64,000 nucleotides of DNA from Tubiluchus corallicola. Taxonomy: Eukaryota; Animalia; Priapulida. The position numbers and the translations under genes are program-made. Positions 1 through 64,000 of the stretch are shown piece by piece. The notes below the pieces were generated by a model. That model made no database searches. It saw nothing but the letters and a program-made list of their open reading frames with translations, and was not told the origin of the DNA. The stretch covers positions 1 through 64,000 of the forward strand of contig JAQGDQ010000933.1 of the NCBI GenBank assembly GCA_030141605.1. Direction: 5' to 3'. Numbering within the stretch: the stretch's first letter is position 1; every line of letters starts with the position of its first letter.

Positions 1-48
1 TTTAAGGTATAGATCGTTGAGAATGGTGCTGTCGTCCGTTATATATAT

Positions 49-91
<43 letters not shown>

Positions 92-630
92 ACAGAAAAA
101 CTCACATCAACTCACACCACACCACACCACTTCAACTTACCACGCCAATCTCAATACACCATATCACCCTTACAATAGCACACCAACCCACAGGACAGCA
201 ACCCAATGCTCCACTCATAGCACACCACACATCCACCCACCACACTATACCAACACCACCCCACCGGATTATTCACACCACATCACCCACACCACACCAC
301 ACCTAAAACACCACTCCACCAACTTTTCACGCACACCTTACCACCCCACCACACCATCCACAGCACAACACCCATAACACGCCACCACCACCACATCACA
401 TGGTGGAGTGGTGTTTTAGGTGTGGTGTGGTGTGGGTGATGTGGTGTGAATAATCCGGTGGGGTGGTGTTGGTATAGTGTGGTGGGTGGATGTGTGGTGT
501 GCTATGAGTGGAGCATTGGGTTGCTGTCCTGTGGGTTGGTGTGCTATTGTAAGGGTGATATGGTGTATTGAGATTGGCGTGGTAAGTTGAAGTGGTGTGG
601 TGTGGTGTGAGTTGATGTGAGTTTTTCTGT

Positions 631-673
<43 letters not shown>

Positions 674-721
674 ATATATATAACGGACGACAGCACCATT
701 CTCAACGATCTATACCTTAAA
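1..721. repeat. Long perfect inverted repeat (arms 1-321 and 401-721, 79-bp spacer) containing (AT)n and CACCA-rich low-complexity sequence
   Basis: 1-321 is the reverse complement of 401-721 (paired positions sum to 722 at every point checked, including the (AT)n boundaries); the left arm is cut by the window edge. Confidence 0.95.
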
Positions 722-769
722 TGAAAGGTCTCCACGCATAGATTCGCACCTGGGTCCACCGACGAGTGC

Positions 770-960
770 CGACGAGTTAAGTGTTCTATTTTTGGTAATT
801 TTCGCTTGGAAAACTGCTGACGCAAAGCCATTGTTCTGATGCCATCCATTATACTCTGCCTATAACCTGATAACTGTAATTCACTAAAAGCTGCTGCTGC
901 TGGCTTAGCGTTAGGCAATTAAGGAACACCAGGTAGAATGTTCATGTATTGTTGATTATA
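770..960 (-). repeat. Dispersed repeat, second copy at ~47060-47240 (+)
   Basis: Conceptual translations align (AFSELQLSGYRQSIMDGIRTMALRQQF vs GFTELKLKGYKQSTMDDVTTIALHQHF), with matching DNA similarity. Confidence 0.75.
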
Positions 961-1319
961 AGTGGATATATACGCAAAATATTTTGCGGGGCCTTTGCTT
1001 CCTTAATAATTCTGTCTGCAATTTAGTCTCTAATATCTCTTGAAGTTCTGTGTTGAGTTAAAGTTTAATTTATTAACAAATAATTTCTCGCTAGCTAAAT
1101 TGCATAAGCGCAGTAATTTATGTGTGGAAGATTCACATTTTATCAATTAGAAAAATAAATCTTATCTCGTGGACCTATCAGTTATAAAGCTTTAAGAAAA
1201 ACTTTAATAATTTTTAATAATGAATTTGAAAAAAATTATAATTGTAAAATGTACGAGAAAAATGGTCGTGCGCAAAAAATGGTATCACAAAGTTTTTTCT
1301 AATGATTAACTGATGTAAT

Positions 1320-1321
<2 letters not shown>

Positions 1322-1363
<42 letters not shown>
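1322..1363. repeat. (AT)n microsatellite
   Basis: Direct reading. Confidence 0.95.
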
Positions 1364-1368
<5 letters not shown>

Positions 1369-3879
1369 GTAATTAATTATTAATAATTAAAGGTACATAT
1401 AATTAATATATGATATTTTAATTAATTAATATATCCATTATTTATAATGGATAAAAATTTTCACAAATAATTTTTTTTTTAATTTTCTGCTTTATGATGT
1501 TACTAACATTGGAAGTATGTTATTTTTAATCATATTCCAATGTTGGACGGATGGTGTTGATTCGCTACTTCATTTCATGTTATAAAACAGCGTTAGAGAA
1601 ACAAAAGATACAGATTATATACCTCTGTGTTCTAGGCTAGTTCTGCGGAACAGGTGCTAAGATGTTAAACACATCTGTTCAGCCAGTTGAACAGACCACT
1701 CCATTCCACGCCAGGTACTTATAACTGTTATGCAATGGCTTCGTAGTGGATCGAACCATTACAATGTGGAGGGGGGTGGAGGGTGAAAATAAATAGCATT
1801 TCGGCGTCGTAACGGTATTATAAGTTACGTTACCTCGTCTTTTTAGGCACGTTGCCGCTTCTATCCTCACCCACTCTGATCTGTATACTATACAACGTAT
1901 TCTACTCTACCCTATCCTACCCTAATCAAATGAAAATTTTCTTTCTAAAGTTTTTTCCCGTACATTAGAAGTAAGAAGTAATGTTAGCAATGAACAAATA
2001 CGGACTGTAAATTTCATTAATGAAGATATCTAGAACGTAATTGTTTTATTAACGCAGATGATGCGTTACAAGAAACGAAGATTTTAATCCCTTGCAATTC
2101 TGTCTAGAATTTTATAATGACTGACAATGATAATGTCATTTTTTGAAGTGGTTCAGGAAATTTCAAAAAAAACTTAGCAGCGTGAGAACTACTGGGTAAT
2201 GAACAGCCTTTCAATGCTCACCAAAATAAACGCTGAAGTTCCAATTAATGCGTCAACATTTAGACAATTTTGCAACTTTCTAATTATTGTAGGAACTTTT
2301 GTGTCTACAACAGTTTTTTAAAAATAATCTTTTCTCACAGCAACAGTGTTTTCATGACTCTTGACCTTGTCGCTGCAGCTCTCTGCTGTATTCTCACTAT
2401 TGTTGTTTTTGCTGCTGCTGCTTCTGCTGCTGATAGTGATAACGATGATGATAATTAAGATGATGTCGCTCTACCTACAAAACCACCCAAAATTCATAAA
2501 TTTATAAAAACTCAATGCTTTTATAGTAAAACTCTACATATATTTTTAAAATTTAGACAAAGCAAAACTAGGAGAATTCTAGCGAACAGCTAAATCTTTT
2601 CTCATGGAATCTTGAGTAACCAGTTCTTAATTTAATCCGTGAAAATGCAGCTGTCTGACAGCTCTGTTTATTTTAGTATTCAATGTCAGCTTTAGGATGT
2701 TTGCAAACAATCACAGCAGCTTATTATAAAATTTCATGCATCTCTTTGTTAGGCGGCTACAAAGCAATCAGAATTATTTCTCAGACATAAATTATTAGAA
2801 ATTAGAATCCCTTAGTTCAGGTAACTCTTAGTATCTAGGGCGTGTGCTTTGTCTTTAGCTCGCGGTTCAAATACTTTATAAGCACTTAAACAAACTGGAA
2901 AAGTTCTTAAGAAACAAGACAAACAAAATTTGCTAGAAAAATTACGACTTTCTTTATAAACTTTTCAATGATAAAAAGTTGCATCATAATTATAAAAACT
3001 GGTTAAAAACTAAAGTGGCGTCAAAGAAAAAAAGAAATTCTCTAGAAAGACACAATGTGGCTAAATTGACATGAAACAGCCATGACCAATCTTCTAGTGT
3101 AACTAGCCGTCCATTCACCTACCAGCAGGTTGTGGAGGGACCGAAAACTAAACAATACTGTAAGCATGTTACATAGCTCGGCATCTCCAGCACAGGAGAA
3201 TCTCAAGACAAGCCATTACTCATCAAGTTTCTTTACATTTTATTTCTATAATTATGTTAATTCTAATAGTTTTGTTGCACTTTAAACAGTTTGCTTAATG
3301 CAGCATTTTGTTGTTTAAATCTTAATAGAAACAATCAGTTGTTGTTCATAAAGCAAATGTTACCTAGGAGTCTCATCACAAATTCGAACAATGGCGCTGT
3401 ATAAACACACTCTCTGGAAGATTAAACTTCTTGTGAAATTAATCTGATCTGTAAATATTCTACACCCAATGTAAGATTTTAATCATCAGTAACCCGGCTA
3501 GGAATTTAATAAGTGAAGTCTCGAGAATTATTTACCCGAGAAGCGAGTCACGCAAAGGCTTTAATCTTCAACAATTGAAATTTTGTGAAGTATTAAGCTG
3601 CGATGCAGTTTATACCGTCACGTCCTCAACACACAAAGGAGGATTTTGATCCGTAAAACAAATATGTCTGCGATCAGACAATAGCTCAATAATCTCTCTT
3701 TTTAAATTGATTCGACAGATTTTACAACAATTTTGGCAGCGTGAGAAATTGTGGGTAACGTCCAATCATGAAACTCCCACGATAAACCGTTTACACAGTT
3801 ACGAGTTACGATTTTTCAAATCTTTGATATTTTAGAAGATTTTTGACACAACTATCTCAGTGGTCATTTCTACTAATTA

Positions 3880-6800
3880 CTGCTACTAATTATTGCTTTT
3901 AACAATTATATTATAATGCTGTAACATACAAAACTGATTTCTGCACAAAGATTATAGAGGTCTACACAGCTGTAATACTATTAAACACATTTTGATAAAT
4001 GAATTGCAGGCGGATTGCATGAACTATTGGTGAGACTTCGACACTCATTGTGGCTGTTTCATTTGCTCTGCTGCTAATCCTGGTTGTTTATGCGGCAAAG
4101 AGAGGATGTTTCACACACAAACAAGGCCGAGACACCTCTGGCAGTTCAGTGGCTCAACTTCAGGGATTACCTTTGTTAATGAGGCATCTTCAACTCAGCC
4201 CACATCACAAACATCTCAATTTTCTGATGCCTTTACTGCGACCCATAATTACGTTGTTAGTGTGTAATAGTATGTACAATAAAGGTCAATGTTCAGAAGA
4301 AATATCTGACGGTGTAAACATTAACGTTTCTTCAAAATCGTTTAACACAAAGAGCTTTGAAACATGCTGCAATGTTTATTTAAAACAAGTTTTCCTCCTT
4401 TGTGCTGAAGATGTGAAACATTCTGAATTTAAGCTAAGATCTTGTGTCAATACATTAGCCTGGGAACTAAGAAAAAGACGCCTGGGAAAGAGTTAAGTAA
4501 ATAAAGCAGAGTGATTACAAGGTTCTTGAATTTCAAGGCTGCATTCCACACCTGCGAAAGAGTTAAGCAAATAACGCACAGTGATTACGCACTTAAATTT
4601 CAAAGGCTGCATTCCACGCCTGCGAAAGAGTTAACGAAATAAAGCTGAGCAAATACAGACAAGACTGTTAATAGTGTACGACATTCCAAGAAATTTGACA
4701 TAAGCTTTTCTACAAAGGAGTGTGAAGTAACAACATTTCTCATTATTCAGTCGCTCTCTACACATCCCGATCCACCGAGAGCAAAAGTCAGAAATCCAGT
4801 TGCAGACCAGTTTCATTTTTGCTTAACCTTGCAAATCACAGCCTGTGATCTATTATACTGGCCGACATATGATCATTTTTTTCTCTTTGAAGTAAAGCTT
4901 GTAATAATATAACCACCTGGGAAATGTGATGTTTTGGTAAGACTAAGAGGTTTATAAGCACAAAAAATGAGTTTGAGTTTTCAGCTTTGAAAGCATTTTG
5001 ACATATTTGTATTGAAAACAAAAGAGGAAAAACCAGATTCTTTTACCATCACAATAAAGACAAGGCTGGGTAATAATAATAGCTGTTTAAACAAGACACA
5101 GGCAATTGTAATTGTTCAAACATAGGCAAACATGGCTCAATACGAAAAGGCTAGTCCTCTAAAGTGATTTGTTTGCTGAAGACAGAAATTGTCCCTCTCT
5201 GGCGCCAACTCTGTTATTATTAAAACTCAATGAAAAGGGATGATTTTTGTCCTCTCTTTAGTATGAATGCAACAGCTTTTACATTCCTTCGCTGATTTTA
5301 AATTGTCGTGTTGTTATTAATGGATGCTGCGAATGAATGGTCTCTTAGCCATAATTTATATATGAAATACATTTGCCAGTTACCTCAATCAAATAAAAAA
5401 TTGATTTTTAATAAAAATAAATTAAAAACTATCGGTATCCACTGTGTTTTCACTGTGACATTGTACAGTTTTTCTTATGTGAAAATGGCTAATGTAGAAA
5501 CTTTAACTATCCGGACAGAAGACTCTGTTGCAGTGTGGTCTCAAGTCTACTTTTGAAGAGAAATTCCTGTTAAAAGATGAAACAACCTTAATTTGTCCTT
5601 GGCTGATCTGTTGCTTTCTGTACAGCTTGGGCATTACTTCTAAGATTGCATATTAATTTTGATTTTAAATGCATAATTCTAAATCTGTCTACAATCGTTT
5701 TTTCTTAACTCTTAATCTGCTCAGCTGACTTGCATAATTCTTAATCACTACTGGTTGTTGTTAATTATTATTTTTTTTGCTAAATTTCTGCTCTTAATAT
5801 TTTCTTCTTGTTGTTCGGTCTGATCCAGGGGTAGAGCCATGCTGTGCTGGCTGTGTACCAGTTTGCATTCTACAATTTTCTTAATATAATATAAAAATTT
5901 TGCCCGATTTTGTGCAGCGAATAAAAGTTTTTAAAGTAATAATTTGATAAGTCATTAATCGTATAAAATTTATAGTGTATCAGTTCTCATTCACTTGGCT
6001 AACTTGTTCTTTCGTAATTTATTTTCTATTTTAACGTAATGTAGCTGTTGTGTTTAGTTGCGATTTTGTACACTAGATGGCTGCCTGATGCTACTCCGCT
6101 AATTGGAGCACCCGCCATTGCTAGACATGCATGCTGCACTACTACTGCGCTGTCAATCGTTCTCACACATGATCTCTCATGTGCATCGTTGCTTCCATAG
6201 GCGTTGCTGCACTCACTGCTCCAGCATGTGTGCTAATACAACACGTCTCTGCCATGCTCTACACAGACAGGCATACTTGGCTAAAATATTTTCCCTTGTA
6301 CCTTGTACTGTCTTCTTGTTACACTGGCAAATATATTTGGGGGGGGGGGGCGGGGAAGGCGGTAAAACTGCATCACTAGTCTTGTGTTTTGCTTTAATTT
6401 TGTACGAGACGTTATAGGTATCTTTACTTAAGTCAAAACTAGATTTTTTTCCTATGCCTGGGTTTATTTTTGCTGCACAATGGGCGCAACACGGAAAGTT
6501 CTCTCCATGATCTAAATTAGATCCAGTTTCTGTCAATGTATCGTATACTCAAATAGGGCAAAGATATTTTTTAAACATCCGTTAATAACAACAAGACTAT
6601 TTCAAATCAAAGAAAACAACGTAAAAGCAGGACTATTCATAGTAAAAGCATACAAAAATAATCTGATGTCATTGAGCTCATAGGAATTTACTGTTAATGA
6701 GTTCATCACTTTGTAGATTTACTCTTTCACATCGAGCCATTTTTGCCCTTGTGACTGAAGACTAAAATTTTCTGCATCATGCTCAAATGGCCATTATTAT

Positions 6801-8330
6801 CACCCAGTCTCGTCTTTGTTGTGATGGTAAAAGAACCTGGTTTTTCTCTCTGTTTTCAATACAAATATGTCAAAATGCTTTGAAATCTAAAAACTCAAAC
6901 TCACTTATTGTGCTTGTAATCCTCTTAGTCTTATCAAAACATCGTATTTCCCAGGTGGTTATTTTTACAAGCTTTACTTCAAAGAGAAAAAATAATGGCA
7001 TGTCAGCCTAGTAGTACAATATACATTGCTACACGTCCTGATATAAAAGGGATTTAGGCACCGGATGGATGGAAGGATATAGGCTGTGATTTGCAAGGTT
7101 AACAACAAAGAAACTGGTCAGCAAACGGATTTCTGACCTTTGCACTCAGTGGACAAGGATGTATAAAACCACGTTGTGTTGTGCCTTGTGCATCGATTAG
7201 TGATCGCGAATCAATTACATTTAAAAGAATATAGTAGTACCTTCGTATAAAACAGCTTAAAAGACAGAAGAGGGTTTCTTGTGCATATGTCGCAGTCACG
7301 ATAAAAGAAATCTTTGTTTGTTTTCATTTGAGGCTTGTCCTCAATACTGTCCCCCCCGTTACATGACGTCACCTACGAAAAAGTGATTCAGGCGAGGAAA
7401 GGCATTGTTAAATTAGGTCTCAAAAAACTTTCCATCTAAATCTATATTATTTGGCGGCATTTCGCTTATTTTCTCGAAAGACTTGGAAGGTTACATGTGC
7501 TTTAAAGTTTCTCTTGTTGGGGGGTTTGGGGGGGGGCTGCTGTGCCAGAAAACTGCACAATCTAGAAAAATGCTATTGCTTCAAACTTCTGTGTAGTGAA
7601 CCGTCTTTGTATGTCAATTTAACTGGAATGTTGTACACTATTCTAGTCTTGTCTGTATTTATTTTCTTAACCCTTTCCTAGACGTCATTTTCTAAGCTCC
7701 CAGACTTTGTTCACACAAGATTTTGTGTAAATTTTATAAATTTTTAACACCTCAGGCGCGAAAGAGCAAAACCTGTTCTAAAATAAAGACTGCAGCATCT
7801 TGGATTTGAAATCTCTTTGCGTTGAATGATTTTGATCCTACGTCAATATTTATACAGTCAGATAATTCTACTGACATCAGCTTTGAACTTTAAACTGCAC
7901 TCACAACTTGTCAACAACTGACTTCTGAAATTATGACATGCTAAGAACATAATTATGTATTGAAGTAATGGTATCAGAAAATTGAGATGTTTTTTCACAT
8001 GATCTGAGTTGAGTATGGCTCATTATCAAGTGCAATCCCAGATGATGCGCCACTGGACTACCAGAAGTCTCTCGGCCATGTTCATGCATGAAACGTCCTC
8101 TCTATGTAATGAAAACAACTAAAATCAAAATGGCAAATGAAACTTCCCAAACGAGTATGGAACCCATGTCTCTCAAATCTTTCATGCAAGGCAAGTTCAC
8201 CTGACCACAACTTATTTATAAAAAATCTGTTTAATATTATTATAGTTGTGCAGACCTCTAAAGCCTTTATGCAAACAGTTTTGTATATTATAAAATGATA
8301 ATAGAATCATTTAAGCAGTAATTAGAAACA
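3880..8330. repeat. Old inverted duplication: arm ~3880-5160 vs ~6720-8330 (right arm has an insertion at ~7160-7550)
   Basis: Several collinear reverse-complement blocks, e.g. 4050-4270 vs 7920-8150, 4870-5090 vs 6785-7010, 4760-4850 vs 7080-7160; substantially diverged. Confidence 0.85.
4010..4267 (+). pseudogene. Degenerate exon encoding a single transmembrane helix plus cytoplasmic tail (inverted paralogue at ~7930-8200)
   Basis: After ttgcag: TLIVAVSFALLLILVVYAAKRG, then after a frameshift FVNEASSTQPTSQTSQFSDAFTATHNYVVSV*; the paralogue reads EVSFAILILVVFIT*RG...TSQFSDTITSIHNYVLSMS*. Confidence 0.4.
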
Positions 8331-8379
8331 GTGATCACATAGACGATAACAATGTAAATTATCGTTATTATATTCAGTG

Positions 8380-8700
8380 TTATTATCTTCGTGAGAACAT
8401 TCTTTGAAAGCATTAGCAATTTCCGTATCATCTGTGACTAATTTGTTATTCAATTTGCGAGAAATATTTGAAGGTTGTGTTTCCTTGTGCATTAATGTGC
8501 ATTCCTTGTGCATCTTTCATGTCTGACCAAGTTTATTGACATTAGATTTAATTTTTTTAACTTGTTAAGATAATCATTTTTTAGCTGTTTTGATAATAAT
8601 ATTCAATTCGCTTCTATATAGTTTTTACTCATTAATTGTACTGTCTGATGAACTGTTAACTACAGCACATTTTATTTTTATTATTAACACTGTTCATTAA
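8380..8700 (-). mobile_element. LINE (CR1/L2-type) fragment, endonuclease-RT linker
   Basis: KLNNKLVTDDTEIANAF resembles KLTINNVDYTDTYDIASKLNEFF of the LINE at 44.3 kb. Confidence 0.55.
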
Positions 8701-10859
8701 ATCAGGTGTACTCTGTGTAATCCAAAACAATATTTAAAATCTGAGAATGTACAAATTTCACAAATAGCAGTTCACATTTTACAGACAATTTCTACTGTTG
8801 TTAATTCATTCTTCTCCTAACCCTAAATCACCTTAGGTAGCTTCCACAAATCACTGACTGCAGTCAGCATAAATACCGCAGCATCCTTTGCAAGACAGAT
8901 AACTAACTCATCACAATTAAAAGGCTCTTGCCCAAAGCCAATGTTGTCTGTCCTGTCAAAAATTTATAATTTAATAGTAATAAAAAACGTTTGTGACATT
9001 TGTAGCTCAATAAATTTACTATAGAACTGGAATAATAATTTTCGACCACTTGTATAGCAATGTTATTTCAATCAGTCTGTTAACTTCTGTAAGGCATGTG
9101 CCATGGTTTTCACGCCGTTTCCCTTTCTTTTTGTACCTTTGAAATGTTTGCAAAGCTTTTGCGATTTCATTTGCTCTACAAACATTTTTCTCAACTACAT
9201 ATTATTACATTGATGGCCTTGAAAAGTAAATGCCTTTGTCAGTTTTTGCATGGAGAATTTCAAACAATTTGTCTTCAAATGAAAGGTTGGCCAGTTTTGC
9301 TGTGGCGAAATATGATCGAATTATTTGGTTGAACGAATTTGATAAAAAATTATCACTCAAATTAGTTTGCGATATCTGTTTATCGCAAACTAAAACTGTC
9401 AAACAAAAGCAACAACGACACCTGCATGCATGACATCAAACAATAGCATGGTAAGAAGTGGTGTTGTCAGCCTGCCGGAGAATTATAGTCCAAACATGTC
9501 GTAACTTTGTTTCATGGTTGACAATTAGAAAATCAATGTTTATAAAAAAATCATTATTCTATGTAAATATAATTTCAGTGTTTAAAATAACTGCCTTAGT
9601 CATCACCAGGCTTGACAATTTTTACATCTGTAATAGAATTTTGGCTTATTTGTAAAGAAAAATTCAAATAAAAACTGTTGCAAATTTAAGAACATCTAAC
9701 AAAAAAAACTTAACAAAAACAAATTTTAAACAAACAAAATCATAACAAATGAAAATTAACATCAACATAAGCAAACAAATGAAAGTACATTTACACGAAT
9801 ACTTTTAAGCAATGAACAGCACAAAAAACCAAAAAACGAAATTATTTCAAAGTTTAAAAACTCAAAATTCTTCAAAACTCACGTGGAGTACATAAAAACA
9901 AAGTTACTGACCAGAGATTTGACTAACTTTTATGTTATGATTATTTAAATCTGCTTATGGTATATAGTTTGTGAAAACAAAATTCAAATGCAAATTTATG
10001 ATTATCTAATTTAGTATGGCCTATCTTTATCAAAGTTTCTTAAAAGGAAAATTCTGCTTTCATGCAGAAGATAATGAAAAGGGCTTAAAATATACTAGAA
10101 AGAAAATAAAGGAAAAGTGAACAATATTTAATAGAATCAATGGAGTATCACTCTATAGGTATCAATCAGAAACTTTCTATACTGATATGATTCTTAAATG
10201 ATTTATATGACAGTTTTCTTAAGGTTAGATTATGTGAATATATTAAGTGATTTTGCGAGAGCATTGCCTGAACTGGAAGAGTTGCCACCCATCCTTTTAG
10301 TTGCAAGTTTCTGTAGTGCATAACTTTTATTGCTAGCTACTCTTAACATCACCACTAAACTTCTTCCATTATCTCACTAAGTGACAGAGGATCAAAAGCA
10401 GCATCGTTTAAGTGTACTGCAAACAAATTTTTCTTGTCTTAAGTTGAGTTTAGGAGCGTGAAAATATTTACAAGACTTCATGTAGACGTTTAATCTCTTT
10501 AGTCGCGACTAGGAAAGTTATTCAGAATTCTAGTAGACGTGTTAAGCTGTACTTAGTCACGTCTAACTTATGCACGCACTTATCGAATTAGGACAAGATT
10601 AATTTAACAAAACTACGTCGTAGCGGCACTCTTAACTTTACTGAATTGTAGTAACTCGATAAATACTACTGTCGTTTCAAAAATTTATGAAATGGTTGAC
10701 CGATAGTTTAGAAATACTGTGAATACCATGGCGGATGTTACAAAAGTTAATATTTACTAAAAAATTGACCTATAGTAAATTATTTTCCACCTCATTTATA
10801 GAAATTGCTGTGCGCAATTTTATGAGCAGTGATGATTATGCAATGATATAGTGCATTGG

Positions 10860-11040
10860 TAGTAACAATGATTATAACGATCATGATAATGATGGCGACG
10901 ACGATGTTGATGACGACGATGACAACAGTGATGATGATGATGACTGTGATGGTGATGATGATGACGACGATGATGATGATCATGATGACGATCATAATGG
11001 TGATGATGATGATGACGACGATGATTAGTGATAATGATTA
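10860..11040. repeat. Imperfect (GAT/GAC)n trinucleotide microsatellite
   Basis: Direct reading; explains the poly-Met and poly-Ile ORFs. Confidence 0.95.
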
Positions 11041-11339
11041 TTGTTATAGTTAATATGGTTCCTTTTCTGGTTCCTTTTACAAATGCACTTGTAGTTTTTT
11101 TTTACAATTTTTTCCCACAAACTCAATTTTTTCTACAGACAGCCACTTATCTGCACTATCCAAAAAATATATCTGCAAACATCCCCTTGTAATAGGCTTA
11201 TTCTATAACTTGTTGCTCCATGTTTCTGCTCCCATTAAACACAACTGTATCTTAATTTGTCTGGCGGATTGCGGGTAATTAGGGTTGCGGGTTGCGCAGT
11301 ATGCAGAGATGGGATGTGTTATAAGCTGCTGAATTATGG

Positions 11340-11970
11340 CATTGGGGCCACTTTTTTCAGATGATTAAAAGTATGAAAAAACTAGTATGGCAATAAAACT
11401 CCTTGCAGGAACACAAATCATTATTACGAAATTAGTAGTGTAAGTCAATGTTGCATATTAAGCCATCTTACTTTTCCATTTATGTTAATGATTTACCTGA
11501 AATATTTTATGCAAAATGCCATCCTGCAGCAATGCTGGAATTAACGTTCTTATGTACGCAGATGATATTGTTCTGTTGTCAAGGTCAGAAAGTGGCTTGT
11601 AGGAGTGCCTAAAAACTAGCGGAATATGGTAAACAGTGGTCATTGACTGTAAATATAAATAAAACTAAAGCAGTTATTTCTTATAAAACAGACAGAATTT
11701 TAAAAAAATGTCGTTTTTGTTTTAAGGAGTGAAACATTTGAAAGTAAAGAAAAATAAATATTTAGTTTTAGAGGTCGATAATTTGGCTTATTTTAGGGAT
11801 AGTATTAATACCTTAAATGATACAGGTATGAAATGTATGAATTTATTACGTCAGTCTTTATTTTCTTATGATATTAATCCACAGATAACAATAAGAATTT
11901 TCAATGCTGTCATCAGATCTTTATGTTCGAATGCTTCAGATATATGGTTACCACATTTTTACAATTTTTG
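11340..11970 (+). mobile_element. Degenerate non-LTR retrotransposon reverse transcriptase
   Basis: IYVNDLP, LMYADDIVLLS, LTVNINKTK and KYL motifs with stops and frameshifts. Confidence 0.8.
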
Positions 11971-12959
11971 AAGAATAATGAATATTAAATTTGCAGACCT
12001 TTTTATAAGGACCTGCTACAGGGAGAGTTGCCTTAGCCATATTCTCTGTTTCTATCTATCGTAAAAATAAACTGGAAACACAACAGATTACCTTTTCAGA
12101 GAGCCACTCATCCATTTAGTTGGAAGTTTATATAGTGCGTAACTTTCATCGCACTCTTCACGTAGTCTCTCAACTTTTTCTGTTGTTCTCAATAAGTGAC
12201 AGAAGATCAAAAGCAGTTCCATCTGAGAGCACACACAATAAAGTTTTGTTATTAAAGCACAGGTGTGTTCTATTATTTCTATTGACGTTAATGCTTGAAA
12301 TAATATAGCACCCTGGGAGACATGCAACGTGATGTTTTGTTAAGATTGAAAGGATTACAATGTATTTTCAGATTTGAAAGCTTTTCAAAGTGTTTGTATT
12401 GCAAACGCAGAGGTAAAAACTGGTTTTCCTTTATGATAGTAAAGGGGGAGACTGCGTAATAATAATTGCTGTTTGGATAAGACGGAGAATGTTTTAAGTG
12501 CTCAGCCACCTGAACAAAGACTCTTTGAAAGTGAAATTCTAAAATTCAGGTTCTGTTATTGATTTTGAGCAAGGATGAATTGCTTCCAGTGGTTTTGAAG
12601 TAAATATTTTTCCTCATTTTAGCTTCTTGTGTAAATTAACCACACCTGAACACCTGGGAAAAGACGCCAGGGAAAGAGTTAAGAAATAACACTCAAACAT
12701 AGGTGCCAAAGAATTGAACAAACTGAATGGCTTAAGATTGGGAAAGATTTTGGGGCATTTATTAAAATTTTGCTAAACCTGCAGATACTGATGCACGTGA
12801 AACTGCTTTCACTGGATATTATTGAAATTACTTGGCACAAAAAAATTTGTAGATTATTTCAACGTCATTTCAAGTTCTGCCATTGATCTAAACATGCATT
12901 AGTAGTTTCCTGTACACAAATCCAAATCCAAGGTACGCAAATGTTTATCTTTGAACAAT

Positions 12960-13365
12960 TTTCGCTTTGTGTTGGTGGTTAACAATATCTTGTGTCAATA
13001 TATTAGCCTGGGAGTCTAGAAAAAGATGCCTGGTGAAAGAGCTAAGAAAACAAAGCAGAGTGTTTACACACTTGAATTTCAAAAGTCTGCATTCCACACC
13101 TAGGAAAGAGTTAAGCAAATAAAGCAGAGTGTTTACACACTTGAATTTCAAAGTCTGCCTTCCACACCTGAGAAAGAGCTAAGCAAATAAAGCAGAGTGA
13201 TTACACACTTCAATTTCAAAAGCTGCCTTCAACACCTGGGAAAGATTTAACAAAGAAAGCAGAGCAAATACAGACAAGACTAATAATATTCTACGTACAA
13301 CATTCCACTAAAATTGACAAAATCTACAAAGAAGTGTGAAGCAATAACCATTTCTCATTATTGCC
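12960..13365 (+). repeat. Third copy of the 4430-4750 repeat, with a ~68-69-bp tandem unit (cctgggaaagagttaagcaaataaagcagagtgattacacacttgaatttcaa...) in ~3.5 copies
   Basis: Units start near 13030, 13099, 13167 and 13235; matching units at 4481, 4551 and 4619. Confidence 0.85.
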
Positions 13366-13924
13366 TCAATAAGTATTGCGTATGTCTTAGTATCACTTTC
13401 TGCACAGGAGAAACTTTAAACTCCAAATTACCTACATTCTTTTAAATTCTTCATATTTAATTCACGATAACTAATCGAGCAAGACAAAACACGAAGGTTT
13501 GGGAGATGAACACTTTCTTTGTGAAGCAGCAGCAGGTTCTAGTAAATCAAATGGAAAGTATGAATGAGATTAATTATGAAATTAATCCATCACAGCAGTA
13601 TCTCAATGCAGTTACCAATTTTTGGAGTAGCTGATTTAATCATTGCTTTGCAAAGTGATGCAAACTGATGCAGTGTTCTGTTTCTTTATCTAAATTAAAT
13701 GTCTTCATTATTCGAAAAATCAATATTGCCGAGGAAATTCTGCAACAATTTGAGCAAATAAGCCACATGGATACATTCTTCTGAGTATTAAACCTCGCGT
13801 GGAATGAGTTTTGAACACATGATTTGTAGACACTGATTGGCGATAAAGAAGTTTGCAAAAATATTTTTCAAAGTCACGCCCAATAAAAGCAATTTCAAAT
13901 TTAATACGTCTATATTTGGTTTAA

Positions 13925-14245
13925 AACATGGATGAATAGTTTTACTTCCTTGTGTTAAACTTCTTTGTGTTTCACAATTCTTAAGTAAACTAGTCACACC
14001 CTGTTTACTGTTTAAATACTGGAAAGAATGAGTTGAAAGACAGAGAATATTATCAATAGACTGGAGAAGATTTATTGTTTGGATAAGCTGCCACCCTGGC
14101 ACTCCCGGTGAAAGAGTTAAGAAGAGCCGCTTAGCAAATAGAGACAAGAATGTCAATAGAATGCAGAAGTTTTTTGTTTAGCTAACCTCGAGAACCCGAG
14201 TGAATGCTAAGAAGTGAAGAAAAACAAATGCAGACAAGAATGTCT
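13925..14245 (+). repeat. Direct duplication with ~17345-17670; 14895-14980 also recurs at 17675-17760
   Basis: Shared long matches such as ttaagtaaactagtcacaccctgtttactgtttaaatactggaaagaatgag and gatagattaaaataaattaaatggattcataatttttcttactg. Confidence 0.85.
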
Positions 14246-15039
14246 GCAGGATATAAAGATTTTTAAATTAAATCACCACCCTGGACCATTGAAAGAATGG
14301 CAAAATACTTCAATTGAGTTAAAAGTACCGGATTGTAATCACAAATGATCCGAGCAGAATCATAGTATGATGTGAAGTATTGAAAGTTATAGCTATTCCT
14401 ATGAACAACATGCTTCAAAAGAGCTGTGCCACTAGGCACTAACAGATTATTAACTGAAATTACCAAAATTTAATATCTTTCCCCAAAAGAGTGCTTATCA
14501 TGTCAAATCATTATCATGTCTTATCATTGAGAGCCCACAGGGAGAGGTGCCAGAACAAGAGCAAGAAAATAAATTTTGAAAAATGTGGAAAAGTTTATTA
14601 AAAGACTGAAAATAACATGAAAGATTTTAACATTTGTGCGTAATAGCTCAAATCCAATGTGTAAACACAGATTCCGTGTGTAACAACACTGATTGTTTGA
14701 ACAAATGCTATTGCAAATGTTTGACACAATAACCCTTTAGAGCCGCGGTAAATTATGTCACGGTTTGTTGTGAAATACTAAACACGAATGAATAGTTTTC
14801 TGCATGTTTGTGAAGTAATGAAATGTATTTGCACAAATTCGCACTTGTGCAAATATGCCAAAACTGGAAAAAGATGCCAAGATAAGAGTTAGGAACAACG
14901 ATAGATTAAAATAAATTAAATGGATTCATAATTTTTCTTACTGAACGCAAGCACTATTGTGGAGCTTGTAAAATAATACTTTAGAGCCGCGGTAAATTAT
15001 GTGACAATTAATTAGTGTAATCTCAATTAGTGATAATCT

Positions 15040-15545
15040 GTTACTTCGATCAGTGCTAAAGTGTGAAAGTTTCTACTAATAAAGAAAAAAGCATCTAAAC
15101 TGTTTGTGATAAAAGAGTAAAAATACTTTAAGTAATATTTTTTATACTGAATTATTGACTTTTGTGCGATAATTCTTATTTTAGTTACTAATGTGACTAA
15201 AATTCAAAGATATTTCAATGAAAATGTATTATATAGGACTATTTATAGTTTACTATTTGTTTTGCGACATTCAAATTTGTTCGTAAGTTTTTCAATTATT
15301 AAATTTACATTCCTGGAAAAATGTATAAAAAATCCGCTTGCAATACATTCAATACAATAAAACCACTCTTTGTTAATTATTTCAGCTTCCCTAAACCGAT
15401 CCCACAGGGCAGGACGCTTCTACTACAGATTTTACTTAAAGTATTTTTTCTAACAATTTTGCTGGAAAGATTTTAGATGTTTTGTTTCCTCTCCTTATTA
15501 GTAAACTGTTTCACATTTTAGGTCTTACCGAATTTGCAACGTAAT
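15040..15545. mobile_element. Degenerate MITE/foldback-like element with ~100-bp imperfect terminal inverted repeats
   Basis: 15045-15140 resembles the reverse complement of 15430-15535. Confidence 0.45.
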
Positions 15546-16369
15546 TATTACTTGAGGTAGTAATTTTTCTGTCATGTGTAAGTATTGCGTAGTTCTCAAA
15601 AACATGGTAGCTGCGGAACGTTGAAGTGTGATATATGTGATGTATGTACAATTATGTGGTAATTGAACTGCATAGGAGTGATCTCGCTCTATAATAGGTG
15701 TCATGCTGTTATAATGGTTAACACAATTATAATGGTTATCGCAACAGCACAGTTAGCATTCCAAGTCTTACTAATCAGCAGTATAAAAATTATTTATTTA
15801 AACTAAAACTGATATCTAGCTGATTAATTAATTTGTCCTTGGCTTCAAATCGTAATTATATAGTTAGGTATCAATTGGCCTGCAACTACCTCAATTTTTG
15901 CTGTTTCCATAATTTAATTGTCTCTTTGCGTGGTCACTGGAACGCCCGCTTTTAATCCTTGGGACATTCTCTGCCTCTGCTAACCTTTTCACTAATCCTC
16001 TCCCTATACCGACATAACAATATAGCTATAACAAGGGCTACCCCTATACCAACATACCCCACACTGTCAACTTGGACATTTGTTAACTGCTGTCTAAGCC
16101 TATTTTAGCTGACATTTTTAATTGGTAGAGCAGACATATTTTTGAAGCTGTTGTTAAATTTTAGATGGAGGCCATAATTTTAAAACATTTTGACATCTAT
16201 TTCACCTGTAATTTCACAATACTAGCATGTAAAAAGCACAAAAATTCTATATTTTATGTAGTCATTTAAGTAATATTACCTAAGGTACTGGTACTGAATG
16301 AGTTAATAGCCAGCAGATTAAACAAGCACAGCTATAAAAATTGTTATTACACTGTTTGAAATCACGCAT

Positions 16370-16732
16370 TTCGCCTGTCTACTTCTTCGCCAGTCCTCTT
16401 TTTTGCCAGTTAACTTTTTGCCAGCCCACTTTTTTGCCAGTCCACTTTTTCGCCAGTCCACTTTTTCGCCACTCCTCTTTTTCACCAGTCCACTTTTTCG
16501 CCAGTCTACCTTTTCGTCAGCCTACTTTTTCGTCAGCCTACTTTTTCGTCAGCCTACTTTTTCGTCAGCCTACTTTTTCGTCAGCCTACTTTTTCGTCAG
16601 GCTACTTTTTCGTCAGCCTACTTTTTCGCCAGTCCTCTTTTACGCCAGTTCACTTCTCGCCAGTCTACTTTATCGGCAGTCCACTTTTTTTGCCAGTTTA
16701 CTTTTTCGCCAGTCCTCTTTTTCGCCACTCCA
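16370..16732. repeat. 16-bp minisatellite (cctactttttcgtcag / tccactttttcgccag), ~22 units
   Basis: Direct reading; generates the repetitive ORFs at 16341 and 16403. Confidence 0.95.
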
Positions 16733-18731
16733 CATGATTATGAATGAAAATTTAACTTACCTCTATGAATAGATAACCATTGATATATTACATATCGTCA
16801 CTGTATCATTTAAACGCCTTGTGAGTGGAAGATATAACTCGTACAGAGACGTGCCATGTACAATTGGATTTGCCGTGAAACGGATAATCTGATGCACTGC
16901 GCCGAAGTCCTGTTTTGTTAAGCCAGAAATTTTTACAACTTTTCCAATTTCGGAGGTTTGATGAGATATTTAAAATTTCAACTAGGTTTAGCTTTAGGAA
17001 CAAGTGTCTCCACTCATATTAAGATTTTGGAACTATACTCAGTTATGTAGTAATTTGACAAACTTTAAAAACTATTATTTCCACTCCACAAATTTAGCAA
17101 GTTTAACCAGCAATGTGAAATGATAAATAGTTGTCGCGCATAGAACTGTGACAGTTTTTCATTTTAGGAAATTGTATTCGTAAAATTAAAAAATTTGTAT
17201 ATTTATGCACATGTCGCTCTATGTTAACTAATGCTTTTAAAATTTACCTTACATATATGGATTTTTCTAAAAGCTGCTACATTGCAAAACACCATTTGCT
17301 CTAAAAAACAGTAACACCTGTTTGCATTGTTTATTCGGCATTGTGACATGGATGAACACTTTACTTCTTTGTGTTAAGCTGTGAAAAAGTAATTTATCAG
17401 ATTTCAGAATTCTTAAGTAAACTAGTCACACCCTGTTTACTGTTTAAATACTGGAAAGAATGAGCTGAACAGAGAATATTATCAATAGTCTGCAGACGAT
17501 TTTTTGTTCAGTTAAACTGCCACCCTGGAACTCACAGGGAAAGAGTGAAGAAGAGACGCTTAGCAAATAGAGACAAGAATGTCGATAGATTGCAGAAGCT
17601 TTTGTTTAGCTTATCTCGGGAACCAGTGAATGCTAAGAAGAGATGAAAAGCAAATGCAGACAAGAATGTTAGGAACATCGATAGATTAAAATAAATTAAA
17701 TGGATTCATAATTTTTCTTACTGGACAAATGCACTATTGTGGAGCTTGTAAAAGAATACTCTACGAAGATTTTGCTCTTACAAAAATGGCAGGGCTAAAA
17801 ATACAAAAACTGTTTGTTCCTGAAAGCTTGAAATAGGTACTCGTGGTGCACTGTAATTATTCGTTTACTTGGACAAGCAAAAATTTGAAAAATTAAGTTT
17901 ATTTTAGCACCCCCAAAAAAACTAAGTTTTAACAGCTGTGTACATATGTTCTAAATTTTGCCAAACTGACTTTTTGCACTTTGCAATAGCTGACACTATG
18001 TGAGCAGCTAGAATTTAGTCACTTGCACAGTTCAGTGGCTCGTCTCACGGGTAAGAACAAAACCTTATGTGCTAAACTTTCATGCCTTCAATTTCAATGA
18101 AATATAGAAAAGTAACGATCAATATGCAACTAAATTATATAATGAAATAAGTTCTGTTGCTTTCTTCATTTTCAGTGTTTGTATATTTTTTTTTGCAAAC
18201 CAACGGTTAAACGAATTGCTTCAATGCCACTCTTTAGCTCAGGCTATTATTAACACGCCAAGGTAATTTTTCTTGCACCTGGGCGTGCATTCACAGAAAG
18301 TAACAGCAACCACGGTAGCTAGCGTTGAGCAGTTTTTTAAGCAGATTTGATGTTTCAGTTGCATAATATCCTTTCTGAAATCCTTATTAGCGATGGAATG
18401 CAAGCTCTTACATTTTACACTCATGGCAATGAAATTATTTTGAATGATAATTCATCTGACATTGAAGAATATAAAGTCTGTTTAACTATAATTAGTATGC
18501 GTTTATTTGTGTTATGCTAAAAAAATTGCGATACAATAAAATTGCGATTTTTTTTCAGTTGAAATTAACTTACAGCTTGAGCAGACTAGCAGCTACAGTT
18601 GTCGGAAAGATGCTGACGGTAACCAGTTAGATGCGTGTTAGATGCTGATACATTAATTAATGTAGAAAAATGCATCACAGGCATGATGTACTGTTGTGGA
18701 GATCGCTGGCATCTATTAGAATTACATAGAA

Positions 18732-19041
18732 TGTTGTATAATGTTCTGTTAGAATGATCGTCTTACCGTGTGGAACGTTCTGGAACAAAACTTCTGGAAG
18801 CTTCTTGGGCACGCTATATAAGGAGAAGCAGGCTGCTGAGACTAGAGCACTTACACATTCTCTTGTATACTTACATTTTCAGATACACTTAAACGTTTTC
18901 CAGATTTTCACATTTACTGTAAACATTTCGCATTCCTTCATATTTTTGTGTTGTAGAATACTCGCTTAATAAACTAATTTAACTTGAGGGCGTGTTTTCT
19001 GGTTTTCTCTACGAGCCTTTCGAGAGAAACAAAATACAACA
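18732..19041 (+). mobile_element. Solo LTR (310 bp)
   Basis: Begins TGTTGTAT and ends ATACAACA (8-bp inverted termini), internal TATATAA (~18815) and AATAAA (~18968); no target-site duplication seen. Confidence 0.7.
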
Positions 19042-19349
19042 TGTGCCTATGTTCAAAGTCAAGAGACTTAATATTTCTCGCTCCTTGAAATTAATTTATA
19101 ATTAATAGGTGCTGTTTTGAAAGTTTGTGTTTATAAAAAATGAAATCAATTTACCTATTTATTCGTCAATAGTTGTAATGTCATTTTGTTTAGTTTACTT
19201 TACTTATCACGACCCTTTTTCTCGATAGATTGATCATATAGTTTATCTAGCCGTATCGAGTGATCACGAATTAATCGTATATATTTATAGATTGTGTATT
19301 TTGTGCAGATTATATAGATTCGCTTCCCGTTCACAATGAGGTGATTGTT

Positions 19350-20420
19350 CGCTTTTCAGTCACCTGACTCCGAGGGCTTTAGTTCAGTCTATCAGGCAAT
19401 GATGCTGTCCTTCAAGACTTTCACATCGACCTTGCGTTGTGAGTGGAGGTCATCTTCCCTCAAGTTATCGAGCGTTGCTCCCGCAATTGAGCTTTCTTTA
19501 GTACAATGCGAATCTCTCAAGTTCGTATCTAGGATTTAGTGTTGCTTTACTGTGAACGCTCTTAATCATACAAGAACTCGTTGTCTGTGTTACTACAGTG
19601 AACAGACTTTATTAGATTACAAATTACACGTTATCTACTAGCTTTTCTTTACATGATTTGTCCTTATATGCCAGTGGGCGCTTACAACTAGAGTATAGCT
19701 CCTAAGAAGATGCTATTCACTTTAATAATAACAGTTCGATATGCTGCACTGAAGGTGCTTAGTACAATGTGAATGCTACAGTTATACAGATTTAGACTCA
19801 GATACAAATAAGTTGAAGTCACTTAACTTGTGGATTGACCAATGTACCCTTACACTTGGTCAAACCCTGATAGCTTATCGAGACCACGTCGCACCAGTGC
19901 TCAGTATTGGCTAAGAATGCAAAATCCAATCCACACTGGGCTAAAACGCTGCTTCTGTCTTCTAAAAGTTTGTCCCGGACACACAATGTGGTAGCAAGCC
20001 ACTTGTCAGACTCCCTCGCTCGGTTGGTATGTGACACTCGTGTCGTGTCGCCCCGTAGTGTGCTTTTCGAGTCGCACACCGTCGTATGTAATTATCTAGT
20101 CTCTTACCAGAGTTTATATTTCTGAGAGCTGACCTTCGACGATATTGCACCATATGGCAACATCTGCAGCATCTGCTACCTCCCGTCATTGAGAAAGAGA
20201 TTTTACAATCGGTAATGACTTCTCTTGAATTCCATCATCTTTTGAGATATTCCTACCGTTGTCGGCAAATTTTCAGATTTCTCTCTCTAATGTCGCTGAG
20301 CACTGATAGAGACCTTGGTGACGGTCATAAAGTCACTTCTACGCGACATCTAAATCGCTCTAGAACCTCTCTTAATTAGTTCTAACTCTGAATGTATCCA
20401 TTTGAGACAATAGTGTCTTT
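19350..20420 (-). mobile_element. Degenerate Ty3/Gypsy gag-protease region
   Basis: Decayed zinc-knuckle-like RCCRCCHM (~20150-20175) followed by ILSTGATWS (~19880-19908), resembling the aspartic protease motif LDTGA. Confidence 0.45.
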
Positions 20421-20425
20421 CTTAA

Positions 20426-22083
20426 CCTTTATCTTACCAATGTTCCATAAATGGAACATACTTTTTATGGCGCCATCGCAGCTTACATGCTTAATTTATC
20501 GAGGCAATTCTACCTCTATCGTGATGTCCTGACATGTCTGTTACTTTGTTGGGAAACTGAACTTTTTATATTGAGATTCAAATTTTTCATGGTTGCCCAA
20601 CTAAGGCCTAAAAATACGAAATTTGACCGCGCAATTTCAAATTGGCCAGAAAAAGTGCAGAGTGAACTTCAGTGGAAATTGGCTGCACTGCCTAAAAGCT
20701 TACACTCCAAGGTATTGATTGGCAATATAACAGATCGTACATTCGGTTGCTAAGTACTAAAAAAATACTGTAATATTTTGATGTTCCATTTATGGAACAT
20801 TGGTAGGATCAGCATGTTTTAGGTTGCAGTGTGCAGTGGAGCGTGGCTCCCCACAGTCATGCTTACAGTGTGCAGTAGACAGTGTGCAGCTTATTGCCAA
20901 GTAGCGTAGAGCTCACTGCCATTGTTCTTGATACTTTCCTAACAAGTTGAGTGAAACACAACATTTTGTGGATACCAGCGTTACCAAAACACTGGAACAG
21001 AGTGAACACCCAGTCAACGTGGTCCTGCTTCCTCCCGCCGCAGGAGACGAAGCTGATCAAAACAGTGATTTGGAGGACAGCCAAGAAGATGTTGACTTCG
21101 AGCCAGCGGGAGAGATGAAAGTGGAGGAGGAAGCGGATGACGATGTAGTCGAGAATGAAGAACCACCAAGTAAATCCGCCCGTCGTGGAGAATGAAGACA
21201 ACTTCCAAATTGGAGAAAGAAAACTGACTTCGACAAGATATTACCCACTGCTGATATCTCGTTGTCTGATGAACTGAATGCATTGGAAGGCGAGACTCCA
21301 TACGAGTTTTGGAGAGAAATCTTTTCCGACAATTCGATGAATGATGTTGTTGAGCAGACACTACTCTACGCACGTCGGGATAAAAACAAGCCCAATCACA
21401 AAGTCAGAAGTACGACGGTCCATCGGATGTCTAGTTGTGTCAGGTTACCATAGTCTTCCTGAAGGTCACCACTACTGGTCAACACAGCCTGATTTGGGAG
21501 TTCCAGTCATTTCCAACGCAATGAGCAGAAACAGGTTTCAGGAAATAAAAAGGTACATTCACTTCGCCGATAATCAGAACCTTGCTCGTGGAAATAAGTT
21601 CGCAAAAGTAATGCCGTTATATGACGTTCTCAATGCCAACATTGTTCGGTTTGGTGTGTTCCACAATCTTTTGAGCATAGACAAAAGCATGGTGCCTTAT
21701 TTTAGGCGACACGGGGGCAAGATGTACATAAAAGGAAAGCCCATCAGATTTGGGTACAAAATATGGTGTTTCTGCGGTGCTGACGGCTACCCATATGCAA
21801 TGCGACTGTACCAAGGGAAGGAAGAGGGTGCAGACCTTGACATCCCGTTAGGAACTCGAGTTGTACAGAATATGGTGAAGGTTATTTCGGAAAACTCGGA
21901 CGTTCGCCGCCACGAACTGTTCTTTGATAATTTTTTTACTTCGTATGATCTGTTGAGTGATTTGTCTGCGGCAAACTTGAAAGCAACAGGAACTGTCCGA
22001 GAAAACAGAACACGTGGTGCTTCGAAATCTATGATTTCCAAGAAAGAACTTGCCAAGAAGGATAGGGGCACATTTGATTACAG
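20426..22083 (+). mobile_element. piggyBac transposon copy 1, 3'-truncated
   Basis: TTAA (20422-20425) followed by TIR CCTTTATCTTACC; subterminal palindromes ATGTTCCATAAATGGAACAT; near-identical to 59000-60666 (-); homology stops at 22083. Confidence 0.95.
20947..22083 (+). pseudogene. PGBD3-like piggyBac transposase (stop at 21193, 8-bp deletion at ~21395, truncated)
   Basis: MSRNRFQEIKRYIHFADN, SIDKSMVPY, KGKPIRFGYKIW, LFFDNFFTS and ATGTVRENR motifs. Confidence 0.92.
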
Positions 22084-22087
22084 GTAG

Positions 22088-22505
22088 AGTTGCAAGAATG
22101 TTTGGACTCAAAATCTATACTCCATTCTCCAGACTTTGACAAACAATTTATTTTGACGACTGACGCAAGTTTAGTAGGCATAGGCGGGGTTCTAACACAA
22201 GTACATGACGACTTGGGAGAGGTACCCATTACATACTTGAGTCGAAAATTAACCGAATGTGAGAGAAATTACAGTGTGTTCGAAATTGAACTTTTAGCTA
22301 TAGTGTACTGTGTGGAGAAACTCAAGTATTATCTTGAAGATCGCAAATTTCGAGTTCGAACTGACCATCGCAGTATATCTGCCCTCGCTCATATTAAACG
22401 CAACAACCGTAGACTTTGTCGGTGGGCACTTATCTTGCAGTATTCACTGTTGAAAGTATCAAGGGAACAATGAATACAGTTGCTGATGCTTTATCTCGCC
22501 TTTAA
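22088..22505 (+). mobile_element. Ty3/Gypsy RNase H domain ending the pol ORF
   Basis: PDFDKQFILTTDASLVGIGGVL, SRKL...ERNYSVFEIELLAIV, RTDH, RWALILQ, then NTVADALSRL* after a frameshift. Confidence 0.92.
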
Positions 22506-22594
22506 AGGCTAGCCATACATTTGGTCATCAGTAGCGCATGCGGTTTAGGAAACTTGAACGTGTTTCATTTTTTCTTCACCCCTATTCAAGTTTA

Positions 22595-22615
22595 CGTGGG
22601 GAAGGATGTTGTGTT
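22595..22615 (+). mobile_element. Polypurine tract and start of the 3' LTR
   Basis: GTGGGGAAGGA immediately followed by TGTTGTG at 22607, ~100 bp after the RNase H stop. Confidence 0.6.
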
Positions 22616-22645
22616 AAGTGAAGCTTGAAAAGCTTCGACTTTGAA

Positions 22646-22718
22646 GGTCGGAAAATCATGCCCACACCTCCCTGCGGTCCCGACCGGGCAACTTCACTCG
22701 GAAGGCTAATATAGGACG
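22646..22718 (+). ncRNA. HDV-like self-cleaving ribozyme (partly decayed)
   Basis: P1 GGTCGGA/CCCGACC, P3 ACC/GGT with L3 TCCCTGC, P1.1 GG, J1.1/4 GCAA, P4 CTTC/GAAG, J4/2 GCTAA containing the catalytic-position C; P2 is mismatched. Confidence 0.7.
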
Positions 22719-23130
22719 TCACCCTCGACCGGGGGTGAATCTGAAACTGGAAGTGCAAAACGGGTAGTGCCACTTACGGCATAAGCTTGCTGGGTAACAA
22801 GCTTACAAAGGTTGCAGACTGGCCGGAGGTTGGGAGGGCAATCCCCCAGTCTGAGGTGCAAGTCGTGCTCCTACCCGTCACAGGGTGCCAACCGACCATA
22901 CCTCAGGGCGGCCCGGCTCCCAGTCGGGCGGAGGAAAAGAAACTGTCCAGCTGCTGGGTCTCGGCATAAGACCCCTCCACGAGGGGCTAACAACCCCAAA
23001 TGGTAGAACTAATAATCTGTTACAGAAAATAATAATGATATAGCCGGCTTGGTTTTGGGACACGGCGAGGTTGCGCGAGAAACCTCGACGGCGACAAATT
23101 GTACGTTAAAGACCTAAGGCGTCCATGGTG
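22646..23130 (+). mobile_element. GC-rich 5' UTR fragment of an RTE-like non-LTR retrotransposon
   Basis: Starts with the HDV-like ribozyme; contains GGGGCTAACAACCCC (~22983), which I recognise as typical of RTE 5' UTRs; no downstream ORF. Confidence 0.55.
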
Positions 23131-23544
23131 ATGCGCTACTAATAATTGATCGACTTATTTTCTATTAATGTATTTTTGATGACAATGTTTCGCTATTATT
23201 GGTATGTCATTGATTGCCATTATTGTTAATATTTTTAGCCTTGTGATTTTTGTTGCCATTGATTTTTTTTGTAACATTAGATGAAAGCACTTTACAGGCT
23301 TGAGTAACCAGAGGCCCTGCCTGGCCAGGTATTGTTTCGTGGTCTATCTGGTTTCTAGCTCAAGGTAAAAAAGCAAATTTTGTTGATAGCATGTTACCAG
23401 TTTTGAACATGTGTGTATGCCTCGAAACTGAAAGCCACCTCATGGGCAATTTGGTTATTGGTTAGAGAACCTTTGGAAAGAAAGTTTATTCACGTAATTT
23501 CTGATTGTGTTTCTTGATGGTAATACCAGTGGAAGCCATCCAGG

Positions 23545-23645
23545 ATAGAACATCAACTTGACTTCGGACTATGTTAAAGGTCCCGTGACAGTAGGAATTA
23601 TTTCTCACATTCCAGTAGATGGAGTGTCCCTATTGCTTGGCATGT
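23545..23645 (+). mobile_element. Gypsy-type protease C-terminal fragment
   Basis: LTSDYVKGPVTVGIISHIPVDGVSLLLG. Confidence 0.5.
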
Positions 23646-24794
23646 TGTTGTTTCCCGTACAGAATGCTTGTCATTAAACTCTTCCTCTTATGGAGACTGA
23701 GTTCCAGTTTGGTTGCTTGAGGTCATTATCCAGCGCAGTACCGTCTATAGGAGTCAGTTATCATTTGTTGGAGACATAGGAGACGAAGGTTTTGGCAGAC
23801 CTGTCCTGGAAGCCATATTGAATACGTGGTAGGAAACGTGGTACGATATTCGGGTGAATACGCGTATGAGCATTGATGACGGTATCCATGGACAGGTATG
23901 CTGGGCCCAGCCATCGTAAAGTTGAGTAAAAAAAATGTTAAATTTCATTGGGTTTATCCAGTTGATTTTTTGAAACATTCGAATTGACTATGTGAAACAT
24001 TTCTATATTGTCACTTTATCTATTATTGCGTTTCAAAGTGTTTGTTTCTGAGAGAATCGAAAATAATTAAATATCTTCTTTATTATTGCTAATATTAAAA
24101 ATCCTGTTGTTTGGGTAATTGTATTCCTAGAGAATTAAGGTAAAAACCTAAAGCATTGTTCACACTGTCATACACGGACTCATGTGCTAATTTTTACTAT
24201 ATTTTGGTCAATCAAGGTATAACTCGGGACAGCGGGACTGCTTGGCAAAACATCCTAACAACAATTTAACATTTTCTTAGACACGCTGTCACATACATAT
24301 ACATAAACATATACATATACCTACATATACGTATACATATATATCATATTTCATATTTATTAGTGTCAAATGTACATACAAAAAAACAAGACATACAAGC
24401 AATTTATATGTTGAAATATAGTGACACTACAGACCAACAAAATAATTACTGATAAAACGAATATTATTAAATCTTCATGTTAGTTATTTTAGTTATTTAA
24501 ACGAAAGGTTTAATGATTAGTATTTAAAATAAATTGTCATTCAACAGGTCTCAAATTTTGTAAATTTGAAATTTGAATATATAATAAAAACTGTATAAAT
24601 ATCCCAACTCTAAATATTTTAAAGTACAAGAGAACCCACCATTTACATAAAACTTAAAAAATTCGTCTAGAAATTTTATACAAATTACGGCCTTATTGTT
24701 TGCAGGGCTTGCGTCGGTAGTAACGCTGTATAAAACTTGTAAATTTAAACGCCTGGGATGACCGTTAAACGCAGACATTTTAATGGTGGGTCGT

Positions 24795-25080
24795 CTGAAA
24801 CAAGCTTAGATATCGCTCGTGAAGTTTGAAAAAGTAATCAGAGCATTCGTAAGCATACACGTCATTAACTAAGCAAAATTTTAAATTACTTTATCTTGTC
24901 AATGAGATTAAAGATACGTTTTTGGATAGTGAGTGGTGCACCCTGGAGGACTACATTTTACCAATTGTTGAAAACATTTTAAGTAATTAATAATTTTCTT
25001 TTCTAGTTACATAAGTCTTTCCAGCAGGTAAGCGAAATGCAAAGTAATATAGTTACAGATATTTTTGGGACATAGTCAAT
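24795..25080 (+). repeat. Non-coding interspersed repeat, further copies at ~26920-27345 and ~53405-53900
   Basis: Shared blocks gcaccctggag, ggtaagcgaaa..c.aagtaatata and aatcagagcattcg. Confidence 0.85.
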
Positions 25081-25307
25081 AAACTATTACTGTTGTTACT
25101 ATTAAAGTAAAAACAATTTCAACACTCATGACATCAGCGACATTACAGTTTTACAAGTGGTCTTGCCAGTTGTATAGCAAGCGCGTCTGCGTTAGGCGTT
25201 CGACCCAGCGGTAAACTAAACATTTTAGCGTGACACGTGAGCTTACAGTATGGAAAAGTAAAAATGTATTCTAAAAGCAACTTGGTTAAACACAGTATCC
25301 GGATAAA

Positions 25308-28300
25308 ATGGACGCCGATAAGAGAAAAATATCAAAAAACAACTATTTACTATTAAGTTTTGCCACTGTTTTATTTATATGCATTTTATATTCTATAAGC
25401 AGTACAGAAAACCTTGTAAACTCAAGAGCACCTCGCGTTTATAGGAAAAAATATTTTTCACATTTCATCGAAAGAAAAGACATTATATTATTCGTAGGTA
25501 TTATGAGTGCCCCTGTTCGAAGAGACAGACGTGACGTCATTCGCGCATCGTGGAAAAAGTGGTGTGACGTTTTTGATGATGTCATCTGCTTATTTTTTAC
25601 AGATGGACAGGACAGGTTTGGTAACAAACTAAATAAATCATTGTTAGAACCTTTGATGTATGAAAAGAAATTAAACAATGACACAATTTTGACAGAATCA
25701 CCTAGTGGAATGAATTTTGGGAGGCGTTTGCTTTGGATGATGAGTTGGGCTTTACAAAGATATCATTTCAAGTACTTTCTACGATTAGATGATGATACAT
25801 TTTTGTGTCTGAAGAAATTAAGAGCTGTATTAGCTATTTTTCCCTACACCAGGATCAACTGGGGAGCTTTGCATTGCAAGGGTTTGTATAAATTACTCTT
25901 ATTCAGTTGGCCAGTATCCATGGAAGCAATAATCACATAAAAGATTTGATTTTCTAGAAATTAAGCACCTGATAAATGAAAACGATTGAGCAATCTTCTA
26001 TCACGTATGATAGCATTTTTAAATCAAGATCAATAGCTTGTGGTATGCCTTACATCTAGTGCAAGATTTTTTCAAAGTTAACAAAACTCAGCAAACAAAA
26101 CATTACTTACTTAGCAATAGGATATCACATTCGTACATTGTAATGAGATGCACTATAGACGATTTGAAACGCTTTCAAGCGGCGTTTTATTGTTTAGTGT
26201 TTTTAATTAGTAATAGTAGCGGTTATAATAGGCTAGTAGAAGTAGCCAATTTGTGGGACTTAATTACAAGGCAATTGTTTTCTTTGTTTTAATGAGTAGA
26301 TTATGTAGCATACTGATTGAATTTTTAGGTCTTTGAGCTCTTGAAAAGGTGCAAGTTTGTGCATGGCAAGGGTGATTCTACACAATGCTGTATGTACGAT
26401 TTGATAACTGACTTTGTTAGCATTATGTTGTGCAACATTGTGATAATCTTACAACCATCAGGGTTCATTACACTGAAAATGGTCCGTCTCTGAATTGCCC
26501 AAAAATGTATTTATTGCTTTTCACAAGCTGTTTTTTCTTCGTGCTATAAGTTTTCTCAAGCAATTTTTCAATCTAAGCTTGTTAATGCTGTTGCTAGGAA
26601 AAACAGTAACCATGGCAACAAATTTATGAGACTAACAGATTATATTATCAGCGATACATAGCAAGGAAGACAGGTGGCATTAGGTGCTTTTAAAAAGGTC
26701 AGTAAAGACATTGTTGCAAACGCTAGCGCTGTGTGGGGCGGTCCTAAGATTTAACTGCCCTAAAAGACTTTCTAGTGATTGTGGGAATCTTTCTGTTACA
26801 TAACATCCTAATACAGAATTTTAGTAGCGAGTATTTGCTGACTTAGTCCAAACATTAGAAGAAAATGGTTTTGTATTTTCTGTTAGTAACTGGTTCACAT
26901 AATAACTTTATCTAAATTAGGCTGAAATTTAATTACTGCATATGGACTACTTCAATAAAATTAAAAATGCGTTTTCGGTTAGTTAGTGATGCACCCTGGA
27001 GGGTGGGTCAGCGACAATTTTTCAAATAGGTGAAAGCATTTTAAATAATTAATAATATTCGTTTCTAAGTCCTACAAGCAGGTAAGCGAAAAGCCAAGTA
27101 ATATAATTTTGCATGGAAAGTTTTTTGGGAAATAGTTTAATATGTACTTTTCTTCCCCTGATTTTCGCAAAACTTTTCTTCTACTGATTAACGTTTGCGT
27201 AAGTGACGTCATGTAATGGCGCCATCTGAACAGTGTCACGGGAAGTTGAAAATGAAAACAAATAAAAAATCCTTTTAAACGAGTTTGATATATGCATAAA
27301 TTGCTATAAAGTGATATAATTTCTTATAGCGATTTTTCTGAAACCCTCTTTTGGTTCCCCTCTTCTTATCCTTCGAAGAATGTTGCAATAAGTTTACTTC
27401 AAGCTATATAAATGTAGTGGCAAGCCAGTGAAAGGGTGGCTACATCACAAGGGGGCACATAATTTCATTAGCCCCATATTAACCCGTCCCTGAGAGAAAC
27501 CTATAAGGCTCTGCAGAAAATGCAATTTCGAAACAGGACCACTTTTCTGCATTTCGAAAAAAAACTAAGTTGCATGTAAACGGAGAACAGCATAAGCAAA
27601 AATAAGCGTTTGCAAGTTCTGATTTTTCCACGTGCAAGTTGAATACAAACACTATGGGTCTGTGTTAGAAGACCGAGTCACGAAGCTATTTCTTCTTGCT
27701 TCTAGCTAGTCTACCTGACTATGTCACTAGTTAAATTGCGATGTTGCATCAGAAGAGTTTAAAGCAAAACCGGGCACAATCTTAACCTGTTGGTCAAAAC
27801 AATCTACTTTTTAAAATATGGAAAGGAAACATTCCGGAATGCCTTAGTGAAAGAATTTTTATCTCAAAAACGGAATTTCGAGTTCGAGCCATTAGTTCTT
27901 CGCTGTTAGTTACATTTACCTGCATTTCGGAAATACCTTGTAAAACATTTGCTGTGCCTCTCAGTTCAGATGTGTTAGTTTCTGACGTACTACACACTTT
28001 CGACAGCTCATGCGTGAGCACAGCAGTAAATTTGAAATTTTAATTATCTTAAAACTTTAAAACTTGGAGAGTTTTATTACAACATTCTGAATCTTTTGCA
28101 GTAGTACTGTACTTCCATATTCGCTTTTGCAAATATATGCAGCACGCTCATGGAATATTTTTGCTGTTGAAAATTATGTTAGTTGACGATGTCATCAATA
28201 TTTTTGCTCCCCTGCCTTTAATTAAGATTTTAGTCTATTATTTAATTATCAGCAACGCTTTTCCAGTATTACTGGTATTAAAATATATACGTTTTAGAGT

Positions 28301-29119
28301 ACTTGAACATGGGCCAGTGTATGGAAAGCCATCTTGACTTCTTTTAAGTTAAAGCTAACAAATGACTATCTCACGTAGAATTCATAGAACAAGGTGATTT
28401 GACCGTAGCACATGCCATTATGGACGAGTAGGTTAAAGTTTCGCAGGCCAAACTTAGCTGTTGGCAACTTGTAGGTTACTGGTCATCCTTAATGCATGAG
28501 AAATAGATCTCCTACGTCACCTAACTTAAACTCCTCTCTGAACAGCAATATTAAATATATATTATTGAAGTAATAAGATTAACAATAAAGCAAATACACT
28601 TACAGGTCTTTACAAAGGTACCTCTATTTATTGCAATTCTTATGAAAATGTACAGAATCCTAATTACACTTCTTTGCAGGTGTCAAAAGGATCGATGAGT
28701 TCTTTTTCTTGGTGTCGGGAGACATTGTGCAAGAAATTATCTACACATTAAAACCTGAAAATCTACAATGTTCTACACATGGTGGCATATCAGCTGCACT
28801 GTGGCTGCACAAATTGGATAATATTACTTATTTAGCAGATAGGAGAGTGCATTTGGGATTTAGCAAATATTTGAAAAATCCCAGCGTTACAACTTGTGAC
28901 GAAGTTATAGTTATGCATCACTCCTATCCAAAACTAGCAAAGAAATTGTGGGGCGTGGTAAATGCATCTCGTCAACTTCCTGAAAAAGATATTGACTTTT
29001 CTCACAAGTGTTCAGGTAGAGAAAATAATTTCACTATACAACAACCAGACAATCCACCCGTTAACATCTACCATTTCCAAATTCTAACTGTAGTGTGGTA
29101 CTTATTGTATCCCTTTTGA
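25308..29119 (+). CDS. GT31 beta-1,3-galactosyltransferase (B3GALT6-like); exons 25308-25881 and 28680-29119, 337 aa
   Basis: Type II signal anchor, LFVGIMSAP..RRDVIRASW, YFLRLDDDTFL (DxD) and HHSYP motifs; phase-1 GT-AG intron joins HCKG-VKRIDEFF in frame. Confidence 0.85.
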
Positions 29120-29880
29120 TCCATCCTATCTCTGCCATGCGCCCATTCCATGATCCCATTCACGAATAGCTGATTGCTAATTGTTCCATAGTTATTTTTC
29201 TATAAGCAGCTGACATCTGCCTCCTTATTTTAGTTGTTTAATTCCAATTCTGCTAGATTCTCAAATGACATGCTACTATCGCGTTTTTTTCCTGTTTGTA
29301 GTTAAAAATGACTTAGACTTATTTGTTTATAAGTTTTTTAAATCTTGCAAATGGAAGTTCCTATTGTTTTTGCTCTTATTGTGCCAAAAGCTTATATGTT
29401 CATATATTCAAGTCTCTTCAAAAGAGTCAGTGAAATGAACAGGTTATCAAAATATAATTTGTAATGAAGTTGACGGAGTTCAACAAATAAATCCACAACT
29501 GTTAAACCGCCCATACCAAGATGAGCATCATATTATGTCTGAGCAACTGACTAGTAACATTCGCACTGTATCAAGTATTCTAAAATCTTAGAACCGAATC
29601 CTGTTGATTTGCCATGCAACTGTTTAGCAGAATTTCAACCATAACTAGATTGATGCTTTCGTCGACATTACTTGCTTGCCCCACTAGCCAGTGCATTAAG
29701 AATTGTCTATTCAACACAGAGAAGTGCTTTATAGCTATAGGCATTCTGCTCACAGCATCTAATGTCAAATTATGTGAACGTACCATTGAATTTCTTCAAT
29801 CAATATGCATTGTCGTAAGTAGATTGTAACCAGAAATTAATAAAATAACCAGTTCAAGTTTTACTTTGTCTCGCTTTGGG
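29050..29880 (-). mobile_element. Old, heavily decayed piggyBac transposase of a different family from copies 1 and 2
   Basis: LISGYN, NVDES, NSAKQLHGKSTGFG, LGMGGLTVVDL, LYFDNLFISL, FGTIRA and DRMDQ...KY..TVRIWKW in the correct order, with stops. Confidence 0.8.
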
Positions 29881-30829
29881 TTATAGTTACTGTTAATTTG
29901 ACAGACCTGGTATTTAGTGAAGCACAGAAGGATATTCTGGCATTGCGGCTCAAATTTGTGTTTGGACTTTTGTGCTTCCCTGTTTTGGAGTTTTTTCGAA
30001 TATTAGACATGGCATTTTTATTTTTTATTTCTATTTATTCATTAACATTTATACATATATTAAAAGTAAGAAACAGCAGGTGTAAGAGGACTTGCACTGA
30101 TTGCTTCTTGTATAAACTGCCGTAAATAAAAATGTAGTTTACTGTGCTACCTTCTTATAAAAAATCTCCAACAATATAATTGAGTAGCTTGTATCGTTTA
30201 ATCTGAAAACAAATAAAATAATTTTATATAATTTTGCTCAATTTTACTGCGAAATCTAAACCAAATTGATCTAATTAACTTTAACAAAGTTTTACGCAAA
30301 TTATAAAATCTAATCTTTAGTCTTTTTAATAAACAAAGGTTCAAGATGTAAGAAATTAAGAAATCAACTTACATGGTGATCTTCTGTAAGTGTAATTATT
30401 AAATTATAACCACAAATCAATGACTGACGCTAAACAATTTGTCACTGCAGTGTGTGAACGCCTGAGTTACTCCAATCTACAGGTAAGTGCACAGGTAAGA
30501 GTCTGGTCACATGACCTGTTTATAAGGAAACCAGTTTATAACAGAAAAACAAAACAAACCCATGTCCTGTTGCTGCAAAGTATGAAAACGCCCTATGCTG
30601 GTGTGAGAGATGTACGAAAAAGTACATGAGAATACATGTAGGAAAAATGAGTGAATACGAAAGAGATTGCATGAGAATAAAGTAGCGGTATATAGCAATA
30701 GATTTGTTTGTGCTGTTACGCATGCATATGCTGACGTATTAATTTGGAAATTGCGAGATCATGCACAGGCGAAGACGTTGTTAGGAAAGATGGAAAAGGC
30801 TGCTTCCTGCATGACGGAATATTTATTGC

Positions 30830-31575
30830 TTTTCTTAGAAACCTTTCATTTGATATGCTACAAGCTAGTTCTGCTCGACACAGGAAGGCATTTGTCTCTC
30901 AACCCCTATTTCAACTCCTCAACTCCTCAATTTCAACTCCTCCTCTCCCTAGCGGGCTCGCGGACCAGCCATTCTCATTTTAACGTATGCATTCGATATG
31001 CCTTCATCGAGACCTTTCGTTTGATATACAACAAGGTACCATTGCTCAACACTCTAGTGGACTTTAGTTTCAGACCCACATTTTTTTGTTTTTGCCCCTT
31101 AACGGAAATTTTTCCTATATGCACTCGCACCATATATTATGATGTGCAAGGCCATGACTCCACTTAGCAACACACCAAATATTATGGTCCTAGCTCAAAA
31201 ACTGTTGAAGTAGATGGATCCTAAAAAAATAAATGAAGGCCCATGGAACTCGGATCACACGTATACATATATAACTTTGCCTAGAGAGCTTACTCTGTGA
31301 GTTCTGTGTCCCTGGCACTCAGCGTGTAAAAAGTCACAATATTGGGACTCTTCAAATTTGGGAACCCAAGGAGTAGTTGAATCATGAAGGAAAAACTGAC
31401 CAACCTTACGAGTTTAGTGACCGTAGCTTGCAAGACTTTCGAGATTTTAAGCGTTATAGTGACGGAGCATAAATAATAATAAATAAATAAATAATAACTG
31501 TGTGAAAAACAGTAACAGCTATGACAAAGTTAGAATACAACCTCGTGAGCCTACACGCGTTTCATGTAGCTACTG
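30830..31575. repeat. Probable non-autonomous DNA-element patchwork (MITE/Helentron-like) with (AAAT)n
   Basis: Motif gagacctttc.tttgatat at ~30840 and ~31010 also occurs inverted at ~712-733; short microsatellite at ~31470. Confidence 0.35.
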
Positions 31576-31956
31576 CGTAATTGTCTAATGGACATTAGCT
31601 CAATGGATAATAATTTTACACCGTATAAAATAATTAGCCTATTACCTAATAGTCAGTACAAAATAAATAAAAAACAAGTCTTTTAATTTTCAAATTTTCT
31701 ATTTTATAATTGTAATTACGACAATAAATTTTACTGTAAATGGTCACTGAAAGTACTTTGCTTGAAAGTTTGCTTCATAAAATGAATTATATTTGTTATT
31801 AAATTTTATTATATTTTTTCACCATTTCACGTTTTTGAAGATAAAAAAATCCATTCCGAGATTTGCAACAACACTGTCTTGGTCAAGCAGAGTAGAAACT
31901 TTCAAAACCTTGCCTAGACTCAGAAAGACTTAAATTGAAAGATTAGAAAAGCCTAC

Positions 31957-32498
31957 CTAATTTGCCAATCTCTTCAGGTCGCCCTAATCCGGCCTGTCCA
32001 ATGTACAAAGGTTTACTGCCATTAAGCGATCGCAGTAATTGCTCAAGTTTTTCAATATTAACGAAAGTGTCATCGTCAGCCTTCGTAAAACATTCAAATT
32101 CGTTAAGAAAATTGTCATGCATAAATTTCAGCATCAAAAAGGTTTTCTTGACAGCTGGATATTTGTCGTCATTTACGCCAAACAGAGGTGTTACAGGAAT
32201 ATTGGTCACTTTTGGTTTTTCAGCTCCAACGAAAAATTGTATTTCACCAGGCACTTTATTACCCCATGACTGATAGACATTCACTGCTCGTGTTTCTAAA
32301 AAATCGCGTTTGGATAGGACACCAACATATAAAAGTTTTTTTGATACTCGTTTGTTCCATACATTTTTTCGCTGACTGAAATACATATGTTTCGTGTAGT
32401 TCAGACATTGAAAATGAATTTGTAACAACTGAAACAAAAAAACCACAATAAAACCCAAAGAAAAATAAACATGCTGCTTTAAAAATTGACGGTTGCAT
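31957..32498 (-). pseudogene. Chondroitin sulfate synthase (CHSY1-like) first exon with a +1 frameshift in an A7 run (~32340); downstream exons not found
   Basis: Signal anchor MQPSIFKAACLFFFGFYCGFFV, then LLYVGV..FLETRA..VYQSWG..VPG, YPAVKKTFLMLKFMHD, KADDDTFV and PLYIGQAGLG; splice donor G|GTAGGC at 31956. Confidence 0.85.
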
Positions 32499-33343
32499 TT
32501 TAGAAACTTCTCTTATTATCCATCCGTGCTTCACCAGTCAAGGTTTAGCGGCACGGCACTCCGTATTTAATTTTCTTTGTAAACAGTTAGTTCAAGCTGA
32601 TATTTCATTTTTAACATTATGCAAATAAACTATTCATAAATTGTTCAAACTGCATATTAAGAATGCACCAAGCTCACAGCTATAAAATGATAATTAGCTA
32701 TAGAACGAGGCACAGGAAAATAGCGTTGTAAACCGCACATAAAACCTTCTGCTTACATGGCTTTTAAATTTCTGGTCCAACGTAACTCTGCATTCTTGCT
32801 TTAGAACTTTACTTTTAGAACTACAGAACAATTAATGCATTTAACCTGCGACACTATAACATTCTTTTAGGAATGTAATGGGTATTAAATTGACTGTATT
32901 GTGTAAATACAAGTTAAGACTACACATTAGATGTTTCGGGTAAATTCCGGAGAAAATTCCAAATATAGTGCGAAGTAAAACTAATAAAAACGTTTGCTTA
33001 ATTTTTGACTACAGCACTTTAACTGGTTTGGTTTGATTTGTGTTTTTCTTTACAATTTTAGACATTTTAGTTTTATAGACATCGTGTGGCTTAAAGAGCA
33101 AAATATATGGACACCTGGCAAAGATAACTTCCGTGTATTGTGATATGAGATTTCTTACCGTGTCTGAGGGCTTTTCACATCAGTAACTTACCCGTGTTTT
33201 AAGTTTTTTCCTCGGACACAGAATAGAAAAATCGGAAGCCTCCTGCGTGTAGCAAAACTGAGTCATTTGTTATGTGTTATAAAGTGCTGTTGTAACATTT
33301 TTGGGTATTTATTTCAGACAGGACAAGCCGGTTAAGGACAACA

Positions 33344-36300
33344 ATGTCGCACAAACAACGGAAGTCAAGCCATCATTCAATTCTTGTGTTCATGACTACC
33401 ATATGTACCATTATTGGAGTAATATGCGGCCCACATATTATGAGACACTTTTCTTATTGCAGTAGGCAAGTAAAATTGCCTGTCGATACTCGTTATATGC
33501 AATTTGCAAAAAAGGAGTTGCTTTTTGTTTGTGTAATAGGTTCTATTACTGATAAGACTAAAACTGCTGTAAAAGAAACATGGGGAAATTTTGCTGGCGG
33601 GACGGTCAAATTTTTTGGAGAAATGTTTTTTACAAGTTTGCAAGAAAATATTACAAATTCGGCCAAACATCATTTATTACTGACATTGTATTATACAGCA
33701 ACTCATCATGGTTCTGATTTTGAATGGTTTATGTTCGAAACCGATGATGTTTATATTCGCGTGGACGAACTGGAAAAAATTATCAGGTCTATTGATAGCA
33801 GACTTATGGTACTTATTGAAAGTGGTTCTTATAATGTTACATTTCTAGATACAGGTAAAATTTTTTTGCTAATTAAATCGTTCGACAATTAATTCATGAT
33901 TAATATAAAACAATTTTTATTACAGATGCCTGTCAGAAACAGACTGGTTTCGACCACCTGCTTTTTTAAACTTGATTTCAGGTACACAAAAATTAAGGAA
34001 ACTAATTTTTGCCATAAACCAGCAGAATGCTGCATAAAATGACCTCGGTTATTCATTCTGAAAGTCATGAAACTATGCTCAGTGCTAGTGGTTCAAGACA
34101 GTCGACTAGCTATTTCTAGTAGTAGGCTTTTTACGTGATTTAATTGCCCTGTAATTGCCCATTTAATATCTATTGTTATGCTAATTAGTCTATTGTTTTT
34201 TAGGACTAATTAGTGCTAATTAGGGACCCTGCCCTGTTGGGTTAGGTACCTGCCCGGGGCTTAGGGACACCCAACCCACCCCTCTGCAACCGGCAATGAG
34301 AGAATTTTTTTTCTGGGACTCTGCCGATGCGCCTGTTCCGACAGTGAAATCTCCATGACTATTTCTCTAGCCGTATCTATACTATTTCTCTTCGGTACCA
34401 AACCCTCGTCAATCAGCAAAATCTTTTTTTTGTAATGGTCAACGAGGGAAATTTTTTTGGGGGACTCTGTCGAGGCGACAGTGAATTCTTCACGACCACT
34501 TCTCTTCTCTGTGACGGCGCCAACAGTGAATTCTCCACGACCACTTTTTTCTCGTGTCGTCAAACCCCCGTGTTTGTTGATAAATGAAAATTTAATTACT
34601 GTCTGTTTTTTTAAATGACATTTAATTATTGTCTGGTTTTATTTCAAACGCTTTTCGATAAATGCATTTTCGCAAATGTTTTTTATTCATAGCTTACAAA
34701 ATTTTTTTTTACATTTTTTTGCAAAATACATACATACATTTTGACGTCGTAAATTACATGAATTACTAAAACTAGATTAATGATGTCGCTATGGCAGAGT
34801 ACATAGTTATTATCGTGATACAGGCAAACGTTATTACTGTTAAACATAAATTCGTTAAATTTGAGAAAAATAAAATTATTATGCTTCTAGTGTGAAAAAT
34901 ATTCAGAGTAATTTGTTCTTCGCATTTACAAGTTAGTTTGGGAAAGAGCTCCACTTCGTAAAACACTTCTCTAAAAAAATGTGCCGATGGACGAACGAGT
35001 TCTTCATACAACGCATCCAGATTCAATCTGCAGTGAATTTTGGCTCTGGAGGTGATGGTGCAAACTGCGATCTCGACGGCCATCATCAGTCCGTGTCATT
35101 TCGAGAGTTCTTCGACCGCATTCCGTAGTTCTTTTTCCCGGGAAAAACCGTTAGTCACCAAGGAGCCGGAGGCAAAAATCAACAGTGTGCTGCAAAGTCG
35201 CTTTAGCAAAAACATTTGTGGTTTCCAATCGTAGCGTCTTCCGCCCGGTCTCCGCTGGAGTAATTTCAGATTAAGGCGCTGCGAGATTGAAATTGTGGCG
35301 ACAATATTCACCGTTTGGATTGACACGTTAGAACATAGTTGGCAATTGTTTCAGATGCTCAAAACGCTCTGCCTCGCCCGGTGCTCTGCCAACGTATGGA
35401 GGGTGGCAGGCGCTCGCTTTCCAGATCCTCTACGTGTACAACTATGCAATTTTTGGGAAGATGTATTTTCGGGAAGAGGAAAATCTCCGCTCCCTTGACG
35501 TAGGTGATCCTGCCTCTGGTGGTCTGTCGTAGAATTTTCTTCAATTCCTCATACTCGAGCATTCCTTTCTCCCACAAGATGCGCCATGTATGTGCCAGGT
35601 TAGGTAGTTGTAGGTGGATCGCTTGTACGGGGGAACGCGATTCCAGGGGTGGGGCGGTTTGAAGCTGTAGTTGTGATATATACCGGTCTCTAATTCGCGA
35701 ATTACCAAATTTTTGACCTGGTATTCTTCTTTTCCACACTGGAAGGCATCTATGGTGATAACTATGCTCGATTCAGACATCTGTGACGATGGGGGTTCCT
35801 TCTACGCCGTCGACAACGAGTTTTCCTTCGATGACGATTTGCTTGTGATTGTTCACAAATTCCAGAGAATTGATTTTTTCGAAGGTGTATTTTTTATGAC
35901 CTTGTTGGGGGCACTCTTGCGTGCGTTGGCGCGCTTGCCGCCCCGCGTCCCCTGTTGTTGTTGCTTGCGAGGAACAGTGGTTAGAGGTTGTTTGAAATCC
36001 TGCAGTGGTTGTTTATAATCCTGCAAGAGAATAAGAAGAACAATAGTTATAGTAGTGTTGTTCACTATCGACGTTGAGTTACATTACGTGCCATTCTTTC
36101 AGAATTTTCCTTGCTTTTTGGGGGGCAGAGGGCGCAGTGGGGGTGACAACATTCGAGCATTCAAAACAGTAGAAAAAATAATGAAGATTTACTCACCTGG
36201 TTGTGTTCATCTAAGGATGAAAGCGATGTCGACAAATCATGTGTCAGAGGAAACACCATAGTATCATTTTCCATCATAATCATTTAGTGATGTTTTCTTC

Positions 36301-39300
36301 ACTGACTAGAGAGAGATGTGCTCGCGTGCTATCTTTGTGCTGCCCAAGACAGTTGTGACAGCTGTGCAGGAATTACAGGTCTACATGAAATGATTCTATT
36401 AAAGAGTTACCTAAATAGAGTTGGAAGACTATTTCTGGCAAATAGACAAATAGCCCATTGAAGGGCATTTAAGCAGAATGTAAAATACTCGTATTATGAC
36501 ATACAGATTGCTCATTCATACATGACAATTGTGGGTTCACTCATTTATCTACTGACCGGGGCTGGTTCACGTAACCAAGGGTTATCGTAAAAACAGACAC
36601 GTGCCTTGAGATACCCTTTTTGGCACTTTTCTCGACATTCGAGCTGAACATACAAACAAAAGAAGGAATTCATCTAATTCATCAAGGAAATTCATCTAAT
36701 TTCTAACTACGTGTAAGCTATGTTCAGTATAAACTACAACACCAAAATTTTAATAGTTTGTAAATACTTTTACCCTAAATTTGTTTCCGGCTTTTATCCT
36801 TTTGATCTCGCAGAATGCCAGTGTTTGTCATGTAAATTTAATGTAAAATTTGTAGCGTACAAGTTGAATGTGTATTTAACTGTTTATCACCGGATGAGTG
36901 CCACCATCCTTGCACTCCTCTCTGGGACTTTTAAATTTTGTTGTTTACTACTTTAGAAAACAATATTGTCTGAAAAAATGCAGAATGTTACAAGTGGCTT
37001 TGGCAGCATTAACAATATCTCACAGTAACGAAATTACAGCAAGTGTCTGGGGGAAAAACTAACTTGGAACAAAAAATGAATCAAAATTACCAAATTTGCA
37101 AAGCAACGCAGAAAGATGCAGATACAAACGTGAAAACGCAAAATAACGTTAGTGTGCGAAATTTGGGATGCTTGGGAAAAACTTATCTTCATCAGTAATC
37201 AACGGACTTCAATAAAAGTAGCGCACGCCACACAAAATGGGTCTATGCATCACAACGACCAATTTTGTAATTAAGATGCTAGTTAGAATTTTTTTGCAAT
37301 TCAAAAATGTTGTTGGGTGAAAACTCATCAAGTCCCTTTTGAGTTTGTTTTGTCTCACATGTTCCAGGAATGGAATCACTATTTTCCAAATGTTTAGAAA
37401 AACATTGCAAAAGTTGTTGGCAAGATGAGATTTAGCAGATTAGTGACGAGGTCTATTTATGGAGCCGATCATGTAGTTTTACAGTAACATTACGTTATGT
37501 AATGGGCAGTACAATAGATTTGACGAAAGCAGAAATTATTGTAACAAGAACATCGCGTTGGTCAATTGTCAAATCCAACCTTGTTGGTTAAAAAAACTCG
37601 ATGTTACAAATAGTTTAGTGATCAGTTAACTCTTACATAAAGTTTGTGCTGTAGATTTAGTGCATATTAAACTACGCATAAAAAATGCTTTGTGCTGAAT
37701 CGCCAATTATATATTTGACATCCGCAACTGTTTTTTCTGAATGCCTGTGGATAACGAAGATCGTGCCAAGACGGCAATGATGCAACCTAGGTGTGTTGTC
37801 GAATATTGCTCCTGCGACGCTAAAATTATGTTATTTTTTAGATGTGTTATTTTCATCGCTATGTTCAAAATTTTGTGAAAATAGCTGAACCCCTGTCAGA
37901 ATTAATAAAGAAAAGTGCTCTATATAACTAGTCCAGCTTAAAACGAAAATTGTCAGAAAACGAAGTTAGCCGTCAAATTTGGGAATTCGTGCACGCTAGC
38001 TTACCATAGCTGCGAATAAAAAAAGAAAAATATATCTAAGCCCCAGTCCCAACCAACAGATAACACGTCAGTGAAACGAATAACCTGCAGTCAAACTCAC
38101 TGCAGTTATAGTAGACCTATATTTTCTGTTGTTGATAAAGCAGCTTGAATGTAGCTTATGTTACAATTAGACAAGTATCACAATTTTTCGCAAAATTCGC
38201 ATGGCACAGGAATTCGCTAATATACACAATTTTACAAAACTGCGCCCAGCTTATGCGCATCAGTCCAGCGTAATATCTCGGCACAGTAGAAGAAAATGTA
38301 ACTGTGTAAGCAACGCTCTCTAAAACTGTATATCGTGCGATCTTAGCATTAGAAAGAGAATTAATGTTATTTTCTTTTTTTACTGATGATAGGTGATCTA
38401 CAAGAAAGCATCTGCTGTATAATACAACCTGGCTTGATTGTGAGTTACACCTTTCTTTTGTTTTGTCGGTCAAGTTTGGAACGCTGTTTGCTAACTTTTG
38501 GTTCTGCACTGCCTTCTCAGATGCAAGAGAACTCTCATGTAGGTATAAGTTTTATCACAAATATATTTTGTCTAATTTTACACAAAACTTACTTTGGGGA
38601 AGAAGACAAGTTTCTAACTCCACTGCTAATATAATTATATCGTGGGGGGGGCAAGTTTTTGTCAGTCAAGTATTCAGAAAGACACCTGTTGTTATTTTAT
38701 GCAGCCAAAGGTGCCTTTTGTTCTAGCACCAGAATCAAACATCTGAACCATGTTTTTATGGCTTTAAAGTTTAGCCTTCAGAGGGCCTAAATAAATTTGC
38801 AAGTGTCTAGTAGATTTGGCAGCATTTAAGTAGCAGACTACCACAGACAGGTAACTGACAGTGATAAACCTGTTAATTCTCTGGAAACTCGCCTTTTTTT
38901 GATTGCTGATAACTTTGCAACAACTTATTGCTTAGTATTCCGTGTAAGGAGACTACAAGTTTTACTGGCTACATGCATGCCTCCCTCAGATTTCGATCTC
39001 TCTCTCTTCCCCCCCCCCCCACACACAAAACAGATAAATTAGTCCTTTTTCGTTACAGAGCTAAATCGATATGTGTTTCAGCTATATGAAGATGCGATGC
39101 TGCAGGAGTTATTGAAGAACAACTCTCCCTACGTATACCATCAAATCGTAGCAGACAAAAAAGAAATATTTCTTAAGCATAGAAAACATCGTTCGAGGTT
39201 GGAGCCAGAACAGCACTTATATCTCAGCCATATGCAAATAAACGAGTTGAGAGTAAAAGAATTATTCCACAAGAGCCGACAGTTAATTTGTGAGTCACGT

Positions 39301-40506
39301 GATGGAGAAGAAACCAACAATTCTTCGCTTCATTCTAAATCATACAGTCAGAATGGATCTGACGTACCTCTTGTTAGCTTTTCAGAACTTTCCAATCTTT
39401 CTCGATGGGACTGCAGAAAAACTGCTGTGTGTTATGTCCAAAACAAACCATTACATGAGCAATGCCGACGACATGACAAAAATTGCCAAAAACAACAACT
39501 ATGCTGTTTTATTTACAAGCGATTGTTAGAAACACAAAGGAATATGATAGCGTTTTTCCTTTTGTGTAAACAGCTTAATCCAAAAAAAGGTATTTTCTAC
39601 AATATGCGTGTGATATATGGCAAAGAATTTGTTACCGTTTCTAGATATTTCCATGTAAACCACGTATTTTCTATTTTGGAATACACAGAGGACAGAGAAA
39701 TTATTAAGAACCACGCCCTTAGAATTGGGGATCTGCAAAGAACGTCCACAAAGACAGTAAACTTTGTTCTTCCTCTTTATGAGAGATATCACACTTTTCA
39801 AAAATTTCTGAAAATCTTTACAGTCATATGCTTAGAGAAGCAAGAGTCGGCAACTTTGACTATTGTACATTTTCGTGATAACGTTTATCAGCGGAAAAAA
39901 ATTTTTGATTTGGTTGCCAATCTCCAACATGCTTACCCAGATTTTAGAGTTATGATTATCAATTCGAATTTGAAATTTTCACGTGGACTGGCTTTTGACA
40001 TTGCTACAAAGTATTTTGAAGATAATGACTTGTTGTTTTTTGTGGATGTAGACATGGATTTTAGCAATACGTTTCTTACAAGAGCACGTTTATCTACTGT
40101 GCAGTATCAACAAGTTTATTTTCCAATTGTTTTTAAGGAATTTAAACTTCAGCCTAAAAATATTGCACGAGAAGGTGCATTATTGTTTGATAAAGAAGGA
40201 TTCTGGAATGACTATGGATTTGGTATGGTGTGTTTGTATAAAAGTGATTATAAAACTGTAGGTGGTTTTAACCTCACAATTCAAGGATGGGGAAAGGAGG
40301 ACGTCGATTTTTTTGAAAAAGTTGTTACAAGTAATTTAACAGCATTTCGAGCCCCAGATGTAGGGCTTGTGCATAAGTATCACAAGAAAGTGTGTGATCA
40401 CAAACTCGACAGAAGGAGGCTAATTCATTGCAAGAATTCAATGTCAAATGCAATAGGATCACAGTTGGTGTTATCTGAAATTGTTTTCAGTTTCAGGGAA
40501 ATATAA
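33344..40506 (+). CDS. Chondroitin synthase (CHSY)-like glycosyltransferase; exons 33344-33854, 38393-38542 and 39059-40506, 702 aa
   Basis: Two phase-1 GT-AG introns give an open 2109-nt frame; TM anchor, fringe-like N-terminal domain, C-terminal GT7 motifs FSRGLA, FFVDVD, VYFPIVF, GFWNDYGFGM and GWGKEDVD. Confidence 0.88.
34865..35326 (-). pseudogene. Divergent TATA-binding-protein-like ORF with one in-frame TGA (35096-35098)
   Basis: Two TBP-type repeats: TVNIVAT..RLNL..TLLIFASGSLVTNG..E..LRNA and RLNLDALY..YEVELFPKL..LNIFHT. Confidence 0.8.
35330..35780 (-). pseudogene. Polinton-associated putative DEDD/RNase H-fold exonuclease, frameshift at ~35580
   Basis: ITIDAF..YQVKNL..FKPPHPW..YLTWHIHG-ILWEKG..YEEL..IL..YVKG.E..VEDLE pattern, recalled from invertebrate Polinton-like elements. 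Confidence 0.6.
35773..36065 (-). pseudogene. Small basic hypothetical protein of the same element (frameshifted)
   Basis: RGGKRANARKSAPNK segment; an alternate frame ends VNNHKQIVIEGKLVVDGVEGTPIVTDV*, overlapping the next ATG. Confidence 0.35.
37400..37920 (+). mobile_element. Highly decayed Gypsy reverse transcriptase
   Basis: SNPTLLVKK, FDIRNCF and MPVDNEDRAKTA remnants in order. Confidence 0.55.
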
Positions 40507-42154
40507 GAAACATGCCAAAAACTATGGTACTAAAGATTGCTTCAATTCAAGATTTCTAGCCAACGAGCTAACTCACTAGACTTGAACGCCCGGCTAGTAT
40601 GTCATATGCAAATAGCTCGCCAGTAACTTAGTAACTTGCGAGAGTGTTCAGACTAAGCAGCAAAGTTTGCTGCGGCCTGCTTTCCGAAAAGTACTGATTC
40701 TCTGCAAAACTCGTGGCAGAGCTTGTGATAGCTCATCAAATGTGACTGTAAAAAGAGAACCTGCATTTCACATTTCCTACATAATCCGTAGTTCTGGGCT
40801 AAGTTTTCTATTTAATTTACATAAAATTTACAATTTCGTTTAAAAAATTGTCCAAACCAATTTACATTAATGATTTAAAGCCATCTAAACCAATATAACA
40901 TATTTCAGCGGGTGACACAAATTTATTTTTTTCATCCACTAACGCACCCTAACAAAATATAATCACACTTAATAGTGTTGCAAACAATATCAACATAGCT
41001 TAAAAACGAAACAATCTATGAAACATTCGAAAACTAAATATATAATATTTAGAGCCCGTGGTGAAAATTTGCAATTAACAGGCAACATGAATGTTTTGTT
41101 GCAACAATTAATGAATTTTTGGACTGGCAATCGCACTAGATATGTATGGTGCATATGTATAGTAATGGCGCTAGAAATTAAAAATAAATGTTTGTAAAAA
41201 AATCTGTGACTTATAACATATGATCTCATTGTACATATTAGCCTAAATCTACCATTTTTAAGCTATTGTTCTACTCTGTCGGAAGCTATATATAAAGCTA
41301 TATATATATATATATATTAAATTCTACAAGAACATTGCACCACAAATTATTAGACCAATTTATTACTTAGTTAAATGTACCCACATCAACAATCTGTATT
41401 TTTCACAATAATCACAATAAACAAACAGTTACTATTAGATGACAGAGTAGATTTGCATATGTCAACTTAAATGTATAAAAATAATAACAACTTGAATCCA
41501 AACTTCTTCCAAAATCAGAAAAAAGCATTAGATATTATATTCTAATTATGATAGTTTATGATGCCAATCTAATTTATGTTACCTACTGTAGAACAAATCA
41601 GTCTAAACATTCTATTACATATACAGGGCCATAATAATGGAACACTTTAGGTCCTACTATTAAATATGCTGTATCGGTTTGAAGAATCAAATTTTGTTGT
41701 AAGTCAGAAATGTTTAAGAGTTATAATAATAATTAATGTCTTAATTAGTATTGGTTAATACATTTAAAAATGTATATCATTATCGCATTAGCAGAACATA
41801 ATTTTAGCTTAATAATTCTATCGGTTGTTCTTATTACTGATCCAAATAAAGAGCTATATTATATCAGTATAGGAATTAGCTGAACTTGACTTACCAAGCT
41901 AAAACAGATATGCACAGGTGAGTGATAAAAATTTGTACATGCTAAAAAATGTATATAAATGCTATAATATTTGAGGAATAGGGAATAATAGCAACACCAG
42001 CAGCCACTCTTCCATCTCCATAATTCAAAAAAATGCTTTGCCCAAGAACTGCTGACACAGAAAGCATTTTTTAATGTTTGCACCATACTAAGCACCATAT
42101 TTGCTAAGAATGTCATTTAGCAACCATAATTAACTGGTGTGAAGAATTTGACAG

Positions 42155-45100
42155 GCATAGACATAGACATATAGACATAGAACATTTATTTTCTCCATTT
42201 GTTTGACATGACAAGCTTTTTTAAATATTACTTAATTATAGTAGCGGAGCAGGGCAGGGAAGGACCATAGGGTCATCTAGTCTCCTGCCCTGTCTTATAA
42301 TTAAATTAGTATATTAAAAGTAAATGGTGAGACTGCGGATAACAAAATCAAATAGGAAAAAAAATAATAATAAACAGTATAAATGAAAACAAAGTATAAA
42401 TGAAAACAGTATAAGTGAAAACAAAAAAATAATAAAGTTAGATGACACCTAAATCTAAACAAAACAATACAATTAATACAAGTAATTATGATTATTATAT
42501 ATATTTTCAAATAGGGCCTTATTGACAGGGGATTTTGACTGTATGGAGAGATAAAATAAGTATCAAAAAAAGTGTAATATAGAAAATTTAAGAGAAAAAG
42601 TAAGTGTAAGAAAGAGCAACAATTACTTAGGAGATGAGAAAAAAAACACTTGATAGCTTGCTTATTAGTCTTACAAGTTATGTATTACAGGTATTTTCAT
42701 TTAGTAAGAATTTTGTGTATTTTTTGGAAGCAGAAAATAAGCTACCTCCAAAGGTATCTTTTGGCAACGAGTTCCATAATTTAACTCCTCGTGATTTTAA
42801 GCTATTGAAACCATGTCGGGTAAAAAATCTCTCCACAAAATACTGTTCATTAGAAGCAGCTCTTGTGGAGTAGGAATGTATATCAGAAACATTAGTGAAA
42901 TATTCACTAAAAAGTTCGGGTAATAAACCAGCATTGAATTTATACATAAATTTGAACAACTCAAGATTGTAAATATCTTTTACTTTTAAAATTTCTAATT
43001 TTACGAACGATGGTGTAGCATGATCATATTTGCGAGCAAAAGTTATTAGTTTTACTATTTTGTTTTGTTGTGTCTGTATTAATTTTTGAATTGATGCAAA
43101 AGCCGTACCCCATGTTAAGATGGAATATTGTAAATAAGGGAAAACTAACGAATTATATAGAAGTTTCAGAATATATTGGTCAACGTAGTGCCTTACTTTT
43201 AAAATTATTCCAGTAATTCGACTTAATTTGTATGTTATGTGTTTTATATGTGGTTCCCATGTTAATTTATTATCAATGAGTAGGCCCAAGTATTTGATGT
43301 TGTCTGTTTCTTCAATTTTGTGTTTGTTTATTATAATATGAAATTTTGGATTATTAGCATTGTTAATTTGCTTATTGTTGATTATCATAAATTTGGTTTT
43401 TTTGTAGTTTGTTTGCCCTCATCCACAGGTCTATTTTTTTCATTTCGTCATTAACAGATTTTTGCAGATTATTTATATTGGAGTCAGACATGAACAAATT
43501 AGTGTCATCGGCAAATATTCGGGTTCGAAAGTTGCTGCATGTGGGAAGATCGTTAATATAAATTAAGAATAGAAGAGGTCCTAAATTAGAGCCTTGTGGC
43601 ACTCCACACGATATGTGTTTATAGTCTGATGATACATTGTTAATAGATATGAATTGTTTTCTGTTAGTTAGATATGACTGAATTAGTTGCAAAGGTAGAC
43701 CTCTGATGCCATAATGGTTTAGTTTGGCTATTCGTATACTATGCTGTACGGTATCAAAAGCTTTTGATAAGTCTAAAAATATTCAGCAATTCAGTAATTT
43801 TTTGTCAGTGTCTAGAGAGATCGTGTCTATTAATTCGGATACAGCAAGGGCAGTTGAATAATTTTTTCTGAAACCAAACTGGTATTTACTTAGGATATTA
43901 CTTTTCACAACAAACTGGTATAATCTCTTGTAAATTAGCCTCTCAAAAACTTTTGATACTGGTGATAAGAGAGATATTGGTCTGTAATTGCCAGGTTCAT
44001 GTGGAGAGCCAGTTTTATATAAAGGAATAACTTTTGCTATTTTTAATATATTTGGAAAAGTTCCAGCATTAACCGATTTATTAAACAGTAATGTGAGTAT
44101 TGGTGAAATTATTTGACTTGCAGATTTAAAAATAGATATTGGTATATTTCGTTGTCCTGGTGATTTGTTTGAATTAAGTGTGTTTAAAAGTGTGCATGTT
44201 TCATTTTCAGTAATAGGATTAATGAAAAAAGAATTTGGGTTAGGGTTTTTTAAAAAGTCTGTAAAATTAACGTTAGGTTTAGGTATTTTGGCAGCCATGT
44301 CAGGGCCTATATTTACAAAAAACTCATTTAGTTTACTGGCAATATCATATGTATCTGTATAGTCCACATTATTTATTGTTAACTTACTTGGTGTTTGTCG
44401 TGTTTTTGGATCAGTTTTTATAATACTGTTTATTGTTTCCCAAGTTTTTTTCATGTTATTCTTGTGTTTTTGCAATGTTTCAATGTAATATTGTTTTTTT
44501 GATGATTCTTTGACATGATTTAATTTATTTGAGTAGGATTTGTAGTAGATTTGTTTGTATAAAACATATTTGAGAGTTTGTGTGATTTGTAAAGACGTGA
44601 TCTGGTTTTAATACTATTTAAAATTCCTTTAGTGATCCATGGTTTTTGAAATGTAATAGTGTCTTTCCTAGACAGAGTTTGCAAAGGAAAATGATTATTA
44701 AACACATTGAAGAGTATTTCATTAAATTTGCTAAATCCCTCATTAGTTTCCAAGTCATTAAAATTTATTTTGGCTAATTCTAGCTGCAGGTTATTTAAAA
44801 AATTTTGTTCAGTTGAATTTTTAAAATTTCTTGTGGTGATTTTGTTGGATTTCATTTTCAGTTTAGTATGCTTTATAATTGCAAATATAGGAAGATGGTC
44901 GGCTACTTGATAAAGCAAAATTCCAGGTGTTACGTGGTTGGTGAGGTCATTTGTATAAATATGATCAATGAGTGTATTAGTGTGATGAGTTATTCTTGTT
45001 GGTTTAGTCATAATTGGCACAAAATTATTAGAGAATAACATGTTTGTATAATTTGTCACTGAGGTTTTGCTGTCACTATGTAGTAAATTAATATTTATGT

Positions 45101-45435
45101 CACCGCATATATATAGCAAAATTTCTTAGTTCTGTTAATTAAGGATAATTTGCTTTCTAGTTCTTCATAAAATTCTTCAAGGTTAGTATTTGGGTGCCTG
45201 TAGATGACTCCAAATAAAATGTTTTTGATGTTGGGTGGAGTTTCTATTTCAATCCACATATTCTCCAGTTGCATATGGTTTGTGGAGCCATTTTTACAGT
45301 CTGAGTTTCTGATATACAATCCCACACCACCTGCATTGGTTGTAGAATCGTCACGAATAAATTGATACCCAGGTAAGGGTGTGAGAAAAATATGATCTTT
45401 TTTAAACGGGTTTCACTTAATGCTATAATGTAGGC
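42155..45435 (-). mobile_element. 5'-truncated L2/CR1-group LINE with APE endonuclease and RT, several frameshifts
   Basis: IALSETR, GVIYRHP, ICGDININ, TLIDHIY, DHLPIF, NYRPISLL, QFGFR, GVPQGSNLGPLLF, FADDT and KYLG motifs; 3' UTR with stem-loop, AATAAA and (CTATGT)n tail. Confidence 0.95.
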
Positions 45436-46369
45436 TATAAGGCTGCGACCCTGTTACAGGAATTCACTTATATATAAGCGAAACCAGTTTTGTATTAGCT
45501 TCTTTTAGTTCTGTTCGGTCTAGTACTTTGTTGTTTCCACTAATATGTTGTGATATTTTTCGCAACTAAATAAAACTTACGTTTCTTTATCATTAATTTA
45601 TCGTGTTCGAGTTTGCTCTGCGCCATTAACTGTGCACATTTTTGTTGTTTATTCCTAAGCGACTGTTATTCCAGCCTTGGCATAACACAGAGCTAGTCAT
45701 AGTTAGTTAAAAATTAAAAGTAAAAACAATTAAATATTTGAATATAGCTACACAATGATTGCAAACTTTGTCTGCTTGTTTCTACAAACCACGCACTAAA
45801 CTTTGCTAACGAGTTTCGAATTACACTAGAAGTTCGCACCTGTTAAATAACTAACCTCAATTTAGGTGATTTAAAATTACAAAATATAATTTGAAGCAAA
45901 ACATACGTTAACAAACTGCATTTTGCGAAACCTGAACTACTGGTCAACATACAATAGCCAAAATAGTTATACCTCAATAAATCTTGTTGACACCCAGTAA
46001 ATGGCATTTGACTAGACAGTACAGTAAACAGCTTAAGAAATAGGTAAATTATGTTTACAGGCAAACTACCAAAAGATGGCCTCCGAAAGATACTACTTCT
46101 TTCTAGATTGCATAGTATTTTTCTGTTTGTGCATAGTTTGTCTGTATTTTTCAGTATCACACAGTATCTGAATATTTCTGCAGCACTCACAGTGTCTTGT
46201 GAGACTCTCTAAATCTGTCAGCAGCACTCAGAGCCTCAAAAAGTTTCTGTAAATCTGAATTTGAAAATTTTAAATTTGAAATTTTGGAAAAAGACAAAAA
46301 AAAATTACGTTAGTGACGCCACAAAGTGCGATTTACTCTGTAAAATCTTTTTAGCATTGGTCACCTGCA

Positions 46370-46565
46370 AGATACAGTGTTCGATGATGAGTGGGAAGCT
46401 CGTGTAGATCAATTTGTAAACTCAGTTAATTTTTCAACAGCCAACACAGATGGCACCAATTCAGCATTCACTATGTCTGAACTGGTCAAAGCAATTAAGC
46501 AAGCTCCTAGTGGAAAAAGTGCAGGTAATAACCCGATCATGATAAAACACTTTGGCTTTTGATCA
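46370..46565 (+). mobile_element. Short LINE RT N-terminal fragment
   Basis: FTMSELVKAIKQAPSGKSAG. Confidence 0.6.
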
Positions 46566-48046
46566 AAGTGTATTATCTTAAGTCTAAGCACCCTCTGTTT
46601 ACACAATTTTTCCCCAACCATGCAAGGTGAATTCAGCAAATTTTAAATTTCAAAATGTAAAGCAAATAGAATGTCACTTATTCAGGGATTTAATTAAAAT
46701 AAAAATTGTGCAAAGAAGGAGCATCACAGAAATAAAAAAGGTTAAACTTGTTTTATACTACACACACGAAATCATTTAGCAGCAAATTTTTAGACTGCGT
46801 TGCCTAACTAACTTATTTGTATCATTTTGGAAAAACGTTGAAAAGCCTCGCTTAAATTATGTTAACTTTTCGACTTGGTTGAGTCTCCACCACAGCAAAA
46901 AGACCAATATCCATGCTGATACAAAAGTCTAGTCCAAGATTTTTAACTGATAATTTTTACGTAACTCTCATCCTTCAAGGTACACATACTACTGAATAGA
47001 GTTGGAATGGTCGTATTTAGCAGATAAACCAAATAGCCATTTAATTGTAACATCACAATAACACAATCAATAATACGCCAACATCCTACATAGTGCTCAT
47101 TTGTAACACAAAGCCAGTAGCAGGTTTTACTGAATTAAAGTTAAAAGGTTATAAGCAGAGTACAATGGATGACGTCACAACAATTGCGTTGCATCAGCAC
47201 TTTTTCAAGCAAAATTGCCAAAAATGGCAACTCGTCGCCACACTTCTTTGTGCACGGAATATTTCGTTAGACGTGATCTAGAATATCTCTGGTAAATGCA
47301 CGATGCAGCTCTAAATTTCCCACTCATTCTGGAGTGTACGTCACCCAGGTTTTTGCTATTATCACACTATGTGAAGGACCACTTGCAGTGAGTGTGTGAG
47401 CTACGTGATTCTTTGTCACCCGTTTAGGATTGGCATGAAGCTGAGGCTGACCCAGTCCAACAAGGACTACATCTCTCTTCTCAAATTCTACATGGGAATG
47501 GTCAATTTTGTAAAATGTCCAGAAATTGAATGCCCTTATAAAGTGAACTTCCTTTTTGTAAAACTAAAATTCGTTGTTCAAACAATTTAGTTCCAGCTCT
47601 AGACCATCGATTTGTAACTATCTTTAAATTTGAAATACCTTTAAACGATGATACAGTGTTGGCGACATATGTACTTTATCACCCGTTGATCCATTGTCAG
47701 AGCAAAACTTTTTAATATAGATGAACTGTATCTAAGTATTTATCTAGCTGCCATATTTACAGGTGCTTGTAATAATCTATCAGTAAGTACATTCAGTATA
47801 CAGAACATTCAGTAACATTCAGTAACAGTAAGCAACCAAAGTAAAATTAAGTAACACACTGAGGGTTCAAATTTAAAATCTACATAGTAAAGACTGGACA
47901 TTAAAAAGTCTCAAATTTTCAGAAATAAAGTAAACATGATGTTACGGAAACCTGCTATCCACTGTTACAATTATCATTGTTAATATTATATTTTTCGTCA
48001 TCATATTCTTTCTCATTATAATCAGGCAGCATTGAAAACGTAGGAA

Positions 48047-48911
48047 CTATATTTTTCGAAACAAATCATACCTAAAAGTGTAATTGAATAAGAGAAAATC
48101 TAAATAATATTTTTCATAAATCATTAAACCTAATTTTAAAGGAATGACATCATAATATTTTTCTAAAAGATTGTCTGCACTGTTGTTTTTTACAATTCCT
48201 TTTATTATGGAATTAAACTGCTTTGACGAAGAAAGATTATTCAGAAACTGTACTGATTCTCTGTCCACATTTTCTAATTTACCAATAAAATCGTATTTTA
48301 TAAAACACACGTTACACAAGTCAACATACCTCGCCCAGTGTTCATTCAATGCCGTGTTCTTAGTTTGTGTAATGTACAGTAAAAATTGCTTGAAGGTTGG
48401 TATCCAATTTGGTGATAATAGTGTTGCTTGTGTAGATTTGTCATAAAAAAACTTGTAAATGGGTTTGATGAAAAGAGAGCTTCCTGCCTCTATTTTGTCC
48501 CTGTAGCCAGACAGAAGTCGTGTTAACGGTTCTCTGACGAATAAAAACTTCGTAAAATTATCTAACGTATAGTTTCGATCATTTTCCTCAAATACTTTAC
48601 CAAATCTTAGTGAGTACATTTCATGGTGGATATACTCAGGTTTAACAGTTCTATTCGAAGCTAATTTCATCAAAATGATTTTCCACATTGTACTTCCTGC
48701 CTTTGGTAGTAAGCGCAGTAAAACAGCTTATATTTAGGCACAGAAAAGGCTTCTTTAAGCCAACGGCTTGAATCCATGACATATGCTGAGGCGCTAGATT
48801 CTCCTCCTTGGATTTTCTCACAAATATCTCTTATAAGCATTTTTCTCCGATCATTAATCATATTTAAATCCTCATATGCAGTGTCAGGAGAAAGATCCGG
48901 CAAAACACTTC
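48047..48911 (-). CDS. Carbohydrate sulfotransferase (Sulfotransfer_2; CHST11-14/HNK-1ST-like) terminal exon with one frameshift at ~48712
   Basis: Acceptor ttttttttcttag at 48912; YKLFYC-LPKAGSTMWK (5'-PSB), KFLFVREPLTRLLSGYRDK (3'-PB), NEHW..CNVCFIKYDFIGKLE and YYLDFLLFNY motifs. Confidence 0.88.
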
Positions 48912-50289
48912 CTAAGAAAAAAAATTAAGTTTGTTAATTTACTTCTTTGACTATTTTTACAGTCTGTCAAAATATCAGTTGCTTTATTAACACAGTATTT
49001 AAGATTACTCGGTAATGCCTATCTTGACTGCAATAGAGCCTAAGACCCCGCGGGATTGCCACCAGCAGTTTAATACTGCGGTCAAGAATATAGCAACCTT
49101 TATATTTACTGCATGAAAGAGTGCAGTCAAACGTTGATGCCACTTTGCTGCAAAAATTTCTAGTGCTCATTATGTGCTGCATTGAAAAAAAATTACCCGC
49201 ACTACATTTAACACTACAAGGACAGTGCACATCAGTTGTTGGAATTATTTTCTATTTTGTGCATTTTTCAGGAAACTCTGTTTGATATGCTCCTTTGTAT
49301 TACTAACTGTATATCCAAGTCTAGTGCTAATTACTATAGCTACAGAGATTACTAATTAATTAATGCCCAAAGAGTACACAAACTGTGATTAGGCAAAGCT
49401 ATGGCTTATATGCTAAATTTCCTATTTAATTTTTTTCAATTTCTTAATTAATGTTCTTCAATTTTTTATTGAATTTTGAAAGCAACAGCCAACATAAAAG
49501 TCCGTTGTTTTATTCTCCATTTTCAGTCTATGGACGAAATTTTTGCGAATTAATAGATAAAGTAATTGGATTAAGTCACTTGCACATGTAAGGAAACTCA
49601 TACTAACAGTGAATGAGTTTCCTTATAATGAATAACTTTGGCGTTATTAGCACGCTAAAGTTAATTTTTTGCACCTGGGAGCAAACTATGTGTGTTTACG
49701 TAACATTAGCACAAGTGAGCAATAAAATGAACAGATTTAATGTTTATAATTTTGAACCTTAAGAAAAATGCAAAAATATTATTAGCATTTTTGCGTATCA
49801 TTAAAAATAGTCATATATTTATCTCACTGATTCCACTATAACGACATTATTTTAGTACCGCAAATTATTAAATTTCTATATTAAGTTGAATTATACAAAA
49901 ATAGAGCTTCTAACTTCCAAACCACAAAATTTGCCACGCTATGCAAAATCTGACATAATGCAGAAACAAATTATATTAAAACTTATACGGAGGAAAAGTA
50001 CCTAAGCCATATTTCAGCAAAAGACAAAATGGACGATACGGTTCGGTGAGGTATGTCAGAAATATGAAACCAGTAAGACTTTTGTGCCTCATAATTAATC
50101 TTTGTGGTCGCTAAAGTCAATTTGGAGGTGCTGAATCAAAGAAAGTTAAGCACCATTTTTCGTGCACATCTTTTTCAACCTTCATGGATTTTAAAAATGG
50201 CCGCCACAATTACTTAATAATTAAGCAGTTTTTTCTCGGTTTCTCATACAATTTTGAGTTAGGTTCACTTTTTCACAAAATATGGAGGT

Positions 50290-50800
50290 AGGGTGGGCAT
50301 GGCCTTATCAAGTCATTATGGTATCCTCTGCTGATAGCTCTTCCCCGCCAAAATATATATAGTAATATTACCACAGTATCGCGAAATTTGCAACAGCCTT
50401 AATGTTACAGTCCAACAAAGTATATACTTAAAAAAGTTGGCAACATAACTGCACCCTGCCTGACACCGTTTCCTACTGTGATATTATGACATCTAAGCCC
50501 AGTCCTTTTGGTAATATACATGTTTAACAAAACTAATAATATTTGCAAAGTAAATTTTCTGAATTGTAAACAGCTTCATGAATTTTACCCTATCAAATGC
50601 TTGATTCGTATCAAGTAATGTATATAGGATTGAGTTCGCCTTTTTAGTTAACACTTGGCTGTCTCCTTCAGAACAAAATTACACATTGTAATTGATATTT
50701 TTGGCTTAAAACCGATTTTTAATTTCGAATTTTATCAGAGTGTTTTACCAAATTTATCAGTGTGTTTTATATTAGTGTAACCCAGTCTAGTATTTTCAAA
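50290..50800 (-). mobile_element. Degenerate LINE reverse transcriptase
   Basis: LKILDW, GFKPKISITMCNFVLKET, LLDTNQAFDRV and GNGVRQGAV motifs. Confidence 0.8.
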
Positions 50801-53800
50801 CTGACCATTTCGTTCTCGGATTTAGGACTATCTTTCTTACTACAGACTGGCAAGTTTTCTTCACGCGATTTCTTTGCGATATTCTTACCTTCTCTTAAAA
50901 CGTTCCTACGTGACTGAAATTCCAAAATAGCGAGGCTATCCATTATAATTATGGTAACACATAATATTTTTCTTGTTCGTAATCTTTTTACAAAATGTGC
51001 CATTTTTAGACAATTCTCTGCAGTTTGCATGTCAGATAGTGTCGGCGCTACACATAATACTGCCTGATCGATGGTGTTGAACTCACATTGTCACATTGTC
51101 AAAATCACAGCAAAAAGGAGACACACGTAAAGCGGTTCACCCAGTTAACATTGTTGTAATTTTGTTTTTCTTTTTTTTTCAACAAAAGAAATTCAATACA
51201 TTGTGAATCAAAGTTATCAGGAAGAATGACTGGCTGCTTAACACAGTTAAGTCTCATACACATGCGCAATTTTTTGACAGGTTAAATTTTAATATTCTAC
51301 AATTGAAAATTGTCTTTGTACTGACGTGAAGATGCGCAGACATTCGGACTCAGATATTTGAACACAGGACGTTTTACCACAAAACATTTGTTGGCAGAGG
51401 CAGGTAGTTTTGATGGCAGAGTCAAGTGAATAGAGCAATCCACTTTCCACTTTTCGTGTACGCACAACAAGTAAATTGTGACTGCGGACAATTTTTTGTG
51501 TCAGTTATTGCGCATTTGTAGAGGATTTTAGCTTTTGTGTTGTAACAAAAGTATATCATTTGAACAAGTCATCTAGCACACAAGAAAAACGCTAAAATAG
51601 AACCCTGGAATAAAATTGTAACAAGTTTACAGTATATTTCTGTACTAGTATAATAAATATTTATGAAAATGCAACAAGATAGGAATAGCAGCTACAATAT
51701 CTACGCATGCGCAAATCTACCCCACATTTCACAACAAGCTAAAGTTAGGGAAGGACATGTTTTGAGGGGGTTTGGATTGTTTCATTATTTATAGGGACGA
51801 GGAAGGGTTAGAGTTATTGTAACAAGCTAAATGTGTTACTATAACTTCTAAGTGTTCAGAAAGAACAATATATCTTTCACCTTTCACAATGTATGATAAT
51901 GCGTATACAGTGTCCTGCATAATGTCCCATTTTTTGTTTTCATATTAAAGTCAGCTAAAAAAATTACAACAATCACAGTCTGTGTTATTTAATTTTGACA
52001 AAAACACACAGTTTGTCCAAACTTTGTAAAAAAATAAATTTCATGCATAAATGGGTTAATTTAAAGGAAGTTTGCAAATACCTATCTCATGTAGAATTCT
52101 ATTTCTGGTGAAAAAGTTTTGCTAAAAACATTCATATTTTAAATGTCTTATCGGGAAATATAACTTGACGGAAAATTAGGACCGATTTTCAAGTGTAATA
52201 CCGTTCATAGAAATAAAATCGATTTTTCCAGAGTACAGTTTTATCTAAGCATCTGCATTGTTTTGTTTCTATCAAGTTAAAAGATGTTTAAAAAGCATAT
52301 AATCATACATTGGCCTTTCTTATTAGCTGGGGTTGATTATAAAATCACATTGAACAAACGCAGATGCATTTACGACAATACTCCTCTTTTTTTATTGTCT
52401 GTGAACAAAAAATAACAAAACGAAACATCAGAGCTGTCATCCTAAGCAGCCGACATTACTTCCACCTCTATAACAACCAACTAACTAGTTCAAAATCAAA
52501 TTACATTCTGGTGAGAAGCCAACCTGGCGCATAAATTAGAATCTGCAGGCAGGTCATAACATCTTATATATCACGTCTAGACGTTACTTTATTTAACCTG
52601 ATTTCTAAGATTCAGTTAGGCTTAAGCCAAAATAAATGTTCATTAAATACAGTTTGTTTACGTGTAAAAAATATATTTTTATAAGCGTACTAATGAAACA
52701 CGTGAGGCTAAATCCATAGATAAGTCTTGATAAATAATTTATTTATTGTTTGGGTCAAACTAATTGATTTTGTAGGGCTAGATGCCAAGGGCAATCAGTT
52801 TATATTGGTAAATACATAGGCTCAGCTTCATAGAATCTTTGTAGGTAGTAACACATGCATCATACGTGTATATGAGTCTGTGCGCATGGGTTTATCAAGA
52901 CTCTACGAAGCCGTAGACTGGCAGTTCAGTCCTACTCATCTCTACTACTGTATTATTTATAAATGAAGCACTGCATGCAATTACTTGTCGTGTGCATGTA
53001 TGCATGTGCACATTATTTATTTACAAACCTACGATATCATATATTTGTAATTATATGGATTAATTTCAGGGCATGTAAATGGGTGCAATTTTTAATGTAC
53101 CAAATCCGCCACATCGTATTGGAGTAAAACGACCAAGAAACAAATGACAGAACCTTCAACAAAAGGAAAAGAAGGATATGCGTGTGTGTGTGTGTGTGTT
53201 GGGGGGGGGGGGTGTCTGCGAGTATGGTTTGGCCCTCTACGCAAACGTATAAACACAATGTATCTTGATTGTGTTAAAAGTTGTTTAGGTGTGAGAAGAA
53301 TCAGGCACAATGAATTGGGTTTGTTGAAATAAATTTGCCGTCTGTGGAAACATTCATTAAAGAATTTTTTTAAAAGATTCCTATCAGCCATTTTGATGAC
53401 AGTTCATTTGAAACAAGTTTATTTAACACTGTGTAAAGCTTGAAAAAAATAATCAGAGCATTCGCAGCATACATGTTGCTAACTAAACAAAATTTAAATT
53501 ACTGTGTCTAGTCAATAACACTAAAATACGTTTTTGGCTAGAGAGTGGCGCACCCTGGAGACTAAGTCAGCGACATTTTTTACGAATTGGCACAAATATT
53601 TTCAATTATTATTCCTAGTTTCAAAGGTTTTTCCAGCTGGTAAGCGAAATGCTAAGTAATATAGATTTGCATGGAAAGTATTTTGAGACATAATTTAACA
53701 TTGCCTGTTCGATTCCTCTCATTTACGTGTGCGTAGTGACGTTTACGTCGCAATAGTGAGGTGATGTAAAGGCGCCATCGGAACAATATTGTGGGAGATT

Positions 53801-54049
53801 TATAATGAAAAAAAGGAAAATTTTCTTTCAACGCAAGCTCAATAATTGTGTAAAATTGCTGTAAAGTTACACATTTTAAGGCGATTTTCCTGAAACACAC
53901 TTCAGGTACCCTTTTTCTTGTTCTTTAAAAACTGTTGGCGCACAGTATTGACGTCACACCATTGTACTTATAAAACTATGTCGCGAAGATTTTGCATATT
54001 GGTGTGTGTGTGTGTGTGTGCGCGCGCGCAATTTCATTCTTGTTACATC

Positions 54050-55085
54050 AAAAGAATAAAGTTAGAAAATTTATTAATTCAAGTCAACAGTGAAGGGAAA
54101 TTGAGTCAGCCGTTTTCTACAAACAAAGGAGTACCTCAGGGTGACTGCCTGAGCTCTGTAATTTTTAGTTTATATCTTGCCATACTCTCAATGAGGACAA
54201 AGTTATACCATTGAAGACCTAGAAGATCACAACTACACAATCCTTGATCTTGAATTGATGCCGAATGAAGTAAGACAAGAACACAGTTACAGCTCTCTAC
54301 AAAGTAAGTCAACTACGATATCAATGCAGTATGCTGATGATGTGGCATGGATTACAAGAAACAAAGAAGAAATAGATGAAATAAAAAACTCAATAGAGGA
54401 GAAACTGAACAGAATGGATCTCGTTGTAAACAAAAATAAAACTGAAAAGTTTCACATAACACGCCATAGTAATGAATCTTGGCAGAGATGCAAGTATCTC
54501 GGTAGTCTGCTGGCAACAGAACACGACATGTCAAGATGGAAGATGATGGCATTATCAGCTTACTCAAAACTCGCAAGTTTTTGAGAATAGGAAAAATTTT
54601 TTGGAAACAAAAATTAGAATATTCTCAGCCTTAGTTGAAACTGTATTTCTGTATAACTCTGAGCTCTGGACATTAAAAACAAATCATAAAGCTGAAATCG
54701 GTGCGTTTCAAAGGCGAAATTACAGAAACATTTTGGGTATTAGATGGCAAGGAAAATTTCAAACAATGGTTTATATAAAAAAATAAAAGAAGAACGTTTG
54801 ACAAGAAAAATAAAAAGTCACCGTTTAAGATTGGGGGATATGCTTAGACTACGTGATGATATTCCAGTGAAGATAGCTCTTCAACAAGACATAGAACCAG
54901 CTGAAAAAACCCGCAGGAGGACAGATGTTAACATATTTAGATTTTGCACAGACAGATTTAAACACTCCAGCATTGATCCTTAGAAATAAATGCACTTGGG
55001 GCATTGCGGCGAGCAGGGAGTCCTGGCATAGGGGAGGTGAGCAGAATCATGTCCCTGGACGTGTGATTCATTGGATGATGAAGAT
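54050..55085 (+). mobile_element. RTE-like LINE 3' fragment (RT)
   Basis: GVPQGDCLSSVIFSLYL, QYADDVA, NKNKTE, KYLGS and FLYNSELWTL motifs with stops. Confidence 0.88.
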
Positions 55086-55189
55086 GGTTTGTTACAGAAG
55101 CCGATTTTATGCGTGGTGAATGTATTATAGTTTTAAATAAACTTTTTCGTAATAAATACTTGAACTTATCTGTGATTATATTTATATTT

Positions 55190-56580
55190 TCTTGCTGAGC
55201 TGCCGGGAAAGGGGACACTTTCTAGTGAGTATGGCTGATTGTGACAAAATTAAGCACTCTAGAAGTAGATCCAAAGGTTGGGAGAAGACTGGCATAAAAT
55301 TACTGAAGAAGGCTGATTTTTGTGAAACGCCTAACTTTGTTTTGTTTAGCAAAAATTAGAGAACCTTGGAAAATATAATGCCACCTTCAATGACGCAGAA
55401 GTGCAATTAGAAGATCATTTTGTAGGTGAAGAACTTGAACAAGTGACTACACAGCAGAATTAATTTCTGGTATTATCAAAAACCGTAAAACTTTTCTTTT
55501 TACCAAAAAGTCTATATGTTTGGCACGTTAAATGGGAACTAATGAGAAGGCTTGAAGATGAAAAACATGTTTTGAAAAATTTCGGCATGAAAAGCGAAAT
55601 TGATGTTAGACCAAAGGCTGCTTCACATGCTCGTCATAGAGAGTCGGATGAATATAGTCGTCGTGGTGCGTCTAAGAATTTAGGTGTGAGGAGCACCATA
55701 GATTCAATTTATTTTTTTTTCAGTCTAGTGATTCTTGTGGAAACACTAAAAATGCACCTTCAGCTTCAAAGAATTCCCATTGTTTAGTTAGAGGTGGAGC
55801 TCAACATATGTGATTGTGCGGCTCTTCCTACTATGACCTTGCAAGAGCGAAAACAGAAGGTAGTTAAGTAGCACCGTTGTTTTTTGTGTCTTGGTTTAAA
55901 CCACAGAGCTGATACTTGCCGTAAACCTCCTTGGAAGCTATGTATTAAACAGCATCATTATTTATTGTGCAATTCAATTACTGGCAACTCCCAGGTGAGT
56001 CCTTATGTTAAAAGAGGTTCAAATACTTCTGATGTGAATGTTGCTGTCGCATCAGTTCATCTACAGTCTTTGGGTACCAACGTTGTATTCTTAATAACTG
56101 CCAATAATGTTTTGTAAGGTGCAAAATCGCCACTTCCTATCCTGATGCCGCTGCTTCTCTTAGTTTTTTTTTGATGTTGCAGAGCGAGCAGGCTGTGAAA
56201 TTGTAGGTGAGCCTAATCTTTCGTTAACGATTATGGGTGGACTTCGGAAACTGCAGCAGAAATGCCAAATTGTACATGTTAAACTTCGAACAGGAAAAAT
56301 TGTGACCACTAAGGTCACAATCCAAGATAAACTAGCGAAAGCATTCCCAACATGTTCTGAGGGTGATTAGTTAAGAGACTTCAAGGACATTGATTCTAGG
56401 CGACCCTGAGATTCTCAGTGGCAATTCACGAGAAATTCGTTTACTTTCTGGTAGTGATGTTTATCACCAAATAATGGGCTCAAAGCTTTCCATTACTCCG
56501 CGAAACAGCCCCACAGCTGTTGATTCAATATTTGGGTGGCTCTTGCATGGTCCCTGTACCGGCAAACTGAACAAATAATT
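55190..56580 (+). mobile_element. Degenerate BEL/Pao LTR retrotransposon gag-protease region
   Basis: CFLCL..NH...C and C...HH.LLC zinc knuckles; IRLLSGSDVY and AVDSIFGWLLHGP motifs. Confidence 0.8.
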
Positions 56581-56814
56581 ATTTTCAAATAAAGTAAAGA
56601 AACTCGCTCTGTCGCGAGCAAAACGTTTGAAAGCAACTGGGCCAGAATGTTGCAATGTGTGCCATTTAAAAACTGACTAAAAAGGGAAAATCATTATGTG
56701 GAATGATACTGTTATATTTACATATATATTCACCTTATTCACAAGAGGAGGCTGACACATGCAGTCTAGGCAGAGCTAAAGGGACGTCAGGTGATATTTC
56801 TGAAAAATAAATGA

Positions 56815-56965
56815 TACTGAGTGGAGAAGAAATAGGATCAAGTGAGGTGAAGTGAAATGAAGAGAGGTGAGGTGAGATGAAATAACATTATGTGAAATGA
56901 TGTGTGATGAAGTGAGATGAAGTGAGGTGAGGTTAGGCAGAGGGAGATGAAGTGAGGAGAGCTGA
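56815..56965. repeat. Degenerate pentamer repeat (GTGAG/GTGAA/ATGAA)n
   Basis: Direct reading. Confidence 0.85.
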
Positions 56966-58076
56966 ATTAAGTTAATCTGTGGTATGATCATAGTAGTAGG
57001 AGCACAGCAAAAATGCAGCTGTTAGTTTACACAAAAGCATCTGGAAAAGCTGTGGAAAATATCCCATCTCTGGAAAACACTATATATAACAACTTTGTTT
57101 GCAAATATCTTTAAACGATAAATAAACATACATTGTTTTATGCATTCCAATTTTTGGATTATAAACAATTGTAATATACAATGTAACTTGGGCAGATCAC
57201 TGCAATAGTTCAGATCTATTAAATTTTTCTCATTTATCTTAATGCGTAAATCAGTTCAGTAATTTCAGAAACATTTTCAAAAGGATGAAAGTTTTATTTT
57301 GGTTATAAATATGTTAACTATTTCACTGAACTCATAAAGGCCATATTGGATTTTTTTCAAATGCAAACACAAATATTCAAAGACGATAGAAATTTTGTAT
57401 TTTAATATATTCCAAATTAAATTCTAGCTTATTTAGATGCTTTATTTTGCAGTTCTATGTTAAATCTACATTACTGGAAGTGATGTGTAATGATTCTTAC
57501 TTCGTCACAGGCAAGATGAAAAAAGAAGGGCAGGAATTAATCCAATTATTTTGGCAACGCTGCACAGCAGAATATATTCAATATTTAATAAGAACGCCAT
57601 ACTAATGATTAAAATTATTAATAATAATTAAAAATGGGCGACGTGTTCTTACGCACCAACATTTCACAAAATTATCATAGCCAGCATCATAAGAATATAT
57701 TTATTGTGAAGTGCTCTGTGTACTTAAAGTGAAAGTCATCTATATGAAGTAAAGAAAAAACCTGGTAAATAACCGTTCATTAACTCCGTAACTGCTTAAC
57801 TCACGCAATTTGATTAGCCCAGGAAATAGCTTACTGGGAATAACCTGTTAGGATGTGCGAAAGACACATAGCGGTCTTTCCTCTGCGTCGTCTTGCTGTT
57901 TTAATTCGTTATTCATTGCTTTTATTTTTTACAGCTGGGAAAGAAAACGTTAAAACTTTAAATTTTCTCTCTGTTAACTGCAATTAAACTTTCGAAAATT
58001 TTCCGCTAGAAAAAGAAGATCAAATTACTTTCAGTCAAATGCATTGTAAATCTTCAAACAAATAAAATCAAATTAA

Positions 58077-60666
58077 TCTTTATCTTACCGCGTATACTTC
58101 TAGCTGTCCGTTTTTATTCATTTTTACATGGATGTGTTCTATTAACATACCTATTGTATGTAACAAGTTTCAGGCAAATCCCTTCACGGGTTACGGAGAT
58201 ATGGAATGTTCCATTTATGGAACATTGGGAAGATCAGCACGTATTACTTACAAAAGGACACACTGAAGATTGATGCATGTTGCATTGCATTTTCGATGTT
58301 TATTTACAGCAATACCATGACAACACAATGTATGTATACAACACATGATATTTCTTCATGTGCACGACTGAACATGCACATGCACATCACACTGGATGTG
58401 CATATACACCTCGCCCTAGCGGCGGTGGTACACTATAAAGCAGTCCTTCTGCCTCTCACTGTGGAGCCGCACTCCACACTTGTTGCACATTCGTTTCGTG
58501 TTTGTTTTACATACTTTACATCGTCCCTGAGTCGTTGCCACAGCCTGGTGATTTCGACCATCAAACCTCGCTTCGACTGGAAGGCCCATAGGCCCGTGAC
58601 CTACGCCTCGAACAGCAAATGGTTCAGTGTCCGCTTTTAGTAGGCACAACGCCACATTGCGACGAAAGTCCAAATGAGTCATCACTGTCTCACGATGAAG
58701 GACACAGTAAAGCCGCCACGCTACAACAATGGATACGTTCACTGCATTTAGGAAGAATGGCCAGTACCACTTTTTTCCTCTGATCATTGGCCTGTACGAA
58801 CCTAGAAGGCGATCAAATAGGTCCACTCCGCCCATACCCTGATTGTATGCATTGACAAGGTGAGGCTGGGCAACGTCCTTCTCTCCCCCTTTTGTTCTCC
58901 TTTTCACCTGGTGAATCGGAAGATGGGTTTGATAGTTGCTAGCTACCGCTACAACTGAATTGTCGTTCCACATTGTTACGTTGCCATTGCCATCTGATCT
59001 GTAATCAAATGTGCCCCTATCCTTCTTGGCAAGTTCTTTCTTGGAAATCATAGATTTCGAAGCACCACGTGTTCTGTTTTCTCGGACAGTTCCTGTTGCT
59101 TTCAAGTTTGCCGCAGACAAATCACTCAACAGATCATACGTAGTAAAAAAATTATCAAAGAACAGTTCGTGGCGGCGAACGTCCGAGTTTTCCGAAATAA
59201 CCTTCACCATATTCTGTACAACTCGAGTTCCTAACGGGATGTCACGGTCTGCACCCTCTTCCTTCCCTTGGTACAGTCGCATTGCATATATGGGTAGCCG
59301 TCAGCACCGCAGAAACACCATATTTTGTACCCAAATCTGATGGGCTTTCCTTTTATGTACATCTTGCCCCCGTGTCGCCCGAAATAAGGCACCATGCTTT
59401 TGTCTACGCTCAAAACATTATGGAACACACCAAACCGAACAATGTTGGCATTGAGAACGTCATATGACGGCATTACTTTTGCGAACTTATTTCCACGAGC
59501 AAGGTTCTGATTATCGGCGAAGTGAATGTACCTTTTTATTTCCTGAAACCTGTTTCTGCTCATTGCGTTGGAAATGACTGGAACTCCCAAATCAGGTTGT
59601 GTTGACCAGTAGTGGTGTTCTTCAGGAAGACTGTGGTAACCTGACACAACTAGACATCTGATGAACCGTCGTACTTCTGACTTTGTGACTGTAAAGTTGG
59701 GCTTGTTTTTATCCCGACGTGCGTAGAGTAGTGTCTGCTCAACAACATCATTCATCAAATTGTCGGAAAAAATTTCTCTCCACAACTCGTATGGAGTCTC
59801 ACCTTCCAATGCATTCAGTTCATCAGACAACGTGATATCAGCAGTGGGTAATATCTTGTCGAAGTCAGTTTTCTTTCTCCAATTTGGAAGTTCTCTTCGT
59901 TCTCCAATTTAGGCGAATTTACTTGTTGGTTCTTCATTCTCGACTACATCGTCATCCGCTTCCTCATCCACTTCCATCCCTCCCGCTGGCTCGAAGTCAA
60001 CATCTTCTTGGCTGTCCTCCAAATCACTGTCTTGATCAGCTTCGTCTCCTGCGGCGGGAGGAAGCAGTACCACGTTGACTGGGCGTTCACTCTGTTCGAG
60101 TGGTTTGCTAACGCTGGTATCCACAAAATGTTGTGTTTCACTCAACTTGTTAGGAAAGTATCAAGAACAATGGCAGTGAGCGCTACGCTACTTGGCAATA
60201 AGCTGCACACTGTCTACTGCACACTGTAAGCATGACTGTGGTGAGCCACGCTCCACTGTACACTGCAACCTAAAACGTGCTGATCCTACCAATGTTCCAT
60301 AAATGGAACATCAAAATATTACAGTATTTTTTTAGTACTTAGCAACCGAATGTACGATCTGTTATATTGCCAATCAATACCTTGGAGTGTAAGCTTTTAG
60401 GCAGTGCAGCCAATTTCCACTGAAGTTCACTCTGCACTTTTTCAGGCCAATTTGAAATTGCGCCGTCAAATTTCGTATTTTTAGGCCTTAGTTGGGCAAC
60501 CATGAAAAATTTGAATCTCAATATAAAAAGTTCAGTTTCCCAACAAAGTAAGAGACATGTCAGGACATCACGATAGAGGTAGAATTGCCTTGATAAATTA
60601 AGCATGTGAGCTGCGATGGCGCCATAAAAAGTATGTTCCATTTATGGAACATTGGTAAGATAAAGG
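58077..60666 (-). mobile_element. Full-length piggyBac copy 2 (~2.59 kb)
   Basis: TIRs (C/T)CTTTATCTTACC at both ends, flanked by TTAA (58073-58076) and TCAA (60667-60670); subterminal palindromes at ~58206, 60291 and 60633. Confidence 0.95.
58416..60145 (-). pseudogene. PGBD3-like transposase (stop at 59909, 2-bp insertion at ~59287)
   Basis: Catalytic triad motifs SVDKSM, FFDNFF and GGVDLFD; C-terminal Cys-rich domain CKVC..CNKC..LH..CF..YH. Confidence 0.95.
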
Positions 60667-61647
60667 TCAAAGTTCTCAACAGGCAAATTGGTTCTTATCC
60701 AAGTTCGCCAACACAATAAATTTACACATAATACAAGACCCGGGTTTCAAAACCATTTCGTGGATTATATTACAGAATTTAACAATTTACTATGTAAGAA
60801 AATTTTTGTTTAAATAAATCTATTTAGACTAATTTAATAATTTGCGATCTTATTTATTTTTTGGCTTTTCCAATTCCTTCCTTTTTGGCAAAAAACAAAA
60901 CGCATTTTTCTTTAAATGAATATTAAACATTAAATGAAAAGCAGAAACCCTAACTATGCAAGAAAACTAGAAATTTCAACGTCATTGACGGCAGCAGTTC
61001 CCCAGCGAATATTGCATTATTTTCCGTTCATATTGTATGATCCACAAAAGCTAGTTAGTGTCATTCAAGCGCAAAACATTTCCACTTTTGTTTCCTAAGA
61101 TTACGTCAATTCATGCAGACACCATAGTCATGTTTCTCTTTCCTTTGTCCCCAGTTTCTATTGTGTGGTGCGTATATACTGTACAGCTAAGAAAGTGCTT
61201 GTAATAATGATCTTTCCATTACTAAAAAGTTTCTTACCCACACACATGTATCTAATAATGAGTGATAAGAATCGAAGTTTTCAGAAGTGGAACGCAGGAG
61301 ATGAATAGCAAAAAGGTTGCTAAAATAGTCTGTTAATATGAGCGACTATAAATAAAATATTTAATGTTGAACCTGTGTTTGGCTTTGGACGCTATGGAGA
61401 GTACCGGGGGAAAAGGGATTGATCATTGGGAAGAAAGCTTTAAATTACTTCTGCCTAGGGCGTCGAACTACATAGAGTCGACCCTGAAAACACCGAGAGT
61501 TGACACAAATTGCTTAAAATTAAATCGCTAAACGACATCATGCATACTGCCAGAACATTAAACCTTTCAGGTCGAAATGCATCGCTTGCAATTTCACACA
61601 GTATCATAATTATATGTTCTGCAATTTAGAGTTGAAAGGCTGCAAGA

Positions 61648-62673
61648 ATGTACCGTTTCTTTTGCACGAAATTAAAGCATGCGCAAAAAACATGTGTGAG
61701 GTTTCTGTTGCTCACATTATTTATCAAAATATACCTGCTAATAATGTGTGAGACAGAAGAAGCTTGTAATATGAAATGTGAAAGACAGAAGAAATACGAA
61801 AGCAAAATGACCGTGAAAGAACAGAGTGGTATTACAAAAGAACTGACGCGAGATTTTGAAACACAGCTTGATGGTAAGCAAGAAATGAGATCAGACAAGT
61901 TGAAAGCTATAAGTGGCAACAAAAAAACGTTGTTAGCGAATCAAAGAAAAGTATCGTCTCTGTCACAATACGTTAGCAATGTTGTGTTTGATGAAGCAAA
62001 TATGTTCAAAACGGTGTTTTTTAAAAATTTTGCAAGGAAAGAATTTCGCTATTACAAAGTCATCAATTATTTTCAGGGAACAAAGATGTTTTCCCCTGAC
62101 TTTACTGTGACCATTGCTACACACTGTTCATGGCAGTACATCCACCATCTATTAGACTTAGTGCACAGACACAATGGCCCTATATCAGCATCATTGTACG
62201 TACCTGGGAACAACTATCGTTTTGTTATGGAAATTGTCTCGAATATTAGAAAGTGTTACCAGGAATTTGCAGAAAAGGTGACCATTTCACTGTTTTTTCC
62301 CGAAGACGGGTATCCAACAACTGACAGAAATCTACACAAAGCTAACAGTACAATCCGCTGTGAACAGTTGACACAGAAACCTACAAAAGGGCCTGACTTG
62401 TCTCGTTATGGGCCGTACCCTATTAATCTGGGAAGAAACACAGCACGTTTGGCTGTTTATACGAAATACATGTTACTATTGGATGTTGAACTAAAACCCA
62501 GCCTTAATCTAACTGAAAACTTTACTCAAATGATGATGCTCAACAAGTATCATATTGAAAAGGCCTTGTATGTATTACCAACTTTTGAAGTACATGCCAA
62601 TCGACCAGTTCCAAATAACAAACACGAACTACTAAGATTAGTGGAACAAAATGAGGCTTTTCCATTTCAACAG
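61648..62673 (+). CDS. GT49 beta-1,4-glucuronyltransferase (B4GAT1-like) first coding exon; the gene continues beyond what is visible
   Basis: TM anchor; VTIATH, GPISASLY, YPINLGRNTAR, LLDVELKPS, YVLPTFEV and PNNKHELL motifs; donor CAG|GTATGC at 62674. Confidence 0.88.
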
Positions 62674-63308
62674 GTATGCCGTAAAGTTCAACTATAATAT
62701 TGCTCTAGGGTTCTCGTTGACATACTCCGAGATTAGGTTCTAAATTTCTTGTAAATTTGCATAGTAACCATCCAAAATGCTGGTTACTATGGGGTTTTAC
62801 AAATTAATATGAAATGTAAATTAATTTAGTAATTTTCTTTAAAGTAGTGATGGTGAACTTAATCATCAAAAAATATTGCTTACCTTCACTAAATATTTTC
62901 TTACCTGTATGAATTTTAATTACAGGTTTATAGTGGCTATTATCATTATGTATCTTTAAGTATTAGAAACATCTATAAGATACTTGCTTTCCATATCAAA
63001 ATAAATTTCCTTATCTTTGATCAGCTAGTGATACTAGTCAAGTGATTTTTTGGAATCGTAGCTTACACACATTATTAACATTATTATTTACAGGTATCAT
63101 TAATATGAGGTAGTTATAATTATTGTACTGCTGCTTCTAGGTGCTTTTAATCTTACCTTCACCAACAAAGCATAATTTACCATATAGCAGGTAAATTAAT
63201 GAGGTTAACTGGTTTTGTCCTCTTTCGAAATAATTGTAGCCTGCACTAACTGTATTTGCTAGTAATAGATATCAAGTCAGCAGCTGGCACAAGTGTAAAA
63301 TCTTGCTT

Positions 63309-63309
63309 C

Positions 63310-63346
<37 letters not shown>

Positions 63347-63428
63347 AGTTTCTTTGATTATGGCGAAATTTATCAACACACATGTTTTGATTTAGTAGTA
63401 GTAGTAGAAGTAGTAGTAGTAGCAGCAC

Positions 63429-63481
<53 letters not shown>

Positions 63482-63496
63482 CTAGTAGTAGTAGTA
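63309..63496. repeat. (AAT)n and (AGT)n microsatellites
   Basis: Direct reading; explains the poly-Leu/poly-Ile ORF. Confidence 0.95.
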
Positions 63497-63619
63497 GACC
63501 AGTTGGGAATTTCAATCAATTTCCAGTTGGTTTAAAACAAACTAACTGTCACTTAATTTATCAAAAATTAAATATATCACTCTTAGGTCACGGAACAAGA
63601 AAATTCCCTTTAATAACTG

Positions 63620-64000
63620 TGCCATAGAAACTGACATGCTATCAATAAAACACGTTAACGAAATAAAACATTGTGGTATTACACATAATGAATATTTAGA
63701 GTGGAACGCACATATCAATATGATTAAAATAAAATATCAAAAGTGTAGGTGTTATATCTAATATAAAAATTTGTTTTTATCTAGTACATGTTTGTCTTCT
63801 TTGGGGATAATAATATGAAATAATGAGAACATCTAAATTTAACTAGTTTTAAAATCAATAAAATTTTAGTTGTTGATGATGTAATTGAACTAAATACAGC
63901 TGTATAAATGCTGACAACATTTTATTTATTTCCCACTATTTTAACAATGTAGTTTGGCTTAATGTTCAACATCTTGACACTAAAAGAAATGAGTCAGTTA
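63620..64000 (+). mobile_element. Very old LINE C-terminal remnant
   Basis: EYLEWNAHINMIK resembles KLTWEPHIKHI of the 43-kb LINE. Confidence 0.4.

What the first reader, a model, noticed from the sequence alone, without database searches (positions are those of the whole stretch)
25308..62673. Candidate animal glycosaminoglycan biosynthetic gene cluster (B3GALT6-like, two CHSY-like, CHST-like, B4GAT1-like)
Seen: every recognisable host gene in the window is a Golgi-type glycan enzyme, and they come from unrelated families (GT31, GT31/GT7 CHSY, Sulfotransfer_2, GT49), so tandem duplication alone cannot explain the grouping. Known: B3GALT6 builds the GAG linker, CHSY polymerises chondroitin, CHST11-14 sulfate it, and B4GAT1 adds GlcA to xylose; in vertebrates these genes are unlinked and pathway clusters are rare in animals. 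Inference: divergent paralogues have been gathered into a module that makes a lineage-specific sulfated glycan (primer, polymer, sulfation).
Basis: partly seen in the sequence, partly recalled or inferred. Interest (0 to 1): 0.88.

Follow-up and report, generated by a model that had tools for sequence, protein, structure and literature searches.

The report
Animal island of rewired glycan enzymes
In an unidentified, probably invertebrate genome, five genes for Golgi-type sugar- and sulfate-adding enzymes lie in a row with only transposon debris recognisable between them; they are altered or partly broken copies predicted not to make ordinary chondroitin sulfate, and they likely form a fast-changing gene island for some other sulfated sugar, although shared function is untested.

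Summary
The grouping is real. Of 298 ORFs of 55 aa or more, the Pfam hits at E < 1e-3 are transposon-type domains, two TBP-like pieces in a high-copy repeat, and the glycan-enzyme loci. It is not a chondroitin pathway. CHSY-B is an intact 702-aa model whose GlcA-transferase (GT31) motifs are degenerate while its GalNAc-transferase (GT7) motifs are intact. CHSY-A is a frameshifted first exon with no further exons found. The GT31 gene is only weakly B3GALT6-like and appears to lack xED. The sulfotransferase is frameshifted in the window but in frame in a contig from a run that also carries the window's sequence. GT49 enzymes belong to matriglycan, not the GAG linker, and that gene is incomplete in the window. 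Best reading (0.45): a non-random, fast-turning-over island of divergent Golgi paralogues, likely serving a non-chondroitin sulfated glycan. Main rival (0.35): co-located products of family expansion without shared function. Co-expression, synteny and genome-wide family sizes could not be tested. This scan noted similar mixed Golgi-enzyme clusters before, in a marine worm (e1-9934415, unchecked).

The parts
25308..25881 (+). G1 exon 1: type II membrane GT31 glycosyltransferase (TM at aa 14-32, RLDDD motif)
   Evidence: Pfam PF01762 E 3e-4; human B3GALT6 9sp7 E 3e-5 over 133 aa; GT donor, phase 1; TM scan
28680..29119 (+). G1 exon 2 (inferred); spliced model is 337 aa without stops; xED position reads HGG, C-terminal His region kept
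   Evidence: AG acceptor and frame; hhalign to the CHSY GT31 alignment, low probability 14%; no Pfam or PDB hit on its own
31957..32498 (-). CHSY-A: lone first exon of a chondroitin synthase; ADDD intact; +1 frameshift in an A7 run (32342-32336) between TM and catalytic part; no exon 2 or 3 found in 1-31950
   Evidence: Fringe E 2e-9; three-frame translation and HMM search of 2334 ORFs of 18 aa or more; motif scan
32499..33343 (.). 845-bp head-to-head interval between the CHSY-A and CHSY-B start codons (possible shared promoter, untested)
   Evidence: sequence; ATG positions
33344..33854 (+). CHSY-B exon 1: TM plus degenerate GT31 domain (TDD in place of DDD)
   Evidence: CHSY3 E 5e-6 vs CHPF E 0.8; alignment
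38393..38542 (+). CHSY-B exon 2 (inferred): G-loop reads CIIQPG, catalytic HED reads NSH
   Evidence: joint best of 21 stop-free candidate exons, margin only 1.3 bits over the best candidate elsewhere in the intron; hhalign 98.9% for the spliced domain
39059..40506 (+). CHSY-B exon 3: linker plus GT7 domain with DVD and WGKED intact
   Evidence: Pfam CHGN 3e-76; CHSY3 E 1e-54 vs CHPF 7e-7; AF2 model pLDDT 63.9 overall, mostly 76-98 over residues 241-460, top Foldseek hit CHSY3
50889..51003 (-). CHST-like exon 1 (inferred): start codon and signal anchor
   Evidence: phase-1 donor that fits exon 2; TM scan
48047..48911 (-). CHST-like exon 2: Sulfotransfer_2 catalytic domain; frameshifted at 48710-48711 in the window (stop after 118 aa); an in-frame version is seen in run X1
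   Evidence: Pfam PF03567 E 1e-36; translation; X1 contig of depth 126 lacks 2 bases at 48710
61648..62673 (+). G5 exon 1: type II membrane GT49 (B4GAT1/LARGE-type) enzyme, 342 aa, DVE at the DxD position; last third of the domain not found in the window
   Evidence: Pfam PF13896 E 4e-47, profile positions 2-209 of 329; LARGE1 E 5e-6
34264..36083 (-). high-copy repeat with broken TBP-like ORFs inside CHSY-B intron 1 (not part of the enzyme set)
   Evidence: Pfam TBP E 1e-5 and 3e-9; X1 summed depth 21,000-37,000
42678..45412 (-). broken LINE between CHSY-B and the CHST-like gene
   Evidence: Pfam RVT_1
58206..60670 (-). broken piggyBac-like transposon between the CHST-like and GT49 genes; a 96.6% identical inverted partial copy lies at 20422-22083
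   Evidence: Pfam DDE_Tnp_1_7; self-BLAST

Best explanation
Five Golgi-type glycan-enzyme loci from four families are adjacent in a transposon-rich stretch, and they likely form a non-random, fast-turning-over island of divergent paralogues that would act together on a lineage-specific sulfated glycan other than chondroitin. Shown: adjacency, family assignment, motif states in CHSY-B exons 1 and 3, and the two frameshifts. Inferred mechanism: an inverted duplication gave two head-to-head CHSY copies. CHSY-B lost its GT31 (GlcA) active site but kept the reading frame and its GT7 site, so it would act as a beta-1,4-GalNAc-only transferase. The GT49 enzyme would be the candidate GlcA donor and the CHST-like enzyme would sulfate the product. 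G1 would add a beta-1,3 sugar or be a non-catalytic partner. CHSY-A is probably a decaying remnant, and the CHST frameshift is probably a segregating null allele.
For: Only transposon-type, TBP-like-repeat and glycan-enzyme hits at E < 1e-3 among 298 ORFs. Under assumed family shares of 1-2%, a run of four is expected 0.00025-0.004 times per genome. CHSY-B is a 702-aa stop-free model with GT-AG junctions. Its degenerate exon 1 stays open for 170 codons (chance 2e-5) although only 23% identical to CHSY-A, which suggests retention. The xED Asp is kept in 46 of 46 homologues with residues at that column but reads His in CHSY-B. In human CHSY, GT31 mutants lose GlcA transfer and keep GalNAc transfer (PMC13389171, section 10). 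All five loci have an N-terminal hydrophobic anchor. The listed variants lean synonymous: 8 of 18 coding variants in G1 and CHST against about 25% expected, P = 0.057, from a truncated list.
Against: Nothing here shows shared function. The five 400-bp upstream regions share no more 6- to 8-mers than random sets (10 six-mers vs a null mean of 9.7). At a 5-10% family share the run is expected 0.16-2.5 times per genome, and large CHST and B3GALT expansions occur in invertebrates (39 PTHR12137 genes in Alvinella; PMC12403961, passages). Two of five loci are frameshifted in the window and a third is incomplete. Known GT49 enzymes add GlcA to xylose, not to GalNAc (PMC8478517, passages), so the proposed hand-off has no precedent found here. 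CHSY-B exon 2 is only weakly preferred over decoys. The window was picked from many, so a look-elsewhere penalty applies.
Confidence: 0.45

Rival explanations
1. The families are greatly expanded in this genome, and young or dying copies collect in the same transposon-rich, rearranging region without sharing a product.
For: Orphan frameshifted CHSY-A exon. CHST frameshift. G1 contigs at depth 297 and 230 against 74-92 for the exact-match contigs, a hint of extra near-identical copies (depth is not a copy number). Dense transposon debris. No shared upstream motif. Precedent for expansions (PMC12403961, passages).
Against: Needs a family share of about 5% or more, or strong local enrichment. No other expanded host family is recognised anywhere in the 64 kb. 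CHSY is not known to me as a highly expanded family (recalled). Long frames are kept open in G1, CHSY-B and G5.
Confidence: 0.35
2. The block is a polymorphic 'glycotype' supergene: linked alleles, including nulls, would set the surface or secreted glycan of each individual, in the manner of ABO/secretor nulls or bacterial capsule loci.
For: In-frame and frameshifted CHST versions both appear tied to sample S1. Strongly diverged haplotypes: one contig has 26 differences over about 335 bases beside an exact-match contig. Inverted 1.7-kb transposon copies bracket four of the five genes.
Against: High divergence may be genome-wide. The window's frameshift could be an assembly error, because no contig carrying it was laid across 48710. 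G5 lies outside the inverted copies. No population data.
Confidence: 0.12
3. One reading: a primer-polymer-sulfation cluster for chondroitin-sulfate-type GAG, with CHSY-A and CHSY-B forming the polymerase.
For: CHSY-A keeps the GT31 DDD motif and CHSY-B keeps the GT7 motifs, so they could complement each other. They are head to head, 845 bp apart.
Against: CHSY-A is frameshifted and has no exon 2 or 3 in 32 kb downstream. No CHPF, XYLT, B4GALT7 or B3GAT3 was recognised. G1 is far from B3GALT6. B4GAT1 is not a GAG-linker enzyme (PMC8478517, passages).
Confidence: 0.08

Closest known systems
Octocoral terpene biosynthetic gene clusters (cembrene B synthase with oxidative enzymes; PMC12685057, passages read; the primary papers Scesa 2022 and Grayson 2025 were not held)
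   Same: Non-homologous enzyme genes co-located in an animal genome
   Different: Those are conserved across species and biochemically tested small-molecule pathways; this is a set of Golgi glycan enzymes in one genome, partly broken and untested
Brown-algal fucan-related cluster: sulfotransferase, FK-GFPP and hydrolase (PMC11468063, passages read)
   Same: Eukaryotic cluster linking a sulfotransferase to putative sulfated-glycan synthesis; function inferred
   Different: Conserved microsynteny across orders and includes a nucleotide-sugar enzyme; here there are only transferases, no donor-supply gene was recognised and no synteny data exist
Human CHSY1/3-CHPF chondroitin polymerase (PMC13389171, passages and section 10 read; PDB 9o4g, 9q8z)
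   Same: CHSY-B has the GT31-linker-GT7 layout and is far closer to CHSY3 than to CHPF
   Different: CHSY has both sites live and CHPF has both dead; CHSY-B is predicted GT31-dead and GT7-live, so it would work like CSGALNACT1/2 or a GT31 point mutant. A similar motif pattern exists in an uncharacterised Lottia protein (ESP00132.1) and four unnamed proteins, though the four of these five with residues at that column keep the xED Asp
Matriglycan pathway: B4GAT1, LARGE, HNK-1ST/CHST10 (PMC8478517, passages read)
   Same: Pairs a GT49 glucuronyltransferase with a sulfotransferase of the CHST8-14 type (family link recalled)
   Different: The human genes are unlinked (chromosomes 11, 22 and 2 in that paper's table); no xylosyltransferase was recognised here; subfamily of G5 and of the CHST-like gene not resolved

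Membership tests
Animal biosynthetic gene cluster | Three or more non-paralogous enzyme genes adjacent, few or no unrelated genes between | tested here: met
   ORFs under 55 aa not scanned against Pfam
Animal biosynthetic gene cluster | Clustering beyond chance given genome-wide family sizes | tested here: inconclusive
   toy model with assumed shares gives 0.00025-2.5 runs per genome; no genome held
Animal biosynthetic gene cluster | Genes intact | tested here: inconclusive
   G1 and CHSY-B models intact; CHST frameshifted in the window, in frame in an X1 contig; CHSY-A fragment; G5 incomplete in the window
Animal biosynthetic gene cluster | Co-expression | not testable with these tools
   needs RNA data for this species; upstream k-mer sharing at null level
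Animal biosynthetic gene cluster | Conserved linkage in related species | not testable with these tools
   no close relative with context found
Chondroitin sulfate pathway | Successive steps of linker, polymer and sulfation with a bifunctional polymerase | tested here: not met
   no intact two-site CHSY in the window; no CHPF, XYLT, B4GALT7 or B3GAT3 recognised
CHSY (chondroitin synthase), for CHSY-B | TM, GT31, linker, GT7 architecture, closer to CHSY than to CHPF | tested here: met
CHSY (chondroitin synthase), for CHSY-B | GT31 DxD, G-loop and xED motifs | tested here: not met
   TDD, CIIQPG, NSH. 42 of 48 homologues have DDD and 46 of 46 keep the xED Asp; 53 homologue rows were printed, of which 5 have no residues at DxD and 7 none at xED. 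The exon 2 model is inferred, but no xED-type motif was found anywhere in the window's six frames
CHSY (chondroitin synthase), for CHSY-B | GT7 DxD and xED motifs | tested here: met
   FFVDVD and WGKED
B3GALT6 orthologue, for G1 | Orthologue-level similarity and phylogenetic grouping | tested here: inconclusive
   only E 3e-5 to human B3GALT6, exon 1 only; no B3GALT6 set was available for a tree
B3GALT6 orthologue, for G1 | GT-A xED catalytic base | tested here: inconclusive
   position reads HGG in a low-confidence alignment to CHSY GT31 domains; no ED or D near it in exon 2
Sulfotransfer_2 (CHST8-14 type) | Pfam domain with PAPS-binding motifs (PKAGS and REPLTRLLSGY; motif roles recalled) | tested here: met
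   the first motif carries the frameshift in the window
CHST11-14 (chondroitin/dermatan 4-O-sulfotransferase) specifically | Grouping with CHST11-14 rather than CHST8-10 or invertebrate expansions | not tested
   no reference sequences were obtained; no solved relative
GT49 / B4GAT1, for G5 | Complete GT49 domain after a type II anchor | tested here: inconclusive
   anchor and profile positions 2-209 of 329 present; rest not in the window

The most novel reading that the evidence does not exclude
An animal glycan biosynthetic gene cluster built from rewired parts: a half-inactivated chondroitin synthase (GalNAc only) paired with a GT49 glucuronyltransferase, a divergent GT31 enzyme and a sulfotransferase, co-expressed in one secretory cell type to make a new sulfated glycan, with null alleles segregating like a blood-group system.
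Probability: 0.25. Interest if true: 0.85.

Novelty: new variant of a known kind. Interest (0 to 1): 0.5.

Why it matters
Tested animal pathway clusters that I found are for terpenes. Five full-text searches (listings only, open-access library) returned no report of an animal cluster of GAG-type Golgi enzymes. If such islands are functional, linkage would assign enzymes to the many sulfated invertebrate glycans whose genes are unknown. A natural GalNAc-only CHSY would also be a useful enzyme for defined chondroitin synthesis. If the island is only a by-product of family expansion, it is an ordinary birth-and-death region with one unusual paralogue.

Tried and rejected
Whole-genome tests: no genome is held. 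Expression: no RNA holder listed; the one run guessed to be RNA (X6) laid only 9 short repeat-like pieces; this is no evidence either way. Synteny: the metagenome scan gave one 2.6-kb locus at 30% identity and the viral scan gave none. Word-based homologue searches found nothing for G1 (longer proteins only) or G5, which is weak evidence. Lineage: trees did not place CHSY-B (no starred set; a long-branch pairing with a Gordionus protein), and the 130-column GT31 tree did not test A-B sisterhood; the organism remains unidentified. CHSY-A exons 2 and 3: not found by tblastn, HMM or motif scan. The idea that CHSY-A exon 1 belongs to the plus-strand exon 3 through an inversion was rejected, because CHSY-B has its own exon 1 in phase with a matching degenerate exon 2. 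CHSY-B as CHPF was rejected. Shared promoter motifs: none above null. Rfam: 0 matches. PHROGs on 10 ORFs: 0. The CHSY-A frameshift could not be checked in reads, since one search showed only 12 of 130 indels. The ESM Atlas could not read G1; the homologue query added nothing. bioRxiv 10.1101/2024.02.19.579948 passages were not relevant. PMC12748766 was seen as a listing only. No supplements were read; supplementary trees of PMC8022947 may bear on G1's subfamily.
Full report
Context. The window is intron-bearing, about 35% GC eukaryotic DNA rich in transposon debris. No whole genome is held. The named best hits of the CHSY-like protein are animals at about 40% identity, and an exhaustive HMMER search of 1.84 billion representatives found nothing above about 44%. 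The organism is therefore probably an invertebrate without annotated close relatives; trees did not place it.

Observation. All 298 stop-to-stop ORFs of 55 aa or more were scanned against Pfam. Hits at E < 1e-3 were transposase, RT and RNase H domains, two TBP-like pieces in a high-copy repeat, and the glycan-enzyme loci: Galactosyl_T (25.3 kb, below cut-off), Fringe (32 kb, minus), CHGN/GT7C (39-40.5 kb), Sulfotransfer_2 (48 kb, minus) and GT49 (61.6-62.7 kb). CHSY-B exon 1 and G1 exon 2 have no Pfam hit and were assigned by other means. The 340 ORFs of 40-54 aa were not scanned. The first 25 kb holds no recognisable host gene.

G1. The two-exon model is 337 aa without stops. Exon 1 matches human B3GALT6 only at E 3e-5; exon 2 has no hit. 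DDD is kept, but the xED position reads HGG in a low-confidence alignment. B3GALT6 is described as single-copy in metazoan genomes (PMC8022947, passages), and G1 contigs lie at depth 297 and 230 against 74-92 for exact-match contigs, a hint of extra copies. G1 is best called a divergent GT31 enzyme, not a B3GALT6 orthologue.

CHSY-A. A first exon on the minus strand, 41-51% identical to the 18 CHSY proteins that passed the filter, with ADDD intact. The start codon and anchor are in a different frame from the catalytic part, with the shift at an A7 run. No second or third exon was found in the 32 kb downstream by tblastn, by HMM on 2334 ORFs of 18 aa or more, or by motif scan. It ends at a phase-1 donor at the same codon as CHSY-B exon 1 (sequence), which points to a duplication; the tree was too weak to test this. 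The frameshift could be a homopolymer assembly error; it was not checkable.

CHSY-B. Three exons give 702 aa with GT-AG junctions. It is far closer to CHSY3 than to CHPF by sequence and by predicted fold of exon 3. GT7 motifs DVD and WGKED are intact. GT31 motifs are not: TDD for DDD, CIIQPG for CMGGPG, NSH for HED. Among homologues with residues at those columns, 42 of 48 have DDD and 46 of 46 keep the xED Asp. Exon 2 is only 1.3 bits better than the best decoy elsewhere in the intron, but no xED-type motif exists in the window at all, so the site is degenerate or absent either way. In human CHSY, GT31 mutants lose GlcA transfer and keep GalNAc transfer (PMC13389171, section 10). CHSY-B is therefore predicted to be GalNAc-only and unable to polymerise chondroitin alone. 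The degenerate exon stays open for 170 codons (chance 2e-5), suggesting retention as a scaffold. Five of the 48 homologues also show a degenerate GT31 DxD with GT7 motifs wholly or partly kept, one from Lottia, so the layout has uncharacterised precedent.

CHST-like gene. Two exons; in the window a frameshift in the first PAPS-binding motif stops it at 118 aa. An X1 contig of depth 126 lacks two bases at 48710, which puts it in frame. X1 also holds long contigs identical to the window, so the simplest reading is a heterozygous null allele; an assembly error is not excluded, because no contig with the window's version was laid across that site. Its subfamily was not tested.

G5. One exon of 342 aa with an anchor covers GT49 profile positions 2-209 of 329; the rest is not in the window. 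B4GAT1 primes matriglycan on xylose, and HNK-1ST caps it (PMC8478517, passages); it is not part of the GAG linker.

Is the grouping more than chance? Counting the CHSY pair once, there are four independent loci. With an assumed 25,000 genes, expected runs per genome are 0.00025, 0.004, 0.16 and 2.5 at family shares of 1, 2, 5 and 10%. The share here is unknown. Some invertebrates expand these families strongly (PMC12403961, passages), and the window was selected from many. Upstream regions share no k-mers above null. Listed coding variants lean synonymous (8 of 18, P = 0.057), but the lists were truncated to the 40 best-supported rows per call.

Verdict. The block is real, and a canonical chondroitin cluster is unlikely (0.08). 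I favour a non-random island of divergent paralogues likely serving another sulfated, GalNAc-containing glycan (0.45) over a functionless by-product of expansions (0.35) and a polymorphic glycotype supergene (0.12). The closest known systems are coral terpene clusters (PMC12685057, passages) and the brown-algal fucan-related cluster (PMC11468063, passages). Five paper searches (listings only) returned no animal GAG-enzyme cluster; subscription papers were not searched.

Noticed in passing
window 1-321 and 401-721: Perfect (100%) 321-bp inverted repeat at the window's start; may be a fold-back assembly artefact or a contig end.
   Followed up: no
window 34264-36083: High-copy repeat (X1 summed depth 21,000-37,000) inside CHSY-B intron 1 with broken TBP-like ORFs; no PHROGs hit. 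Possibly a Polinton-like mobile element (recalled resemblance).
   Followed up: partly
window 20422-22083 and 58999-60670: Two 96.6% identical piggyBac-like copies in inverted orientation bracket four of the five genes and could mediate inversion; the left copy is cut by a gypsy RNase H fragment.
   Followed up: partly
window 4478-4645 and 13029-13264: Shared 68-bp tandem unit inside a dispersed repeat.
   Followed up: no
window 30958-39178 and 46644-51263: Many long X1 contigs match the window exactly at depth 74-102 beside strongly diverged contigs, indicating very high heterozygosity.
   Followed up: partly
proteins P0163, P0164, P0176, P0191 (Lottia ESP00132.1), P0193: Full-length CHSY/CHPF-like proteins with a degenerate GT31 DxD and GT7 motifs wholly or partly kept: a possible unrecognised half-active class.
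   Followed up: partly
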